Source of the DNA: Obrimoposthia wandeli
Taxonomy: Eukaryota
NCBI GenBank assembly: GCA_977020255.1
Contig: CDROCS010005962.1
Span: forward strand, 1-64,000
Reading direction: 5' to 3'
Length of the DNA stretch: 64,000 bases
Made by a program: the position numbers and the translations under genes
Notes under the pieces: model-generated
The model's input: the letters and a program-made list of their open reading frames with translations, nothing else
The model's database searches: none
What the model was told of the DNA's origin: nothing
In this document: piece by piece, positions 1-64,000 of the stretch
How the letters are laid out: each line of letters starts with the position of its first letter
Position numbering within the stretch: position 1 is the first letter of the stretch

Positions 1-87
1 GATTATGTTCACGCCAATATTGACCAAGCGTTAGACCAAACCTTAGTCGATTTTCTTAGCATAAGAGCTCGAGGCGATCAGCGATGA
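1..87 (+). CDS. 3' end of a probable DUF58-family protein (partial, runs off the window)
   Basis: Open frame DYVHANIDQALDQTLVDFLSIRARGDQR* ends in an ATGA overlap with the BatA-domain gene. This is the usual DUF58 position in MoxR operons. Confidence 0.55.
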   Translation, partial: DYVHANIDQALDQTLVDFLSIRARGDQR

Positions 88-1909
88 TAGCCAATAGTTT
101 AGCTTCATTTTCTGCACAATCTCCTTGGGCTTTTACCGCATTACTCGCTGTTATTGTGCCGCTGGTGTTGCATTTAATTAATAAAAGCCAAGTGAAAGAG
201 GTTAAATTTGCCAATATCGCTTTAATCGCGGCACTCAAGCCAAAAAGTATGCGAGAGTTTCGCTTAAATGAATTTTGGTTATTGTTGCTACGCATTTTTT
301 TAATCGTGATATCTGTACTCTTATTAGCGAACATTATCAGCACACCAGCATTAATTTCAGATGACGAAGTACAAGTGGTCAGTACGGATTGGTTAAACGC
401 AAGTAACGAAAAACAACGCCAACAGTTAGCCACTAGTAGCGCTGATAAAGCGACCTATTTATTAGCGCCAAAGAGTGAACGCCTTAGCGTTACCGAGATA
501 CTTGCTTGGCCAGCAAAAGATAATCTTGCGAAAAATTCAGACCATATAAAGCAAAAAGTTCAGCAGACAGAATTGAAACCGATAGTGTCGAAAGAGATAG
601 TGCTGAACAAAACCAAGTCGAAGAAAAGAAAAAGCAAGTCAGCAGTCGAGCACGGTCGCTGCAGCAGCTCAGCTACTTTAGTGAAATGTTAAGTGCAGAA
701 ACTAAAGTAACGCCCGACCGCAAAAGTTTAAGATCAACTTAATGGCATTAACAAGCGCCAGAAAATGCAATAGCGTAGAACTGATTGATTGGCAATAACG
801 ATTGCTGAGTAATTAACAGCAAATACAGTATTGACAAAATGCAGTAAAGAGGTCATCGATTATTTATGATCACGACCGCTCAGCTGATATCAAGTATTTT
901 CAAATGTTTCCGCCAAGGCAGCTAAATGTTAACCTTCTCGTATTGGCTCAATGACCAATTCGATACTAAGACTGTTGGACAGGCCAAATATTGATACTGT
1001 TAGGCTGATGCCATTGAGGCTCAACGTGAGCAAGAAAATACCGTGTCGTATCAACAAGCCTTGCAAATGCCAGTAGCCTATCGTTGGTTTGTCTATTCAA
1101 AAAAATATCGATCAACATAGTTAACGCCATGTATATAAGTTAAGGTTTGATGCACAAAATGCGAACACCAACTTAATGCTCAGCCAAACGCTAACTATTA
1201 GTTGTAAAGAACTGATGCGACTTTTTGACAAAGATATAATTGTTAGAGATATTCAGCCTACCCGTGCAATCATCATATTAATAATAACCACGTCAGTAAA
1301 AGTGAAGCGGTATTGTGGCGGTTTTTCCAGGAGGATGGTTCAACACGGCCAATGCTGAGTAAATTCACGGTTCAGCAGAATAAAAATAGCAGCGATGTTT
1401 ATCAACTTTATTCTCGATTCTCACCCTCGTGGAGTGATCTTTTAGTCACTAAACAATTCCCACTATTTTTAAAACGTTTATTATTTCAAAACTGGCAGCG
1501 AGATACGTTAACAAGACAACAACGATTGAGTCGTGAGCAAATTACTGAGCTTGTTATTCGCCCCGAATTAATAGTAGAAACTGCAGCACAAACTCAAACT
1601 CAAACTCAAGCACAGGCGCCATCGAACCTGATCTCTCAACCGAAAATCAGACAGAAAATTCAGCAAGGTGACTACACTGAGTTATTAACTTTTTTATTCA
1701 TTTTATTTTTGATGGTAGAGCGTATCGTTAGCGAGTTTTGTCGCCCTAAAATGTTTACAGATAAGGAGCAATTTCAACCAGATACAGGCGCTGGCATAGG
1801 TCATGGTGATGGCGGTAATGCTAAAGCTAAAAATGAGGTTAACGCTGGTGATGCGAATGTTGACGGCGATTTAGTGCAGGCAGTAACAACGGCTAAGGCT
1901 GTTAAATAA
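84..1909 (+). pseudogene. BatA (N-terminal double-TM) domain protein, frame-disrupted between ~600 and ~1310
   Basis: ORF 84..692 starts with the BatA motif (VPLVLHLINK..VKFANIAL..LLLLRIFLI). ORF 1313..1909 carries the C-terminal PSW..L..FP motif and a terminal TM (FLFILFLMVERIVS). The middle has stops in all frames. Confidence 0.65.
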
Positions 1910-4470
1910 TGCCAAACTCAAACCCAAAAGATAAGCAACGTCTTATTAGCAAGTTAACACAATGCGTTACACGCTGGCGTCGTCAATTTTTAGTGCAACA
2001 AATGTTAATGTTTTTGCCGGCAATGTTGGCATTAACTTTAACGCTACTTTTTGTTTTAATCAGTTTAAGTGCGCTGGGCGAAGCGAATGAAGCCGCAATT
2101 TCATTGACGATGCAAGCAGCGGCAGTGATATCGATAACCTTATTGATTATCGGTATACTTTTCAAGTTCATGCTGACGTTAGGCAGTAAAACCTATCAGA
2201 AAATCACGTTGTCGAATCTTATTATTTATCTTAATCAACGTTTTAGTGAACTGGAAGACAGTACACAGTTGTTACTCGTTGCAGTAACTCAATTATCAAC
2301 TTTAGAGAAACTACAGCACGATAAGGTTCAGTCTCGTCTTGAAGATATTGTAAAGCAACAAGCGCAAGCCAAGTATATTGATTTATCACCGACGTTTGCT
2401 AAGAAAAAACACCTGTTTACCTGCTCTATGTTGATTTTATGGTTACTGATTTTACTACTCGCTAACCACCAGCAATGGTTTATGAAAATGAATGCTTGGC
2501 TAGACACCAGCGCAATAGTGGCCTCTATCGAAGGTACTAATATCGAAGGTACTAATGAAGAAAATGTTCTTGAAAATAAGCAAGGTAATACGTTGGTGGA
2601 TATTATCTCTCACCAAGTGATTATCGAACCACCAGCCTATAGTCTTAGCAAAAACCAAGCAGCAAGTGCAGTGTCGACATCACTTGATATTGAAGCGTTA
2701 GAGGGCAGTTATATTACTTGGTCTTTTACTTTTTCAGCGCAAGCGCTCGACTATTTTTTAGTGTTTTCTAGTGGCGAGCGCCAGCCATTAATTAAGCAAG
2801 AAGACGGGCGCTATTACTTTCGTGGCAAAGTAAGCACGAGCATGGTTTATCATTTAGCGGTAGATAACCCTGTTGCACCAGAGCTTAAAGAGCAGCGACT
2901 TGTAATAAAGCCATCAACAGACTTCTCCGCAATTTATCGCATCAGCTTAACTACAGATCAAGCACCGAAAATTCGTTTTATTAGCCCCAAAAGTACCGTG
3001 ACAGAATATGGTAAAAACAGCACACCAAGTTTATCGGCAGAGGTGCAAATATCGGATGATTTTGCCATTGCTGAAGTGGAAATATTAGCCTCGATAGCAA
3101 AAGGCTCAGGTGAAGGCGTTAAATTCAGGGATCAACGCTTTAGTTTCGATCGCACCAAAATTATTGACGGTAAGCCATATTATTATAAAACCTGGTCGTT
3201 GATTGATCTTGCTATGGAGCCTGGTGATGAACTTTATTTTACGGTTATTGCTTACGATAATCGAGCTCCTGTTCGTCAACAAACGCGCTCTACAACCAAG
3301 ATCATTCGTTGGTTAGAAGAAGAACAAACCGGGATTAATGCTGACGGTATTTTACTTGATTTCATGCCAGAGTATTTTAAAAGCCAACGACAAATTATTA
3401 TTGAGACAATAGAGCTGATTGAAGATGAAGCGGGTCTTGAAGGTATTGAATTTAATCATAAATCACAATCTTTAGGTGCAGCTCAAAGCGCGTTAAAGGA
3501 AAAATATGGTCAGTACTTAGGTGATGAATTTGAAGGTCAGCATAATACTGATGCCACCTTTGATGAAAGCCATAGTAACGACGAGCAACACAGGCCTGAA
3601 ATACATGTGCATGATGAAGCTGGTGGTAGCAGCAATGCCGTGATCAACATTGATGATGGTCAACATAATGAAGCAACAGAGCATGAACACGCCTCAGATA
3701 GGTCAACCACAATCAATAATGACGATATTTCTGGTCGCATGGCCGTTATTAACCGTTATGGTCATAATCATGAAGATAGCGATGTCGGTATGATGAATAG
3801 TCAAGATCCCAGAGCCTTGATGAAAAAAAGCTTGGCAAATATGTGGCAAGCTGAATTACATTTAATGCTCTCTGAGCCGGCGCTTGCTTTACCTTTTGAG
3901 CAACAAGCACTTAGGTTACTAAACTTAGCCAAAAAAGCAGAACGTATTTATGTTAAACGTTTAGGCTTTGAACCACCACCGGTGACTGAACAACGTCGAT
4001 ACCAAGGTGAACAAAGCGATATTTTAGCTAAAACAGTGGAAGTGTCACGCTTTAAACCTGCGCAGCTCTCGAATCAAACGCAGTTGGCTTTCACTCAACT
4101 TTTACAATTGTTAAATCAGGTGAGTCATCCCGTTTTTACCGATAAAGTGGCCGATAGCGATAACGTTGCCGCGATGACAATAACGTTAAAGCCTGAAGAA
4201 TTAACATTAGTAAAAGACGTCAAGGCAGGCATAGAAACATTGATTGATAAAAGACCCGCGCTGGTCGAAGTGTTAGCCGTGCTTGAGCAGATACTACTTG
4301 AACGACAATTTCACTTATCTCAATGTGATAATTGCCTCGTGTTATTAGCTGGCAAACTTGAACAGCTCATACCGAATGCGGTTGCTGCTCCTAGCGGCAA
4401 AGCGCAAAATTTTTATGACCAACAGCCATTAATTAAGCGCTATAGTCAGTTTTTAGAGGGTGATTTGTGA
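1909..4470 (+). CDS. DUF4175-like membrane protein of the MoxR/DUF58/BatA operon
   Basis: 853 aa with 3 N-terminal TMs, an Ig-like middle (EPPAYS, MEPGDELYF) and FKSQRQIII and LYQLG-like blocks. TAATG coupling to the upstream gene. Confidence 0.7.
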   Translation: MPNSNPKDKQRLISKLTQCVTRWRRQFLVQQMLMFLPAMLALTLTLLFVLISLSALGEANEAAISLTMQAAAVISITLLIIGILFKFMLTLGSKTYQKITLSNLIIYLNQRFSELEDSTQLLLVAVTQLSTLEKLQHDKVQSRLEDIVKQQAQAKYIDLSPTFAKKKHLFTCSMLILWLLILLLANHQQWFMKMNAWLDTSAIVASIEGTNIEGTNEENVLENKQGNTLVDIISHQVIIEPPAYSLSKNQAASAVSTSLDIEALEGSYITWSFTFSAQALDYFLVFSSGERQPLIKQEDGRYYFRGKVSTSMVYHLAVDNPVAPELKEQRLVIKPSTDFSAIYRISLTTDQAPKIRFISPKSTVTEYGKNSTPSLSAEVQISDDFAIAEVEILASIAKGSGEGVKFRDQRFSFDRTKIIDGKPYYYKTWSLIDLAMEPGDELYFTVIAYDNRAPVRQQTRSTTKIIRWLEEEQTGINADGILLDFMPEYFKSQRQIIIETIELIEDEAGLEGIEFNHKSQSLGAAQSALKEKYGQYLGDEFEGQHNTDATFDESHSNDEQHRPEIHVHDEAGGSSNAVINIDDGQHNEATEHEHASDRSTTINNDDISGRMAVINRYGHNHEDSDVGMMNSQDPRALMKKSLANMWQAELHLMLSEPALALPFEQQALRLLNLAKKAERIYVKRLGFEPPPVTEQRRYQGEQSDILAKTVEVSRFKPAQLSNQTQLAFTQLLQLLNQVSHPVFTDKVADSDNVAAMTITLKPEELTLVKDVKAGIETLIDKRPALVEVLAVLEQILLERQFHLSQCDNCLVLLAGKLEQLIPNAVAAPSGKAQNFYDQQPLIKRYSQFLEGDL

Positions 4471-7139
4471 ATACTGTTGCCATTGAGTTTTTAATTGCTA
4501 GCTATCGGGTAACTATTAATAACCCTTTGCAGCTGGCACTGGTGATATTAGCTGCAATAGGTTTAGTGCTCACTTGCTTGTTGGTACTTCGACGCTTTAA
4601 AGCGCAAACGATAGTTATCAGCAAAACCGCGAACACATCGAAAAACCTATCAATAAAGGCAATTCATAACAACAAAGTGCAGTCATGGAGTCTGAAGAAA
4701 AAATCACATTGTGCTTTGTTACTGCTGGGTAATGTCATTGTTTTTATTAGTGCTTTGTTAGTTGTTTTACCGGTTGAAGAGAACGTTGCAAGGCCACCTT
4801 TTGATATTTTACTGACACCCGGTTTTAAAAGCGCTGATGAAAGCATTGATTTTAATCTTCTGGCTATAGATAAAGTGAAAATAGAGCAGGCATTAAGTTC
4901 GGCGCAGCGCATCTGGTTACTGGCTGAGTCAGCAGAAGTTAAACTAAGCGCAAAAACAAAACAACAGTCGTTAAATAGTCCTTTATATCAATGGTTGATT
5001 GCACACTACCCAGATAAAGTTTTTGTGCTGAATTCAGTTCACCAGTTGCATGATTTTTGGCAGCAACAAACATCAGGACAAAGGAATAACCTTAATCAAC
5101 CTTACTCGATGCCGTCGTTATTACAGGTTTATGGTGATGGATTGACCCAAACACAATGGCAGGTTTTAACTGCTGCGGTTACTACTAATGAAGATGAACA
5201 AGGCCGTGTTCAGCATTATGTTAAAGAGAGCGTTATAGCGAGCGTTAAAGAGAGTGTCAAAGAGAGCGTTAAAGAAAATGTTCAGGAAAATACTTCGAAA
5301 AACATCTCGAAAAGTAAGCTCAGCTATACACCAAGACAAAGCCATTCTCAAGATAAGCAAGAAGTACCTTATGATATGAAATTTAGCTTTTTTGCCAGTA
5401 AAGCCATAACAGGCTTGCACAACTTACATTGGCCGAAGCAATTAATCTTAGGCCAACCATTAACGATATCAGGACAACTACAGCAAGCGGACGATAATAA
5501 TCGTCAGTTTCAATTAAGTTTAATCAACAATAATAATGTACTCGATACGATAGTTATTAACGGTAATGAAGCCTTTTCATTAACCGCAACCAGTAAAATT
5601 GTGGGCTTATTTAACTATCAATTAGTGCTACGTGAGCTATCGAAGAATGAATTGTCGCAAGGCTTTCGTTATAACAGTGATCAAGAGCCGCAATACCCAA
5701 GCTCGGTAAGCTCAACTAGTTCAACTAAAGTTGCATCAAATAAAGCTGTATTAAATAAACGTTTGCTTGCTTCAGCCAGCGTGATAGAAATCAATGAGAA
5801 TATCGCTTTTAGTGTTGTGCCGGGCAATCAACCACGTGTGCTGATCAAACAGTCAGCGCCATCGTTTGAAACAAGACGTTTAAAACAATGGCTAAGTCAG
5901 GCTGGCAGCTCTGTTCATGTGATCAGCCAAATAAGTAAAAATAAATGGGCTCAGCAAAAAGTTAATCTTGAGAATAATGTCGCACAGAGTAGTCAACAAG
6001 GTACTAAACAGAGCAGTAAACAGAGCACTAAACAGGATAGTAAATTAAATAGTGAACAGCGCAGCGAACAAAGTAATCAGTTAAATGAAATATTATTGGC
6101 TAACTATGACATTGTAATCCTTGATAGTCGTATGTTATTAGCGCTGAATGAGCAAGAAGTTATGGCTTTATACAGCAGTGTTAACAGGGGTTTAGGTTTA
6201 CTGATCAATGCTGATGCCACGCTTTTAAAAATCGATAAAACTGATAAAGCCAAGCAAAGCGAGCAAAATAACGCTAACGCATTACATAAACTACTCAGTT
6301 TATTTGAATTAGGCCCCGCCGATGATTCATTGCAACAAGTGATAGCGCAATGGCCAGATAGACCAGCTGTATTAGCTGATCAAATTATTACGCCACAAGC
6401 GGTGGTTATTTCAATCAATGCTAAATCAGCTAAAGTATCTTCTCAAAGTCCTTCTGATACTACAGTGAAAACAGCAGCCTCGGTAAATGTCGAGTCACTT
6501 GTTCAATCAATGTTAGGGCAGATCTTAGTGGCTAAAAAGTCAGTAGGAGCGGGCAGTGTGGTCATATCTGCGCTTAGCCAAACCTATCCATGGGCATTAC
6601 AAGCAAATGCGGCGTTTTATAGTCATTATTGGCAGTATGTATTGTCAAAAACATCGCGAAGCGATAGTCGGTCCCGCTGGTTATTACCGATATCATCATT
6701 GCTAGCGCAGGTAAATCACTATCAGGATATTTGTTTGCTTTCGCCATTAGACACTGTACATGCAAAACAAATGATATTAACGCCTTACCCATTAGAGCAG
6801 AATAAACAATGTGGTCGATTTGTAGCTAAACAGGCCGGTTGGTTTGAGTTTCAAGCGATGAATGAGCAACAAGTACTATTAGCCAAGCAAGCACGATATT
6901 TTTATGACGAGAAAGACTTTTTAGCTTGGCAGCAAGCGAATAAGCACCTCGTCAGTAAACGCTGGTCTTTAGCCGCTATGCAGTCGCAACTTGCTGAACA
7001 TAACTATGCTAGGGACGAACATAATGCTCAAGCCAATACGATGAAACACTATCAAAGCATGAATAAAAACTATTTATGGTTACTGATGTTTATTACGCTA
7101 TCGTTATTATGGCTTGAGCGAAAATGGCAAAGTGGGTAA
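4467..7139 (+). CDS. Conserved membrane protein, last gene of the MoxR-type operon
   Basis: 890 aa with N-terminal TMs and a C-terminal TM ending LWLERKW. GTGA overlap with the previous gene. Confidence 0.7.
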   Translation: MNTVAIEFLIASYRVTINNPLQLALVILAAIGLVLTCLLVLRRFKAQTIVISKTANTSKNLSIKAIHNNKVQSWSLKKKSHCALLLLGNVIVFISALLVVLPVEENVARPPFDILLTPGFKSADESIDFNLLAIDKVKIEQALSSAQRIWLLAESAEVKLSAKTKQQSLNSPLYQWLIAHYPDKVFVLNSVHQLHDFWQQQTSGQRNNLNQPYSMPSLLQVYGDGLTQTQWQVLTAAVTTNEDEQGRVQHYVKESVIASVKESVKESVKENVQENTSKNISKSKLSYTPRQSHSQDKQEVPYDMKFSFFASKAITGLHNLHWPKQLILGQPLTISGQLQQADDNNRQFQLSLINNNNVLDTIVINGNEAFSLTATSKIVGLFNYQLVLRELSKNELSQGFRYNSDQEPQYPSSVSSTSSTKVASNKAVLNKRLLASASVIEINENIAFSVVPGNQPRVLIKQSAPSFETRRLKQWLSQAGSSVHVISQISKNKWAQQKVNLENNVAQSSQQGTKQSSKQSTKQDSKLNSEQRSEQSNQLNEILLANYDIVILDSRMLLALNEQEVMALYSSVNRGLGLLINADATLLKIDKTDKAKQSEQNNANALHKLLSLFELGPADDSLQQVIAQWPDRPAVLADQIITPQAVVISINAKSAKVSSQSPSDTTVKTAASVNVESLVQSMLGQILVAKKSVGAGSVVISALSQTYPWALQANAAFYSHYWQYVLSKTSRSDSRSRWLLPISSLLAQVNHYQDICLLSPLDTVHAKQMILTPYPLEQNKQCGRFVAKQAGWFEFQAMNEQQVLLAKQARYFYDEKDFLAWQQANKHLVSKRWSLAAMQSQLAEHNYARDEHNAQANTMKHYQSMNKNYLWLLMFITLSLLWLERKWQSG

Positions 7140-7219
7140 GTGAATACAATGTAGAAAGTGTGTAAAGATAGCTGTATGCAGAGATTGTAGCTTTAAAAAT
7201 AAACGGCATAATTGAATGA

Positions 7220-7254
7220 GTTGATCCGTTCAGTTTCGTTCTGAACAGATCAGC
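7220..7254 (+). terminator. Hairpin downstream of the operon
   Basis: GTTGATC.GTTCAG pairs with CTGAAC.GATCAGC around a 7-nt loop. The U-tract is weak. Confidence 0.4.
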
Positions 7255-7345
7255 TATTTACCGTTCGGCTCAGTTCAACTTATAAAGTTAATAGCCAATC
7301 TAATTAAGTGCTAAGGCAATTCTGTAAGTGTTAACAAGAGTGATT

Positions 7346-7521
7346 GAGGCTAGAAAGTTACTCCAAAGTGGAAAATAACTGATGATTTTTGTGTTCATAC
7401 AGCCCGTAATACTCATTTTCTAGTGAAGTATTCCTCAGATTTCACGTGGTAACGCAATTTGAGGCTTAATTTTTAATAAATTCTGAGACTGTTTTTTCTA
7501 AAATAGAAATTCTACAGGCTC
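7346..7521. mobile_element. Small non-autonomous inverted-repeat element (GAGGCT..ATTCTACAGGCTC family), copy A
   Basis: 7364-7447 aligns with 62711-62795. The right end reverse-complements to GAGCCTGTAGAATTT, matching GAGGCTGTATAATTT at 62693 in 13 of 15 positions. Confidence 0.55.
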
Positions 7522-7543
7522 GTTAGCTTGCATTGGAGTTTTT

Positions 7544-8623
7544 ATGAATCATAGAATTACGGGGTTTGATCTTGCTAGAGCGTTAGCAATTTTCGGAATG
7601 GTTATTGTTAATTTTAAAATAGCTATGAATGCTGATACGGGCAGCCAATTGTTAATGAGCTTTGCGCACATGTTTGAAGGGCGATCTTCTGCTTTGTTTG
7701 TTATTCTTGCTGGTGTTGGAATCACCTTCATGACTAACAAGGCAAGAATATCTTCTAACAGTATATCTATTTATAAAGGTCGTATATCACTAATGAAACG
7801 TGGTTTATTACTGATATTTATAGGGCTTTTATATACGCCAATCTGGGCAGCAGACATCCTACATTTTTACGGGTTCTATTTCTTAATTGCCTCTGTTGTT
7901 TTTATGTTTAATGACAGGGCACTTCTACTAGTATCAACGATTATAATGCTAGCATTTCCTAGCCTAATGTTGTTTTTTAACTACGAACAAAATTGGAATT
8001 GGATATCATTGACCTATGAAAACCTTTGGTCGCTTGATGGAATGGTTAGGCATATACTATTTAACGGTTTTCACCCCATATTTCCTTGGGCTGCCTTTTT
8101 AATATTCGGCATGTGGTTGGGTAGGCAAGACCTATCTCAAAAGGCAATAAGAAAAAGATTTCTTTTAAGTTCTATAGTGTCTTTGATTGTTATCGAGAGC
8201 TTGTTTTATATAATAAAACTAAGCCTCGGAGATGGTGCTGCACTGGAAATGACAAATGCTGAGGTGGAATTTCTATTTTCGACTTCCATTATTCCCCCCT
8301 TACCTCAATACATTATTTCAGCAGGAAGCTCCGCTGTAATTGTGTTAATAGCTTGCTTATATTTTTCTGATAAGTTTCCAAAAAACAACGTACAGAAGTG
8401 GTTATGCCAGACAGGGCAATTGTCTTTAACCCTTTATGTTGCTCATGTTATTTTAGGTATGGGGACTCTTGAATCTATGGGGTTGCTAGTAAACCAAACA
8501 ATTGACTTTTCATTATTTAGCGCATTAATATTTTGTGTTTGTGGAATTGCTTTTAGTGTTATTTGGCTTAAATATTTCAAAACTGGGCCTTTAGAATGGC
8601 TTTTCCGTAAAATTGCTAGCTAA
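7544..8623 (+). CDS. DUF418 (YeiB-like) integral membrane protein
   Basis: RITGFDLARALAIFGM, LFVILAGVG, ILHFYG, GQLSLTLYVAH and GPLEWLFR motifs; multiple TMs. Confidence 0.85.
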   Translation: MNHRITGFDLARALAIFGMVIVNFKIAMNADTGSQLLMSFAHMFEGRSSALFVILAGVGITFMTNKARISSNSISIYKGRISLMKRGLLLIFIGLLYTPIWAADILHFYGFYFLIASVVFMFNDRALLLVSTIIMLAFPSLMLFFNYEQNWNWISLTYENLWSLDGMVRHILFNGFHPIFPWAAFLIFGMWLGRQDLSQKAIRKRFLLSSIVSLIVIESLFYIIKLSLGDGAALEMTNAEVEFLFSTSIIPPLPQYIISAGSSAVIVLIACLYFSDKFPKNNVQKWLCQTGQLSLTLYVAHVILGMGTLESMGLLVNQTIDFSLFSALIFCVCGIAFSVIWLKYFKTGPLEWLFRKIAS

Positions 8624-8680
8624 CATCACTTAAACAGGGCAAATAACAGCTTGGTCAGGTTAGCTGGCTGTTGCTCCTGA
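8618..8680 (+). other. Left half of an attC-like site closing the DUF418 cassette
   Basis: AGCTAAC (8618-8624, containing the stop codon) is the exact complement of GTTAGCT (7522-7528). The following sequence resembles the attC-like site at 62601. Confidence 0.55.
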
Positions 8681-8687
8681 GACGTTG

Positions 8688-9121
8688 GTGCGTTAAGTGA
8701 AGCTTGATGCATCTTGCAGGGGTAAGTCCCTGTCAGGTAAGGTTTAACCAACCACCTGTATCGAGTGTTTCGCCTTTTGCGAAGTGTGAGATTAGCAAGT
8801 GCTTTTCAGCAGTGAGGGCTGCATGACACGAACAATATTGGTGAAGCGTACACAGAGAATTATACCCAAACCTGAGGGATTGTTGTGGCCTTGACGTGCT
8901 GGTATCGCTCCGATAAGTTTTAGGTCTGACTGACGAGGTTTGTAAGCTTATCGAAGGCCAGGCAAAGCAAGCATTATTCATGAAAGTGAGCGGGTAGGTT
9001 GTGGCGAGTCAACACAGTTTTTAAGCCGTGGTTTGGGTATAAAGAGATGTATTGAGAACTTGAGAGATCCAAAGCTGTTCCATAAGGACAGGTAGTGAAA
9101 CTTAGCCAAAAGAATAGCTTT
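8688..9121 (+). mobile_element. Group II intron 5' remnant (domains I-II only, no RT, no DV/DVI)
   Basis: Starts GTGCG. Contains the CAGGG-GTAAGT-CCCTG hairpin, GAAGCGTACACAG and GAGAACTTGAGAGATCC, then a DII-like stem AAAGCTGTTC/GAATAGCTTT, after which similarity stops. Confidence 0.62.
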
Positions 9122-9423
9122 TTCATTTATAGTTTCATCCGCTTTATGGTTGAACGTATAACGTTGTTAATGGCTTCTTCGCAAGCAAGAATTGACCATA
9201 GTCATTTATAAAGTATCAAAAATTCCACGGGCTTCTTAGCGTTCATTGAGTGGTTCGGTTGCACGAGCTCAAATTTTGCTAACCATCATTATTTGTAACC
9301 ACTATTTGCAAGCATTATGTACCACTAAAACATGCCACTAACACATTTTTACGATGCCATTACGTAATGTTACTTATTTGGTGGTGAATGGTGATTACAT
9401 TGCCCAGTAGATAGTTTACAATT

Positions 9424-9442
9424 AATAATAGTTATCATTACG
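9424..9442 (+). promoter_or_regulatory. Putative Fur box
   Basis: AATAATAGTTATCATTACG matches GATAATGATAATCATTATC at 13 of 19 positions, 23 nt before an iron permease start codon. Confidence 0.55.
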
Positions 9443-9465
9443 TAATAATTTTTAAGGCTGTAAGA

Positions 9466-11424
9466 ATGAATAAGAGATCTGCCCATTTGGGATATCTGAA
9501 TACTTTTTCCAATAAAGTTCAGCAAAAATTACTAAGTTCCGTCACTGTTATTGTGCTGTTGCTTGCTCTATTTTCTCAAATGAGTTTTGCGCAAACGCAG
9601 CAAACGGCTCAGTTACGTCAATTGTCGCAATTAGCAGAGTATATTGGTGTTGATTACGCATCAGCTGTAGAAAACGGTGAAGTGGTTAATGAAGACGAGT
9701 ATCATGAAATGCTTGAATTCTCAGCCATTATTGCGAAAAGAATTTCTACTCAACTTGAGCATGAAAATAAAGCGGCAATATATCAGCAATCTTTAGCGTT
9801 ACAACAAGCTATTAAAGACAAGTCGACCGTGAGTCATATTCGTCAATTAAGTGCTGACATGCGTGGGCAGTTTCTCGCCATTTTGCCTGACGCACTTCTG
9901 CCTGAGCAGTTATTAGCCCTTCAAAGTACACAAAAATTATTCCAAGAAAATTGTTCGAGTTGTCATGGTCCGTCAGGTCAAGGTGATGGTATTTTAGCTA
10001 AAGGCTTATCGCCAGAGCCAACTAACTTCACTGACCGAGAGCGCGCAATGAATCGCTCATTATTGGGGTTGTTCGATGCTATTTCTAATGGCTTAGACGA
10101 TACCGCTATGCCGGCTTTTACTCAACTTAAAGAGCAAGAGCGTTGGTCGTTAGCTTTTTATGCCGGTAGCCTTGCTTTTAATGCCGATGAAACAGCGAAA
10201 CAACCCGAAGATCTTGCTTTACAAGACTGGATTAACTTTAATCCATCTCAACTTATTGGTCGAGACAACAATATTAATGCTGCCTTTATTGATGCCTATA
10301 GAGCAACACCTACGTTGTTATTTAGTGCTAAACAAAGCCCAATAAATACCACCAAAAGTCAATTGAATGCTGCTTTAGCGGCTTATCATAAAAAAGATTT
10401 CGAGCAAGCGAATACCTTAGCCGTGAGTGCGTATCTTGATGGTTTTGAATTAATTGAAAACAGCTTGGACGCCAGAGACGCAGATTTACGTAAAGCTATT
10501 GAAGTAAACCTAATCGATTTAAGAAAAGTGATCAGCTCCGGCGGTGACGAAGCGCAATTAATGGCTTTGTCAGATGAAGTGTTTAATCAACTGAATGAAG
10601 CCGAGCAATTGTTAACCGGGTCGGCGTTATCAAGTAGTGCATTATTTAGTGCAAGTTTAGTTATTTTATTACGAGAAGGGCTTGAAGCACTATTAGTGGT
10701 AATTGCGCTCATGACAGTGTTAATCAAAACGAATCGCCAAGATGCACTTAAGTACGTGCATGCAGGTTGGGTGTTAGCCTTAATTGCGGGTATAGCAACT
10801 TGGGCAGTAGCACAATCGGTTATCGATATCAGCGGTGCAAGTCGAGAAGTCATGGAAGGGGTGGCAGCATTACTTGCGGCCGTTATGCTGTTGTATGTTG
10901 GTATCTGGATGCACAGTAAAACCAATGCTCAGCAATGGCAGGCCTATATTCAAAAGCACATTAACACGCAATTACGCGCGGGCACGTTGTGGGGCTTAAC
11001 TTTATTGTCGTTTATCGCGGTTTATCGTGAAGTGTTTGAAACCGTACTGTTTTATCAATCATTAATGACCCAAGCGCTACCTAGCCAATTTTCGGTGGCA
11101 GCGTCAGGTTTTGCCGCCGGTGTCGTGATTTTAGCCGTGGTTGCTTGGGCTATTTTAAAATACTCAATTAAGTTACCTATTGCTCGTTTCTTCTCGATGA
11201 CCACCTATTTATTACTCGCTTTAGCGTTTATTTTAATGGGCAAAGCAATATCAGCTCTACAAGAAGCTGCGGTTATTGGTATTTCAGCCTTACCAGTACG
11301 CATTGACCTACCGTGGATTGGCGTTGGTTCAACGTGGCAAGGTGTACTTGCCCAAACGGCTATTGTATTGTTTTTTGTGTTCTACCGCATGAAAACCAAA
11401 GAACAACCATTAGCGGTTAAGTAA
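9466..11424 (+). CDS. Cytochrome c-FTR1 iron permease fusion (PbrT-like)
   Basis: Heme motif CSSCH, two FTR1 motifs (LREGLE and YREVFE), C-terminal TMs and a signal peptide. Confidence 0.9.
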   Translation: MNKRSAHLGYLNTFSNKVQQKLLSSVTVIVLLLALFSQMSFAQTQQTAQLRQLSQLAEYIGVDYASAVENGEVVNEDEYHEMLEFSAIIAKRISTQLEHENKAAIYQQSLALQQAIKDKSTVSHIRQLSADMRGQFLAILPDALLPEQLLALQSTQKLFQENCSSCHGPSGQGDGILAKGLSPEPTNFTDRERAMNRSLLGLFDAISNGLDDTAMPAFTQLKEQERWSLAFYAGSLAFNADETAKQPEDLALQDWINFNPSQLIGRDNNINAAFIDAYRATPTLLFSAKQSPINTTKSQLNAALAAYHKKDFEQANTLAVSAYLDGFELIENSLDARDADLRKAIEVNLIDLRKVISSGGDEAQLMALSDEVFNQLNEAEQLLTGSALSSSALFSASLVILLREGLEALLVVIALMTVLIKTNRQDALKYVHAGWVLALIAGIATWAVAQSVIDISGASREVMEGVAALLAAVMLLYVGIWMHSKTNAQQWQAYIQKHINTQLRAGTLWGLTLLSFIAVYREVFETVLFYQSLMTQALPSQFSVAASGFAAGVVILAVVAWAILKYSIKLPIARFFSMTTYLLLALAFILMGKAISALQEAAVIGISALPVRIDLPWIGVGSTWQGVLAQTAIVLFFVFYRMKTKEQPLAVK

Positions 11425-11602
11425 AACCTCGTTTGTATTAACGCCATGCCTGTTCGACTTTATGACGCAATGTCGTTGAGTCGGGCAGGTATATTTTCAT
11501 CAAACGACTGTCTTACCTTACTTTAGAGGCAACAGTAAGCCTTTTAGTTGGGATGAATAGCTAAATTGAAAGCGTTAAATAAATAGAGTTAAAGTGGGAA
11601 AT

Positions 11603-11624
11603 ATCTTCGAGTGGCTTGGGTATA
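11603..11624. repeat. Isolated end of the TATACCCAAGCCACT repeat family
   Basis: ATCTTCGAGTGGCTTGGGTATA matches the right end of the element at 38896-39161. Confidence 0.5.
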
Positions 11625-11983
11625 TAGAGAAAACATCGTAATTGATCATGGCTCTCGTGCTTTGTTGTACTTACAAGTATTGCAAGACAAGGCAGATTCA
11701 AGCATTCGTTGGTTATTTTAAGAAAAATAATTTATGTGATTAAGCTATATAGTTTTTCTAAAAAATCAGAACTGATAGTGAACATTGTTTTACATCGAAG
11801 CTAATAAATAACATTTAACTTAATTACTTGTCAGTAGCGTCAGGAAATTTTTTCCATTTTTATTCATAAACGACAGAAAAATAAATCTATTTATTGAAAA
11901 TAGGCTGAAAATGAACAAAAGTAGTAGTCAGAACGATACGAACGGTTCATATATTGAAGGATAAATAATAATAAGAAATTGAA

Positions 11984-14185
11984 TTACACGGATTTCTCTG
12001 TTTGATAGATAGTTTCAATTAATAACTCAAATTGCTCAATGGGCACAGCCTTACTAAAATAAAACCCTTGATATTCAATGCAACCTAATTGTTTAAGAAG
12101 CGATAACTGCAATTCAGTTTCAACCCCTTCAGCGATGACACTAATATCGAAATTTTTTGCCATTTCAATAATTGTTTTCACCAACATTTCATCACGCTTA
12201 TCTGACGTCATGTTTCGTACAAAGCTTTGATCAATTTTTATTTGATCTATTGGTAGTCGTTTTAAATATGATAACGATGAATAACCTGTACCAAAGTCAT
12301 CCATTGAAAAACTGACACCAATAGCCTTTAACTCGTGCATTTTTGTTACCATCTTATCGATATCATCCAACACTATACTCTCGGTTATTTCCAGTTTTAA
12401 TAATGATGGTTTAAGGTGATAACGTTGTAAGGTACTCGTAATTTTTTCAACAAAATCGTCTTGCTTAAATTGTTTCGCGCTTACATTAATTGCCAATGCA
12501 ATATCCTTTGTTTGTTTGCTTTTTGACCATGCTTGTAGTTGCTGACATGCTTTGTCTATTACCCAGTAACCTATATCGAGTATCAGTGAACTGTCTTCTG
12601 CGTACGGAATGAAGTCTGCGGGAGAAACGAAGCCACGTATAGGGTGTATCCAACGAATTAAAGCCTCAGCCCCAATCGGTTGCTGATTGTCATTGAGTTG
12701 GATCTGATAATACAAATGAAATTGCTTATCGTCTATTGCGTGTCGCAGATCTACATCTAGTGCTGCGTTAATTTCAACTTCTAACTGCATTGTAGGATCA
12801 AAGAAATAAACGCAATTACGTCCAGCCTCTTTTGCTTGATACATGGCTAAATCGGCTTGTTTAAGTATCTCAAATACCGATAGTTCATTGCCTCGATGCA
12901 AACTCACGCCTATGCTAGACGAACTAAAATGTTCACGCTCGTTAAGCAGATAAGGTGAAGAGAGGCATAATCGAATTTTTTCTGCAATAAGCGCCACATG
13001 TTGATATGCATCATTAATAACGTCGCTTAAATTACAGAGCAGTATGATAAACTCGTCTCCTCCCAAACGTGCTACGGTATCCTCCTGGCGAATACAAGAT
13101 TGAATACGTTCTGCAACCTCAATCAGTAATAGATCACCAAAATCGTGCCCTAAACTATCGTTAAGTATCTTAAATTTATCCATATCAAGAAATAATACGG
13201 CCGTGTGCTTTTTATTACGCGCCGATGCCGATAATATTAAGTCTAACCGATCCATTAACAAACGTCGGTTAGGTAAATTGGTTAGCGAATCATAAAAAGC
13301 GAGATGGTGAATTTCTTCTTCTGCTCGGTTGCGTTCGGTGATATCAGTAAAAGCACAAACATATTCTGTGGTTAACCCATCGCTATTTTTTACCGCTGTA
13401 ATGAGCATTTGTTTAAGATAAGAATGCCCATCCTTATGCTTATCCCATACATCACCCGCCCATGAACCTTCCTTGAGTAATTGTGCCCACATTTGCGCAT
13501 TAAACGTTGATTTTTTTTGATTAGTATTTAATATTTCAGCTTTTTTTCCTATTATTTCATCTGAGTGATAGCCTGTTATTTTTTGAAATGCATAATTAAC
13601 TCGTAACACATATGAGTCAGCATCCGTAATCATAATACCTTCACACGATTCAAACACTTTTGCCAAAACCCGTAAAGACTCCATATTTTCCTGTAACGTG
13701 TATTGTTGATCAGATAATTGTACGTTTATCAGCTCTAAAGACTTACTTTTAGTTTCAATGACTTTTCTTTGTTGTTCCAAATTTATCTTTTGTTGGTCTA
13801 GTTGAACGAAGTTTTTTATCTTGTTTAATAAAATTTTTGTATTAATGGGTTTAGTTAAAAAATCTACGGCTCCTGATTCAAAACCTTTCATAATGTAGTA
13901 TTCGGATGAAAACACTGCAGATAAGAAAATAATAGGGATTAGTTGAGTCTTCTTTTTAACTCTCAGTAGTTCGGCTAATTCAAAACCATCCATACCTGGC
14001 ATCTGCACATCTAAAAGAATGAGGGCGAAATCGTGATGCAAGGTAAGTATCAGCGCTTGTGGGCCATTGTTGATTGTAAAAATATCAATAGGTACTTCTA
14101 GATCTTCTTCCATGATGATCTGTTCCATAGCTAGTAAATTTTCTTCTTTGTCATCTACAATCAGAATTTTTGATTTTTCGACCAT
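11984..14185 (-). CDS. REC-PAS-GGDEF-EAL c-di-GMP enzyme
   Basis: REC Asp (LLDVQMP), PAS, RQED I-site five residues before GGDEF, EAL and DDFGTGYSS motifs all intact. Confidence 0.92.
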   Translation of the reverse strand: MVEKSKILIVDDKEENLLAMEQIIMEEDLEVPIDIFTINNGPQALILTLHHDFALILLDVQMPGMDGFELAELLRVKKKTQLIPIIFLSAVFSSEYYIMKGFESGAVDFLTKPINTKILLNKIKNFVQLDQQKINLEQQRKVIETKSKSLELINVQLSDQQYTLQENMESLRVLAKVFESCEGIMITDADSYVLRVNYAFQKITGYHSDEIIGKKAEILNTNQKKSTFNAQMWAQLLKEGSWAGDVWDKHKDGHSYLKQMLITAVKNSDGLTTEYVCAFTDITERNRAEEEIHHLAFYDSLTNLPNRRLLMDRLDLILSASARNKKHTAVLFLDMDKFKILNDSLGHDFGDLLLIEVAERIQSCIRQEDTVARLGGDEFIILLCNLSDVINDAYQHVALIAEKIRLCLSSPYLLNEREHFSSSSIGVSLHRGNELSVFEILKQADLAMYQAKEAGRNCVYFFDPTMQLEVEINAALDVDLRHAIDDKQFHLYYQIQLNDNQQPIGAEALIRWIHPIRGFVSPADFIPYAEDSSLILDIGYWVIDKACQQLQAWSKSKQTKDIALAINVSAKQFKQDDFVEKITSTLQRYHLKPSLLKLEITESIVLDDIDKMVTKMHELKAIGVSFSMDDFGTGYSSLSYLKRLPIDQIKIDQSFVRNMTSDKRDEMLVKTIIEMAKNFDISVIAEGVETELQLSLLKQLGCIEYQGFYFSKAVPIEQFELLIETIYQTEKSV

Positions 14186-14260
14186 AACATCTCTATTTTT
14201 TTACTTAATCGTTAATGCGAATGAAATCTGAAACGACATCTACAGTCACAAATAACATCG

Positions 14261-14851
14261 CTAAGTTGAATGAGCTAATTTGACTAATAAGGGGCCAATC
14301 TTCTCTAGTGGAAGTACATAATCTGCTACGTGATCGGGAAAAAGCAGATCCAATGCCGCTTTTGGCATTGTTTCCACTTCTGCTGTCGCAGGGTCCTCGA
14401 TTACAGCCAAGCCACCAGTCTCTTTTATCGTTTTTAAACCATGGCTCCCATCATTATTAGCACCAGTCAGCACTACTCCTATAAGGTGTGGACCAAATAC
14501 CGCTGCCGCTGATTCAAACAAAATATCAATTGAAGGCCGGCTATAATTAAATGGTTCATCAACAGTGAGTGACAACGTTTTATCTTTCTCAACCATTAAA
14601 TGGTAGTTTGGCGGTGCTAGATAAATGATCCCAGCCTCCAAGTGTTCTTTTTCATCCGCTTCCTTAACCGTTAACATACAGTTTTTATTTAACATTTGAC
14701 AAAAAAAATCATCTTCAGATTTCCATCGTCGATGCATTACAATGATCACTGACAAAGCGAAATGAGGTTTCAACGCAGGAATAATGGTTTTTAAGGCATT
14801 AACTCCTCCTGCAGATACTCCAATGACTATTGCTTCGAATATTGATTTCAT
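14261..14851 (-). CDS. cheB: Stand-alone CheB-type methylesterase (no REC domain)
   Basis: GVSAGG, MHRR, RPSIDILFESAA and LTGANNDG catalytic motifs; only 196 aa. Confidence 0.9.
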   Translation of the reverse strand: MKSIFEAIVIGVSAGGVNALKTIIPALKPHFALSVIIVMHRRWKSEDDFFCQMLNKNCMLTVKEADEKEHLEAGIIYLAPPNYHLMVEKDKTLSLTVDEPFNYSRPSIDILFESAAAVFGPHLIGVVLTGANNDGSHGLKTIKETGGLAVIEDPATAEVETMPKAALDLLFPDHVADYVLPLEKIGPLLVKLAHST

Positions 14852-14887
14852 AACATTGGTTTCATAATATTCATCTCGACATATTAT

Positions 14888-15712
14888 TTAGCGTATTTTT
14901 TGGTAAATTTTTTCACTGTTATCAACAGCATCAAATTTATCCATGATAGACGAAAACTGCAGACTTTCTTTGCTGCCTAAGGCAAGAAAACCTTTATTAT
15001 TCAAACTCTCATCAAATCGCGACAGGACTTTATTTTGTAGCGACTTATTAAAGTAAATGAGTACGTTTCGGCATAAAATTAAATGCATTTCACCAAACAC
15101 ACCATCTGTAACTAAGTTATAGTTGGCGAAAGTAATATTTTCCTTTAAAGGTTTATTAATAATCAACGAATCGTATTTAGCATGAAAGTATCCTGTAAAT
15201 GAATGTGTTCCTCCTGTTTTTTTATAATCAGCTACGATTGATGAGATGTCACTCATTGGAAAAACACCTTTTTTTGCCTTTGCTAGCGAGTCGTCATTAA
15301 AATCAGTCGCATAAATTGTTGCTCTGTCATAAAGGCCTTCTTCTTTCAAAAGTATAGCCAATGAATAGACTTCTTCTCCAGTTGCACATCCTGCATGCCA
15401 AACTTTGATAAAAGGGTAAGATTTCAAATGGGGAATAACCCTTTCACGTAACGCTTTATAAAACGAGGGGTCTCTGAACCATTCGGTTACTGTTATTGAA
15501 AAATGAACTAAAAACCATTGGAAAAATTTTTCATCTACTAGCAGTTTTTGAATAACCTCTATAATGGTTTTACAATCTGATTTTTGTAACGCACCTTTGA
15601 CGCGCCGTTTGATAGATGCTTTAGCGTACTCTCTAAAGTCATGACCATATCGTTGATAAATGGCTTCTAGTAACAGATTTATTTCTATCTCTTCAATGTC
15701 GTATTTGTTCAT
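14888..15712 (-). CDS. cheR: CheR-type protein-glutamate methyltransferase
   Basis: FRDP, VWHAGCATGEEVYS, ATD and ILCRNVLIYF motifs. Confidence 0.92.
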   Translation of the reverse strand: MNKYDIEEIEINLLLEAIYQRYGHDFREYAKASIKRRVKGALQKSDCKTIIEVIQKLLVDEKFFQWFLVHFSITVTEWFRDPSFYKALRERVIPHLKSYPFIKVWHAGCATGEEVYSLAILLKEEGLYDRATIYATDFNDDSLAKAKKGVFPMSDISSIVADYKKTGGTHSFTGYFHAKYDSLIINKPLKENITFANYNLVTDGVFGEMHLILCRNVLIYFNKSLQNKVLSRFDESLNNKGFLALGSKESLQFSSIMDKFDAVDNSEKIYQKIR

Positions 15713-15886
15713 CGCAGTTTACCCATCACTCTTTATTAAGTCTTCACGGTTCACTATTCCCTTATACATCCAGGCAAAAGCTACGTGCTAACATGGTTTC
15801 GAAACGGTTCACGATAAAGAGGTCGAACAACCTCTCGCTTCATCAATAGGTTTAATACATCCATATACGTAACATCGTCAGCTTCA

Positions 15887-18800
15887 TCAATAGTAATCAC
15901 TCGCACCTGCGGCGATACATTTATCACGGTCTTCCTTCATGGCTTTAGCCGTTAAGGCGATAATAGGTAATTTTGTAAATTGCGGCTGTTTGCGAATTTT
16001 CTGGGTGGTTTCGTATCCATCCATAACAGGCATCATGATGTCCATTAAGACTAAGTCAACCAATGGATTTTTGTTCAAAAGCGCTAAAGCAACCTCCCCA
16101 TTTTCAGCAGCGAGTACTTCAATGCCTTTTTCTTCCAAAATTTCAGAAATAGCAAAAATATTCCTTATATCATCATCAACGACTAATATTTTTTTGCCCT
16201 TAAATACTTTTTCTACATCATTAAGGTCATGAATTATTTTTTGTTTATTCTGAGGCAATTTTTCAATAATTCGATGTAAAAATAGAGCGGTTTCATCTAA
16301 TAGGCGTTCTTCTGAATCAACACCCTTAATGATGATAGAATTCGAATATTTATGCAGTTGTTTATGTTCTTCTTTACTAAGGTCTTTACCGGTATAAATA
16401 ATGATGGGAGGAATTCTAAGGTTTTTCTCCAATGCTAATTTTTCCAACATTTCAATCCCTGACATGCCTTGCAAGTTTAAATCTAAAATAACACAATCAA
16501 AGTTTTCAGAGAGTAGTGCCTTAAACCCTTCATCGGCTGTTAGGGCCGCAGTAATTTTAACGTCACCGTTTCCTATCATCTCTTTTATCGCTATTTGAGA
16601 AGACTCATTATCTTCAATAATTAACAAATCTTTAACCGCTTTATTGCTCAAATTAATTAGCTTATTTAAGGTTTTATCTAATTGGTCTTGCGTAACGGGT
16701 TTGGAAACAAATCCAATAGCACCTCGGTTTTCCGCATTTTGATTTTTATCATCTGCAGACATAATGTGAATTGGAATATGACGTGTTTTTTGATTGCCTT
16801 TTAAGGCATTCAAAACTGACCAGCCATCAATTCCGGGAAGGTTGATATCTAATATAATGGCATCTGGCTGAATTTGGGTTGCTAGGGTTAAGCCTTCTTC
16901 ACCCGTAGACGTTGCTATACATATAAAACCTTGTTCGCGGCCTTGGCTTACTAGTATTTGCGCAAACATGGAGTCGTCTTCAATCACCAACATGATTTTT
17001 TTACTGTTCGACAAATTGTCTTGATCTAATATTAGTCCACGGTCATCCTCAACGTGATAATCTATGGGGAGAATAAAGGTTGTGTTTTGTTTTATCACTT
17101 CAACTTCGACGATATCAGCACTGCCCGTTGTACTTTTATTACTTGTCGACATGTTAGCTCTGTGACTGAACAACTCTGCTTGTGTGCCGCGTTTTTCTCG
17201 GTCAAAAAGAATGGTAAAAGTAAATGTTGAGCCCTTATCCACTTCACTTTGCAGTTGAATATCTCCGCCCAATAATTTTGTTAATTCTCGAGAAATAGAT
17301 AAACCTAGTCCGGTACCACCAAATTTTCTTGCAGTTCCTCCTTCAGCTTGCTGAAATGCTTCAAAAACCATTTTTTGTTTATCTTTTGTAATACCTATTC
17401 CAGTGTCGGTGACGGAAATGGAGAGAAAGTTTGAAGGGCTTAAATCGCTTGTGGAAGCGTTGTTGTTAGTCGTCAGACTATTAAAGTTGACGCAAATACT
17501 ACCAACCTCAGTAAATTTGATTGCGTTTGATAGGAGATTTTTTAAAACCTGTTCAAAACGCTTTTGATCCGTATATATAATATCAGGTAGGCTAGGGTCG
17601 ATATTGATGATGAATTCTAAACTTTTCTCTTTCATCATATGGCTGAAGTTGCGTTCCATGCTTTCTGCCACATTGGCAATAGCAACAGGCGTTATTTCAA
17701 GTTCCATCATGCCGGCTTCAATTTTAGATAGATCAAGAATTTCATTAATTAATACCAATAAATCTTGTCCACCTTGATGAACAATGCTAGCAGACTGAAC
17801 TTGCTTCGAGGTTAAATTACCCTCTTTATTTTTTGATAGACTATTAGAAAGCAACAGCATGCTGTTCAACGGTGTACGTAATTCATGGGACATATTAGCT
17901 AAAAATTCAGACTTGTATTTACTGGAAATGGTTAATTCTTTTGCTTTTTTTTCTACCTCTTCACTTTTTTTGATAATTTCTACTTTTTGTATCTCTAGGT
18001 CGTCATTCGCAAACCGCAACTGTTCTGTTTGTTCGGCCAAGCTTTCTGATTTTTCTTCTAGTTCTTCGTTGCTTGCTCTCAATTCTTCTGATTGGTTTTC
18101 TAATTCTTCCGCTTGTCGTTGGCTTTCTTCTAAAAGCACTTTCATTTCATTGGCTGATGTCGCTGCATTGAAGTTAATTGAAAGGGTTTCGCGTATCGTC
18201 GCTAGTAATTCCATTTCGGTATCTGAAAATTCTTTAAACGAGCCCAGTTCAATGACTCCTCTTAATATACCGTCACTCATAAAAGGGGAGACCACCACAT
18301 TACGAGGTACAGCATCGCCTATGGCAGAGCCAATACGTGTGTAATTGTCAGGAACATTAGTGATAGAGATAACTTCCTGCTCGAACGCAGCTTGCCCAAC
18401 TAAACCTTCTCCCATTTGAATGCGTTCATTTAAGTTTTTTCGTTTTGAAAAGGCATAACTTCCGGTAAGTATTAGATCATTTGATTGTGTATCTTTTAGG
18501 TATAAAGCGCCAATTTGCGCACCAAGATATTTTGCCAAATAGGTGATGATATTTCTTGACAGTGTTGTTTCATCTAACACACCACGCATTTGTGCATTTA
18601 CTTCATTTTGTCCTGTTTTAAGCCAATCTTGCTTTTTATTTTCAATGTTCAGGTGGCGTAAAGTATCCGTCATTTTCGCCATCGCGATGCCCAATATATC
18701 GTCGTCACTACTTGGGATAATTTGAGCACTGAAGTCACCATCAGAAATCTGATTAGCTTGGGCAGAAATAGTTTTGACTAGTTCAGTGTTTACACCAATA

Positions 18801-20350
18801 ATTTGTTCTGCTCTGGTTTTTTCTTCGATTAAGTGTAATTCAATATTTTTTTTCTCTGTAATATCGAATCGAAAAGATACAAAACCACTAATTTCACCTT
18901 CGCTATCAAAGCGAGGATATAACGTACTATTGACCCAATAAAAACTACCATCTTTGGCTTTATTCTTAATTTCACCTATCCACACATCGCCTCGTTTAAT
19001 GGTATCCCATACACTTTTAAAAAACTTTTTAGGATGTTCGCCTGAGTTGAGTATTCGATGATCTTTGCCGATCAGCTCTTCAGAACTATATTGCGAAATA
19101 GCTTCAAAATTTTGGTTTACTCGAGTTATTCTGCCTCTGTTATCGGTTTCTGAAATTAAAGCCGTTGCGTCTAAGGCGTTTGTTAATTCTGCAAGTTCCT
19201 TATATTGGCGTTTCTGCTCTATATTCGCCTGTTCAGATCTTTTTGTTTCTTCAATTAAATTTAATTCAATATTTTTCTGTTTAGTAATATCGAATCGAAA
19301 AGATACAAAACCACTAATTTCACCTTCTGTATCAAAGCGAGGATATAACGTACTATTGACCCAATAATAACTACCATCTTTGGCTTTGTTTTTAATTTCG
19401 CCTATCCACACATCGCCTCGTTTAATGGTATCCCAGACATTTTTAAAGAACGCTTTAGGGTGTTCGCCTGAGTTTAGTATTCTATGATCTTTGCCAATAA
19501 GTTCTTCAGAACTATATTGCGAAATAGCTTCAAAATTTTGGTTTACTCGGGTTATTCTCCCTAGGCTGTCGGTTTCTGAAATTAAGGCGGTTGCATCTAG
19601 AGCATTGGTTAACTCTGCAAGTTCTTTATATTGACGTTTCTGTTCAAGGCTCGCTTGTTCGGATCTGCCTTTTTCTTCAAGTAAATTCAATTCAATATTT
19701 TTTTGTTGGGTAATATCAAATCGAAAAGACATAAAACCGCTAATTTCACCTTCGGTATCAAACCGAGGATATAACGTGGTATTAACCCAATAATAACTAC
19801 CATCTTTGGCTTTGTTTTTAATTTCACCTATCCAAACATCGCCTCGTTTAATAGTACCCCAGACATTTTTAAAGAACGCTTTAGGGTGTTCGCCTGAGTT
19901 TAGTATTCTATGATCTTTGCCAATAAGTTCCTCTGAACTGTATTGAGAAATAGCTTCAAAGTTTTGGTTTACTCGGGTTATTCTACCTTTATTATCCGTT
20001 TCTGAAATTAAGGCCGTTGTGTTAAGGGCGCTCATTAATTCATCAAAATCATTATATCGGCGCGTCTGTTTAAAAGTATCAGCTATTTTCGCTATGGCGA
20101 TACCTAGTTCGTCTTTGTTGCTACGAGGTTTTATATTGTTGATGTAATTACCTTCAGCGAGCAACTTAACGTGGTTAGTAATCTCTTTAAAGGAAGACTT
20201 AAGTTGAGTTATCAACAAAAAAGTTTGCTCAAATTCACTAACGTCTTTAGGAGTCTGCTTAATAGATAGATCACCAGATATTAGATCGCTAAGCGATTTA
20301 TTTATCCTTGTTATTAAGTCTGTTTCTTTTTTTAACATCGCGTTTTCCAT
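15887..20350 (-). CDS. Soluble hybrid histidine kinase (HAMP-3xPAS-HAMP-GAF-coiled coil-HisKA-HATPase-3xREC), C-terminus disrupted
   Basis: H-box ANMSHELRTPLN, DTGIG and GGTGLGL boxes, three REC Asp motifs, no TM segment. Confidence 0.9.
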   Translation of the reverse strand: MENAMLKKETDLITRINKSLSDLISGDLSIKQTPKDVSEFEQTFLLITQLKSSFKEITNHVKLLAEGNYINNIKPRSNKDELGIAIAKIADTFKQTRRYNDFDELMSALNTTALISETDNKGRITRVNQNFEAISQYSSEELIGKDHRILNSGEHPKAFFKNVWGTIKRGDVWIGEIKNKAKDGSYYWVNTTLYPRFDTEGEISGFMSFRFDITQQKNIELNLLEEKGRSEQASLEQKRQYKELAELTNALDATALISETDSLGRITRVNQNFEAISQYSSEELIGKDHRILNSGEHPKAFFKNVWDTIKRGDVWIGEIKNKAKDGSYYWVNSTLYPRFDTEGEISGFVSFRFDITKQKNIELNLIEETKRSEQANIEQKRQYKELAELTNALDATALISETDNRGRITRVNQNFEAISQYSSEELIGKDHRILNSGEHPKKFFKSVWDTIKRGDVWIGEIKNKAKDGSFYWVNSTLYPRFDSEGEISGFVSFRFDITEKKNIELHLIEEKTRAEQIIGVNTELVKTISAQANQISDGDFSAQIIPSSDDDILGIAMAKMTDTLRHLNIENKKQDWLKTGQNEVNAQMRGVLDETTLSRNIITYLAKYLGAQIGALYLKDTQSNDLILTGSYAFSKRKNLNERIQMGEGLVGQAAFEQEVISITNVPDNYTRIGSAIGDAVPRNVVVSPFMSDGILRGVIELGSFKEFSDTEMELLATIRETLSINFNAATSANEMKVLLEESQRQAEELENQSEELRASNEELEEKSESLAEQTEQLRFANDDLEIQKVEIIKKSEEVEKKAKELTISSKYKSEFLANMSHELRTPLNSMLLLSNSLSKNKEGNLTSKQVQSASIVHQGGQDLLVLINEILDLSKIEAGMMELEITPVAIANVAESMERNFSHMMKEKSLEFIINIDPSLPDIIYTDQKRFEQVLKNLLSNAIKFTEVGSICVNFNSLTTNNNASTSDLSPSNFLSISVTDTGIGITKDKQKMVFEAFQQAEGGTARKFGGTGLGLSISRELTKLLGGDIQLQSEVDKGSTFTFTILFDREKRGTQAELFSHRANMSTSNKSTTGSADIVEVEVIKQNTTFILPIDYHVEDDRGLILDQDNLSNSKKIMLVIEDDSMFAQILVSQGREQGFICIATSTGEEGLTLATQIQPDAIILDINLPGIDGWSVLNALKGNQKTRHIPIHIMSADDKNQNAENRGAIGFVSKPVTQDQLDKTLNKLINLSNKAVKDLLIIEDNESSQIAIKEMIGNGDVKITAALTADEGFKALLSENFDCVILDLNLQGMSGIEMLEKLALEKNLRIPPIIIYTGKDLSKEEHKQLHKYSNSIIIKGVDSEERLLDETALFLHRIIEKLPQNKQKIIHDLNDVEKVFKGKKILVVDDDIRNIFAISEILEEKGIEVLAAENGEVALALLNKNPLVDLVLMDIMMPVMDGYETTQKIRKQPQFTKLPIIALTAKAMKEDRDKCIAAGASDYY
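18800..20030 (-). repeat. Three tandem ~426-bp PAS-module repeats inside the kinase
   Basis: ACTCG(G/A)GTTATTCT recurs at 19119, 19545 and 19971, a period of 426 bp (142 aa). Confidence 0.9.
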
Positions 20351-20729
20351 TTATCATTTTAATTACTATCAACGTTGCGAATTGCAATGAGTTGAATAAC
20401 CACAGTAAAACAAGCTAGATCGACCAGGAAATAGTTCAATAGCCTTTTTGGCTGATTTTCAAGCAAGGCGAGGGGATTTCTGTAGCTTGAGGAAAGAGGC
20501 AAATAGTCCATTAGATGCTGTCCTTACGATCATGTAATGATCACCGTAAATAAACCTTTAATCTTATGTATGATTTTATTCTAGACCAAGTTTTAATTTA
20601 ATGTTAAATGAATACAGAAATTCAATATAGGATAAATATATGTAGGAGATATTGTATTGGTATATAGAGTAAATATAACCGCTAACGATGAACTGATTGG
20701 CATAAATACGGCCATGACATAGGCATTGC

Positions 20730-21254
20730 GGTATGGAAAGATGGCTCTACACCAACATTGGCCAAGGCGGCTAATCATGCGGCTAAAAAGTTAGCAGGTT
20801 ATAACGGTGTTGCTGTTGTTGATGATACGGCGTCACGTAAAGAAGTGTTATCAAAAATGGCGGTAACCGATGTGTGTGGGTTCGGTAATCGATTAGGCAA
20901 GCGCTTGAAGGTATTAGGTATAAAAAGCGCATGGGATTTGGCTAATCAGTCATCTAAGTCTATGCGTAGCCAGTTTAGTGTTTTAGGTGAACGCACGGTT
21001 AATGAACTCAACGGTATTGTTTGCTTAAATTGGAATGAGATTAAACGAACTAAAAAAGATATTTTTTCAACCAGAAGTTTTGGACAACGCGTTAACGATG
21101 TCCATTCACTAAAAACGGCATAAATAAACACTACGACAATAACACCTTACAATTAGCCGCGCAGGGTAGAGTTGAAAAGTGGCAAATGCGCCGTGAGTTT
21201 CTATCACCAAGCTTTACCAGTAAGTGGCGAGATATACCGAAGATCAGTTGTTAA
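20730..21254 (+). pseudogene. umuC: UmuC (DNA polymerase V) remnant, 5'-truncated and internally deleted
   Basis: TPTLAKAANHAAKK...FSTRSFG, then a frame change at 21120 into the C-terminus LAAQG..KWQMRREFLSP..W.DIP.ISC*. Confidence 0.8.
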
Positions 21255-21543
21255 TTACCAATCAAGCGTCATTAACCGAACGATATAAACTGAAAGCTGT
21301 CATCTGAGGGCTATTAATCAAAAGTTATTAACCAAAAACCATCCACCGAAAGCCGCTCATCAAAAGTCACCAGTCAAAAGACAGCCACTAAGTTACATCA
21401 TCTAAAAGCTAGGCATTGAAAGCTAGTTGTTAATAACTTGTGTTAATAGCCATGCTTAAAATTGCGCGCTAACAAAACTTGGTAGAATTAGCGATTAGTT
21501 AACTGTTAGTTTGTCATTAGCTAGTCATTCGTTAGTTAGACAC

Positions 21544-21587
21544 AAAAAAGCCACTTGAACAGTTATCTAAACTATTACTAAGTGGCT
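21544..21587 (-). terminator. Rho-independent terminator of tRNA-Pro
   Basis: AGCCACTT/AAGTGGCT stem followed by a T-run on the minus strand. Confidence 0.6.
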
Positions 21588-21605
21588 AATTTATAATACT
21601 AAATA

Positions 21606-21682
21606 TGGTCGGAGTAGCAAGATTCGAACTTGCGACCTCACGTCCCCCAGACGCACGCGCTACCAAGCTGCGCTATACCCCG
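21606..21682 (-). tRNA. proL: tRNA-Pro(GGG)
   Basis: 77 nt CGGGGTATAGCGCAGCTTGGTAGCGCG..CTGGGGG..GTTCGAATC..CGACCA; anticodon GGG; syntenic with yejM. Confidence 0.95.
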
Positions 21683-21781
21683 AATGATAAGCTTAATGGG
21701 GATAAAAGCTTACCTGCATTATATTAATGATTTATGGTAACAATGCAATTAAAAACAACATTATTACCGCTAAATGACTAA

Positions 21782-23491
21782 TTACTGTACATTATTCTCT
21801 TGTTTAGTGAATTGCTTGATAAAATGTACACCGTCAATCATCAAAGGAAAATCAGGTTGGGCGGTGATCGGCGCCGCAAGTTGTATTGAATAACTTTGAA
21901 AGTTACCGTTTTGATCAACAAACATTGATTTATCTTTGTTAAATACCACAATGCCATTATCCATGGTATTAGCAATAATACGGTCATTACTTAACTTTTT
22001 AATGTCGGTGCCGTTGCTATAGCTTTTGGCTTGAATATCACAGCCTAACCATTGTTTAATTAGCGTTGGCTGTACATCCATGTGGCTAGTTAATTTATCA
22101 ATCGCTCTGTTTTTACTTTCAGGTAAAACAAGCAGGGCTGGCTTCATAGATAAACTGGTGTCTAAGCTGCTATTACCGATAGAGCTGATCCAAAGAATAT
22201 CTTTGTTTTGCTGTTCTTCATGCTTTTTATTTTGCGCTGAAATTAAGGCATCTAAAAACAATTCAAATTGATAACTGTTATCGCCTTTAAAATAAAATAC
22301 ATGTAAACCAGGGGCATAATTATTAAGTTTATCGGCGAATATTAAACTAGAAATATCATTAAGCTTGGTCGTTGTTGGGAATAATTGCCCGGTAAGACTA
22401 AGCAAACTTTCGGTATTATTTACCGATGCTTCATTGCTATCTTTACCGACAATCGTGAATGATTTAGCTAAACTTTTCTGCGTCATTATTTGAAATAATA
22501 ATGGTTGAGCTTGTTGCTCAAGCAAAGTAGTTTTATAGATACTTGGTAGGCTATAAAACAAGTTAAACCAGGCTTCTTTTGGTAACGCGTTATCTACGTG
22601 ATTATCTAGCGAGAGCTTACCTAGCGTGATCCTATGCTTTATTTTATCTAATTGCTGTGTTTGTAGCGTTTGGTCAGTAAGTACCATGAAAACAGATTGC
22701 TTTATCACTGGTTCACTCGGGCATTGGCCTTGATAAAGTGGGTATGGCGGTACCGCATCAGTGAAAGCTAATGGGCTAGTACGACGCGCAATATAGTCGA
22801 CTTCATCGAACATGCCATATTTGGTTAATAAGGTTTTTGCCGTTGAAGGATAAGACAAAGGTAATACGGTGTCTTGGCGCAGTACGTCGTATTCTAAATT
22901 AGCGTCAGCCCAAATATGCACCATGTGACTAAAGAAGAAAAACGCTACTAATGGAATAACAATAAAACGTGCAAAAATAGTTTTTTGTAATTCTTTTAAA
23001 TGCTTCCAAGCATAATTTGAAGTGATAAGTTCAAAGGACAATATCACCAAGGTTAATACTAAACTGACAAACCAAAATGCTCGGCTATTTTGTTGAATTT
23101 CGTTGGTAATAAGTTCCAGTATCGGTGCACTGGATGAAATATTTAAGTGATAGCCCAAGCGGGTATAAATATAAGCGTCGAGTAACAAAAGTAATAACTC
23201 GGCGGTAAAAATGATTGAAGCGACGGCCCTAATAAAGCGGGTTCGAGGGAACAGTATGGTGATCGGAAATAGAATGAGTACAAAACTCATAAATGTTAAG
23301 AAAGCCATGTGGCTTAACCACGTAGTCACCAAGTAGGTTTTACCTAACAAGGTGTCGGGCATTGATTCACTTAATATGTAAATTGACGATAGTAAAATCG
23401 CCGCTAGAATATTGAAAAAAGTGAACCAGTGGCTCCAGCTAATTAACTGTAACAGGCGCTTACTGTAGGGTTTTGATTCAAATGAAACCAT
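21782..23491 (-). CDS. yejM: YejM/PbgA (DUF3413) inner membrane LPS regulator
   Basis: ISWSHWFTFFN, WLSHMAFLTF and PLSYPSTAK motifs; yejKLM-proL synteny. Confidence 0.88.
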   Translation of the reverse strand: MVSFESKPYSKRLLQLISWSHWFTFFNILAAILLSSIYILSESMPDTLLGKTYLVTTWLSHMAFLTFMSFVLILFPITILFPRTRFIRAVASIIFTAELLLLLLDAYIYTRLGYHLNISSSAPILELITNEIQQNSRAFWFVSLVLTLVILSFELITSNYAWKHLKELQKTIFARFIVIPLVAFFFFSHMVHIWADANLEYDVLRQDTVLPLSYPSTAKTLLTKYGMFDEVDYIARRTSPLAFTDAVPPYPLYQGQCPSEPVIKQSVFMVLTDQTLQTQQLDKIKHRITLGKLSLDNHVDNALPKEAWFNLFYSLPSIYKTTLLEQQAQPLLFQIMTQKSLAKSFTIVGKDSNEASVNNTESLLSLTGQLFPTTTKLNDISSLIFADKLNNYAPGLHVFYFKGDNSYQFELFLDALISAQNKKHEEQQNKDILWISSIGNSSLDTSLSMKPALLVLPESKNRAIDKLTSHMDVQPTLIKQWLGCDIQAKSYSNGTDIKKLSNDRIIANTMDNGIVVFNKDKSMFVDQNGNFQSYSIQLAAPITAQPDFPLMIDGVHFIKQFTKQENNVQ

Positions 23492-23535
23492 TGCGTCGTT
23501 AATTCTCTTATTATTGTTTAATTGTACTAATTATT

Positions 23536-23665
23536 TATACCCAAGCGCTTCAATATGCTTGTTTAACTTGAAGAAATAAACGATTTAGGCACGATATTGA
23601 TTGTAGGGAATGGTTTATCCCTTGTCAAAATCAATCACATGAATACCCAAGCCACTTCAATAGCT
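23536..23665. repeat. Two degenerate TATACCCAAG-family ends between yejL and yejM
   Basis: TATACCCAAGCGCTTCAA at 23536 and ATACCCAAGCCACTTCAA at 23643. Confidence 0.6.
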
Positions 23666-23891
23666 TAAACTCAGCTAAGGGCTCGGGGATATCAATCGTT
23701 TCATTCTACTTAAAGCATTTGAGTGATCAGCGCTTTATTGCAGCATTCAGTTAATAAGCTCTACATGAGTGTAGTTTATTCGAGTAACGCAATATCGTTA
23801 GCAAGAATAAGCATTATTAATTAACGCAGGATAAATCGTCCTTGATTGGCACGTTAAAATAAACATTTTGAATGCGCAGGGTATTTACGTT

Positions 23892-24122
23892 TTACTTAGA
23901 ATTTTTTATAGATTGTTTTAATGCGCCAGTAAAATTGTCTACTAAGGCTTCTTGTTGCTTTTTAGGCACATTATTTACAATAATTTCTGTTAGGGTATTT
24001 CCTAGGCACATTAGCGCTAGATCAGGGGTTGCAGACTCATTTACGAGTACATCATGCAAATCTTTAATAATTTTTTCTACACGTTCGTTGGAATACTTGG
24101 ATACAATAGGCATCTTAAACAC
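23892..24122 (-). CDS. yejL: YejL (UPF0352/DUF1414)
   Basis: [22 protein letters not shown] motif; synteny. Confidence 0.9.
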
Positions 24123-24192
24123 TTAATGGTAATTTAATAAACAAATGACAAGTTTATCAAATGCCCGAACAATATAATACTGACCTTTATCT

Positions 24193-25293
24193 ATGAGCTT
24201 AATAATTTCGAACATTGCACTGCATTTTTTATCAAAAAAAGAAGAAACTGGTGAAGTTTTACTCAGGTTAGGTCCTGAGGACGTTGCCGCTAGCAGCAAA
24301 ATTGAAAGTTTTGTTGATGCACTTCATAAAATTTATAACAGCAAAGGCAGTAAAGCATACGGACATTTCTCGTCGATGCCTGCTGCAGGTGATAGTGCCC
24401 GTTTTGTTGATATTATGGAGAGCTATTTAGGTGATGCACAAACTTTTCATCAATTTAGTAGCCAAGCCGGTAATTTACTTAAAAATGAATTAGAAAAATA
24501 TGACTTAGCAGAAACCGGCTATTTAATTATTTGTCACTATGAATATATGGGCGGCCGTTATTTGTTAGCGGCGGTGATCCCTATTTCTGAGCATTACTCA
24601 GTCGATGGTGAATTAAATATTTCAGCGGATCAGCATTTAGATACCAATAAACTGCAATTAGCGGCGCGTATTGATTTATTCGATTATCAAAACAATGCCG
24701 AAGGTAATCGTTATATTTCGTTTATAAAAGGTCGCGCGGGTCGTAAAGTGTCTGACTTTTTCTTAGATTTTTTAAGCTGCGAAGAAGGTTTAAACTCGAA
24801 AGAGCAAACACAAACCTTGGTACAAGCGGTTGAAGACTATGTTGCTGTAAATCAGTTTGACGCGAATGAAAAACAACAAACGCGTAAAGAACTTTTAAGT
24901 TACTGCAAAGAGCAAAAAGAGGCAGCCCAAGATGTTTCATTGCAAGAAATAGGCAATGTCATTAAAACAGAAGAAAGTAACCAAGACTTCTACAAATTTT
25001 GCCAAGAGCAATCATACCCAATTGAAGAGTCTTTCCCGCATGATCAAGCGGTAGTGAATAAAGTCACTAAGTACGCAGGTTACGGTAATGGCATTAGTTT
25101 AAGCTTTGAACGTAGTCATTTTGGCCAAGATGTTGTTTATAATCCGGCCAATGAAAGTATTACTATCTTTAAAGTGCCACCAAACTTAAAAGAGCAATTA
25201 TTTGCGTTATTAGAAAATGATCGCAAGCAAAACGAACAAAAAATCAGTGCTTCATTAGACAATACTGATAGCGCAGACGAAAATGAATTCTAA
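24193..25293 (+). CDS. yejK: Nucleoid-associated protein YejK
   Basis: HLD..KLQLAARIDL and YISFIKGRAGRKVSDFFLDFL motifs. Confidence 0.92.
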   Translation: MSLIISNIALHFLSKKEETGEVLLRLGPEDVAASSKIESFVDALHKIYNSKGSKAYGHFSSMPAAGDSARFVDIMESYLGDAQTFHQFSSQAGNLLKNELEKYDLAETGYLIICHYEYMGGRYLLAAVIPISEHYSVDGELNISADQHLDTNKLQLAARIDLFDYQNNAEGNRYISFIKGRAGRKVSDFFLDFLSCEEGLNSKEQTQTLVQAVEDYVAVNQFDANEKQQTRKELLSYCKEQKEAAQDVSLQEIGNVIKTEESNQDFYKFCQEQSYPIEESFPHDQAVVNKVTKYAGYGNGISLSFERSHFGQDVVYNPANESITIFKVPPNLKEQLFALLENDRKQNEQKISASLDNTDSADENEF

Positions 25294-25404
25294 AGCTTAG
25301 TTCGCATATCTAGCCACTATATATTCGCATGAATGTGCACTATATAATTGATGAAAGTAAGCTAAACAGCAATAGAAAATGAACAGATTTACATAGGAAT
25401 AAAA

Positions 25405-26436
25405 ATGACAACATTAACGATTACTCGTCCTGACGATTGGCATGTACATTTGCGTGATGGCGCTGCCTTAAACACCACGGTAGCTGATATTAGCCGTTAC
25501 TTTGGCCGCGCTATTATTATGCCAAACCTTGTACCACCAGTGACCAATGCTGAATTGGCTGTGCAATACCATCAACGTATTATGGCGGCACAGCCAAGCG
25601 CACAATTTCAGCCGTTAATGGTGTTGTATTTGACCGATCAAACCACCGCTGAAGACATAAAAGCAGCAAAAGCATCGGGTATTGTTTACGCCGCGAAGCT
25701 TTATCCGGCAGGTGCAACCACAAACTCTTCATCGGGCGTAACCAGTGTTGATAACATTGCTGCTGTGTTGGCCGCGATGGAAGAAGTGAATATGCCGTTG
25801 TTAGTGCATGGTGAAGTGACCGATCATGATATTGATATTTTCGATCGTGAAGCGGTCTTTATCGACACCATCTTGCGCCCGTTAGTGGCAAAGTACCCAA
25901 CATTAAAAATAGTGCTAGAGCATATCACGACTAAAGATGCGGTTGATTTTGTTAAAGCAGCTGGCGACAACGTAGCGGCTACGATCACAGTTCATCATTT
26001 ATTATTTAACCGTAACCACATGTTAGTGGGCGGTATTCGTCCGCATTATTATTGTTTGCCGATTTTAAAACGTAATATTCATCAGCATGCCTTAGTAGAA
26101 GCGGCAACCAGCGGTAGCGAGAAATTTTTCTTAGGCACTGATTCTGCGCCACATCCACAGCACGCAAAAGAGTCTGCTTGTGGCTGCGCCGGTGCTTACA
26201 CGGCACATGCGGCTATCGAGTTATATGCGGAAGCATTTGAAGCGGCTAACGCGCTTGATAAACTTGAAGGTTTCGCAAGCTTACATGGTCCTAAATTTTA
26301 TAATTTACCGGTAAACAGCGACAAAATAACTTTAGAGAAAGCACCATGGGCAGTACCAGCAACCATGGCATTTGGTGATGACGTTGTTGTACCCATTCGA
26401 GCCAATGAAACCATTGCTTGGCAAGTTAAGGCGTAG
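25405..26436 (+). CDS. pyrC: Dihydroorotase (class II)
   Basis: [26 protein letters not shown] and FLGTDSAPH motifs. Confidence 0.97.
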
Positions 26437-26447
26437 AGGAGATAAAA

Positions 26448-27329
26448 ATGCAGTTATTTGTAAATGATTTGACCGTAATCGACTTCTCTTATTGTTGTCC
26501 TGAGCGTGGTATTGTTGGCGAAAGTTGGATTGTTGACGTTCTACTCGACGGCAGTTTAAACGAAATGAGTATGGTGCTTGATTTTGCCGTGGTTAAAAAG
26601 CAAATTAAAGCCATTATTGATGACGCGGTTGACCATAAACTATTATTGCCGATGTTAGATGAGTCGATAACCGTTACTGACTCTGATGCTCGTGCAGACC
26701 ACGAATTTGTTGATTTCAGCTCCAAACAAGGTAATTACAATTTACAATCACCTTGCAGTGCCTTTGCCAAAATAACAGCAAAAGCAATTGATGTAGCCTC
26801 AGTGACCACGTATTTAACAAAGATCATTCTTGCGCAACTACCCAAAAATGTTCAAGGGCTAACACTGAATTTACGTCCAGAAAATATTGATGGTGCTTAT
26901 TATCACTATACCCATGGTTTGAAGCTGCATGATGGTAACTGTCAGCGAATTGCTCATGGACATCGCTCTAAAATACATCTGTATAAAAATGGCGAACGCA
27001 GTGCTGAGTTAGAAGCGGCTTGGAGCTTACGTTGGCAAGATATTTACATCGCCAGTGAAGTCGATCGTATTAGCGCTGCTGATATAGAATTGTCATCAGC
27101 AGCAAAAGCCAATATGACTAGCGAACAGCAGTTATTCTCTTACTATGCTCCACAAGGTCGTTTTGACATTGCCGTGCCAAGTAAAATTTTGGATGTGGTT
27201 GATTGTGATTCTACCGTTGAGCTTTTAGCTGACTTTATTTTACGCCAGCTTAAACAAGCATCACCCAATGATGAATTTAAAGTCGTTGCTTTTGAAGGTG
27301 TTGCTAAAGGTGCGATTGCTAATGGTTAA
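26448..27329 (+). CDS. QueD/6-pyruvoyl-tetrahydropterin synthase-like protein, duplicated fold
   Basis: MVLDF..VKK..DHKLL in the first half; HGLKLHDGNCQRIAHGH and STVE in the second half. Confidence 0.75.
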   Translation: MQLFVNDLTVIDFSYCCPERGIVGESWIVDVLLDGSLNEMSMVLDFAVVKKQIKAIIDDAVDHKLLLPMLDESITVTDSDARADHEFVDFSSKQGNYNLQSPCSAFAKITAKAIDVASVTTYLTKIILAQLPKNVQGLTLNLRPENIDGAYYHYTHGLKLHDGNCQRIAHGHRSKIHLYKNGERSAELEAAWSLRWQDIYIASEVDRISAADIELSSAAKANMTSEQQLFSYYAPQGRFDIAVPSKILDVVDCDSTVELLADFILRQLKQASPNDEFKVVAFEGVAKGAIANG

Positions 27330-28194
27330 TAAATTTTCGTTATTGTTTACATTGCTCAAAAAAACAAGCTTATGTGCTGTTTTCAGTACCATGTTAAAGA
27401 TAGTGCTAACGACAGTGCTAATGACAGCCACAGTATCAGCACAAACATTGTTAACCGAGCAGTTTTTTCAAGGTGCATTAATTGTTGGTAAAACAGCGCC
27501 AACAAATAAAGTACTGCTAAATGGCAAAGCGATCAAAGTATCTGAAAATGGTGACTATGCGCTAGGCTTTAGCCGAGATGAAAAAAACAATAGCGAATTA
27601 ATCATTATTAGCCCAAATGGTGCAATTGAAAAGCGATTATTAAAACCATTAAAACGTGAATATAATATTCAACGCATTGAAGGTATCGCTAAAAAAATCA
27701 TGAACCCGAATAAAAAAGCCAATGTTCGGGTTGGGCAAGACAATAAAAAAATTGCCAAGGCTCGAAAAATTGATAGTGATTTAACCGCATTTGCTCAGGG
27801 CTTTATCGCACCCATTGAAGGAACTATTACCGGTGTTTACGGCAGCCAACGTTATTTCAATGGTGTGCCTAAGTGGCCACACTACGGCTTAGATTACGCC
27901 GGTAAAACGGGCGATCCAGTTAAAGCGCCTGCGGATGGTAAGGTACTAATGTTCGTACCAGACATGTTTTATTCTGGTGGCACCATGATCATCGACCATG
28001 GCCACGGCGTTAGCTCAACATTTTTACATTTGAGTGATTCTTATGTAAACGTAGGTGACAATGTTCACCAAGGACAGCGAGTAGCGGCTGTTGGCGCTAG
28101 CGGCAGGGCAACCGGACCTCATTTAGACTGGCGTATAAACTGGTTTACTATGCGATTAGACCCCGCACTGGTATTAAAACTTAAGCCTTTATAA
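27322..28194 (+). CDS. M23 family metallopeptidase
   Basis: HYGLD, DHGHG and GPHLDW motifs. The start is placed at the ATG overlapping the queD-like stop. Confidence 0.85.
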   Translation: MVNKFSLLFTLLKKTSLCAVFSTMLKIVLTTVLMTATVSAQTLLTEQFFQGALIVGKTAPTNKVLLNGKAIKVSENGDYALGFSRDEKNNSELIIISPNGAIEKRLLKPLKREYNIQRIEGIAKKIMNPNKKANVRVGQDNKKIAKARKIDSDLTAFAQGFIAPIEGTITGVYGSQRYFNGVPKWPHYGLDYAGKTGDPVKAPADGKVLMFVPDMFYSGGTMIIDHGHGVSSTFLHLSDSYVNVGDNVHQGQRVAAVGASGRATGPHLDWRINWFTMRLDPALVLKLKPL

Positions 28195-28223
28195 TAGCTT
28201 TATAGCAACTCAGCCTTTGAGAT

Positions 28224-28260
28224 AAACCGATAGCTTGTTGATACAGGTTGTCGGTTTTTT
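28224..28260 (+). terminator. Rho-independent terminator
   Basis: AACCGATAGCTTG/CAGGTTGTCGGTT stem (with G-U pairs) followed by a T-run. Confidence 0.55.
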
Positions 28261-28290
28261 ATTATTGTGTGACCAAGAGAAAATAATATT

Positions 28291-29187
28291 ATGTATCCAT
28301 TAGACTATATTGAACCTGTTTTTCGACCACCAAGTGAGTGGAAAAGCCTGATTTTACAAGTAACAAACGGATGCTCATACAATAAATGCACCTTTTGCGA
28401 TATGTACACTAGCGACAGTAAAAAATTTAAACCTAAAAAATTAGAAAATATTGAACAAGAACTACAAACCATAGTGGCATCATCACTGCCGGTTGGTCGC
28501 GTATTTTTAGCTGATGGCGACGCTATGATGCTGCCGTTTAAACGCTTGAAAGATATTCTGTTACTGATCAAACAATATTTACCGCAAGTAACACGCGTTT
28601 CAAGCTACTGCTTACCTAGAAACTTAACCAACAAAACCGTTGAACAGCTCGCTGAGCTTAATCAACTTGGGCTAAAACTGGTTTATATCGGTTGTGAAAG
28701 TGGCGATGATGAAGTACTCGCATTGATAGAAAAAGGTGAAACATACCAAAGTTCACTTATCGCCTTGCAGAAAATAAAACAGGCTGGCATGAAGTCATCG
28801 GTGATGATTTTAAACGGTTTAGGCGGCCCAACCTTATCAAAGCAACATGCCATCAACTCCGCACGCTTAATGAATGAAGCACAGCCGGATTTTCTATCAA
28901 CCTTAGTGGTCAGTTTTCCGTTAGGTGAAGCACGTTTTGCGAAAAATTTTCCACAACATCAGCCATTTCGTCTGTTACATCAGCAAGAGTTGTTTAATGA
29001 AATGAAGATTTTACTCTCAGAGCTAGTACTGGATAAAACTATTTTTAGATCTGATCATGCTTCAAATTATCTAGTCTTAAAAGGTATTTTAGGCAAAGAT
29101 AAAGCAATGCTAATTAATACGGTGCAAATGGCAATCGATAAATCAAATAGCATACCTATTCGCCAAGAATGGCAGCGAGGTTTGTAA
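28291..29187 (+). CDS. Radical SAM protein
   Basis: GCSYNKCTFCDMY cluster motif, FLADGDA, GCESG and FRSDHASNYL. Confidence 0.85.
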   Translation: MYPLDYIEPVFRPPSEWKSLILQVTNGCSYNKCTFCDMYTSDSKKFKPKKLENIEQELQTIVASSLPVGRVFLADGDAMMLPFKRLKDILLLIKQYLPQVTRVSSYCLPRNLTNKTVEQLAELNQLGLKLVYIGCESGDDEVLALIEKGETYQSSLIALQKIKQAGMKSSVMILNGLGGPTLSKQHAINSARLMNEAQPDFLSTLVVSFPLGEARFAKNFPQHQPFRLLHQQELFNEMKILLSELVLDKTIFRSDHASNYLVLKGILGKDKAMLINTVQMAIDKSNSIPIRQEWQRGL

Positions 29188-29344
29188 ACGGGGGTAGTTT
29201 ATTTGTGTCGTAAAATAGGGCGGTAATTTCGTTGTTTTATTTGAACCTTGTTGAGGTGAGCTATTACAGGCGTTGCGAGTATAAAATTAGAAGATGTACC
29301 ATAAGCAGTAAATAGTTGCATGTTCGTTACCGTTCTCACTTAAC

Positions 29345-30202
29345 TCATTGCTTAATCAACTTTGCTTTTACTGTCGGCAGGTACTTAGTAATAAAGGCTT
29401 GATACTGTGCAGATGCTTTAACTTGTGTTAATGCTGAGTCCATTCGATGAACAAAGTCACTTTTAAAGGCAAAATTATGCTCGATGCTATCGGTATAGCC
29501 GATATGGGCGGTTTGTCGCATCACCACCATTGATTCTGTTAAGCCTTTATAATTTAAGTCGCGTAATTTACTTAGCTTTGCCAATTCATATTGAATCGAA
29601 AATCTATCATTGATATAGCAATCTATGCGCTTTAATTGTAATTTTAATAGATTCGAACGTGTACTCTTATTCTCCCATACCAGGATTTTTTTATCTGCAA
29701 CCGCGGCTATTATTTTCTCACCTAAAATCATATAACCGGCATTAACACCAATATTTAAGGGCGCTGAGTTTTTCTTACTTGATGAGCCAAGATAATCAAA
29801 TATATTAATATCTTTATGACAATAAGCCACCACCGTTTCACTCATCAACGCCAATGAATAAGGCCAAATATAGTCACGCTTTGTTATGTGTTGATAAGGC
29901 GGCAAAATAGCCAGTACATGTCCCTCCTTGACCTCCATCAGAGCACGTTGCCATGGCACCGCAACTAAGTTAATTTTGTAGTGACTACTCATTAACTTTG
30001 CGGCCGCTAACACCATATCAACATAAATGCCTTTTAAGGTATTATTTTCAACGTAGGAATAAGGCGGATAATTTTCGTCGGTTAATATCGTCACTTCAGG
30101 AATGCTATTAGCACTTAACGCTTGACTATAAAATACTGACCACACCAGTAATAGTGTGGATATTAGATGAGACAAGGTAGTTGAGATAGTTTTCGCGGAC
30201 AT
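29345..30202 (-). CDS. Periplasmic substrate-binding protein (family 3-like)
   Basis: Signal peptide, YPPYSY, VPWQRAL and LQLKRID motifs. ATG at 30202 lies just after the porin stop. Confidence 0.75.
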   Translation of the reverse strand: MSAKTISTTLSHLISTLLLVWSVFYSQALSANSIPEVTILTDENYPPYSYVENNTLKGIYVDMVLAAAKLMSSHYKINLVAVPWQRALMEVKEGHVLAILPPYQHITKRDYIWPYSLALMSETVVAYCHKDINIFDYLGSSSKKNSAPLNIGVNAGYMILGEKIIAAVADKKILVWENKSTRSNLLKLQLKRIDCYINDRFSIQYELAKLSKLRDLNYKGLTESMVVMRQTAHIGYTDSIEHNFAFKSDFVHRMDSALTQVKASAQYQAFITKYLPTVKAKLIKQ

Positions 30203-30204
30203 AG

Positions 30205-31359
30205 TTAATAAAGCCACTGGGTAGAAAAGTCATAACGAAAGCCAATGGACAGCGATGAAAAATTAGCAAGGTAGTCAAAATCACGTTGTAGGTATTCTAA
30301 ATGAAACCTTAAATAAGGTTTAGGGATCCACTCCAGGGTCGTATTAAAGCCACTAAAATCTTGACTCTGATTGGCGTTAAAACCATCAGAAAAATCAAAA
30401 TAGCCTAGCTTTACACGATAGGACTTACTTAACCAATAGGCTGCCGAAAAATCAAAGGTATGACCTGTTCTATCAGCTTGTGCGAGAGTTCTTTGGTAGG
30501 TTTTATCTTGATAAGCCAAGGCCAAGTACAGGCCGCTATCAAAATCATAAGCTAATGCCGCGGCATAAGTTTCATCGTCACCCATACTCGCACCATTGCT
30601 GTTTGCATCTTGGCTTAAATAGGTAAAAGCAGCATGTAGCCCTTGATGGTCATAGCTAATGCCAAGATTGAGTAAGTCACTATAGTGATCGCCATTGTCG
30701 CCATCAAATTGTGCTGCAGCCATCCAAGTATAACCGCCATTTTTAACTTGATAAGTCACTAAGTTATTGACGAAAAATATACTTTCAGCGTCGTAAGCAA
30801 ACGGGCTACTACCGTGATTGAAAATATCAACATACTCAGCAATAAATAAATATTGAGCGGGCCTTTGCTTGCCAATCCCTACACGTCCTAGCGGACTGTC
30901 TAGCGCAACATACACTTGCCTAGCTTTACCAAAGTCGCCATTATTAGCTAGGTCAATGCCCCATTCGCCATGTAATGTCGCACGCCAATCCATCGCAAAA
31001 TCACTGCTAACTTTAATGCCCGCATGCGACAGCGCATCTCTAACATCCGCTTGCGTGTGATCATTTTCATCGATATAACCTATGGTCGGTCTAAGCGTCG
31101 TATAGACTTTAACGCTATTAGTACTATCAGTTAATGTTGTTGCTGTATTACGTGCTATTTCTTCACGACTATGAGTGGCTTTCTCTAGGGAGTCGGTCGT
31201 CATCACTTGTTGCTTTTCAAGCTGGATAATTTTTTTTTGCAACACCGCAAGTTGTGATTTTAACTCCGCAAGAGTGATAACTTCTTGCGCGTTGCTGATC
31301 AAGCTAACAATCGATAAAGAAAATGCGAAAAAATAAGTAAAACCGTTAATTTTCATCAT
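30205..31359 (-). CDS. Gram-negative porin with an N-terminal coiled coil
   Basis: Signal peptide, coiled coil, alternating beta-strand pattern, C-terminal aromatic (IGFRYDF..WLY). Confidence 0.75.
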   Translation of the reverse strand: MMKINGFTYFFAFSLSIVSLISNAQEVITLAELKSQLAVLQKKIIQLEKQQVMTTDSLEKATHSREEIARNTATTLTDSTNSVKVYTTLRPTIGYIDENDHTQADVRDALSHAGIKVSSDFAMDWRATLHGEWGIDLANNGDFGKARQVYVALDSPLGRVGIGKQRPAQYLFIAEYVDIFNHGSSPFAYDAESIFFVNNLVTYQVKNGGYTWMAAAQFDGDNGDHYSDLLNLGISYDHQGLHAAFTYLSQDANSNGASMGDDETYAAALAYDFDSGLYLALAYQDKTYQRTLAQADRTGHTFDFSAAYWLSKSYRVKLGYFDFSDGFNANQSQDFSGFNTTLEWIPKPYLRFHLEYLQRDFDYLANFSSLSIGFRYDFSTQWLY

Positions 31360-31424
31360 AAAAAATCACTTTAAACGAACACTTTTTATTCAGTGTAGAC
31401 TATATATTATAGTTATATAAATTT

Positions 31425-33323
31425 TTGCTTATGGACCTAAGAATGAATATAAAAACAAAGTTTTCAGTTGCCTCTGGTATTATTGTTTTCGTGATCCTGT
31501 CTTTACTTTCCCTCTATAACTATACCTTGGTCAGCAATTCACTAGAAAAAGAAACTCAAGCTTATGTTGAAGATAATGCCTCTTTATTAACCCAGAGCAT
31601 CAGTCATTGGCTAAATAACAGAACCTCTCAGATCCAAGTGGTTACAAACATTATTGAAAATAACTATTCTGCGGAAAATTTTCAAAGCGCACTCGAGTTG
31701 TCATCACTCAAAAAGGATTTTTCTTTAATCTTTGGTACGCTAGCCAATGAAAATAAATTACGCTCTAACGATGCCAATCGAGTCAATCCAGCCAATGTCG
31801 ACTTTCGAGAGCGGCCTTGGTATAAACTAGGCCAAGCCAGTAAGGATATTCTTTTCACCAAACCCTATGTTGATGCCGCCACCAACGAACTACTCTTGTC
31901 GGTCGTCAGCCCAGTATATAGTGCAGGAAGTTTACAAGGTGTTTTAGGCGGTGACTTGAGCCTCAACAATATCGCTAAAAGTGTCAATACCATTAACTTT
32001 AATAATACCGGTTTAGCTTTTATCGCCGACGAAAGTGGCAATATTATTACCCACCCAAACGCGCCATTAAATGGCAAAAATACCGGAGACATCTATAAAA
32101 CACTGCCGAAAAAAGCCACCGAACTACTTGAAATAGAGCATGATGACATCAATAAACTTATCTATTTTTATCCAATGAAACAAGAATTTGGCATGACGTG
32201 GTATTTAGGTGTATTGCTAGAAAAAGATAAGGTCTATCAAAACTTAACTGATCTCACCAAGCAAACGATTTTATTTTCCATTATCGGTATCGCGCTGTGT
32301 ATATTTTTGTTACGACAGCTAGCAAAAAAACTACTACGCCCCTTAGGTGTTTTAGAGTCGGCTATTGCCGACATTGCTTCAGGAGGCGGTGATTTAACCC
32401 AACGGCTAGCCATTACCAACCAAGACGAGTGTGGAGCAGTTGCAGAAAATTTCAACGATTTCTTAGTCAGTATGCAACAACTGATCAAAGACATAAAACA
32501 CAAAGCGGATAGGGTGGTGAATAATAGTAACAGTGCAAAAAAACTGGCTACTGAATCAAGTGTGCAGTTACAACAACAAGGCTCACTTGTCGAAGGCCTA
32601 GCTACGGCGATGAATGAAATGAGCCAGACCTCAATGGATATTGCCTCAAGCGCGCAAGAAGCAGCCACCTCAATATCATCTGTTAATGAACGCACCGAGG
32701 AAGGTAGAGCATTATTTAATCAAACCAGTAGTGATGTAGTTGGACTTTCACAGGCAATTTCGTCGTCGCAAGAATTAAGTAATGAACTAGCGGAATATAG
32801 CAGTAATATTGAACAAGTGCTTTCCGTTATCAACGGTGTGGCAGAGCAAACCAACTTATTAGCCTTGAATGCCGCGATTGAAGCTGCCAGAGCTGGCGAG
32901 CAAGGTCGAGGTTTTGCCGTAGTAGCTGATGAAGTGCGCACCTTAGCGTCGCGAACACAAGAGTCAACAACCGAAATTAAAACCATGATCGAGCAAATTC
33001 AACAATCGTCCAGTCAAGTGCAAGTATCGATGAACACCAGTCGAGATAAAGCTGACGCTTGTGTTGAAAATACCCAAATAGCCAGTCAAGCATTAGAAGA
33101 TATTTCTGGCGCAGTAAAAGATATTATGGATCGCAACATCCAAATTGCTGCCGCCATTGAAGAGCAAAGTGTGGTAATTGAAGAGATTAACAAGAACACC
33201 ACCGACATCAATGACATTAGCTTACAGGTGGGCGACTTTTCTCTTGAACAAGTGCGTAATAATGAAACCCTGGTTGATGAAGTTAATCAACAACAATTAC
33301 TGCTCGAGAAATTTATTGTTTAG
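31425..33323 (+). CDS. Methyl-accepting chemotaxis protein (dCache-HAMP-MA)
   Basis: Two TMs, [14 protein letters not shown] dCache motifs, [31 protein letters not shown]. The true start may be 31443. Confidence 0.93.
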
Positions 33324-33346
33324 CCGATGTTATCGCTTTAATCGCC

Positions 33347-33624
33347 TAGGGTCTGTTGAACTTTCGCGATTAAATTTTATTTGAGATAAAAGCGTTTTAA
33401 TCGCGCGGGTTTTATGTAGCTTAGTTATTCTAAGCAAATACCACTCACAGCTACCGCATCCTGCTATCGCTAAGTATCTACATCTCTGTAGAAAAAAAAG
33501 CGTAAAACGCTTTTAGCCGAATCCTTTTGACAGCATTTGTTGGTTATTTTTACGGCGCTGTCGCCTTGTATAAATACCCAATAATTCGCTGCAAAAAAAA
33601 ATCTAGAAAGATCAACAGCCCCTA
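33347..33624. mobile_element. 278-bp MITE
   Basis: Terminal inverted repeats TAGGGTCTGTTGAACTTTC and TAGGGGCTGTTGATCTTTC (17 of 19 match), TA at both ends, no ORF. Confidence 0.8.
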
Positions 33625-33750
33625 CTATTCACATTGATTTCTCAATTATGAAATTGTTTGACATAATTTGAAACAGTTTCGCTAAAATTAAAGCCGACAA
33701 AACAGTTACAATTGTTAACTATATAACAATAATAAAAACATTTACTTATT

Positions 33751-35808
33751 ATGAATTTAAAAGTCTCTTTAAAAATTAAAACTGGGTTAGTTAGCCTTTT
33801 AATTTTGCCTTATTTAGACACTGTTGCTAACGAATTATCACCTGCTAATAATACATCAAGCTACCAGCCATCTTTTTTCATTCAATATCAACCACAAAAT
33901 GCATACGACATGATCGAGAGGCTACCTGGCTTTTCATTTGACGGCGGATCGGATGAGCGTGGTTTTGGTGGCAATGCAGGTAACGTGCTAATTGACGGAT
34001 CACGTCCAACATCAAAATCGGGTGGGTTACAAGGAGCGTTGACTAGAATACCTGCCGCACAAGTCGATAGAATTGAAATTATTCGTGGTGGTCAAGGCTC
34101 AAGCGACACATCAGGGCAGTCAATTATTGCTAATATTATTCGAAAAAAAGACATCACAACAGGGACTTGGGCACTAAAATTAAGACGAGCACCTGATGGT
34201 GACTTAAGGCCTAACATTGAAGCAGCGGTCACCACAACTATAGGTCAATGGGAAACTAATTTTGATACTGATATTGGCGGTTGGGTAGGGTACAGAACCG
34301 CCGTTGTAGAAAATAAAGACAGTCAAGGTCAACTAACAAAAAGTGCCAATGAAATACTCGATGAAAAAAATACTTGGGGTTATATTAACGGGCAAGGTTT
34401 CAGAGAATATACAGAAGGCCAGCTCACCCTAAATGGACGTATTGGTGGTGAAAAATGGCAAGGAGAAACGACAAGAGATATTTATCACGCGACATCATCA
34501 AAACAAGAACTTGATGCATTTTGGCAACTTGATGAAGATAATACCAACAAAGAATTAGAATTAGGCATTGACTGGCTTGGTAATGACGATGAATGGAAAT
34601 GGCATGTTTTAGGCTTAGCCGTTGTGAAGCATCAAAACTATGAAAACAGTTTTCATCAAGAAGACTATGCGCAGCCCAGTTTATACGACAGTTATTTTCA
34701 ACAAAAGCGGCTTAAAACAGAATATATTTTAAGGAATACTTACGGGAAAGTAGGTAGTGATAAATTTAGACCTGAGTATGGCTTTGAAATAGCGAATAAT
34801 AAACTAGATACAGAACTAGATTCTGTAGAGAACAACCAGCAGCAACAATTGAGTGCAGCCAATGTCGTTGCTGAAGAAATCAGAGCAGAGTTATTTGTAA
34901 CCTTTGCCTATAGTGCAACAGAAGACTTATCAATTGATGGCGGTTTAACTGCAGAGTTTTCTACCATTGAAGTTTCCGGTGATGCTTCAAATGAACAGAA
35001 TTTCACGTTTTTAAAACCCAGATTATCAGCCAGCTATAACGTTAACTCTGCATTGCAATTAAGTGTTTTAGCCCAGCATAAAGTTGGGCAACTTAATTTT
35101 AACGATTTTGCTGCAAGTAATGACGCTGCTGATGATAGAAATACTGCTGGTAATCCAAATTTGACCCCTGATCAAACGACTGAACTGAGTACTCGACTTG
35201 ATTGGGGCTTTAGTGAAAAAGGAAGTTTATCAGTCAGACTATTTCATGAGTGGCGAAAAGATATCCTTGAATACATTATTTTACCTACAGAAAATGGCGA
35301 TGTTAGTCATGGCTTAGGTAATGCTGGTGATGCTACATTCTGGGGCTTTGAAATGGCCTTAAACTTACCATTAGATAACATTATAGATAATGGTTTATTG
35401 TTAATATCCTATGAATATTATGATTCTGAATATTTTGGCTCTGTCATCAATGGTAATAGAATTATAAGTGACTATACACCTAAAGAATTTAATATTGAGT
35501 TCAGGCAAGACCTCGTTGAACAAAAAATAGCCTGGGGTGTCGAATTTATTAGCCACTTTGTTGAAAGTGATTACCTAGTTGATGAATTACATACATTTGA
35601 GGGTAATAATCGTTTAGAAGCCTTTATTGAAACAACATACTTTGATGGACTGAAAATTCAACTTCAAGTTGAGCATTTAAATACGGGTGAGTACACACGC
35701 TCAAGATTTATCTTTGAAAATGATCGTTCAGGCGATTATCTTGGTAGTCAGGTTGCTTCTAGAAAAAGAGAGCCAGAGTTAAAGCTCTCTGTGTGGGGTA
35801 CTTTTTAA
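33751..35808 (+). CDS. TonB-dependent receptor
   Basis: Plug motif NVLIDG..RIEIIRG, NPNLTPD, C-terminal Phe. Confidence 0.85.
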   Translation: MNLKVSLKIKTGLVSLLILPYLDTVANELSPANNTSSYQPSFFIQYQPQNAYDMIERLPGFSFDGGSDERGFGGNAGNVLIDGSRPTSKSGGLQGALTRIPAAQVDRIEIIRGGQGSSDTSGQSIIANIIRKKDITTGTWALKLRRAPDGDLRPNIEAAVTTTIGQWETNFDTDIGGWVGYRTAVVENKDSQGQLTKSANEILDEKNTWGYINGQGFREYTEGQLTLNGRIGGEKWQGETTRDIYHATSSKQELDAFWQLDEDNTNKELELGIDWLGNDDEWKWHVLGLAVVKHQNYENSFHQEDYAQPSLYDSYFQQKRLKTEYILRNTYGKVGSDKFRPEYGFEIANNKLDTELDSVENNQQQQLSAANVVAEEIRAELFVTFAYSATEDLSIDGGLTAEFSTIEVSGDASNEQNFTFLKPRLSASYNVNSALQLSVLAQHKVGQLNFNDFAASNDAADDRNTAGNPNLTPDQTTELSTRLDWGFSEKGSLSVRLFHEWRKDILEYIILPTENGDVSHGLGNAGDATFWGFEMALNLPLDNIIDNGLLLISYEYYDSEYFGSVINGNRIISDYTPKEFNIEFRQDLVEQKIAWGVEFISHFVESDYLVDELHTFEGNNRLEAFIETTYFDGLKIQLQVEHLNTGEYTRSRFIFENDRSGDYLGSQVASRKREPELKLSVWGTF

Positions 35809-35959
35809 AACATGCATTACTTATAACGGCTATTTTTGTGAAATTAACAGCAGAATTAATATGATACTCACTCTAGATTCTATAAAGTTTAAAGCGGGTG
35901 TCTCTTTAACTTGCTATTCTACAGGTTCGTTATACGACTAATCAAATTAAGGTGTCAAG

Positions 35960-37096
35960 ATGAACCAATACAAGAATGTTCAATATTTTCTATTTGTTTT
36001 AGGTGTTTCGTTTAGTCTTATTTGCCAAGCTAAAACAATCGATATAGGCAGTACAACCTTTTCACACACTCTACTAAACGTAGGGGCAGGAAAATCGTCA
36101 ATATCCGTTTTTGATTTCAATTCAGATGGCTATGAGGATGTAATTATTTCTAATTATGCAGACAATAACATTGTCATATATCAGGGGGATGGCAAAGGTA
36201 ATTTAACCGAGACTAGTCGTTATGCAGCCGGAAAAAACCCTACAGATATTTCCTCTGCTGACATAAATGGAGATGGAAACATTGATGTGGCTATAGCTAA
36301 TCACGAAACTTCGTATGTTACGTTGCTTTATGGTGATGGTCGAGGTGGCTTCACCCCTGGACCTCATTCACCGCTCAATACTGAAGTGAATCCTCATTTA
36401 CATGAGGTTCAATTGGAAGATCTTGATGGAGACAATAAAGTTGATCTAATTGTAGACAGTCGAACTCATGAAGGTTTGCGTGTTCTAAAGGGGCTAGGCA
36501 ATGGCCGTTTCCATACACCAGGAAAACTTATCAACGTTGGTGGCGATCCCTATCTTGGATTTGCCATTGGCGATTTAAATGGTGACGGAAAGTTGGATTT
36601 AGTTACACCGAATCAACGCGATATTGGCATAATTCTCAATACCAATTCTGAAAAGCTAACGTTTTCCTTGAAAAAGTTGCCATCATCCGAATCTCCATTT
36701 GCAGTTGAATTGGCTGAAATGACTGGAGATGGTAAAGCCGATTTAATTGTTGCTGCAAACGGAAATCATATAAGTATTATTCCTGGAGATGGCAAAGGTA
36801 ATTTCCTAGAAGAAAAGAAGACAACAATCAGAACAGATGCTGGTGCGAAACAAATAGCTGTGGGAGATATTAATGGTGACGGAATTGAAGATGTTTTAAT
36901 CAGTAATTGGTCTGGAAAATTACTCGCCGTTTTAGGTAATAAGACGACTTTTGAAACTATTAGTTTTGAGCATCCAAGTATTCCTAACACGTGGGGAGTT
37001 GTATTGGCTGATCTAAATAAAGATGGTAAAAGCGATTTTATAATAGCTGATGGCAACACTAAATTAGCTGCTGTGTATATTAGTCAAGACAAGTGA
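35960..37096 (+). CDS. Secreted FG-GAP/VCBS repeat protein
   Basis: Signal peptide and seven D(F/I/L)NxDG.xD-type repeats, consistent with a beta-propeller. Confidence 0.85.
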   Translation: MNQYKNVQYFLFVLGVSFSLICQAKTIDIGSTTFSHTLLNVGAGKSSISVFDFNSDGYEDVIISNYADNNIVIYQGDGKGNLTETSRYAAGKNPTDISSADINGDGNIDVAIANHETSYVTLLYGDGRGGFTPGPHSPLNTEVNPHLHEVQLEDLDGDNKVDLIVDSRTHEGLRVLKGLGNGRFHTPGKLINVGGDPYLGFAIGDLNGDGKLDLVTPNQRDIGIILNTNSEKLTFSLKKLPSSESPFAVELAEMTGDGKADLIVAANGNHISIIPGDGKGNFLEEKKTTIRTDAGAKQIAVGDINGDGIEDVLISNWSGKLLAVLGNKTTFETISFEHPSIPNTWGVVLADLNKDGKSDFIIADGNTKLAAVYISQDK

Positions 37097-37104
37097 TAAC
37101 CATC

Positions 37105-37191
37105 GTATAACAACACGCCATGAGGTGGACAACTAGTAAAATTTAGCTATTTATTGCAAATTTTAACAGCGGCGAACCTCTACGTTTAAGT
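37105..37191 (+). other. Degenerate attC-like site closing the FG-GAP cassette
   Basis: GTATAAC (37105-37111) is the exact complement of GTTATAC (35929-35935). Internal pairings GAGGT/ACCTC and AAAATTT/AAATTTT. Confidence 0.5.
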
Positions 37192-37278
37192 ACTTCTAAA
37201 TATTTAGATTCATCATAATGTTTCTCAAAAACTTAAATCTATAAAAAAATTAATAAGACACCAACTCTAAATTATTAC

Positions 37279-37305
37279 TATAGTATTTTTTTTATGTGCC
37301 GATAA
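37279..37305 (+). promoter_or_regulatory. Sigma-28 (FliA) promoter
   Basis: TATAGTAT-N11-GCCGATAA versus the consensus TAAAGTTT-N11-GCCGATAA. Confidence 0.65.
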
Positions 37306-37360
37306 AGCTATGTGCCGATAAAGCAAAGATAAACATAGGAAATAACAAGGAAAGCAAAAA

Positions 37361-37804
37361 ATGGAATTACATGTTAATAAAATGCAAGTAAGTATTAAGC
37401 AATCACCGCAAGAAATTGCTATGGCATCGAAACAAGCCATTATTAATGTAGAAAGTGCAACTCCCAAAGTTGCTGGAAGTTTAGAAGAAGATACAGTCAC
37501 CATTTCTAATGCCGGCCATGAAAAAAATGTTAACGAGAAAAACCAAGCGGCATTTCGTAAAATGATGGGCCACGAAGAAGTAGAAAGTAGTAAGAAAAGT
37601 GATGGTAAGGCAGACATAGATGATAAAATTGCTGAGTTGAAAGAAAAAATTGATAAGTTGATGGAAGAGCTTAGCCAACTTCGTGGTAAATCAGATGAAG
37701 AATCAGAGCAAAAAATCAAAGTATTAGAAATGGAATTAGCCTCCTTAAATGCACAAATGCTACAATTAGTGGAGCAAAAACTGGAATCAAGCAAAAAGAA
37801 ATAA
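37361..37804 (+). CDS. FlxA-like coiled-coil protein
   Basis: DTVTISNAG motif, C-terminal coiled coil and an upstream sigma-28 promoter. Confidence 0.55.
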   Translation: MELHVNKMQVSIKQSPQEIAMASKQAIINVESATPKVAGSLEEDTVTISNAGHEKNVNEKNQAAFRKMMGHEEVESSKKSDGKADIDDKIAELKEKIDKLMEELSQLRGKSDEESEQKIKVLEMELASLNAQMLQLVEQKLESSKKK

Positions 37805-37906
37805 GCAGCTAATTAACCACTAATTAGCAAGACTCTCAGGCTAAATGAATAAGTTTTGCCTTTGTACTAAGCCAAAATAACAACATTATTTTAACGTAGA
37901 TGAGTT

Positions 37907-38034
37907 ATGGTCACAGCAATAAAATAACAAATCAGTGCAGTTGATGCCCCTTATTATCATTGTGTTGTCCATTGCGTCCGACGCGCGTTTTTATCTGGTA
38001 AAGATACATTGTCAGGTAAGGTATGAGCCCCGTT
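37907..38034 (+). pseudogene. 5' remnant of a REP-associated (Y1/HUH) tyrosine transposase
   Basis: MVTAIK*QISAVDAPYYHCVVHCVRRAFLSGKD resembles the PYYHCxSRCVRRAFLCG N-terminus of this family; internal stop, then truncation. Confidence 0.7.
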
Positions 38035-38100
38035 GAGGCTTTTTAGAATGAGTGTTATGTAAAAGATAAAATTCATACGGATATTTAAAGAGTGTATCCT

Positions 38101-38135
38101 TTAACTCTTAACTCTTAACTCTTAACTCTTAACTC
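38101..38135. repeat. Heptamer microsatellite (TTAACTC)x5
   Basis: Read directly from the sequence. Confidence 0.95.
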
Positions 38136-38192
38136 TAATCGAGATCAAAGTCGAATACAGTAATTAGCAGTGTGTGATGTTTTGCTATTTTA

Positions 38193-38810
38193 TTATCCCC
38201 TCAAGCCCGCAAAGCGAGAAACCAATAACATTAAAGCTTCCTCTCTTTTTAATAAATTAGAATCGAAATCAATGCGAACATATTCATCATGAGTTACAAA
38301 CTTTCTTTCATTCCACATTTGAAATACCCACTGTAATAAACCTCCTCCAACTGACTCTTTCGCAACTAGAATTTGGTTAACGTAATACCCTTCTTCATCA
38401 TAAGTAATTTCTTTTTCACTTTGGCTATTATTTATAGCAATGTGCCCCGAACAAACTTTTAAACGCTGTCCATATCCAATAAGTGAATAATCACAGTCTA
38501 GTTTTTTTATTAGAATTTTATCTTCTCTTACTTCTTCTTTATTGTTCATATGAAAATACTTGAATTCGAATCTTTCCAATGTGTCTGTAAAATCATAAAA
38601 AACTAAATTTTCTACAAGCATCAAAAGCTCTTTACCATCAAATATCTTATAAAAGTGATCACTTCCAAGGGGCTTATAAACTTTTAAGTTAGAAGGACTA
38701 TTTTCCCATAATGCTAATTCACCAATATCCCTGCTATCGAGGGGACGTTGGTTTTTTATCATGATATATGAATTCATTTCCTTATATCTCAATCTAATGT
38801 TAACTGCCAA
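38193..38810 (-). CDS. Hypothetical AT-rich protein
   Basis: 205-aa ORF; likely start at 38777 after AAGGAA. No recognisable motif. Confidence 0.55.
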   Translation of the reverse strand: MAVNIRLRYKEMNSYIMIKNQRPLDSRDIGELALWENSPSNLKVYKPLGSDHFYKIFDGKELLMLVENLVFYDFTDTLERFEFKYFHMNNKEEVREDKILIKKLDCDYSLIGYGQRLKVCSGHIAINNSQSEKEITYDEEGYYVNQILVAKESVGGGLLQWVFQMWNERKFVTHDEYVRIDFDSNLLKREEALMLLVSRFAGLRG

Positions 38811-38895
38811 TCACCGAAAATGTATGAAGGTGTTGATGCCCTAATATTTAGAGAGCTGCTTGCATTATTTTTAAAAATATAACGGCCTATTTATA

Positions 38896-39161
38896 TATAC
38901 CCAAGCCACTTAAAAATGCAGTTTCAGAGCTAAGCTAGGAAATCAGGTCAAGGCGCAGCACGAAGACAATGGTTATTCCCTTATCAAGTGCTGCAACGCA
39001 GAGATGGTTTTCTAGCTTAGCTCCCTTCGGGCAAGGCGATAAAGGGTCATCTCCGGCGTTATTGATTTCGACAATGGAACAACCATTTTCTTCAATCAAT
39101 GCCTTGGTGCTAACCCTTTCTCGACTTGCTGAATCCTGCATCTTCAAGTGGCTTGGGTATA
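38896..39161. mobile_element. 266-bp MITE of the TATACCCAAGCCACT family
   Basis: Terminal inverted repeats TATACCCAAGCCACTTAAAAATGCAG and TATACCCAAGCCACTTGAAGATGCAG, with an internal hairpin. Confidence 0.85.
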
Positions 39162-40054
39162 GTTGATGTGGTTTGAATAATTTGGTTTCTGAGCCATTTA
39201 TTTGCGGGATCAAAGTCGACATTGGTATGCCAATATAAATGTACGTCAATATCATGCAAGCGAACAGGTAAAGGAAATACGATCAAATCAAGTACCTGAC
39301 TGTACATTTTTGCTGTTGTTTCCGTTAACGTCAGTAGCATATTGTTGTTGGCGATGACCTGACATGCAGAAAATGCATGTTGACAGCGCAAGCCTACTTT
39401 TCGTTGTAAGCCTAAACGGCCTAATTCAAAATCTTCAATACTAGCGCCTACAGTACGTGATGATACCAACACATGTTCTTGCGCTAAGTAGGTATCTAAA
39501 TCGAGTGTCGTATTGACTACTGGATGATTCTTACGTGCTAATACAACGAGTTTATTTTGATCTAACTGCGTATGTAAAATATTGTCACTGACCGGCACTA
39601 AGGTGTCTATGGCTAAATCAATATCACCACTGGCGAGTTTATTTTCTAACTCGCTGCGGTTAACACGTCGGCTGCTTTGTAAATTAATTAATGGCGCTTC
39701 TTTTTTAATACGCTGCATTAATGGCGGTAAGTAGGACGCTTCTAATGCACCATGCAAAGAGATATTAAAGTGATTACGGGAAACCAGTGGCTCAAATTGC
39801 CTCGACTGAGCCAAACATACTTTTAATTGCTGAAGGGCTTCACGTACATCGGCGATAACATTGTTGGCCACCGGCGTTGGGCGCATTTCATTGCCTTGAC
39901 GAATAAATAAGGCATCATCAAAATTATGTCGAAGTTTACTTAATGAGTGACTAACAGCAGGTTGCGATAAATTAAGTGCAGACGCTGCTTTGGTAATGTT
40001 TCCTTCACAATAAATTGCTTCAAATACTACAAATAGATTCAAATCTACTTTCAT
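39110..40054 (-). CDS. LysR-family transcriptional regulator
   Basis: DLNLFVVFEAI..TKAASALNLSQPAVSHSLSKLR helix-turn-helix, LFIR and DIDLAI motifs. Confidence 0.93.
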   Translation of the reverse strand: MKVDLNLFVVFEAIYCEGNITKAASALNLSQPAVSHSLSKLRHNFDDALFIRQGNEMRPTPVANNVIADVREALQQLKVCLAQSRQFEPLVSRNHFNISLHGALEASYLPPLMQRIKKEAPLINLQSSRRVNRSELENKLASGDIDLAIDTLVPVSDNILHTQLDQNKLVVLARKNHPVVNTTLDLDTYLAQEHVLVSSRTVGASIEDFELGRLGLQRKVGLRCQHAFSACQVIANNNMLLTLTETTAKMYSQVLDLIVFPLPVRLHDIDVHLYWHTNVDFDPANKWLRNQIIQTTSTIPKPLEDAGFSKSRKG

Positions 40055-40190
40055 ACGTTCTCCATAGTGCTAATGATGTGTCTAGAATATTTCTAGCAAT
40101 GCTGCTAGCAGTAAGGCACTAGCTAATTTGTTTTTATATGAGTCATTATTTTATTCTTATTTTTAACATTATTCTTATTATGGATAGTTA

Positions 40191-40237
40191 GTTATAAGAA
40201 CTATTCATTTGTTTAATTTAATGGCTAGACCTAGCAT
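40191..40237 (+). promoter_or_regulatory. LysR-type box plus sigma-70 promoter, copy 1
   Basis: 29-bp GTTATAAGAACTATTCATTTGTTTAATTT identical to 43418-43446; TTGTTT-N17-TAGCAT. Confidence 0.75.
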
Positions 40238-40425
40238 AGTCAAGTAGTACAAAAATTGTGCTGCTGAAATCGTTAACATTGCGTTAACGGTAATAATTAA
40301 CTACAGCGCTGGCAGTAAAGGGCTGTAGTTAAAACAATAATTCATGTTCAAACAATGTATTTGAACAGGATCACATTAGATGAATACGTGTATTTTGGTA
40401 TTTATAGCAAACTCGGGGATTCAAG

Positions 40426-42882
40426 ATGAATAAAAGATCAGCAACAAGATATTTTAAACGCGCGTTACTCGTTTCAGCAATATTAAGTGCAATTAATGCG
40501 AGTGCAGTTAATGCTCAAGACGCTAATACATCGGCGCAAGACGATGATAAAGATATAGAAAGAATAATGGTGACTGCCTCTAAACGGCTTAAAGGTTTGC
40601 AGGAATCTCCTGTTGCCGTAACTGTGGTCAGTGGGCTTGCTGTTGAGCAAGCGAAAGTTTTAGACATGAACGATCTGCAAACCCTTGTACCTACCTTACG
40701 TGTTACTCCTTTACAGCGCTCGGTGAACACTAACTTTGCTATTCGAGGTTTTGGTAATGGCACCAATAACATCGGTATTGAACCGTCAGTTGGTATTTTT
40801 ATCGATGGTGTTTATCGCTCACGTGCTGCGGCTCAAATTGGTGATTTACCGAGATTACAACAAATAGAAGTACTCAGTGGTCCGCAAAGCACGCTATTTG
40901 GCAAAAATGCTTCTGCGGGGGTTATAAGTGTTCGCACCATGGCACCATCACATGATCTAGAAGGTAAGATTGAAGTAGGCGCTGGTAATTTCAATCAAAA
41001 GTTAGTGAAAGGCCATATTACTAATGGTGTGACAGACGAGTTAGCCCTGAGTTTGTCGGGTGGTTTTAATAAGCGCGATGGCTACACTGATAGCGTTGTT
41101 GGATTGAATCAAATTAATAATCGTGACCGTTGGAATATTCGCGGACAAGCATTATATGAACCCACCGCTGATGTGACATTACGCTTTATTGCCGATTACA
41201 GTGAAGTAGACGAAGCCTGTTGTACCGCTGCTGATGTTATAAATGGCCCAACAACCGGTGCTGTTAGAGCATTAGGGGGTATTGTACTTGATGATAGTGA
41301 TGCCTTTATTTATAAATCATCACTTAATATTGACCCAGACAACACCATAGAAGACAGTGGTGTTTCTGTGCAGCTTGATGTTGATTTTGATGGTTTTTCT
41401 TTTACCTCAATCAGTGCTCTGCGTCGAAATGACTCAAAATTCTTAAACGATGTTGATTATACCTCGCTCGATATTTTGCAAGAAGGTGGACACACTAAAA
41501 TTGATACCTTTACGCAAGAGTTCCGTTTAACCTCTACAGGAAAGCAAAGATTAGAGTGGATGGTGGGTGCGTTTATCTTCCAAGAAGAAGTAGCAACGGG
41601 TGACACGCTATATTATGGCGAGGACATTCGTAATTACTTTGATGTGTTGATGGCTGCAGGGGGTGCTGCTGGTTTATTATCCGGTATTGAAGGCGTTTAC
41701 GGTCTTGCGCCAGGTACGTTTTTTTCGAATGAATCTTCAATAAATTCAGAGTTTACTCAGGATAACGACGCGTATTCAATATTTGCTAATTTTGATTATC
41801 ATATCTCAGACGACTTAACCGCAATTTTTGGGGTAAGTTACACCAAAGATGAGAAAAAAATTACGGCGCAACAAATCAATACTGATGTACTTTCTGGCCT
41901 TGATATTGACACTGAGTTAACCGCTTTTAATGTGCCATTATCTTTTATCCCGACGCTAGCTCCTGCCATTCCAACCTTAAAAAGCCTACAATTTTTACCT
42001 CCGATGCCAAGCTTACCTAACTCAGTTGAACAACATAAAAGTAATGACAGTAAAACTACATGGTCAATGCGCTTAGCGTATGAGGTGAATGATAATATTA
42101 ATATTTTTGCCTCTGCAGCAACGGGTTTTAAAGCATCATCATGGAATTTAGGACGAAATAGTAATCCTTTCGTTGCTGACCAAACGGCATTAGAAAATGC
42201 CGGTCTTGCACTAGCGAATCAAACTTATGGAGGTCGCTTTGCTTCGCCAGAGGAAGCTAAGGTTTATGAGCTTGGCCTTAAAGCACGCTTTGATAAAGCT
42301 GCCTTTAACGTAACAATATTTGACCAAACTATCGAAGGCTTTCAATCCTCAATATTTATTGGTACCGGTTATGTACTAGCAAATGCTGGCAAACAAAGCA
42401 CCAAAGGGTTGGAGTTTGACTCCAGCTACAAGCCAACAGAAAACTGGTCTTTTACCTTAGCCGGTACTTTTCTTGACCCTGTTTACGACTCATTTAAAGG
42501 TGCTACAGGGCTTGATGGCCCCGTTGATTTATCGGGTAAAAAGCCAGCCGGTATTCATGAACGTAGTATAACAGCAGGTATTACTTACAGTTATGAACTA
42601 GAAAACGGTATTTATGGTTATGTCAGAAGTGATTACATCTACGAGAGTGAAGTCTTTCTTGCGGAAAATGTACCTGAGTCTCTAACACGTGAAGTTGGTA
42701 CATTAAATGCGACAGCGGGGCTAAACTTTGACAATGGACTGCACGTTCAACTGTGGGTGCGTAACTTAAATAACGACGAGTATCTATTATCATCATTTCC
42801 ACCGCCAATTCAGGCGGGTAGTTATAATGGTTACCCGAGTCAGCCTCGTACCTATGGTGCTTCAGTATCTTACGAGTTTTAA
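40426..42882 (+). CDS. TonB-dependent receptor
   Basis: IMVTASKR TonB-box region, IRGFG..SVGIFIDGVY and IEVLSGPQSTLFGKNASAG plug, PRTYG..YEF C-terminus. Confidence 0.93.
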   Translation: MNKRSATRYFKRALLVSAILSAINASAVNAQDANTSAQDDDKDIERIMVTASKRLKGLQESPVAVTVVSGLAVEQAKVLDMNDLQTLVPTLRVTPLQRSVNTNFAIRGFGNGTNNIGIEPSVGIFIDGVYRSRAAAQIGDLPRLQQIEVLSGPQSTLFGKNASAGVISVRTMAPSHDLEGKIEVGAGNFNQKLVKGHITNGVTDELALSLSGGFNKRDGYTDSVVGLNQINNRDRWNIRGQALYEPTADVTLRFIADYSEVDEACCTAADVINGPTTGAVRALGGIVLDDSDAFIYKSSLNIDPDNTIEDSGVSVQLDVDFDGFSFTSISALRRNDSKFLNDVDYTSLDILQEGGHTKIDTFTQEFRLTSTGKQRLEWMVGAFIFQEEVATGDTLYYGEDIRNYFDVLMAAGGAAGLLSGIEGVYGLAPGTFFSNESSINSEFTQDNDAYSIFANFDYHISDDLTAIFGVSYTKDEKKITAQQINTDVLSGLDIDTELTAFNVPLSFIPTLAPAIPTLKSLQFLPPMPSLPNSVEQHKSNDSKTTWSMRLAYEVNDNINIFASAATGFKASSWNLGRNSNPFVADQTALENAGLALANQTYGGRFASPEEAKVYELGLKARFDKAAFNVTIFDQTIEGFQSSIFIGTGYVLANAGKQSTKGLEFDSSYKPTENWSFTLAGTFLDPVYDSFKGATGLDGPVDLSGKKPAGIHERSITAGITYSYELENGIYGYVRSDYIYESEVFLAENVPESLTREVGTLNATAGLNFDNGLHVQLWVRNLNNDEYLLSSFPPPIQAGSYNGYPSQPRTYGASVSYEF

Positions 42883-43014
42883 TAACGGGTATTAATGATG
42901 GGAGTGGCTCATATCGATTGAATGAAGTGTTCAACAGCTTAAAACAGCTTTAAGTTGTTGAGAACGCATTTGTTTGTTGTTAATTGATACGATGACGTTC
43001 AGTGTGTGGTTTGG

Positions 43015-43072
43015 AACAGCCTAGTGATATTTTATTGTGCTATTGGTGCAATAAAATATCACTAGGCTGTTT
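43015..43072. terminator. Long hairpin (23-bp arms), possible bidirectional terminator
   Basis: AACAGCCTAGTGATATTTT(T)ATTG pairs with CAATAAAATATCACTAGGCTGTT. Confidence 0.55.
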
Positions 43073-43080
43073 ATTATTAC

Positions 43081-43228
43081 CTTATCGACTTGCCCACAGG
43101 GATCTATGCTAGAAAATCAATCCTGTATTGCAACACTTGATAAGGGAGCGATCATTGTTGGCTTACCGCGCCTTGATCTGAATGCCTAACTTGGATATTA
43201 AACTGCACCTTGAAATGGAACGTTTATA
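43081..43228 (-). repeat. Degenerate partial copy of the 38896-39161 MITE, inverted
   Basis: TTATCG.CTTGCCC..AGGGA.CTA.GCTAGAAAA...CACTTGATAAGGGA...GCGCCTTGA.CTGA aligns with the reverse complement of ~38896-39045. Confidence 0.7.
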
Positions 43229-43417
43229 GATGGAGGTACATTGAAGAAAGCTTCACTTATCATCAATACTACCTGATTAACTTTCCCTCCTTTAAAGTTA
43301 ATAGCAATTTATCTCCCAATTCGTATCCACGTAGTTTTTTGATGTATCGCAATAATTACCCATCTAAAAATCATTCATCTAAAAATCACCCACCTAAATT
43401 CGTTTGAAGAATACTAG

Positions 43418-43464
43418 GTTATAAGAACTATTCATTTGTTTAATTTTAAAATTGCGCATAGCAT
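43418..43464 (+). promoter_or_regulatory. LysR-type box plus sigma-70 promoter, copy 2
   Basis: The same 29-mer and the same TTGTTT-N17-TAGCAT as at 40191. Confidence 0.75.
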
Positions 43465-43609
43465 GAATTAGTCGCATTAATCCGATGTTTAACTGTGTTA
43501 ATGGTTAACTGTGTTGATGCTTAATTATGTTGGTGGTACAAATAAAATGATAACAAGAGCAAACGTTAGCTTAATACAAATCCAACTTATAGTGGAAGTT
43601 TTGTAATTT

Positions 43610-44332
43610 ATGGCGGCTATTTACCTTATTCGTCACGGGCAGGCATCATTTGGCAAAGCTGATTATGATCAACTGTCTGAAAAGGGGTGCCAACAGTCAC
43701 AGCTACTTGGGCAATATTGGCAAGCACTTGCGAGCCCCGATAAAATTTTTTCTGGCGCATTGTTGCGTCACGAACAAACACTTGAGGGTTTCTTAAAAGG
43801 CTATCAAGGTAATAAACCTGCTTCTGTTATACATTCCGGTTTTAACGAATTTAATCATGTTGATATGCTGACCCGTTATGATGTGCAATGGAAAAGCTTT
43901 GCCGAGATGGCAGCAATTATCAGTAAACAGCCTGAGGCAAATAAGGTCTTTCAAAAAGAGTTTGCTTTAGCGCTTAATCGCTGGGTTAGCGGTGAATATG
44001 ATGATGACTATACCGAAAGCTGGTCACAATTTAAAAAGCGTTGTATTGCTGCGTTGCACGATGTTATTGACCAAGAGTTAAATGCGAAAAAAGCTTTTAA
44101 TCAGGTAGCACCGTCTAAAAATATTTGTATTTTCACCTCTGGCGGTACTATTTCAGTACTGGTTCAACATATTTTAGGTTTGTCTGATCAAAGTACATTA
44201 TCAGTCAATCAACAATTACGTAATACCGGTGTGACAAAATTACTTTTTACAAAAGACAGTATCAGTATTGATTACTTGAATAATTATGGTCATTTAACGC
44301 AAGCGGGTAATGACTGGGACACCTTTAGGTAA
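43610..44332 (+). CDS. Histidine phosphatase family protein
   Basis: LIRHGQAS catalytic motif, RH..T, NE and FTSGG. Confidence 0.88.
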   Translation: MAAIYLIRHGQASFGKADYDQLSEKGCQQSQLLGQYWQALASPDKIFSGALLRHEQTLEGFLKGYQGNKPASVIHSGFNEFNHVDMLTRYDVQWKSFAEMAAIISKQPEANKVFQKEFALALNRWVSGEYDDDYTESWSQFKKRCIAALHDVIDQELNAKKAFNQVAPSKNICIFTSGGTISVLVQHILGLSDQSTLSVNQQLRNTGVTKLLFTKDSISIDYLNNYGHLTQAGNDWDTFR

Positions 44333-44378
44333 ACGCAGTTAACAAAACAAAACAAAAAATTTAAATAGGAATGTAGAT

Positions 44379-45146
44379 ATGAGTACCAATTTATTTGATT
44401 TAACAGGAAAAATTGCTTTAGTCACTGGCGCAAGTCGTGGTATTGGCGAGCAAATAGCAAAATTACTGGCAGAAAATGGCGCCCATGTCATTGTATCAAG
44501 TCGCAAAATTGATGGCTGCCAAGCTGTTGTTGAACAAATTGTTGCTGCGGGTGGCAGTGCGCAAGCAATCGCCTGTCATATCGGTGAGATGGATCAAATA
44601 GAAAGCATTTTTAAGCAAATATCAGCCGAGCACGGCAAGCTCGATATCTTAGTCAATAATGCCGCGGCAAATCCTTATTTTGGTCATGTACTTGATACCG
44701 ACCTAGCTGCATTTCAAAAAACCGTTGATGTGAATATTCGTGGTTACTTTTTTATGTCGACCCTAGGCGCTAAATTAATGAAGGAAAATGACGGTGGGGC
44801 AATTGTTAATGTTGCTTCTATTAATGGTGTAATTCCTGGAGATTACCAAGGTATTTACTCGATTACTAAAGCAGCGGTTATCTCAATGACCAAAACGTTT
44901 GCCAAGGAATGTGCGCAGTTTAATATTCGTGTTAACGCCTTACTGCCTGGCGGCACAGATACCAAATTTGCTTCAACCTTAGTAAATAACCCTAAAATAT
45001 TAGAACAAATGCTACAGCACGTACCGATGAAACGTGTTGCACAGCCTGAAGAAATGGCCGGCACGGTTTTGTATTTGGTCTCGAACGCTTCTAGCTACAC
45101 CACAGGTACAGCGATAAATGTTGATGGTGGTTATTTAATTGGCTAA
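44379..45146 (+). CDS. SDR oxidoreductase
   Basis: TGASRGIG, NNAA and YSITK motifs. Confidence 0.9.
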   Translation: MSTNLFDLTGKIALVTGASRGIGEQIAKLLAENGAHVIVSSRKIDGCQAVVEQIVAAGGSAQAIACHIGEMDQIESIFKQISAEHGKLDILVNNAAANPYFGHVLDTDLAAFQKTVDVNIRGYFFMSTLGAKLMKENDGGAIVNVASINGVIPGDYQGIYSITKAAVISMTKTFAKECAQFNIRVNALLPGGTDTKFASTLVNNPKILEQMLQHVPMKRVAQPEEMAGTVLYLVSNASSYTTGTAINVDGGYLIG

Positions 45147-45306
45147 ATGCAGTTAGCTTTAGCTTAAGTTCAATTAGGTTATAAAAAGACCAATGAGCCG
45201 TGTGACTTATAGTGAGCAGACGGTAACAATTTTGAGCACTAAAATTTTTCAGTAAAAACTGCTCAGTAAAAATTTATCATAAAAATTAGAAAAGTTAGGA
45301 AATATA

Positions 45307-46422
45307 ATGAGTAACAATAACGCAGAAAAGCTTTTTCAGTCATTCTCAGCAGGTAGTTTAACCTTAAAAAATCGTACCGTTATGGCGCCGATGACCCGCA
45401 CTTTTTCACCTAATTATATTCCAACCGATGACGTTGCAAAATACTATCGCCGTCGTGCACAAGGTAATGTAGGTTTAATTATTACCGAAGGAACGTTTAT
45501 TTCGCACAAAGCGGCTAATGGCTATGAACGTGTCCCTGCATTTTTTGGTGAAGAAGCGTTAGCGGGTTGGAAGCATGTGGTTGATGAAGTACATGCAGCC
45601 GGAGGAAAAATAGCGCCACAACTATGGCATGTTGGCTCAGTACGAAAAGAAGGTATCGGACCAGACAAAGCGGTTCCTGCCTATAGTCCTTCAGGTTTAT
45701 ACAAGCCGGGCGCACCAAATGGTGTTGCGATGAGCCAAGCAGATATCGATGAAGTGGTGGCTTCATTTGCTCAAGCCGCCGCTGACGCAAAAGCTATTGG
45801 CTTTGATGCCATTGAAGTCCATGGCGCGCATGGTTATTTAGTTGACCAATTCTTTTGGGAAGGCACCAATCAACGTAGCGATAAATATGGTGGTTCATTA
45901 GAAAACAGAGCACGTTTTGGCGTTGAAATTGTTCAAGCTATTCGTGCAAAAGTGGGTGCAGACTTTCCTATAATCTTTAGGTTTTCACAATGGAAACAAC
46001 AAGATTACAACGCCAAACTTTGTCAAACGCCAGAAGAGTTAACAACATTTTTAACACTATTAAGCGATGCAGGTGTCGATGTTTTTCATGCCAGTACTCG
46101 ACGTTTTTGGTTACCTGAGTTTGAAGGCTCAGATCTTAACCTTGCGGGTTGGACGAAAAAAATCACCCATAAGCCGGTTATTACTGTTGGTAGTGTGGGC
46201 TTAGATAGTGACTTTACCGGTGAAGGTAGTGCTGATTTAGGCGGGACATCAAACCCAACGGGTATCGATGGCTTATTAGCTCGCTTAAATAATGATGAAT
46301 TTGATCTTGTTGCTATTGGTCGTGCTTTGCTCGTTGATCCTGAATGGGTTAATAAAATACAGCACAATCAAGAAGATGAAATAGCACCGTTTAATAAAGA
46401 TGCATTAATGAAGTTAAGTTAA
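45307..46422 (+). CDS. NADH:flavin oxidoreductase (old yellow enzyme family)
   Basis: MAPMTR, QLWHVG and EVHGAHGYL motifs. Confidence 0.9.
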   Translation: MSNNNAEKLFQSFSAGSLTLKNRTVMAPMTRTFSPNYIPTDDVAKYYRRRAQGNVGLIITEGTFISHKAANGYERVPAFFGEEALAGWKHVVDEVHAAGGKIAPQLWHVGSVRKEGIGPDKAVPAYSPSGLYKPGAPNGVAMSQADIDEVVASFAQAAADAKAIGFDAIEVHGAHGYLVDQFFWEGTNQRSDKYGGSLENRARFGVEIVQAIRAKVGADFPIIFRFSQWKQQDYNAKLCQTPEELTTFLTLLSDAGVDVFHASTRRFWLPEFEGSDLNLAGWTKKITHKPVITVGSVGLDSDFTGEGSADLGGTSNPTGIDGLLARLNNDEFDLVAIGRALLVDPEWVNKIQHNQEDEIAPFNKDALMKLS

Positions 46423-46570
46423 TTACAGGTATTAGCGTACGCTCAATGTCACAAAAGTGAATGCTAAATATAGGTGTAAATAGCAGAGATAATGTATCGC
46501 ACCGTTAACGCTCTACGTAGGTAAGGCGTTAACAAATGACTCATAGTAAAAATAATAATAAGGATTTCCC

Positions 46571-47785
46571 ATGGATTTTGAATACAGCGACAAGGTTAAA
46601 GCATTAATGGCCCGTGTTAACGCTTTTATGGACGAGCACGTTTATCCTGTTGAAGCACTTATGCATGAGCAAGTAGCGAAAAATCAGTGGACAACACCAA
46701 CGCTGATGGAAGAGTTAAAAGCGAAAGCAAAAGCACAAGGTTTATGGAATTTATTTTTACCTATCAGTTATGGCAAATATAGTGCTGGCCTGACTAACTT
46801 AGAATACGCACCACTGGCCGAAATTATGGGTAAAGTGATGTGGGCACCAGAAGTATTCAATTGCGCCGCACCAGATACCGGAAACATGGAAGTGTTAGCA
46901 AAATACGGTAGTGAAGCGCAGAAAAAACAATGGTTAGAGCCATTACTTGCAGGCAAAATTCGTTCAGCGTTTGCTATGACAGAGCCAGAAGTCGCGTCAA
47001 GTGATGCCACTAATATTGAACTACGTATTGAACGTGAAGGTGATGAATACGTGATCAATGGTCGAAAATTCTATATCAGTGGCGCATGTCGAAAACAATG
47101 TGAAATTATGATCGTGATGGGCAAAACTGACCCAGACAATAGCAATCGCTACATTCAGCAATCTCAAGTACTCGTACCTATGAACACACCCGGCGTAACT
47201 ATGGTGCGTCCAATGCAAGTATTTGGTTATAACGATGCACCAGAAGGGCATGCAGAAATCACTTTTGAGAATGTCCGTGTACCGGTTGAAAATATTATTG
47301 TGGGTGAAGGTAAAGGTTTTGAAATTGCCCAAGGTCGTTTAGGCCCCGGACGTATTCATCACTGCATGCGTTCCATTGGTGTTGCCCAACGTGCGCTTGA
47401 TTTAATGTGTCATCGCGTTAATGAGCGTGTTGTTTTTGGTCGCCCGATGATCAAACAGCAATCGGTTCGTGAAGACATTGCCATTTCAGCTTGTCAAATT
47501 GAGCAAGCCCGTTTGATGACCTTAAAAGCGGCTCAAAAAATGGATGCTGAAGGTAATAAAGCGGCGAAAGATATTATCGCGATGATAAAAATTGTCGCGC
47601 CGAATATGTCACTTGATGTGCTCGACCGTGCTATTCAATGTCATGGCGCCGTGGGGGTCAGTCAAGATACCTTCTTAGCGCATGCTTATGCGGGGCAAAG
47701 AACGTTGCGTTTAGCTGATGGTCCGGATCAAGTGCACATGATGCAACTTGGACGCGATTTAGTTAAAAAAACAACTAACACTTAA
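46571..47785 (+). CDS. Acyl-CoA dehydrogenase, ACAD10/11-LvaC-FadE2 type
   Basis: [49 protein letters not shown] and LADGPD motifs. Confidence 0.9.
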
Positions 47786-47918
47786 CACAACATATTGACT
47801 CAAAGTACGTTAAGCAAGCGCACTTTGACCATGCGTGCTTTGAGCCGATAAGGTCAGTGAGTGAGAAAAATAAAACTGTTCATATTACGTGAGTTAAACA
47901 AATACGAGAGATATAAAA

Positions 47919-48962
47919 ATGTCAGCAGTGGTTTCCTTTGATATCGAAAAATTGGCCCATTATCTTGCGACCCATGTTGCAGATTTTGTGGGTCCCATCA
48001 CGTTAGAAAAGTTCTCTGGCGGCCAGTCAAACCCTACATTTAAGGTTACTGCTCATTCTGGCCTCTATGTGCTACGCAGCCAACCACCCGGCAAGCTTTT
48101 AAAATCAGCACATGCGGTAGACCGAGAGTTCCAAGTGCTTGATGCCTTGAAAGATACTGATGTACCTGTTGCTCAGGTCCATCACCTTTGCACCGATACT
48201 AGCGTTATTGGATCCATGTTTTATTTGATGGAATATTGCGATGGAGCGGTTTATTGGAGTGCGTCATTACCCGAAATTTCAACAAACGCCTACCGAAGTC
48301 AACTTTATGATGCAATGAACAAAGCGTTAGTGGCGCTGCATCGTGTTGATCTTGACGCTGTCGATTTACGCAGTTATGGCAAAGCCGGTAATTACTTTGA
48401 GCGACAGTTCGGCCGATGGACCTCACAATATCGCGCGACAGAGCTACAAACCATTAATGCTATGGACAACTTAATACTCTGGTTAGAAAGCCACTTACCC
48501 GCAGACGATGGTAGAGTTTGTTTAGTACACGGTGATTTTCGATTAGACAACATCATGTTTAAAAAAGATAAACCAGAAGTTATCGCTGTGCTTGATTGGG
48601 AATTATCAACGCTAGGACATCCTTTTTCAGACTTAGCCTATCAATGTATGCAGTTGCGTATGCCGCAAGGTTTAGGGTCTATTGACGGTTTGCAAGGTAT
48701 TGATAGAGCAAGTTTAGGTATACCTACTGAGCAAGAGTACGTGGCAGATTACTGTCAGCGTATGGGGATTACTCAGATTGACAATTGGACCTTTTATCTT
48801 GCCTTTAGCTTTTTTAAGTTAGCGGCCATTGTGCAAGGTGTAGCAAAACGTGCATCACAAGGGAATGCCTCAAACGAGCACGCGAATAAGGTTGGCGCTT
48901 TTGTTGAGCCTTTAGCAAAAATGGCTTTGAGCATCATTGCCGAAAATGCCGAAAATGCTTAA
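47919..48962 (+). CDS. APH-family phosphotransferase, ACAD10/11 kinase-LvaA type
   Basis: GGQSNPT, HAVDRE, HGDFRLDN and DWELSTLGHP..DLAY motifs. Confidence 0.9.
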   Translation: MSAVVSFDIEKLAHYLATHVADFVGPITLEKFSGGQSNPTFKVTAHSGLYVLRSQPPGKLLKSAHAVDREFQVLDALKDTDVPVAQVHHLCTDTSVIGSMFYLMEYCDGAVYWSASLPEISTNAYRSQLYDAMNKALVALHRVDLDAVDLRSYGKAGNYFERQFGRWTSQYRATELQTINAMDNLILWLESHLPADDGRVCLVHGDFRLDNIMFKKDKPEVIAVLDWELSTLGHPFSDLAYQCMQLRMPQGLGSIDGLQGIDRASLGIPTEQEYVADYCQRMGITQIDNWTFYLAFSFFKLAAIVQGVAKRASQGNASNEHANKVGAFVEPLAKMALSIIAENAENA

Positions 48963-49099
48963 AAAATCGATTCAGAGCAACCCGATGAAAAGTAAGCCAT
49001 AAAAGCAGTATAAAGAAATAGTCATTAAAACAAGTGACATAACAGGCTGTTAAAAAGCAATAAATTATCAAACAACATTTGTAATGTAAGGAAATTAAC

Positions 49100-49861
49100 A
49101 TGGATCCACTATTAGATTTCACAGGAAAAGTTGCCGTTATTACCGGCGCAGCGCAAGGTTTCGGTAAGCTTCTCGCAGAAGAATTGGCTAAGCGTGGTGC
49201 CAAGTTAGTTATTAGCGATATTAAAGCTGCTGATGTACTAAAAGTTGCTGAGGCGATCGCATCAACAGGTGCTGACGTTATCGGCATGGCGTGTGATGTC
49301 TCAAAAAATGAAGACTGTAAAGCGATGGTAGATACTGCTATCAAGCACTTTGGCCGCGTTGATATTGGTGTCAATAATGCCGGTATCGCCCACGAGTTTA
49401 TGCCATTGCATGACATTGATGAAGACATTATGGACTCGCAATTTGCCGTTAATGTCAAAGGCGTGCAATTTGGTATGCGTCATCAAATACAACAAATGTT
49501 ACAACAAGGTGAAGGGGCTATCCTAAATGTTAGCTCAATGGCCGGCTTGAATGGTGCGGCAAGAGGCAGTGCTTATGCCATGGCAAAACATGCGGTGATT
49601 GGTTTAACCAAAACCGGTGCGGTGGAATACGGTCGTAACAACATTCGTATCAATGCTATTTGCCCGTTTTTTACCTTAACACCTATGGTGACTAACTTTG
49701 CTGACGAAGAGCAACAAAAAAGAATGAGTAAAGGCGCGCCTATGCATCGTTTAGGCGAGCCAAAAGAGATTGTTGCCATGATGCTAATGATGCTGTCTCC
49801 AGCGAATACCTATATGACCGGACAATGTATTGCGATAGATGGCGGCGTATCTGCTCAATAG
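49100..49861 (+). CDS. SDR oxidoreductase
   Basis: TGAAQGFG, NNAG and YAMAK motifs. Confidence 0.9.
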   Translation: MDPLLDFTGKVAVITGAAQGFGKLLAEELAKRGAKLVISDIKAADVLKVAEAIASTGADVIGMACDVSKNEDCKAMVDTAIKHFGRVDIGVNNAGIAHEFMPLHDIDEDIMDSQFAVNVKGVQFGMRHQIQQMLQQGEGAILNVSSMAGLNGAARGSAYAMAKHAVIGLTKTGAVEYGRNNIRINAICPFFTLTPMVTNFADEEQQKRMSKGAPMHRLGEPKEIVAMMLMMLSPANTYMTGQCIAIDGGVSAQ

Positions 49862-50009
49862 CTCTTTATATTTGAGTATTTTATATTTGAGTATTTCAGA
49901 ATAGAGTGTTGCTATATAACACACTGATTTAACGAGAGTATATTAGCCATCGTACGTTATTAACTATGGCTAACACTATCGACAAGTTAAAAGATAAGAA
50001 GAGAAATGT

Positions 50010-51815
50010 ATGACTGCTACATTAATGAATGAACGAGATCTTGAATTTATGCTCTATGAGCTTTTTGATAGTGAGTCACTGATCGAAAGATCCCGTTATC
50101 AAGACCATGACCGTCAGACTTTCAATGAAGTCATTAATACTGCTAAGGCGATAGCGGAAAAACACTTCTTACCTATTCGTCAAAAGCTAGATACTCACCA
50201 ACCGACCTTTGATGGTAAAAAAGTCACGCTTATTCCAGAGTTAAAACCAGCCATTGAGGCCGTTATCGCCTCAGGTATCTCTTCGGCAACGGCAGACTAC
50301 GACTTAAATGGTATGCAGTTACCGCCCATTGTTGCCAGTGTCGCAAGCACGTATTTAACCGCGGCAGGTGGTGTCGGTTTAGGCTATAACATGCTGACTA
50401 ACGCCAATGCGAATTTACTGGAAGCACATGGCAGTGAAGCCCTGATTGAAAAATGGGTCAAGCCAATGCGCTCAGGTCGCTTCATGGGCACTATGGCAAT
50501 GACAGAGCCAGGCAGCGGCTCAGGCTTGGGCGATTTAATTACTAAAGCTATAAAAACTGAAGATGGTACTTACCGTATTAGTGGTAATAAAATTTATATT
50601 TCGGGTGGCGATCATAATTTAAGTGAAAATATCGTTCATTTAGTCTTGGCGCGTGTTCAAGGTGCCCCTAAAGGTGTAAAGGGCATATCACTGTTTGTGG
50701 TGCCTAAAATTTTAGTCAACGATGACGGTACACTAGGCGCTGATAATGAAGTAGCACTCGCTGGCCTATTTCATAAAATGGGTGGTCGGGCGCAAACATC
50801 AACAGCGTTAAGTTTCGGTGAAAAAGACGGTGCCATAGGTTATTTAGTGGGTGAAGAAAACCAAGGCCTTAAGTACATGTTTCATATGATGAATGAAGCA
50901 CGAATTATGGTGGGTACAAGCGGTGCTACTTTGGCGGTTGCTGGTTATCAATATGCCGTTGATTACGCAAAAAATCGTCCACAAGGGCGCTTACCCTCTT
51001 GTAAAGACCCACTTTCTCCTATGGTTAATATAATCGAACATGCGGATGTTCGCCGCATGTTACTGGCGCAAAAAGCCTATGCTGAAGGGGCACTAGCACT
51101 GGTACTTTATGGCTCACAACTCAGCGATGACGAAAAAACTGCTCTCACACCAGAAGCACAAGAACATGCCCATGTGTTATTGAATTTCTTAACGCCTATT
51201 ATTAAAACTTGGCCGTCGGAATACGGCACAAAAGCCAATGATTTAGCCATTCAAGTACTTGGTGGACACGGCTATATTAATGAACATCCTGTTGAGCTGT
51301 TTTATCGTGATAATCGCTTAAACGCCATTCATGAAGGTACAACCGGTATTCAATCACTTGATTTATTGACCCGAAAAGTACCGATGAATCAAATGGCGGG
51401 TTACTCAGCAACCTTAAGTGAAATTTATAAAACTATCGAGCAAGCCAAACAATATAACAACTTAACTGAGTTTTCAGCGCAGCTTATTGCTGCGGTTGAC
51501 ACCCTGAAAAAAACTACAGAAGTTGTATTAACCGCGATGCAAACCACCCATATTGACTTAGCACTGGCGAACTCAGTGAAATATTTAGAGCTGTTTGGTC
51601 ACGTTATTGTTGGCTGGTTATGGTTAAAGCAGGGCATTGTCGCGAGTAAAGCATTAACCCAGCAACCACACCAAGCTGATGAAAATTTTTATCACGGAAA
51701 ACTCCAAGCATTACAGTATTTTTATCGTTTTGAACTACCAGAAATAGCGCTGTGGTCGAGTATTTTACGTAACAGTGATAGTACAACGTATGACATGAAA
51801 GCGGCTTGGTTTTAA
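50010..51815 (+). CDS. Long (600-aa) acyl-CoA dehydrogenase
   Basis: MAMTEPGSGS, KIYISGG, MFHMMNEAR, GGHGY and IHEGTTGIQ motifs. Confidence 0.9.
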   Translation: MTATLMNERDLEFMLYELFDSESLIERSRYQDHDRQTFNEVINTAKAIAEKHFLPIRQKLDTHQPTFDGKKVTLIPELKPAIEAVIASGISSATADYDLNGMQLPPIVASVASTYLTAAGGVGLGYNMLTNANANLLEAHGSEALIEKWVKPMRSGRFMGTMAMTEPGSGSGLGDLITKAIKTEDGTYRISGNKIYISGGDHNLSENIVHLVLARVQGAPKGVKGISLFVVPKILVNDDGTLGADNEVALAGLFHKMGGRAQTSTALSFGEKDGAIGYLVGEENQGLKYMFHMMNEARIMVGTSGATLAVAGYQYAVDYAKNRPQGRLPSCKDPLSPMVNIIEHADVRRMLLAQKAYAEGALALVLYGSQLSDDEKTALTPEAQEHAHVLLNFLTPIIKTWPSEYGTKANDLAIQVLGGHGYINEHPVELFYRDNRLNAIHEGTTGIQSLDLLTRKVPMNQMAGYSATLSEIYKTIEQAKQYNNLTEFSAQLIAAVDTLKKTTEVVLTAMQTTHIDLALANSVKYLELFGHVIVGWLWLKQGIVASKALTQQPHQADENFYHGKLQALQYFYRFELPEIALWSSILRNSDSTTYDMKAAWF

Positions 51816-51953
51816 CAATATTAGGGGTAGGCCTTGAGCTCTTAAAAGTACCGCTATTGAGAGTTAAGGATAAAGAGTTTAAAGGCGTTAGTCGACACAA
51901 CCAGTTATTACCGACTGATTCAAAAATAATGTTTTGCTAAATAGGGATTTACT

Positions 51954-52415
51954 ATGCCAACCATAATAAAAAAACATCAAATAGCCGATTATATAGGCTT
52001 TCAAGCCGAGCCAACGCCTTGGCATGAGATCAGTCAGACGCAAATTAACCAATTTGCTGATTGTACGCTCGATCATCAATTTATTCATGTTGATGAAGAA
52101 AAGGCGAAAGCAACACCTTTTGGCTCGACCATCGCACACGGATTTTTGTCGTTGTCTATGTTGTCGCATTTTGCCGAAGACTTTAGTGTCATTATCGAAG
52201 GCTTTTATATGGGCTTAAACGCAGGTTTCGATAAAGTCAGATTTTTACAGCCCGTTAAAGTTAATAGCCGCGTTAGAGCACATGCAAAAACACGGGTTAT
52301 TGAAGAGAAAAAACCGGGTCAGTATCGTTTATGTACCGAAGTGAGCGTTGAAATAGAAGGTTGTGATACCCCTGCACTTGTCGCCGAGTGGGTTTCAGTA
52401 CAAATGGTTAAGTGA
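51954..52415 (+). CDS. MaoC/NodN-like (R)-enoyl-CoA hydratase
   Basis: D.QFIHVD and TIAHG motifs (hot-dog fold). Confidence 0.88.
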   Translation: MPTIIKKHQIADYIGFQAEPTPWHEISQTQINQFADCTLDHQFIHVDEEKAKATPFGSTIAHGFLSLSMLSHFAEDFSVIIEGFYMGLNAGFDKVRFLQPVKVNSRVRAHAKTRVIEEKKPGQYRLCTEVSVEIEGCDTPALVAEWVSVQMVK

Positions 52416-52520
52416 TCGGGGTTAGGAAATATTAGCTAGGCTGTATGAGTTCAACAAAATTGGCTAGCCGATATTAGTTAAGCCGTGTTGATGAGAGAAA
52501 GAGCATTTTAAGGAAATATT

Positions 52521-53441
52521 ATGTCAATCAGTTTTGAAGGTAAGGTCGCCATAGTTACTGGCGCAGGTAACGGTTTAGGTCGCTCTCACGCTTTCGCGCT
52601 TGCGGCACGTGGTGCAAAAGTTGTGGTTAATGATTTAGGTGGCGCTCGCGATGGTAGCGGCGCTTCATCACAAGCCTCTCAAGAAGTGGTGCGTTTAATT
52701 GAAGAGCAAGGCGGAGAAGCAATCAGCCATGGTGCCAATGTGGCCAACTTTGATGAAGTACAAGACATGGTTGATCAGGCCATGGAAAAATGGGGTCGCG
52801 TTGATATTCTTATCAATAATGCCGGTATTTTACGTGATAAATCGTTCTCAAAAATGACTTTAGATGATTTTAAACTGGTGATGGATGTTCATGTTATGGG
52901 CTCCGTTAACTGCACAAAAGCGGTATGGGAAATCATGCGTGCACAAAATTATGGTCGCATTGTCATGACAACATCATCAAGTGGTATGTACGGTAACTTT
53001 GGTCAATCAAATTACGGCGCAGCAAAAATGGCCGTGCTTGGCCTGATGAACACGTTAGTACTCGAAGGCGCAAAAAATAATATTCGTATCAATGCCTTAG
53101 CACCAACGGCGGGTACACGCATGACGGAAGATTTAATGCCGCCTGAAATTGTCCAAGCCTTTGCACCCGAAGCGGTAACCGCAGGTATGTTAACGCTGTG
53201 TGATGACGATGCACCTAATCGCTTTATTTTATGTGCGGGTGCGGGTGGTTATTCAAGTGCCAGTATTTTTGAAACCGAAGGTTGTTTTATTCCACAGCAT
53301 CAACAAAGTCCTGAAACGGTTCGTGAACAATGGTCTGAGCTGACCGATGAAAGTGCGCAAGCATCTTTGGCATCAGGGGCAAAACAAGGTGAAAAGTTTG
53401 TTTTAAAAGCGATGGCATTCATGAAATCGCAACAGAAGTAG
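52521..53441 (+). CDS. MFE-2/HSD17B4-like 3-hydroxyacyl-CoA dehydrogenase (SDR)
   Basis: TGAGNGLG, VVVNDLGG, NNAGILRD and GNFGQSNYGAAK motifs. Confidence 0.85.
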   Translation: MSISFEGKVAIVTGAGNGLGRSHAFALAARGAKVVVNDLGGARDGSGASSQASQEVVRLIEEQGGEAISHGANVANFDEVQDMVDQAMEKWGRVDILINNAGILRDKSFSKMTLDDFKLVMDVHVMGSVNCTKAVWEIMRAQNYGRIVMTTSSSGMYGNFGQSNYGAAKMAVLGLMNTLVLEGAKNNIRINALAPTAGTRMTEDLMPPEIVQAFAPEAVTAGMLTLCDDDAPNRFILCAGAGGYSSASIFETEGCFIPQHQQSPETVREQWSELTDESAQASLASGAKQGEKFVLKAMAFMKSQQK

Positions 53442-53630
53442 TTACGCGTAACTATAGTTGGTCAGGCTTTGGCCCTTTGTAACTGGGCTTTAGTCTGATT
53501 TTAAGTGACGATTAGTCGTGTTAGAGAATTATTGTCATTAGCCGTCATTAGTGCTCGTCATCAGTGTTGATCATTAGCCGTTTTCGACAACTAATTTAAG
53601 CGAATTTAAGCGAATTAATAGGAAGTTATC

Positions 53631-54812
53631 ATGAGAGAAGCAGTCATAGTATCCGTAGCACGTACGCCAATCGGTAAAGCATATCGCGGCGCATTTAATG
53701 ATTTATCCGCCCCAACATTAGCGGCCGTTGCGGTAAAAGCTGCCGTAGAGCGTGCCGGTATCGATGTTAATGACATCGAAGATTGTATTTTTGGTGCAGC
53801 ATTAACCCAAGGTAACCAAGGCATGAACTTTGGTCGCCAAGTGGCTATGGCTGCTGAGCTACCGGTATCTGTTGCTGGCATGACCATCGACCGTCAATGT
53901 TCATCAGGTTTAATGTCGATAGCAACTGCAGCTAATCATATTGTTTGTGATGGTATGCAAGTCATTGTTGCCGGAGGTTGCGACTCTATTAGTTTAGTAC
54001 AAAACGATAAAATGAATATGTATCGTGCGGTTGACCCAAGCGTGAAAGCTTATCGCCCAGCGATTTATATGCCGATGTTAGATACTGCTGAAATAGTGGC
54101 AGAACGTTACAATATTTCACGCGCAGAGCAAGATGCTTATGCGCTTAAATCTCAACAGCGCACCGCTGCGGCACAAGCAGCGAACAAATTTGATGATGAA
54201 ATTGTCCCAGTGACGGCAACAAAGCTAGTGATGGATAAAGCGACCGGCGATATCAGTAAAGAAGAAGTCACGCTAACTAAAGATGAAGGCAACCGTCCAT
54301 CAACTAATATTGAAGGCTTGTCAGCATTAAAAGCGGTAAAAGATAACGGCACGATTACTGGCGGCAATGCTTCTCAGTTGTCCGATGGTGCAGCAGCCGT
54401 TGTGGTGATGGAGCGAGCATTAGCCGAAGAACGAGGCCTTAAACCCTTAGGCGCATATCGTGGCATGGTAGTGGCCGGTTGTGAACCCGATGAAATGGGC
54501 ATAGGTCCGATTTACGCGATCCCAAAATTGCTCGAGCGTAATAATTTAACCATGGACGATATTGGTTTATGGGAAATTAACGAAGCCTTTGCCGTACAAG
54601 TTTTATATTGCGCCGAAAAATTAGGTATTAAAGAAGACCGTTTAAATGTTGATGGCGGAGCCATTTCAATTGGCCATCCTTATGGCATGAGCGGCACACG
54701 TATGGTTATGCATGCCTTAATTGAAGGTAAACGACGTGGCGTAAAATATGTCGTTATCAGTATGTGTATAGGTGGCGGCCAAGGTGCAGCTGGTTTGTTC
54801 GAAGTGCTTTAG
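53631..54812 (+). CDS. Acetyl-CoA C-acyltransferase (thiolase)
   Basis: RQCSSG, NEAF, GHPYG and MCIGGGQG motifs. Confidence 0.92.
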
Positions 54813-54951
54813 TTATCAATCAGTAACATGTAGAGTAGAAAGTCGTTGATTCATCTTAACAAGGTTACAAATAACAAACCGAGTAACAGCATTAACAATA
54901 ATAACAATGGCACTAAACACACTATATCGTAGTGATTGGGGAGATAATAAA

Positions 54952-56610
54952 ATGGAAAAAGTTTGGCTTGAAAAGAGTTATCCAGCAGGCGTTGAATTTG
55001 AAATAAATCCAGACAAATATAACTCTTTAGCGGATTTGTTTTTAAAATATACCAAGTTATACAAAGATAATGTCGCCTTCATTAATATGGGGAGCAGCAT
55101 CACTTATCAAGAGCTTGGCCAGCAAGCGAATGACTTTGCTGCCTATTTACAGCATGACTTAGGATTAGTAAAAGGCGATAAATTTGCCATTATGATCCCT
55201 AATCTTTTGCAGTATCCCGTCGCCTTATTTGGTGCGCTCATTGCTGGTTTAACGGTCGTTAATGTTAATCCGCTTTACACCCCTCGAGAATTACAACATC
55301 AATTAAAGGACTCAGGCGCAAAATCTATCTTGATCCTTGAAAACTTTGCTCACGTACTGGAAACCGTGATTGATAAAACGGATATAGAGCGAGTGATCCT
55401 CACCGGTGTTGGTGACCGATTGAGTAAAATAAAGGGAGCACTTGTTAATTTCGTACTTAAATACCTTAAAAAACAAGTACCCGCATACAATTTACCTGGG
55501 GCGGTTAAATTTAATCAAACCATGGCGAAGGGAGCAACGCTGAGTTTTACGCCTGTTTCGGTTAGCGGAGAGGACTTAGCCTTTTTGCAATACACCGGTG
55601 GTACAACGGGTCCTTCAAAAGGCGCGATGTTAACGCACCGTAATTTGCTTGCCAACGTTGAACAATCAAATGCTTCCACTAAAAATGTTTACGAAATAGG
55701 TAAAGAAATAATGGTAACGGCCTTACCGATGTACCATATTTTTGCCTTAACCTCTAACTGCCTATGTTTTATTCCTTTTGGTGGCACCAACCTGTTAATT
55801 ACTAACCCAAGAGACATGGCCGGTTTCGTTAAAGAGTTAGATAAGTATCCTTTTACCGCGATTACTGGTGTTAACACCTTATTTAATGGCTTATTACATA
55901 CGCCAGGTTTTAAAGACCTTGATTTTAGTACTTTAAAACTAGGTTTTGCCGGCGGTATGGCAGTACAACGCCCAGTGGCTGAGCTTTGGGAAAAAGTGAC
56001 CGGTACGCGTTTATTAGAAGGTTATGGTTTAACGGAATGTTCGCCATTAGTAACCATGAGCCCTTACACTCAGGAAAGTTACAATGGCTCTATCGGTGTA
56101 CCTGCGCCTTCTACTGATGTGCGTTTAATTGGTGACGACGGCGAAGAAGTCGCTTTAGGTCAACCGGGAGAAATGTGGGTTAAAGGTCCGCAAGTCATGA
56201 AAGGTTATTACAATCGCCAAGACGCTACAGATGAAGTACTAAAAGATGGCTGGTTAGCCACCGGTGATATTGCCACAATGGACGAAAATGGCTTTTTCAG
56301 AATCGTCGATCGTAAAAAAGACATGATCATTGTTTCAGGTTTCAACGTCTTCCCGAATGAGATAGAAGAAGTACTTGTTATGCATAACGGTATTTTAGAA
56401 GCTGCAGCCATTGGTGTTAAAAATGATGTGACTGGCGAAGCGGTTAAAGTCTTTATTGTTAAGAAGGATCCTAACTTATCTGAGCAAGATATTTTTGCTC
56501 ATTGTAATGAAATGCTGACCAATTATAAACGTCCTAAATTTATTGAATTTATGGATGAGTTACCGAAAACCAATGTTGGTAAAGTGCTGAGAAAAGAGTT
56601 ACGAAAATAA
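54952..56610 (+). CDS. fadD: Long-chain fatty acid-CoA ligase
   Basis: [22 protein letters not shown] and DRKKDMI motifs. Start placed after GGAGA. Confidence 0.85.
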
Positions 56611-56830
56611 GTCGATAGCACCGTTGTTCTTCGAGCTTAATGCCAGCGAAGCGCAACGGTTGTCGCAATTAACGTTAATAAATAGAGTGTTTAATCGTTC
56701 ATAAGCATAACTTAATTGAATATACCTTTAGACACCGTTTATTTTAAATTAACGACTTTTTTATCCCATCAGCATAATCACTAAGTGACTAAGTGCTGAG
56801 ATAAAGAAGCTTTCCATAAAGAGAGAAATA

Positions 56831-57829
56831 ATGACTACCTATACTGCAATTAACTTAATCGCTCGACCAACTGGCGGACCAATCGGCCCAGATCTTTTTC
56901 AAGTTGTAGAAAAAGAACTTCCTAGCGTTGGCGAAGGACAATTTTTAGTAAAACAAAACCATATGTCGTTAGACCCAGCCATGTTTGGTTGGATGAGCCC
57001 AGATACCGAAAGCTACATTCCGCCAGTGGCACTAGGCGATGTTATGCGCAGCTCGGGCATTGGTGAAGTCGTGGACAGCAAGCATCCTGATTTTCAAGTT
57101 GGCGATCGCGTTATGGGCATGATGGGCTGGACTGAATATCACTTAAGTAATGGCGCTGGACTAAACAAAGTCACAGCGCCGTTACCTGATGAAGCGATAT
57201 TATCGGTTTTTGCTTTACCAGGTTTAACCGCTACACAAGGCCTATACAGCATTGGTAAGCCACAAAAGGGCGAAACCTTGGTTGTGTCAGGCGCGGCAGG
57301 CTCAGTGGGTTCAATTGTTGGCCAACTCGCAAAAGCCGATGGTTTAACCGTTATTGGTGTTGTTGGTAGTGACGAGAAAGCCGATTGGATTATTAACGAA
57401 TTAGGCTTTGACGGCGCCGTTAATTATAAATCGGATGATTTAGCACAAAAATTAGCCGAGCTGACGCCAAACGGTATTGATGTATATTTTGAAAACACTG
57501 GCGGACCCATACAGCACCATGTGTTTGAACGCATGAATGCCCATGGCCGTATCGTTGTTTGTGGTTTAATTGCCGATTATCCAAAACAAACACCTGATTT
57601 AGCGCCAAACTGGATCCCGATCATCAAAAAGCGTTTAACCATTCAAGGTTTTACAATGCCAGACCATTTTGGCGAAATTCCCGCATTACTTGAAAAGCTG
57701 ACACCGTATGTCATGCAAGGAAAAATTAAGCATCGTGCGCATGTACTTAACGGTTTGGAGTCGGCGATGACGGGCTTGAATTTGTTTTTTACCGGTCAAA
57801 ATAAAGGTAAGTTAATCGTTAAAATTTAA
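56831..57829 (+). CDS. NADP-dependent enone/alkenal reductase (CurA/PTGR family)
   Basis: SLDPAM..WM, VSGAAGSVG, YFENTGG and GKLIVKI motifs. Confidence 0.85.
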   Translation: MTTYTAINLIARPTGGPIGPDLFQVVEKELPSVGEGQFLVKQNHMSLDPAMFGWMSPDTESYIPPVALGDVMRSSGIGEVVDSKHPDFQVGDRVMGMMGWTEYHLSNGAGLNKVTAPLPDEAILSVFALPGLTATQGLYSIGKPQKGETLVVSGAAGSVGSIVGQLAKADGLTVIGVVGSDEKADWIINELGFDGAVNYKSDDLAQKLAELTPNGIDVYFENTGGPIQHHVFERMNAHGRIVVCGLIADYPKQTPDLAPNWIPIIKKRLTIQGFTMPDHFGEIPALLEKLTPYVMQGKIKHRAHVLNGLESAMTGLNLFFTGQNKGKLIVKI

Positions 57830-57843
57830 CCTTAGTCGGGTTT

Positions 57844-57944
57844 AATTCCCCGCCACTTGCGGCGAAAAGTAGTTAGATCATGACTAATTAATATACCTCT
57901 CTTCGCGAAGCGAATTTCGTCTAGGCGAAACCCTTGGGGCGAGG
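57844..57944. repeat. Short palindrome-ended element (IS200/605-like ends, tentative)
   Basis: CCCCGCCACTTGCGGCG at the left, CCCTTGGGGCGAGG at the right and an internal TTCGCGAA. Confidence 0.35.
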
Positions 57945-57947
57945 TTT

Positions 57948-58328
57948 TTAATTTGGCCGTCGCTTGGTCAAAAGTCATAAAACTTGGACACAAAATTCAG
58001 CGCGTTTAATCAAAGCCAAAAAACCTTGTACGTTAGAAGTGCCCCCTGATGATGCTAAAAATTTAGGCATTACAACCGGGCAGTTACTCAATGTCAGTTC
58101 TATTTCTGGTGTGCTACAAATCAACGCGGTGATCAACGATGACATTCAACGTGGCGTGGTTAGTATGCCTCAGGGGTGGGGCATAGCCCAAAAGACACTA
58201 ATATGTCAGTGGCTGCCACGAACCCGGGCGTGAATATTAATGATTTAACCGATGTTGTTCAGGTTGACAGGCTAACCGGAAATGCTGCACTTAATGGTAC
58301 TTCTATTGCGATTAGCGTCGTTTCTTAA
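57948..58328 (+). pseudogene. C-terminal remnant of a molybdopterin oxidoreductase
   Basis: LIGRR..W.QNS.RL...DDA...GVVSMPQGWG, then after a frameshift PGVNINDLTD..VD.LTGNAALNG. Confidence 0.75.
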
Positions 58329-58565
58329 TCGTTGCTTTAACCGTCGCTTAACTATGACATTGAATACGGCATTTAATAAGAAGGTGAATGCCGCATTGAA
58401 AAATTTAAAACAAGCGTTTGATTTTATTGATGCTTAGACGATATTATTAGCTATAACATCTCATTATTGTCTACAAAGTAGCGCAAAAAATAGCGCACCA
58501 AATAATTCATAAATTAATTTAATGATGCCAATTCACTACAGTGCATCATCTTAATAGGTAAAAAC

Positions 58566-59399
58566 ATGTTTAACAGTACTGAAAACTATATTGCATCAGA
58601 CGAACTTCGCTTAGCGGTTAACGCCGCTATTACACTAGAAAAACCTTTGTTGATCAAAGGAGAGCCGGGCACAGGTAAAACTCAATTAGCTGAAGAGTTG
58701 GCAAAATCACTTAATTGTAAATTATATCAGTGGCATATTAAATCGACTACTAAAGCACAGCAGGGCTTATACGAGTACGATGCCGTGTCACGCTTGCGCG
58801 ATAGCCAATTAGGCGATGAGCGTGTGAACGATATTTCAAATTATATTGTTAAAGGTAAACTTTGGCAGGCTTTTGAAGAAGAGCAGCGTCCAATTTTGTT
58901 AATTGATGAAATTGACAAAGCCGATATCGAATTTCCAAATGATCTTTTGCAAGAGCTTGATAAGATGGAGTTTTTCGTTTATGAAACCCAAGAGGTGATC
59001 AAAGCTAAACAACGTCCTATTATCATTATTACTTCAAATAATGAGAAAGAACTGCCTGATGCTTTTCTTCGTCGTTGTTTCTTTCACTATATTAAATTTC
59101 CAACGAAAACAGAGATGGAGCAAATTATTGCAGTTCATCATCCGCATGTAAAACAAGAGTTATTAGCCCACACGTTAGAAGTGTTTTTTGACCTTAGAGA
59201 CTTGCAAGGCATTAAGAAAAAACCGTCTACATCAGAGCTAATTGATTGGTTAAAACTACTAGTTGCCGATGATGTTGCGCAAGATGTACTGATCAATAAA
59301 AAGTCAGACATTATTCCGTTATTTGGCGCACTACTTAAAAATGAGCAAGATGTATCATTACTTGAAAAACTGGCTTTTCTTAACCGTAGAAACAGGTAA
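58566..59399 (+). CDS. MoxR-family AAA+ ATPase (CoxD-like)
   Basis: GEPGTGKT, LLIDEIDKAD and LPDAFLRRC motifs. Confidence 0.92.
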   Translation: MFNSTENYIASDELRLAVNAAITLEKPLLIKGEPGTGKTQLAEELAKSLNCKLYQWHIKSTTKAQQGLYEYDAVSRLRDSQLGDERVNDISNYIVKGKLWQAFEEEQRPILLIDEIDKADIEFPNDLLQELDKMEFFVYETQEVIKAKQRPIIIITSNNEKELPDAFLRRCFFHYIKFPTKTEMEQIIAVHHPHVKQELLAHTLEVFFDLRDLQGIKKKPSTSELIDWLKLLVADDVAQDVLINKKSDIIPLFGALLKNEQDVSLLEKLAFLNRRNR

Positions 59400-59404
59400 G
59401 TAAC

Positions 59405-60577
59405 GTGTTTATAGATTTATTTCTCACCCTGAGAAAGCACAAAGTACCGGTGAGCTTACGTGAGCTACTCGATCTTATTGCATTACTAAAAAAGGGCGTT
59501 GTATTTGCTGATGTCGAAGCTTTTTATCAGTTGGCCAGAATCGTGATGGTGAAAGACGAAATTCACTATGATAAATTCGATGGCGCCTTTGCTGAATACT
59601 TTGACGGTGTACAGAAAATAGATATTTTCGATAACGTGATACCAGATGAATGGTTAAGAAAAAAGTTTGAAAGTCAGCTTAGCCAAGAAGAAAAAGACAA
59701 GTTAAAGGCGATGGGCGGCCTTGATGAGTTAATGAAAACCCTGAAAGAACGCCTTGCTGAGCAGGAAAAACGCCACGAAGGGGGTAACAAGTGGGTTGGT
59801 ACCGGTGGTAAATCACCTTTTGGTGCTTATGGTTATAATCCTGAAGGTATTCGTGTCGGGCAAGATGGCAACCGTAATAATCGTGCGGTAAAAGTGTGGG
59901 ATAAACGTGAGTTTAAAAACTTCGACCAAGACCGAGAGTTAGGCACACGTAATATAAAATTAGCGCTGAAAAAACTGAGAAAGTTTGCTCGCACGGGTGC
60001 TAGCGAAAAGCTTGATATTAACACCACTATTCGCCATACCGCACAAAATGGTGGTTTACTCGACGTGCACATGGAGCCAGAGCGTCATAACTCAGTCAAA
60101 GTGTTAATGTTTTTTGATATTGGTGGCTCAATGGATGAATACATTCATACCTGTGAAGAATTATTTTCTGCTGCTCATACCGAATTTAAACATCTAGAGT
60201 TTTTCTATTTTCATAATTGCGTTTACGAAAGCTTATGGAAAGACAATAGCCGCAGGCGCAGTGATACCGTTGATTTAGAAGAAATCATCAGAACCTTCGG
60301 CAGAGATTATAAAGTATTGTTTGTTGGCGATGCCACCATGGGGCCTTATGAAATAACCGCGGCCGGTGGCAGTGTAGAACATTGGAATAAAAAACCAGGT
60401 ATTGACTATATGCAGCGTATTCTTGGCCACTTTAATAAGGTGGCTTGGTTAAACCCACAGCCTGAAAACGAATGGGATTATCATCATTCCATTTCGGTGA
60501 TTAAAGCTCTCGTGGGCGACAGAATGTTTCCGCTGACAGTTGACGGTATTGGCCGAGCAATTAAAGAAGTCAGTTAA
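59405..60577 (+). CDS. VWA-domain protein (CoxE-like) partner of MoxR
   Basis: DIGGSMD MIDAS-like motif, YFHNC, VGDA.M and WLNP. GTG start. Confidence 0.85.
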   Translation: MFIDLFLTLRKHKVPVSLRELLDLIALLKKGVVFADVEAFYQLARIVMVKDEIHYDKFDGAFAEYFDGVQKIDIFDNVIPDEWLRKKFESQLSQEEKDKLKAMGGLDELMKTLKERLAEQEKRHEGGNKWVGTGGKSPFGAYGYNPEGIRVGQDGNRNNRAVKVWDKREFKNFDQDRELGTRNIKLALKKLRKFARTGASEKLDINTTIRHTAQNGGLLDVHMEPERHNSVKVLMFFDIGGSMDEYIHTCEELFSAAHTEFKHLEFFYFHNCVYESLWKDNSRRRSDTVDLEEIIRTFGRDYKVLFVGDATMGPYEITAAGGSVEHWNKKPGIDYMQRILGHFNKVAWLNPQPENEWDYHHSISVIKALVGDRMFPLTVDGIGRAIKEVS

Positions 60578-60668
60578 CTTAGCTTAGCTTAGAAATAGGC
60601 AAAGTAAACCACTCAAACGCATAGCAATAATATTAGGATTACAACTAACAATAATAAAATGATGGGGA

Positions 60669-61580
60669 ATGACGATGGAGTTTTTAAGAACTGACGACAG
60701 TTGCTTTGCAGATCTAGATGGTTATAGCTTTGCACCGAACTATTTATTGGTTGATGATACTGAAGGCGCGCAACTACGAGTACATTATGTTGATGAAGGC
60801 CCCAAAGATGCCACGCCAATATTATTAATGCATGGCGAACCATCATGGGGCTATCTTTATCGTAAAATGATCCCGCCACTTGTCGCGGCTGGCTATCGTG
60901 TTATTGCCCCTGATTTAATTGGCTTTGGCCGTTCAGACAAACCAACCAAACGCACCGATTACACTTACCAACGCCATGTTGACTGGATGGGCAGTGTGCT
61001 TGAGCAATTACAATTAATCGACATTACGTTATTTTGTCAAGATTGGGGCGGGCTAATTGGTTTGCGTTTAGTCGCTGAAAAAAGTGATCGCTTTGCGCGT
61101 GTTGTTGCGGCAAACACTATGTTGCCCACAGGAGAATATTCACCCGGTGAAGCCTTTAGTCAATGGCAGAAATACTCTCAAGAAGTTGCTGAATTTCCGG
61201 CCGGCGGCATTATCAATGGCGGTACCACTTCAGAGTTAACCCCTGAATCTATTGCTGCCTACAATGCGCCTTATCCAGAAGAAAAATACAAAGAGGGCGC
61301 TCGACAGTTTCCATTATTGGTGCCAACTAGTCTAGATGATCCCGCCTCTAAAAGTAATATTGCCGCTTGGCAGGTGTTATCAAAATGGCAAAAACCTTTT
61401 TTGACTGCATTTAGTGACAACGATCCGATCACCTCTGGTGGCGATAAAATAATGCAAAAGCTTATTCCAGGCACCAAAGGGCAAGCTCATACTACGATTG
61501 TAAATGGCGGACATTTCTTACAAGAAGATCAAGGGGAGAAATTAGCCGAGGTGATTATTGATTTTATTGTGGCTAGCTAA
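60669..61580 (+). CDS. Haloalkane dehalogenase (alpha/beta hydrolase, DhlA-like)
   Basis: HGEPSW, QDWGG nucleophile motif, F.DND.IT and GHFLQED. Confidence 0.85.
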   Translation: MTMEFLRTDDSCFADLDGYSFAPNYLLVDDTEGAQLRVHYVDEGPKDATPILLMHGEPSWGYLYRKMIPPLVAAGYRVIAPDLIGFGRSDKPTKRTDYTYQRHVDWMGSVLEQLQLIDITLFCQDWGGLIGLRLVAEKSDRFARVVAANTMLPTGEYSPGEAFSQWQKYSQEVAEFPAGGIINGGTTSELTPESIAAYNAPYPEEKYKEGARQFPLLVPTSLDDPASKSNIAAWQVLSKWQKPFLTAFSDNDPITSGGDKIMQKLIPGTKGQAHTTIVNGGHFLQEDQGEKLAEVIIDFIVAS

Positions 61581-61917
61581 TGGTTAAATCTAGAAGATAG
61601 CGCAGACTTTTTATGCTGATGTTACATTTCTATCAACGTTAAGATGAGTGAAAATTACTTAATCGGTTCCTCTTCTCCCATGATTCCAAGTGTAGGATTT
61701 TGTTGCCCATCATTAGATGGAACATGGTCATCTTCTATTCAAAAGTTTGACTCCTTCAAGGGCAGTAATATCTATATTTCGATGATATTGGTCATTTTAC
61801 TCAAACTCAGGGGTATGAAGTTATGGGTTAATGTATTAACATATTATGAAACGGACTTATCTCTACTGAGCCTGAAATACTGAAGTGTTAATTATCTAGC
61901 ATGGAGTTTGATGAAAA

Positions 61918-62606
61918 ATGAAAATATACAAATTTCGAGAAAAAGAGGATTATATTTTCTACCTTTCAGAGATTATTTCAGACACTGTAAAATATAAAGA
62001 AAGGCTTAATCGTTATCTAACTGAAATTAGCGATTTAGTCGCTTTAAACCCCGACGCCAAAGTCATTGATAGTACTTATTGGGAGTATATGGGAACTTCG
62101 GACAGTGATGGCAATAGCCATATAACCATATTACACTTATTTAATAAACGTTGTTATGATGAATCCAAAAGCGCATTTTCGTACAATTTACGAAGCTGCT
62201 GATACGCCATGCCTAGGTACTAAATTTGGGTATAAAACGAAAGAAGCCCAAATGTCAAATAAGCTTTAACCAACCACCTGTAGAAATCGAGTGTTACCCA
62301 GAATCTTTATTGACCAATAAACGAGAGATATTTGAAATTACAGGGGTTGAGATTGATAAATATAAAGAAACAGTACCATTGGAAGTGTATAAGTACTTCG
62401 AAATTGAGTATTTAACTTCACTAAAAACTGAATTAGCAGACGTTGTTTCGAGTGTGGAGGTTTTAGAGAGCCGAATGATGCAAGATTACTTAAAATTGGC
62501 AGGTGTCCATTTTCAGGTATCTTTGATCTACTTAAAGGTTAAGCCATATAAAATCATGGATGTAGTACAAGCTTCTCTAAATACCCAAACTAAAAAGCAA
62601 CTATAA
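61918..62606 (+). pseudogene. AT-rich hypothetical gene split into two ORFs
   Basis: ORFs 61918..62202 and 62226..62606 are colinear and end directly in an attC-like site. Confidence 0.5.
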
Positions 62607-62692
62607 GTCATTTAAAAGGACAAAAAACAGTTGGCTTTTGCTCCTTCGTCGCTTATTTTAGCTAACAATTTTTTGTCTCTTATTTAGGCGTT
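62601..62692 (+). other. attC-like site
   Basis: TAAGTCATTTAAAAGGACAAAAAACAGTTGGC..AGCTAACAATTTTTTGTCTCTTATTTAGGCGTT is an imperfect palindrome ending in GCGTT. Confidence 0.7.
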
Positions 62693-62813
62693 GAGGCTGT
62701 ATAATTTATTCAAAGTGGAAAATGACGGATGAAATTTATGTTCGAAGAGCCTGTAAAAGTCATTTTATAGTAGAATATTGCCTCAGATTTCACGTAGAAA
62801 TTACACAGACACC
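62693..62813. mobile_element. GAGGCTGTA-family element, copy B (internally shortened)
   Basis: Begins right after GTT, aligns with 7364-7447, and ends TAGAAATTACACAGACAC (compare TAGAAATTCTACAGGCTC in copy A). Confidence 0.55.
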
Positions 62814-62844
62814 CATTCTAAAATTAATCCTTCCTTAATTCCTC

Positions 62845-62908
62845 GTCAAAATAAGCGACATAGGAGAAAAAACTAACTGTTGTTTGTCCTTTCAAGTGAC
62901 TTGTTATA
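62845..62908 (-). other. Inverted partial attC-like site upstream of parD
   Basis: The reverse complement TATAACAAGTCACTTGAAAGGACAAACAACAGTTAG..TCGCTTATTTT closely matches 62601-62660. Confidence 0.7.
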
Positions 62909-62958
62909 TTTTTTATACCATAATATATTATATCTAGGTACTTATGAGGTTTTATATT

Positions 62959-63198
62959 ATGGCTAAAAATACAAGCGTAACATTAGGCGATCACTTTGAT
63001 CAGTTTATAAACCAACAACTTAACACTGGCCGTTATGGCTCAGCAAGTGAAATTGTTAGAGCTGGATTAAGAGCTTTGGAAGACCAAGAGGCTAAGCTAT
63101 TAAATTTACGTAATATGCTAGTCCAAGGTGAACAAAGCGGTGTTGCCGAGTACAGCTATGAAAACCTATTAACAGAATTAGATAAAGATAACCATTAA
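62959..63198 (+). CDS. parD: ParD-type antitoxin (RHH)
   Basis: KNTSVTLG.HF..FI..Q...GRYGSASEIVRAGLRALE motif. Confidence 0.9.
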   Translation: MAKNTSVTLGDHFDQFINQQLNTGRYGSASEIVRAGLRALEDQEAKLLNLRNMLVQGEQSGVAEYSYENLLTELDKDNH

Positions 63199-63491
63199 TG
63201 GAAAAGTTTGTATTATCTTCGAAAGCAAAAACAGACTTAATAAAAATAGCTAAATATACTCAAATAACGTGGGGACTTTCCCAGCGAAATGATTACCTTA
63301 AAGTATTAGATAATACGTTTCATTTATTGTCGGGTGATCCCGAGCTAGGCATTAACTGTGATTACATTAGAGAAGGCTATAGTAAATATCCGCAAGCTAG
63401 TCATGTAATTTATTACAAAGAATATAAGAACAACCAGATATTTATAGTGCGGATATTGCATAAAAGCATGGATGTTAACTCCGGACTCTAA
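63198..63491 (+). CDS. parE: ParE/RelE-family toxin
   Basis: LSSKAKTDL..I..YT..WG..Q, HVIYY and VRILHKSMD motifs; TAATG coupling to parD. Confidence 0.9.
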   Translation: MEKFVLSSKAKTDLIKIAKYTQITWGLSQRNDYLKVLDNTFHLLSGDPELGINCDYIREGYSKYPQASHVIYYKEYKNNQIFIVRILHKSMDVNSGL

Positions 63492-63788
63492 TAAAAATAT
63501 CAACTTTTATCAGGCCACCCATAATAACTTACCTATATTTCACCCCGTGTATTTACCATGGGTGGCAAAGTAAATGAATGAAGTAAATGATGTAAATGCC
63601 GCCAACCGTTAGCAGTAAAATCAAAGCTCACGGTTAACATCGGCTTTGATAAGGTAAAAAAAAGTGAGCACGGTTTAGGCGCTCACTTTTTATGACATTT
63701 TTACGATGGTTAATAATCTTACTTTAACAAAATCGTGCGATAGCCATTAAGCCGCTCTAAAACGGCTTATTAAGCTGATTATCAACGA

Positions 63789-64000
63789 CTATAAAGACAA
63801 TACCATTTTCGAATCAAGTTCGATGGCAGCATCTAGTGCGATTAAGATGTCTTTTCTTTCTTTTAACTTAGTGCCGTGATGCGCTTTCATATTCAATGTT
63901 AGCATTTGTTTAGCAACACTTTTCGCAGTTTCCATCAATTGCTCAGGTTCAACTAGCGTATCTAAAAACCCAGCTACAGCGGCTGTTTCAGGTGAGAATA
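63789..64000 (-). CDS. 3' end of an enoyl-CoA hydratase/crotonase (partial)
   Basis: Minus-strand frame FSPETAAVAGFLDTLVEPEQL..LNMKAHHGTKLK..*. Confidence 0.75.
   Translation of the reverse strand, partial: FSPETAAVAGFLDTLVEPEQLMETAKSVAKQMLTLNMKAHHGTKLKERKDILIALDAAIELDSKMVLSL

What the first reader, a model, noticed from the sequence alone, without database searches (positions are those of the whole stretch)
7346..62813. A small inverted-repeat element family sitting on GTT cores of scattered, integrase-less gene cassettes
Seen: the right end ATTCTACAGG(C/T)TC is followed directly by GTT and then a cassette-like gene at 7509-7528 (DUF418) and 35916-35935 (FG-GAP). The left end GAGGCT directly follows GTT at 62690-62698 (end of an attC-like site) and at 38032-38040, and follows ATT at 7343. 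The ends are inverted repeats (13 of 15). Copies A and B share ~85 colinear bp. No integrase is present in the window. Established: integron recombination occurs at G/TT of attC cores. Inference: a non-autonomous element that duplicates or targets GTT, prefers attC cores, and may help scatter or immobilise cassettes outside the integron. Caveat: the 38032 copy is in a transposase remnant, not an attC.
Basis: partly seen in the sequence, partly recalled or inferred. Interest (0 to 1): 0.72.

Follow-up and report, generated by a model that had tools for sequence, protein, structure and literature searches.

The report
Miniature transposon aimed at integron sites
The repeat is a real 177-bp gene-less transposon (MITE), the short partner of an IS1182-family jumping gene that lands, always the same way round, on the GTT triplet where integron gene cassettes are joined; this window holds only decayed copies of it.

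Summary
The repeat family is real. It is 177 bp long, has 14-bp terminal inverted repeats (GAGSCTGTAGAATT) and is flanked by GTT on both sides. The assembly, which looks like a marine metagenome, holds at least 15 full and 4 partial copies.

Its autonomous partner is a roughly 1.85-kb IS with the same ends and an IS1182-family DDE transposase. I recovered 49 full-length copies from 10 or more genera of marine Gammaproteobacteria. Of these, 48 have GTT on the left and 47 have GTT on the right.

The left end abuts a structured attC site (21 pairs, 17 with compensatory changes). Empty attC sites read ..GGCGTT|A, and filled ones read ..GGCGTT|element|GTT A. GTT is therefore a 3-bp target duplication. 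One copy has ATT on both sides.

What the window holds:
- One full but decayed copy (7346-7521) with no attC to its left.
- One copy cut to 107 bp (62693-62799), sitting exactly on a good attC (62595-62692).
- One 18-nt right-end relic (35915-35932).
- The claimed copy at 38032 is not supported.

That the element scatters cassettes is not shown. Riding along as the head of the next cassette is plausible.

I found no paper on an IS1182-type element that targets attC. This scan had already noted the same element on other contigs of this assembly (s1-211128, s1-241112).

The parts
7346..7521 (+). MITE copy A. Full length (176 bp), but the left inverted repeat has decayed (GAGGCTAGAAAGTT). The right repeat is intact (AATTCTACAGGCTC).
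   Evidence: nhmmer against the family profile gives E 2.6e-51. It is 84-89% identical to the full-length copies on other contigs. Homology with relative G012 stops at 7344, just before its left end.
7343..7345 (+). Left flanking triplet ATT. The family norm is GTT.
   Evidence: Sequence. No attC lies upstream.
7522..7524 (+). Right flanking triplet GTT, which is also the start of the DUF418 cassette.
   Evidence: Sequence. Homologues of the DUF418 unit in other genomes begin exactly at 7522 (G022, query 3056).
7544..8623 (+). DUF418 / acyltransferase-3-like membrane protein gene, a former cassette gene.
   Evidence: Pfam PF04235 E 4.4e-15 and PF07786 E 1.4e-13. It occurs as a separate unit in other genomes of the family.
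8620..8653 (+). Probable 5' half (R''-L'') of the DUF418 cassette's attC. Weak on its own.
   Evidence: nhmmer with the attC profile gives E 1.2, profile positions 3-38. It starts inside the stop codon as CTAAC.
8683..9112 (+). ORF-less 5' fragment of a group II intron that interrupts that attC. A separate attC-associated mobile element.
   Evidence: Rfam RF02005 (group-II-D1D4-6) E 1.5e-9, 39.2 bits, below the gathering score of 49. It begins GTGCG. It is multi-copy in other genomes.
35915..35932 (+). Right-end relic of the IS/MITE family (TATTCTACAGGTTC + GTTA).
   Evidence: 2 mismatches to the 18-mer, with a chance expectation of 0.06. It lies 5 bp inside the left edge of a 3.25-kb block that is absent from relative G012. 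No similarity to the profiles was detected further upstream.
35910..39157 (+). Strain-specific block. It holds the relic, the FG-GAP gene (35960-37096), unknown ORFs and a 268-bp high-copy repeat at its right edge.
   Evidence: G012 matches 33626-35909 and 39158-41000 at 93-95% identity, with only 117 bp between them. FG-GAP Pfam PF13517 E 8.2e-55.
62595..62692 (+). Bona fide attC site that ends in GGCGTT.
   Evidence: Covariance model R1 scores 66.5 bits, E 5e-15. nhmmer gives E 2.5e-15.
62693..62799 (+). MITE copy B: the left 107 bp only, inserted at the GTT of the attC and truncated on the right.
   Evidence: nhmmer matches profile positions 1-107, E 2e-23. Relative G397 has attC+MITE units that match 62610-62800.
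62848..62908 (-). Inverted 5' half of a second attC, joined to the truncated MITE. It belongs to the parDE unit.
   Evidence: nhmmer gives E 9.2e-7, profile positions 2-63. The covariance model gives E 0.0093.
62944..63491 (+). parD/parE toxin-antitoxin pair, a mobile cassette unit found in other arrays of relatives.
   Evidence: Pfam PF03693 E 5.1e-31 and PF05016 E 2.6e-16. The same unit (62850-63500) lies by an attC cluster in G012, and in G338 about 9 kb from an integron integrase gene, next to attC-like matches.
38032..38040 (+). Claimed left end GTTGAGGCT. Not a member of the family.
   Evidence: Only 9 nt match. It is not found with up to 3 mismatches to the 18-mer and gets no profile match. 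It lies at the end of an unrelated repeat of about 227 bp (37822-38048).

Best explanation
The repeat is a MITE: a 177-bp element with no gene. It shares its ends with a roughly 1.85-kb IS1182-family insertion sequence (the first 22-27 nt and the last 14 nt).

The IS encodes one DDE transposase. It inserts into the GTT triplet of the R' core at the 3' end of integron attC sites, which is the same triplet where the integron integrase exchanges strands. It duplicates those 3 bp. It always lies with its left end against the attC and its transposase gene pointing the same way as the cassettes. The MITE follows the same rules, so it is presumably moved in trans by that transposase (inferred).

After insertion the upstream attC still ends in GTT. 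The element therefore lies inside the unit that the integrase would excise together with the next cassette (inferred).

The window holds dead copies only:
- A full copy with a decayed left end, heading a decayed DUF418 cassette.
- A truncated copy on a real attC inside a small integrase-less cassette cluster that is conserved in relatives.
- An 18-nt right-end relic at the edge of a strain-specific block.
For: Family and sharp ends:
- At least 15 full and 4 partial copies, with borders ...GGCGTT|GAGGCTGTAGAATT...AATTCTACAGGCTC|GTTA.

Autonomous partner:
- An IS1182-family transposase gene (NF033551 E 8.8e-77; E 5.9e-63; Pfam DUF772 + DDE_Tnp_1_6) lies next to the same right end on contig C253. 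It is separated from a MITE by one GTT.
- A pair of exact terminal repeats 1,798 bp apart encloses another IS1182 match.
- 49 full-length copies (1.58-1.91 kb) occur in Thalassotalea, Colwellia, Psychromonas, Pseudoalteromonas, Shewanella, Marinomonas, Motilimonas, Psychrobium, Pseudocolwellia and others. GTT is on the left in 48 and on the right in 47.

The target is an attC:
- The left flanks fold into an AAC...GTT-closed hairpin of 21 pairs, 17 of them with compensatory changes.
- 30 of 35 insertions not used to build the model abut a model hit that ends exactly at the insertion.
- All 112 attC hits in these loci are on the transposase strand.
- 11 MITE copies in the assembly abut an attC.

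Target duplication:
- 55 empty attC sites read GGCGTT|A(G/T). 52 filled ones read GGCGTT|element|GTT A(G/T).
- Locus L138 has ATT on both sides.
- In Pseudocolwellia the same 701-bp cassette (99.86% identical) occurs with and without the IS upstream. Its own attC is occupied in one copy and empty in the other.

MITE and IS share only their ends.
Against: - Transposition was not observed, and movement of the MITE in trans is inferred from shared ends only.
- The transposase scores 263-267 bits against NF033551, just under the curated cut-off of 270.
- Copy A has ATT on the left and GTT on the right and no attC, so it does not by itself show the rule.
- The attC model was built here from left flanks of the same IS. 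Only the 35 untrained sites and the copies in the assembly are independent.
- The loci were chosen because they carry the IS, so occupancy figures are biased.
Those points rest on coordinates alone.
Confidence: 0.85

Rival explanations
1. The 177-bp unit is itself an ORF-less integron cassette. It would be bounded by G|TT because the integron integrase inserted it, not a transposase.
For: It is bounded by GTT on both sides at exactly the cassette junction, in one orientation, as cassettes are. ORF-less cassettes are known from established knowledge of integrons.
Against: - The attC covariance model finds no attC inside any MITE copy.
- The left flank is GTT, not the AAC needed for an R''/R' pair.
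- The same ends enclose a DDE transposase gene in 49 copies.
- ATT on both sides in L138 fits a staggered cut, not a G|TT exchange.
- No significant fold (z -1.0 and -1.6).
Confidence: 0.04
2. The element spreads cassettes around the chromosome or fixes them outside the integron. It could do so by riding with the downstream cassette, or by recombination between copies.
For: - Copy A's left end and the 35915 relic each coincide with the left edge of DNA that the close relative G012 lacks at that place.
- Copy B is broken at an inversion or deletion joint with an inverted attC half.
- IS-cassette-IS arrangements exist in Pseudocolwellia.
- The geometry puts the element inside the excisable unit of the next cassette.
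Against: - G012 has at least 96 attC sites in about 18 or more scattered clusters, one integrase and only one decayed MITE copy. Scattering does not need the MITE.
- The small cassette cluster at 61.9-63.5 kb is conserved in position in G012 and G397 whether or not the MITE is there.
- No identical MITE+cassette unit was found in two different contexts.
Confidence: 0.2
3. The repeat is a conserved regulatory leader (a promoter or small RNA) placed in front of cassettes, kept for expression rather than for mobility.
For: It always sits just upstream of a cassette's ribosome-binding site, in sense orientation. In the alignment I read a possible weak -35/-10 pair (TTGAGG, 17 nt, TATGAG); this is my own reading, and the scan does not report it.
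Against: - The promoter and terminator scan of copy A finds nothing.
- There is no Rfam match.
- The fold is no better than shuffles.
- The terminal repeats, the target duplication and the full-length IS explain the placement without any regulatory role.
Confidence: 0.05

Closest known systems
IS1182 family insertion sequences (for example ISPse1 of Paracoccus: 1,653 bp, 16/16 inverted repeats, 4-bp direct repeat; PMC3281130)
   Same: A single DDE transposase with the DUF772 + DDE_Tnp_1_6 architecture. NF033551 is the best model by a wide margin. Short terminal inverted repeats, a short target duplication and a length of about 1.85 kb.
   Different: It scores just under the curated family cut-off (263-267 against 270 bits). 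It has a 3-bp duplication of one fixed triplet (GTT). It shows strict site and orientation specificity for integron attC sites, which I did not find described for this family.
IS1111-attC group (ISPa21, ISPst6, ISKpn4)
   Same: Insertion sequences that specifically target attC sites of integron cassettes in one orientation (PMC3001079, PMC11187229).
   Different: Those elements use a DEDD transposase guided by a seekRNA and have subterminal repeats. They insert near the 5' end of the attC, antisense to the cassettes (PMC3001079, PMC11187229). This element has a DDE transposase, terminal repeats and a 3-bp duplication. It inserts at the 3' GTT crossover in sense orientation.
Group IIC-attC introns
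   Same: Mobile elements that home to attC sites. A 5' fragment of a group II intron sits in the DUF418 cassette's attC in this very window.
   Different: They are retroelements that insert into the bottom strand of attC, opposite to cassette transcription (PMC3001079). They have no inverted repeats and make no target duplication.
Bacterial MITEs associated with integrons (IMU-type and Acinetobacter MITEs that flank class 1 integrons; PMC3575428)
   Same: Short elements without a gene, with terminal inverted repeats and target duplications, linked to integrons.
   Different: Those flank whole integrons or cassette groups and are not reported to target the attC crossover. Here each copy sits on the GTT of a single attC.

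Membership tests
MITE (non-autonomous derivative of a DDE insertion sequence) | Short, with no coding capacity | tested here: met
   The profile is 177 bp. No ORF of 80 aa or more lies in copy A.
MITE (non-autonomous derivative of a DDE insertion sequence) | Terminal inverted repeats shared with an autonomous IS | tested here: met
   The same 14-bp ends occur on the MITE and on 49 full-length IS copies. The first 22-27 nt and the last 14 nt are shared.
MITE (non-autonomous derivative of a DDE insertion sequence) | Target-site duplication | tested here: met
   GTT on both sides of copies, a single GTT at empty attC sites, and ATT on both sides in L138.
MITE (non-autonomous derivative of a DDE insertion sequence) | Mobilised in trans by the IS transposase | not testable with these tools
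   Needs a transposition assay. Inferred only from shared ends and a shared target.
IS1182 family | Transposase matches the family model above the curated cut-off | tested here: inconclusive
   NF033551 scores 265.7 and 263 bits for two full-length proteins and 267.1 bits in the assembly, against a cut-off of 270. The next family (IS5) scores 36-44 bits.
IS1182 family | DDE transposase architecture (DUF772 N-terminal domain plus DDE_Tnp_1_6) | tested here: met
   PF05598 E 6.4e-14 and PF13751 E 1e-30.
IS1182 family | One ORF between short terminal inverted repeats, with a short direct repeat | tested here: met
   One ORF of 509-531 aa, 14-bp repeats and a 3-bp duplication.
Integron gene cassette (for the 177-bp unit itself) | Own attC site at its 3' end | tested here: not met
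   No attC model hit overlaps any MITE copy.
IS1111-attC group | DEDD transposase, subterminal repeats, insertion near the 5' end of the attC in antisense | tested here: not met
   The transposase is DDE, the repeats are terminal, and insertion is at the 3' GTT in sense orientation.
attC site (for 62595-62692) | Imperfect hairpin closed by R'' ..AAC and R' GTT.., with paired L''/L' arms | tested here: met
The model rests on 17 covarying pairs. IntegronFinder's own model was not available.
Integron / CALIN (for the window as a whole) | Integron integrase gene next to the cassettes | tested here: not met
   No TIGR02249 match on contig C5962 among the 110 listed, with 83 of 115 candidates scored. 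The cluster at 61.9-63.5 kb is integrase-less and holds one and a half attC sites.

The most novel reading that the evidence does not exclude
This is a lineage of DDE transposons that reads the integron recombination site itself. It inserts on the very triplet where the integrase crosses over, in one orientation even when its two ends are perfect inverted repeats. That suggests it recognises the folded or asymmetric attC rather than a plain sequence. Having landed there, it becomes the 5' head of the next cassette and can spread between genomes by integron cassette exchange. It would be the third, mechanistically independent, class of integron parasite, after IS1111-attC elements and group IIC-attC introns.
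Probability: 0.45. Interest if true: 0.75.

Novelty: new variant of a known kind. Interest (0 to 1): 0.6.

Why it matters
Integrons are a major route by which bacteria trade genes. Only two kinds of mobile element were known to home to their attC sites, and both insert near the 5' end of attC, antisense to the cassettes.

A classical DDE transposon and its MITEs that strike the exact crossover triplet, in sense orientation, across many marine genera, pose three clear and testable questions:
- How does a DDE transposase recognise a structured recombination site and choose one orientation?
- Does the insertion block, permit or redirect cassette excision?
- Do the elements spread by riding on cassettes?

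The finding also matters for annotation. Cassette junctions that carry this element are easy to misread as unusual attC sites or as conserved cassette leaders.

Tried and rejected
- **R'/R'' outer bases.** I tested whether the four bases after the right GTT are complementary to the four bases before the R'' AAC. The result was no better than shuffled partners (3 of 68 against a mean of 2.4). I dropped the test, because those bases come from the neighbouring cassette.
- **Hairpin energy.** Best hairpin energy at insertion sites against random GTT sites differed (median -15.3 against -7.8 kcal/mol). The control was contaminated by other attC sites in the same arrays, so I replaced it with the covariation analysis.
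- **IS remnants in the window.** A profile of the full-length IS found nothing beyond the MITE's right end. The 'GATACTCACTCTA' similarity upstream of 35915 is therefore not supported.
- **Promoter, terminator, Rfam and folding** checks of the MITE were all negative.
- **Same MITE+cassette unit in two contexts.** None found.
- **Integron in the extra 76 kb of G012.** I asked whether the 76 kb that G012 carries at copy A's position is an integron. No attC hit is listed there.
- **Literature.** Searches for IS1182 with attC, and for a MITE with attC, found nothing relevant. Tetu and Holmes 2008 is not held in the library.


Full report
**What the window is.** The window is the first 64 kb of a 144-kb bacterial contig (C5962). 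It lies inside a 1.35-Gb, 6,912-contig assembly that behaves like a marine metagenome. Its closest sampled relative, G012, is 93-95% identical over conserved genes and belongs to the same GTDB family as Colwellia sp. RSH04.

**Checking the observation.**
- A search of the assembly with copy A found about 20 related places. An alignment with flanks showed very sharp borders...GGCGTT|GAGGCTGTAGAATTA ... AGAAATTCTACAGGCTC|GTTAG, followed by a ribosome-binding site and an ORF.
- A profile of the 177-bp core finds only two members in the window: 7346-7521 (full length, E 2.6e-51) and 62693-62799 (left 107 bp, E 2e-23).
- The right-end 18-mer also occurs at 35915-35932 with two mismatches. Chance expectation is 0.06 matches, so this is a real relic.
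- The site at 38032 is only a 9-nt match. It fails both the 18-mer test and the profile tests, and I reject it.

**The autonomous partner.**
- Exact copies of the 14-bp end occur in the assembly 8 times more often than the control pattern (32 against 4). They include pairs about 1.8-1.9 kb apart on contig C253.
- A family search placed IS1182-type transposase matches inside one such pair. Another match lies next to the MITE at C253:3514231.
- There, the right end of a full-length element (...GAGTAATTCTACAGCCTC) is separated from the MITE's left end by a single GTT.
- That protein matches NF033551 (IS1182) and PF13751.
- Using it as a query, I recovered 80 public loci. Forty-nine contain a complete element of 1.58-1.91 kb with the same ends.
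- These come from Thalassotalea, Colwellia, Cognaticolwellia, Pseudocolwellia, Psychromonas, Psychrobium, Psychrosphaera, Pseudoalteromonas, Shewanella, Marinomonas and Motilimonas.
- The left flank is ...cTTAnnnnGGCGTT in nearly all, and the right flank is GTTA....
- Full-length transposases are 509-531 aa with DUF772 + DDE_Tnp_1_6. They score 263-266 bits against NF033551, just below its cut-off of 270. I therefore call it a divergent IS1182-family element.
- MITE and IS share only the first 22-27 nt and the last 14 nt.

**The target is an attC.**
- I aligned 26 left flanks. RNAalifold gives a hairpin closed by AAC...GTT with 21 pairs, of which 17 show compensatory changes. That is the architecture of an attC.
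- A covariance model built from this alignment finds 138 sites in the public loci. Of 35 IS left ends not used for training, 30 abut a hit that ends exactly one base before the element.
- A sequence profile finds 112 attC sites in these loci, all on the transposase strand. Of those with a complete 3' end, 52 are occupied and 55 are empty.
- In the assembly, 11 MITE copies abut an attC hit in the same way.
- An independent check asked whether each site's own variable arm finds its complement upstream. It does in 54 of 76 sites, against a mean of 25 and a maximum of 37 when arms are swapped among sites.

**GTT is a target duplication.**
- Empty attC sites read GGCGTT followed by A (96%) and then G or T. 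Filled sites read GGCGTT, element, GTT, then A (88%) and then mostly G or T (48% G, 32% T).
- One insertion into an attC that ends in ATT has ATT on both sides (L138).
- In Pseudocolwellia sp. HL-MZ7 the same 701-bp cassette occurs twice at 99.86% identity. One copy is preceded by attC-GTT alone, the other by attC-GTT-IS-GTT. The cassette's own attC is followed by an IS in one copy and is empty in the other.
- Stacked elements separated by a single GTT occur on C253, L085 and L090. Two MITE copies in G225 lie exactly 3 bp apart; the bases between them could not be read. Stacking fits a target defined by the attC side, which survives each insertion.

**What the window copies are.**
- *Copy B.* It sits on the only good attC of the window (62595-62692, E 5e-15). 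It is cut at about 62799 and joined to the inverted 5' half of another attC (62848-62908, E 9e-7) that belongs to the parDE unit. This small integrase-less cluster is conserved in position in G012 and G397, which carry other cassettes there. The parDE unit lies in other arrays of G012 and G338.
- *Copy A.* It has a decayed left end, ATT on its left and no attC upstream. Homology with G012 stops at 7344 and resumes at 9119, which is 76 kb further along in G012. Between these points lie the MITE, the DUF418 gene, a weak attC 5' half (8620-8653, E 1.2) and the 5' fragment of a group II intron (RF02005, E 1.5e-9). DUF418 homologues elsewhere begin exactly at 7522, the GTT after the MITE. So this is a decayed cassette with the MITE as its head.
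- *The 35915 relic.* It lies 5 bp inside a 3,248-bp block (35910-39157) that G012 replaces with 117 bp.

**Mechanism.**
- Shown: the ends, the transposase family, the target, the orientation, the 3-bp duplication, and filled and empty sites.
- Inferred: movement of the MITE in trans. Also inferred is recognition of the attC as an asymmetric or folded structure; some copies have perfectly symmetric ends yet keep one orientation. A third inference is that the element travels with the next cassette when the integrase acts on the preserved upstream GTT.
That genome has one integrase, at least 96 attC sites in about 18 or more clusters, and a single decayed MITE copy.
- The MITE was found in 15 of 401 sampled genomes of the family, which is a lower bound.

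**Comparison with what is known.** Known attC-targeting elements are the IS1111-attC group and the group IIC-attC introns. The IS1111-attC group has a DEDD transposase guided by a seekRNA. Both classes insert near the 5' end of attC, antisense to the cassettes (PMC3001079, PMC11187229). Seven searches of the open-access library found no report of an IS1182-type or other DDE element aimed at attC. ISfinder could not be consulted.

**Earlier notes of this scan.** Notes on other contigs of this assembly (s1-211128, s1-241112) reached the same reading. I had already found the 1.8-kb repeat pairs before reading them. They gave me the family name, which I then tested.

**Limits.** The full-length copies on C253 and the empty sites of G012 are therefore placed by coordinates only. 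The attC model is my own, not IntegronFinder's.

Noticed in passing
window 38894-39161: A 268-bp repeat at the right edge of the strain-specific block. It is present in more than 40 copies at 94-97% identity in relative G012 and in many copies in G397. It looks like a separate, very active MITE or REP-like family.
   Followed up: no
window 37822-38048: A repeat of about 227 bp with several copies (about 70-78% identity) in relatives G338, G397, G225 and G324. No transposase ORF or Rfam match was found.
   Followed up: partly
window 8683-9112: The group II intron 5' fragment lies on the same strand as the DUF418 cassette gene. Published group IIC-attC introns lie antisense to the cassettes (PMC3001079). 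The same fragment family is multi-copy in Motilimonas and other genomes.
   Followed up: partly
relative genome G012 (coordinates): One integron integrase, but at least 96 attC sites spread over about 18 or more clusters around a 4.7-Mb chromosome. This is an unusually scattered cassette landscape, and only 150 of 2,845 candidates were scored.
   Followed up: partly
L121:2593-5204+ and L084:340-2592 (Pseudocolwellia sp. HL-MZ7): A cassette flanked by two directly oriented IS copies (IS-cassette-IS). The same cassette also exists elsewhere in the genome without them. This is a composite-transposon-like arrangement.
   Followed up: partly
G225:C1:4844848-4845204: Two MITE copies in tandem, exactly 3 bp apart.
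   Followed up: no
L078:1471-1616, L090:2037-2182, L101:1387-1533, L105:1802-1948, L123:1566-1711, L134:1696-1842: A second, shorter MITE family (146-147 bp) with the same terminal repeats and GTT flanks, in Colwellia, Pseudocolwellia, Motilimonas and Pseudoalteromonas.
   Followed up: partly
window 7344/9119 against G012 2136059/2212378: The relative carries 76 kb between the two flanks, where the window has only the 1.8-kb MITE-DUF418-intron block. This is a large insertion or deletion of unknown content.
   Followed up: no
window 18804-19955: Three tandem 426-bp repeats (86-90% identical) inside the 1,487-aa ORF 15887-20350 on the minus strand.
   Followed up: no
window 38093-38137: A short tandem run of TAACTCT-like units just after the rejected 38032 site.
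   Followed up: no

Follow-up and report, generated by a model that had tools for sequence, protein, structure and literature searches.

A LysR-associated gene cluster combining an ACAD10/11-type kinase–dehydrogenase pair with beta-oxidation enzymes and ene-reductases, putatively acting on 4-oxo/4-hydroxy fatty acids

The window analyzed here comprises 64,000 nucleotides of contig CDROCS010005962.1 in the Obrimoposthia wandeli assembly (GCA_977020255.1) and carries a gene cluster whose host is a marine Colwellia-like bacterium. The cluster consists of 12 plus-strand genes, with the first start codon at 43610 and the last stop codon at exactly 57829 in the open reading frame listing of the window (Table 1), and both the co-orientation and the enzyme families named in a preliminary description agree with our assignments. 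A LysR-type regulator and a TonB-dependent receptor are encoded just outside these limits. The arrangement is non-random, as the same gene order is found in about 25 loci of Colwellia, Cognaticolwellia, Shewanella and Thalassotalea, with the full order of 11-12 genes kept across three or four genera (synteny counts refer to 80 related kinase loci, unless otherwise stated). Since the intergenic gaps measure 94-220 bp and weak hairpins are located at 46504-46533 and 49943-49973, more than one transcript is possible. A 90-95% relative is represented in a marine metatranscriptome library by contigs that span the region from the phosphatase to the kinase gene, although these could include DNA.

Table 1. 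Genes and predicted regulatory features at the locus (window coordinates).
Feature	Position	Strand	Size	Assignment or evidence
LysR-type regulator, divergent from cluster	39110..40054	-		HTH_1 + LysR_substrate
Predicted operator/promoter copy 1, 5' of receptor	40184..40237	+		LTTR box ATAGT-N11-ACTAT within GGATAGT..ACTATTC
TonB-dependent outer-membrane receptor	40426..42882	+	818 aa	Plug + TonB_dep_Rec_b-barrel
Likely receptor-gene terminator	43015..43071	+		perfect 23-bp-stem hairpin, then T-rich tail
Predicted operator/promoter copy 2, 5' of cluster	43411..43464	+		LTTR box
Histidine phosphatase (branch 1), divergent, helical cap insertion	43610..44332	+		His_Phos_1, Pfam 2.7e-18
SDR1, NADP(H)-type (TGASRGIG…SSRK)	44379..45146	+	255 aa	putative LvaD-like 4-oxoacyl-CoA reductase
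OYE-family ene-reductase (Oxidored_FMN)	45307..46422	+	371 aa	Pfam 3.7e-72; HGAHGY active-site motif
ACAD10/11-LvaC-type acyl-CoA dehydrogenase (ACAD), three-domain	46571..47785	+	404 aa	putative 4-phosphoacyl-CoA phosphate-eliminating enzyme
ACAD10/11-LvaA-type APH-fold kinase	47919..48962	+		putative 4-hydroxyacyl-CoA kinase
SDR2, NAD(H)-type	49100..49861	+	253 aa	Asp ending beta2, VISDIK
FadE5/FadE1/DmdC-type acyl-CoA dehydrogenase	50010..51815	+	601 aa	Acyl-CoA_dh_C
MaoC-type hot-dog hydratase	51954..52415	+	153 aa	Pfam 2e-22
SDR3, MFE-2-type (3R)-hydroxyacyl-CoA dehydrogenase, NAD-type	52521..53441	+	306 aa	
3-Ketoacyl-CoA thiolase	53631..54812	+		Thiolase_N/C; TIGR01930 413 bits, cutoff exceeded
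FadD ligase	54907..56610	+		NF006523 871.5 bits, just short of 884 cutoff
NADPH-dependent alkenal/one double-bond reductase (PTGR1/LTB4-12HD/CurA family)	56831..57829	+		ADH_N_2/ADH_zinc_N

Sequence comparison clearly identifies the kinase and the 404-aa ACAD as orthologues of the two parts of ACAD11, and each residue with a demonstrated role is retained. The kinase matches 3dxp (3e-106) and retains the motifs HGDFRLDN, LDWE and DREF, the beta3 Arg and the FERQ Arg, including the Asp/Asn pair D220/N225. The ACAD matches human (2wbi, 9e-130) and mouse (8v3u, 2.5e-129) ACAD11 and preserves the Arg…Arg…HCMR phosphate cradle and the catalytic Asp (R626, R631, H634-C-M-R637 and D753) as well as, in the alignment, a conserved 14-residue stretch and LRLADGPD. 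These defining residues, whose roles are taken from PMC12440821, bear out the earlier assignment of the pair to the ACAD10/11 and LvaA/LvaC type. The kinase aligns with the mouse ACAD11 kinase domain at 5.8e-80 and shows 59% identity to homologues in Burkholderia, which have a phosphatase gene directly upstream, whereas the figures of PMC6692424 and PMC12440821 put the identity of LvaA to the ACAD10/11 kinase domains at just 29%.

The two genes belong to a cassette of five, comprising a histidine phosphatase, an NADP-type SDR, the ACAD, the kinase and an NAD-type SDR, which is found, whole or partial, in Gamma-, Beta- and Alphaproteobacteria, Streptomyces and Deinococcus. ACAD, kinase, phosphatase and one or two SDRs co-occur in Gammaproteobacteria, Azoarcus, Caballeronia, Streptomyces, Pseudoalteromonas and D. 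radiodurans. The Sulfitobacter locus likewise groups a kinase, a phosphatase and SDRs, but an ACAD11-type ACAD was not detected in it. Conversely, all three histidine phosphatase representatives picked from the ranking lie among cassette parts, one locus reading only LysR, phosphatase and ACAD before a cut gene, and in widely separated phyla the phosphatase gene adjoins that of the kinase or of its ACAD partner. The phosphatase, previously taken as peculiar to a long-chain version of the pathway, is thus indeed present but a widely conserved cassette member, already noted in P. citronellolis (PMC6692424). It contains the catalytic RHG motif, but a Ser appears to take the place of the usual second core His, so that its activity may be weak or regulatory. 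Sequence searches retrieved no PDB match; its AF2 model (pLDDT 92) matches other histidine phosphatases in Foldseek at 15-21% identity. SDR1 exceeds the cutoff of NF005446 (472 versus 373 bits), has DHRS4 as its best PDB match and is 64% identical to the SDR of the Azoarcus and Caballeronia cassettes, and the second SDR travels with the cassette in most loci, including those of Streptomyces and Pseudoalteromonas.

Colwellia, Shewanella and Thalassotalea supplement this cassette with an OYE, a FadE5-type ACAD, an MFE-2-like hydratase/dehydrogenase/thiolase set, FadD and a PTGR-like reductase. SDR3 closely matches the yeast and human MFE-2 (3R)-hydroxyacyl-CoA dehydrogenases (2et6, 7e-120; 1gz6, 6e-79; 1zbq, 1e-75), in line with the proposed MFE-2-like character of the set, and the MaoC protein misses the strict hydratase-2 motif but retains an Asp and a His in LDHQFIH. 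A long-chain character is likewise borne out by the ligase, which scores just below the NF006523 FadD cutoff, and by the PDB matches of the 601-aa ACAD (6ijc, 6e-95; 8png, 4e-94; FadE5 6kpt, 1e-83). Both ene-reductases are confirmed by family matches: the N-terminal 220 residues of the OYE match SYE4, OPR3, PETN reductase and NemA, and the last protein of the cluster, which has an AAGSVGS motif and reaches 1.3e-97 with the CurA model, under its cutoff, matches 4b7c (1e-80), plant 2-alkenal reductases, PTGR2 and PTGR1. Ene-reductases also accompany the cassette in other lineages (OYE in 30/80 loci, Zn-MDR in 22, PTGR-like in 18 and FadH-like in 12), and 14 related loci have a patatin lipase between FadD and the reductase.

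Of the 80 loci, 59 have a divergent LysR gene. The receptor, by contrast, which scored above the cutoff of no specific NCBIfam family, occupies its position in only seven, all from Colwellia or Cognaticolwellia, and its gene is predicted to form a separate unit that likely has its own terminator, the sole strong hairpin in 42800-58600. In both operator/promoter copies, a TTGTTT element (40209-40214 and 43436-43441) is separated by a 17-nt spacer from TAGCAT (40232-40237 and 43459-43464), and a 29-nt core is identical between them (40191-40219 and 43418-43446). TAGCAT is invariant in an alignment of this region (alignment A1), in which receptor-less Colwellia and Shewanella have one such element in the LysR-phosphatase spacer. 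Since operator and promoter are duplicated in front of receptor and operon, co-regulation is likely. The notion of a TonB-fed pathway therefore holds as far as the shared operator/promoter is concerned, but the receptor is separately terminated and rare among related loci.

Taking together the family identities, catalytic residues, synteny and duplicated operator observed here, we consider it probable that the locus represents a catabolic regulon under LysR control, whose fatty-acid substrates bear a 4-oxo or 4-hydroxy group that blocks ordinary beta-oxidation, either from the start or once the chain is being shortened. Its substrates would be medium or long 4-oxo/4-hydroxy or oxidised fatty acids, and may include oxylipins or lipid-peroxidation products. 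We infer the substrates, the order of steps, the role of the phosphatase and the import as follows. A TonB-dependent receptor probably imports the substrate in this strain, FadD would form the CoA ester, and the FadE5-type ACAD, MaoC hydratase, MFE-2-type (3R)-dehydrogenase and thiolase would shorten the chain. Once the oxygen function reaches C4, SDR1 would convert the 4-oxoacyl-CoA to 4-hydroxyacyl-CoA, with SDR2 possibly oxidising the 'wrong' alcohol. The kinase would then phosphorylate the 4-hydroxyl, and the ACAD11/LvaC-type flavoenzyme would eliminate the phosphate, returning a 2-enoyl-CoA to the cycle. The OYE and PTGR-like reductases may saturate carbonyl-conjugated C=C bonds in enones, enals or dienoyl species, and the phosphatase may handle a phosphorylated side or dead-end product. 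Wherever sequence can test it, the first reading of the cluster is supported.

The same chemistry could have a different purpose and serve to detoxify reactive lipid electrophiles instead of supplying carbon, with 4-hydroxy-/4-oxo-alkenals and alkenoates, diatom polyunsaturated aldehydes or the cell's own peroxidised membrane lipids as candidates. We regard this as unlikely. Both ene-reductases come from enal/enone-reducing families (OPR3/NemA-like and PTGR1/2-alkenal reductase-like), the patatin lipase of relatives could free damaged acyl chains, and the D. radiodurans cassette adjoins a superoxide-dismutase-family gene; however, family searches of the cluster revealed no aldehyde dehydrogenase or glutathione-dependent enzyme, and the complete ligase, beta-oxidation set and receptor resemble a nutrient-acquisition layout. 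It is more doubtful still that the cluster is a short-chain levulinate, 4-hydroxyvalerate or gamma-valerolactone operon equivalent to Pseudomonas lva, with the beta-oxidation genes as mere neighbours. Its kinase/phosphatase/ACAD/255-aa SDR core has the composition of P. citronellolis lva-like cluster 2, which lies beside levulinate-induced genes, and C6 was the chain length used in assays of the Burkholderia pair, but the ligase scores as a long-chain FadD (871.5 bits) rather than an LvaE-like medium-chain ligase, an LvaR-type sigma-54 regulator, LvaB and an ActP-type LvaFG transporter are absent from the open reading frames and family searches of the window, the order of 11-12 genes is held in three or four genera, and the FadE5-type ACAD and the relatives' patatin lipase suggest longer, lipid-derived chains. 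According to a 2026 preprint (10.1101/2025.09.10.675409), kinase domains of the ACAD10 type, prokaryotic members included, transfer phosphate to 1-O-alkylglycerols and are activated by CoA esters, so that kinases of this family may have another substrate. A role in (ether) lipid salvage or turnover, in which the kinase phosphorylates alkyl- or monoacylglycerols, CoA esters merely activate it and the phosphatase acts on a lipid phosphate, would fit the activity of several prokaryotic homologues on chimyl alcohol described there, the constant companionship of phosphatase and kinase in the loci viewed and the patatin lipase of the 14 related operons, but is very improbable in view of the complete R…R…HCMR/Asp site for 4-phosphoacyl-CoA in the partner ACAD, its location next to the kinase in 71/74 loci, the histidine rather than HAD type of the phosphatase and the absence of glycerolipid acyltransferase or ether-lipid genes from the cluster in family searches.

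Among the closest counterparts of the proposed catabolic regulon are mammalian ACAD10 and ACAD11, which convert 4-hydroxyacyl-CoA via 4-phosphoacyl-CoA to 2-enoyl-CoA and share with it an APH-fold kinase and an atypical ACAD with common catalytic and phosphate-binding residues (Rashan 2025, PMC12440821; Paquay 2024, PMC11342911). ACAD10 also has a phosphatase-fold domain beside its kinase, albeit of the HAD type. In the window, by contrast, kinase and ACAD are distinct polypeptides, the ACAD gene precedes the kinase gene, and both are embedded among SDRs, ene-reductases, a dedicated beta-oxidation set and a LysR regulator. Stand-alone bacterial counterparts are known from B. pseudomallei, whose Q63VL0/Q63VL1 are nearer to ACAD10 than LvaA/LvaC, replaced the ACAD10 domains in vitro and converted 4-OH-C6-CoA via 4-P-OH-C6-CoA to hexenoyl-CoA (PMC11342911). 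The lvaABCDE(FG) operon of P. putida KT2440 resembles the cluster in its kinase LvaA, ACAD LvaC, 4-oxoacyl-CoA-reducing SDR LvaD, acyl-CoA ligase and route via 4-phosphoacyl-CoA (Rand 2017, as relayed in PMC6692424 and PMC12440821), but the window has a FadD-like ligase and no LvaB, sigma-54 LvaR or ActP-type LvaFG. As judged from its description, the lva-like cluster of P. citronellolis LA18T, reported in 2019, shares the four-gene core of kinase, histidine phosphatase, LvaC-type ACAD and 255-aa SDR; it adjoins the genes most strongly induced by levulinate, and its authors already raised the 4-phospho intermediate as a possible substrate of the phosphatase (PMC6692424). However, this system handles short chains, has a sigma-54 regulator, an ActP transporter and an LvaE2 ligase, and lacks the second SDR, ene-reductases, MFE-2-like set and TonB receptor found in or beside the window cluster (PMC6692424). 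The Caballeronia and Azoarcus cassettes comprise four genes in the order phosphatase-kinase-SDR-ACAD; no added beta-oxidation or ene-reductase genes accompany that of Caballeronia, and genes for a ligase, a thiolase and a further ACAD immediately precede that of Azoarcus. The SDR3, hot-dog hydratase and thiolase recall peroxisomal MFE-2 beta-oxidation, although the bacterial proteins are separate polypeptides, and the best solved relative of SDR1, DHRS4, is also peroxisomal. The likeness to oxylipin inactivation by PTGR1/15-PGDH, based on the PTGR1/LTB4-12HD family membership of the last gene, is at the family level only. Compared with these systems, the cluster would use the kinase-plus-dehydrogenase chemistry of ACAD10/11 and LvaA/LvaC for a blocking 4-hydroxyl, extended with reductases, its own beta-oxidation set and, probably, a co-regulated outer-membrane receptor.

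The limits that the preliminary description gave for the cluster, 43610-57829, coincide exactly with the span of twelve plus-strand open reading frames in the ORF listing (see table). The kinase sequence had no exact match on record; its closest relatives are found in Cognaticolwellia and Colwellia (85% identity), so that the sequence can be assigned to a bacterium of the Colwelliaceae. The order of the twelve genes is common to Colwellia, Cognaticolwellia, Shewanella and Thalassotalea, with the option of a patatin-like lipase gene between those for FadD and the terminal reductase, which is present in 14 loci and absent from the window. Small imperfect hairpins in two of the intergenic gaps could represent processing or attenuation sites or have arisen by chance. 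The cluster is directly followed by genes for a MoxR-like AAA ATPase (277 aa) and a VWA/CoxE-like protein (390 aa); a MoxR-like ATPase gene is also located 3' of the reductase gene in two of the loci collected for comparison (L002 and L005; 95-97% identity).

Features of the cluster and its surroundings (families of the twelve cluster genes from Pfam and NCBIfam)
Feature	Position	Strand	Family or location
Second TonB-dependent receptor and FG-GAP repeat protein	33751-37096	+	
LysR gene	39110-40054		divergent, upstream of cluster
Operator, first copy	40184-40237		before receptor gene
TonB-dependent receptor	40426-42882		upstream of cluster
Strong hairpin	43015-43071		after receptor gene
Operator, second copy	43411-43464		before phosphatase gene
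1, phosphatase	43610-44332	+	branch-1 histidine phosphatase
2, SDR1	44379-45146	+	SDR
3, OYE	45307-46422	+	OYE flavoenzyme
Small hairpin	46504-46533		OYE-ACAD gap
4, ACAD11-type ACAD	46571-47785	+	three-domain ACAD
5, kinase	47919-48962	+	APH-fold kinase
6, SDR2	49100-49861	+	second SDR
Small hairpin	49943-49973		SDR2-long ACAD gap
7, long ACAD	50010-51815	+	601-aa ACAD with Acyl-CoA_dh_C extension
8, MaoC		+	MaoC hot-dog protein
9, SDR3	52521-53441	+	306-aa SDR
10, thiolase		+	thiolase
11, FadD		+	FadD-like ligase
12, reductase	56831-57829	+	ADH_N_2-type NADPH double-bond reductase
MoxR-like ATPase and VWA/CoxE-like protein	58566-60577	+	directly downstream of cluster
Alpha/beta hydrolase	60669-61580	+	NF002043 haloalkane-dehalogenase subfamily

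By all sequence criteria, the kinase and the ACAD encoded next to it are members of the ACAD10/11-LvaA/LvaC families, because both match ACAD11 and all defining residues are retained; their placement is based on PDB alignments and the identities published in PMC11342911. The kinase has an APH/protein-kinase-like fold (PF01636, 7.5e-50; Cupriavidus protein 3dxp, 3e-106) and, over residues 6-339, matches the mouse ACAD11 kinase domain (5.8e-80), with its motifs HGDFRLDN, LDWELS, YVLRSQP, VDREF and YFERQ aligned with ACAD11 residues. It retains the catalytic Asp with its +5 Asn (mouse D220/N225, in HGDFRLDN), the DWE metal motif, the Arg that replaces the beta3 Lys and pairs with the alphaC Glu, and a CoA-contacting Arg (R176). 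The roles of these residues are taken from PMC12440821 and 10.1101/2025.09.10.675409; those of the beta3 Arg, alphaC Glu and DWE motif come from work on the C. thermarum homolog (10.1101/2025.09.10.675409). Burkholderia homologs show 59% identity to the kinase, and the B. pseudomallei pair Q63VL0/Q63VL1 replaces the ACAD10 domains in vitro (PMC11342911). The 404-aa ACAD comprises three domains (Pfam N/M/C) and matches the ACAD domains of human (9e-130) and mouse (2.5e-129) ACAD11, whereas ordinary ACADs reach merely ~1e-42. Its LRLADGPD segment aligns with the identical segment of ACAD11, which places the catalytic Asp (mouse D753) in the usual position of Glu, and a 14-residue stretch of its phosphate cradle with R626, R631 and H634-C-M-R637 (HCMR), for which mutagenesis data are published (PMC12440821), is identical to mouse and human ACAD11. 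Together, the two proteins retain every residue tested or modelled by Rashan et al. (PMC12440821; printed alignments). Kinases and ACADs of the ACAD10/11 type convert 4-hydroxyacyl-CoA via 4-phosphoacyl-CoA to 2-enoyl-CoA (PMC12440821; PMC11342911), with the ACAD10 kinase preferring the R alcohol (PMC11342911).

This core pair is part of a wider unit. After clustering all ORFs from 80 genomic loci around relatives of the kinase, we found the kinase in 74, SDRs in 72, the ACAD11-type ACAD in 71, a divergent LysR gene in 59 and the histidine phosphatase in 57 of them. The five-part cassette of the window (ACAD, kinase, phosphatase and two SDRs; 43610-49861) is contiguous under one regulator save for the inserted OYE gene, and its parts recur far beyond the Gammaproteobacteria (distant examples: L083, L087, L088, L089 and L090). 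Caballeronia and Azoarcus have the order phosphatase-kinase-SDR-ACAD (SDR 64% and ACAD 55% identical to those of the window), Pseudoalteromonas LysR/ACAD-SDR-kinase-phosphatase-SDR, Streptomyces TetR/ACAD-SDR-SDR-kinase-phosphatase and Deinococcus radiodurans SDR, MaoC, PaaI, ACAD … kinase-phosphatase, and Sulfitobacter plasmids carry MaoC, two MDR reductases, ACADs, two SDRs, thiolase, phosphatase and kinase. The D. radiodurans cassette (L086; plasmid 3, 1-7714), which includes the PaaI thioesterase, adjoins a superoxide-dismutase-family gene and nadE. One Sulfitobacter plasmid locus (L082, 3036-10014) gave no ACAD11-type ACAD at E values up to 1e-10 and at least 60% coverage; its kinase and phosphatase are accompanied by two other ACADs, a possible variant with another ACAD pair as the partner of the kinase. 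Of 48 plasmid or chromid records with a phosphatase homolog, at least about 30 encode it next to the kinase. The phosphatase profile matched 1370 representative clusters at E values up to 1e-30, and all three representatives inspected (ranks 31, 81 and 150 among the 150 listed) lie in a complete or partial cassette. The searchable literature yielded no account of these five parts as one unit across phyla and nothing relevant on this gene combination or on Colwellia work on it. A cassette spanning several phyla provides a concrete, testable context for its accessory proteins.

The phosphatase has been known as a cassette partner since 2019, when Habe et al. described a P. citronellolis cluster in which the LvaA and LvaC homologs are separated by a histidine phosphatase of 218 aa. 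The cluster adjoins the two most strongly levulinate-induced genes, and the authors suggested that the phosphatase might act on 4-phosphovaleryl-CoA (PMC6692424). This partner is not discussed in the three ACAD10/11 papers. In 20 orthologs of the window protein, R8-H9-G10, R53 and E80 are invariant, as are H54 and H228, and the strand-helix turn, normally S-H-G, reads T/S-S-G-G (S-G-G in 20/20). As mapped by motif position, the RHG motif with the catalytic His, the second Arg and the Glu proton donor are retained, and the second core His appears to be missing, with Ser in its place. The AlphaFold model (pLDDT 92) displays a large helical cap. Resemblance to other histidine phosphatases is limited to 15-21% identity; a fold search confirmed the superfamily and nothing narrower, the sequence had no match in the PDB, and a word search for homologs returned generic names only.

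SDR1 (255 aa) contains TGASRGIG and SSRK, which in classical SDRs mark the use of NADP(H), reaches the NF005446 equivalog cutoff, has the peroxisomal carbonyl reductase DHRS4 as its best solved relative and is 64% identical to the SDR of the betaproteobacterial cassette, and in SDR2, beta2 ends in an Asp (VISDIK), an NAD(H) signature. SDR3 is an MFE-2-type (3R)-hydroxyacyl-CoA dehydrogenase (2et6, 7e-120; 1gz6, 6e-79; 3oml, 5e-72) and the long ACAD groups by type with FadE5, FadE1 and DmdC. The MaoC protein (Pfam MaoC, 2e-22) does not match the strict hydratase-2 pattern [YF]-x(1,2)-[LVIG]-[STGC]-G-D-x-N-P-[LIV]-H, and its FADCTLDHQFIH segment retains an Asp and a His. The FadD-like ligase scores 871.5 bits against an NCBIfam equivalog cutoff of 884. 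OYE has an HGAHGY site, and its first 220 residues resemble SYE4, OPR3 and NemA; its match to solved OYEs is limited to residues 4-220, with a divergent C-terminal stretch of 150 residues. The last gene encodes a member of the 2-alkenal reductase/PTGR/LTB4-12HD family (PF16884, ADH_N_2, 5e-35; PDB relatives) whose NADPH Rossmann motif AxxGxxG reads AAGSVGS and whose score lies below the CurA equivalog cutoff (326.9 vs 440). Elsewhere, the same core is combined with different ene-reductases, a FadH-like OYE-Pyr_redox_2 protein in Microbulbifer (12 loci) or a Zn-MDR (22 loci), and on a Sphingobium plasmid (L084) the kinase gene is followed by those for an epoxide hydrolase and a P450. Across the loci, a 4-hydroxyacyl-CoA module recurs in the company of enzymes that reduce carbonyls and alkenes and of enzymes that release or oxygenate lipids. 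The fusion of the cassette with ene-reductases and an MFE-2-like cycle, as in Colwelliaceae and Shewanella, was not found in the searchable literature. An alpha/beta hydrolase further downstream (480.8 bits vs a cutoff of 265) may be an additional accessory of the pathway; in Colwellia sp. C2M11 (L004, at about 19.7 kb), its 84% homolog is encoded directly 3' of the double-bond reductase.

In receptor-less Colwellia and Shewanella loci, the 300-380-bp spacer between the LysR and phosphatase genes contains one conserved element (alignment A1). It begins with a LysR-type box (T-N11-A) in the form of the interrupted dyad GAATAGT-N11-ACTATTC; next come TTGTTT and, after 17 nt, TAGCAT, which is invariant. 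The TTGTTT-17-TAGCAT promoter was identified by comparative alignment and was not flagged in a consensus promoter scan. The window contains two copies of the element in the same orientation, with an identical 29-nt core, and the 28-nt box pattern occurs nowhere else in its 64 kb; the other receptor-bearing loci compared also have both copies. The receptor gene is, very probably, under the same regulator as the cluster. Its co-transcription with the cluster was considered and rejected: a perfect 23-bp hairpin with a T-rich tail, the sole strong hairpin in 42800-58600, and the second promoter lie in between, so that the receptor gene forms a separate transcription unit. The receptor is present in only 7 of the 80 loci. 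Three receptor-less Colwellia loci contain two operator copies (L003, 5205-5887; L019, 5198-5860; L011, 5427-5803), two of them in a LysR-phosphatase spacer of ~670 bp, and L003 keeps ~200 bp homologous to the receptor leader of the window; the duplicated operators in these loci look like the footprint of secondary receptor loss. In Pseudoteredinibacter loci, an unrelated TonB receptor and an MFS transporter are independently encoded beside the LysR gene. Recruitment of a TonB receptor via a duplicated operator was not found in the searchable literature. Another TonB-dependent receptor in the window (685 aa) is unrelated to the first, and the gene after it encodes an FG-GAP repeat protein (378 aa).

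Beyond the observed identities, residues, synteny and operator duplication, we infer the following pathway, including its substrates. FadD would activate a medium or long fatty acid, whose chain would be shortened by the FadE5-type ACAD, MaoC, SDR3 and the thiolase. Once an oxygen function reaches C4, SDR1 would generate the (R)-4-hydroxy state, with SDR2 perhaps oxidizing the other alcohol, and the (R)-4-hydroxy species would then be phosphorylated by the kinase and subjected to elimination by the ACAD. OYE and the PTGR-like enzyme would saturate C=C bonds in conjugation with a keto or aldehyde group, or released 2,4-dienoyl species, and the phosphatase would remove a phosphorylated dead-end compound. 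Such a pathway would accommodate even-position hydroxy acids, gamma-lactones, 4-oxo/4-hydroxy-alkenoates and oxylipins from algae or peroxidation alike, and the sequence does not favor any of these. A marine metatranscriptome library contains contigs of a 90-95% relative reaching from the phosphatase to the kinase; their presence in an RNA library weakly suggests that these genes are expressed in the sea.

The same chemistry is compatible with a detoxification purpose. A short-chain levulinate operon is unlikely, because the ligase is of the FadD and the long ACAD of the FadE5 type, LvaR, LvaB and LvaFG are absent, and the long operon is conserved. A role of the kinase on ether lipids, as assigned in a 2026 preprint (10.1101/2025.09.10.675409), is improbable and would leave unexplained why the near-constant neighbor of the kinase is an ACAD whose phosphate cradle is intact.

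Within the proposed catabolism of 4-oxo and 4-hydroxy fatty acids, it is tempting to speculate, albeit with rather low confidence, that the phosphatase, SDR1 and SDR2 constitute a layer of editing in the 4-hydroxy-acid pathway, overlooked in both bacteria and mammals. The NAD- and NADP-type SDRs may invert (S)- to the kinase-preferred (R)-4-hydroxyacyl-CoA via 4-oxoacyl-CoA, and the atypical phosphatase, apparently with Ser for its second core His, may recycle dead-end 4-phospho species as a convergent counterpart of the ACAD10 HAD domain. In this Colwellia lineage, the TonB-dependent receptor may supply the whole system with an oxidized lipid, an unusual cargo for this transporter class.

The 4-hydroxy-acid kinase/ACAD route was reportedly defined in 2017 in Pseudomonas. 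Its definition in mammals followed in 2024-25 (PMC11342911; PMC12440821), and its natural substrates are still debated. In the cluster, the kinase and ACAD come together with a ligase, enzymes for chain shortening, ene- and carbonyl reductases, a phosphatase and a putative importer. This self-contained, probably co-regulated set offers a genetically tractable system to address the real substrate of the pathway, the roles of the conserved phosphatase and SDRs, and a possible use of the pathway by marine heterotrophs on algal or peroxidized lipids.

Compared with the lva operon of P. putida, the cluster shares the kinase/ACAD core and differs in several other components. All its internal gaps measure at most 220 bp and, judged by gap size, thus leave no room for a gene of the size of lvaB, whose product is the 12-kDa partner of LvaA; in P. 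citronellolis, the histidine phosphatase takes the place of LvaB (PMC6692424). SDR1, a possible counterpart of LvaD, is NADP-type and, at 255 aa, equals the P. citronellolis LvaD homolog in length; LvaD reduces 4-oxo- to 4-hydroxyacyl-CoA (PMC6692424). Unlike the P. putida operon, the window has a LysR regulator instead of the sigma-54 regulator LvaR, a FadD-like ligase instead of the medium-chain ligase LvaE, and a TonB-type receptor instead of the ActP-type transporter LvaF/G.
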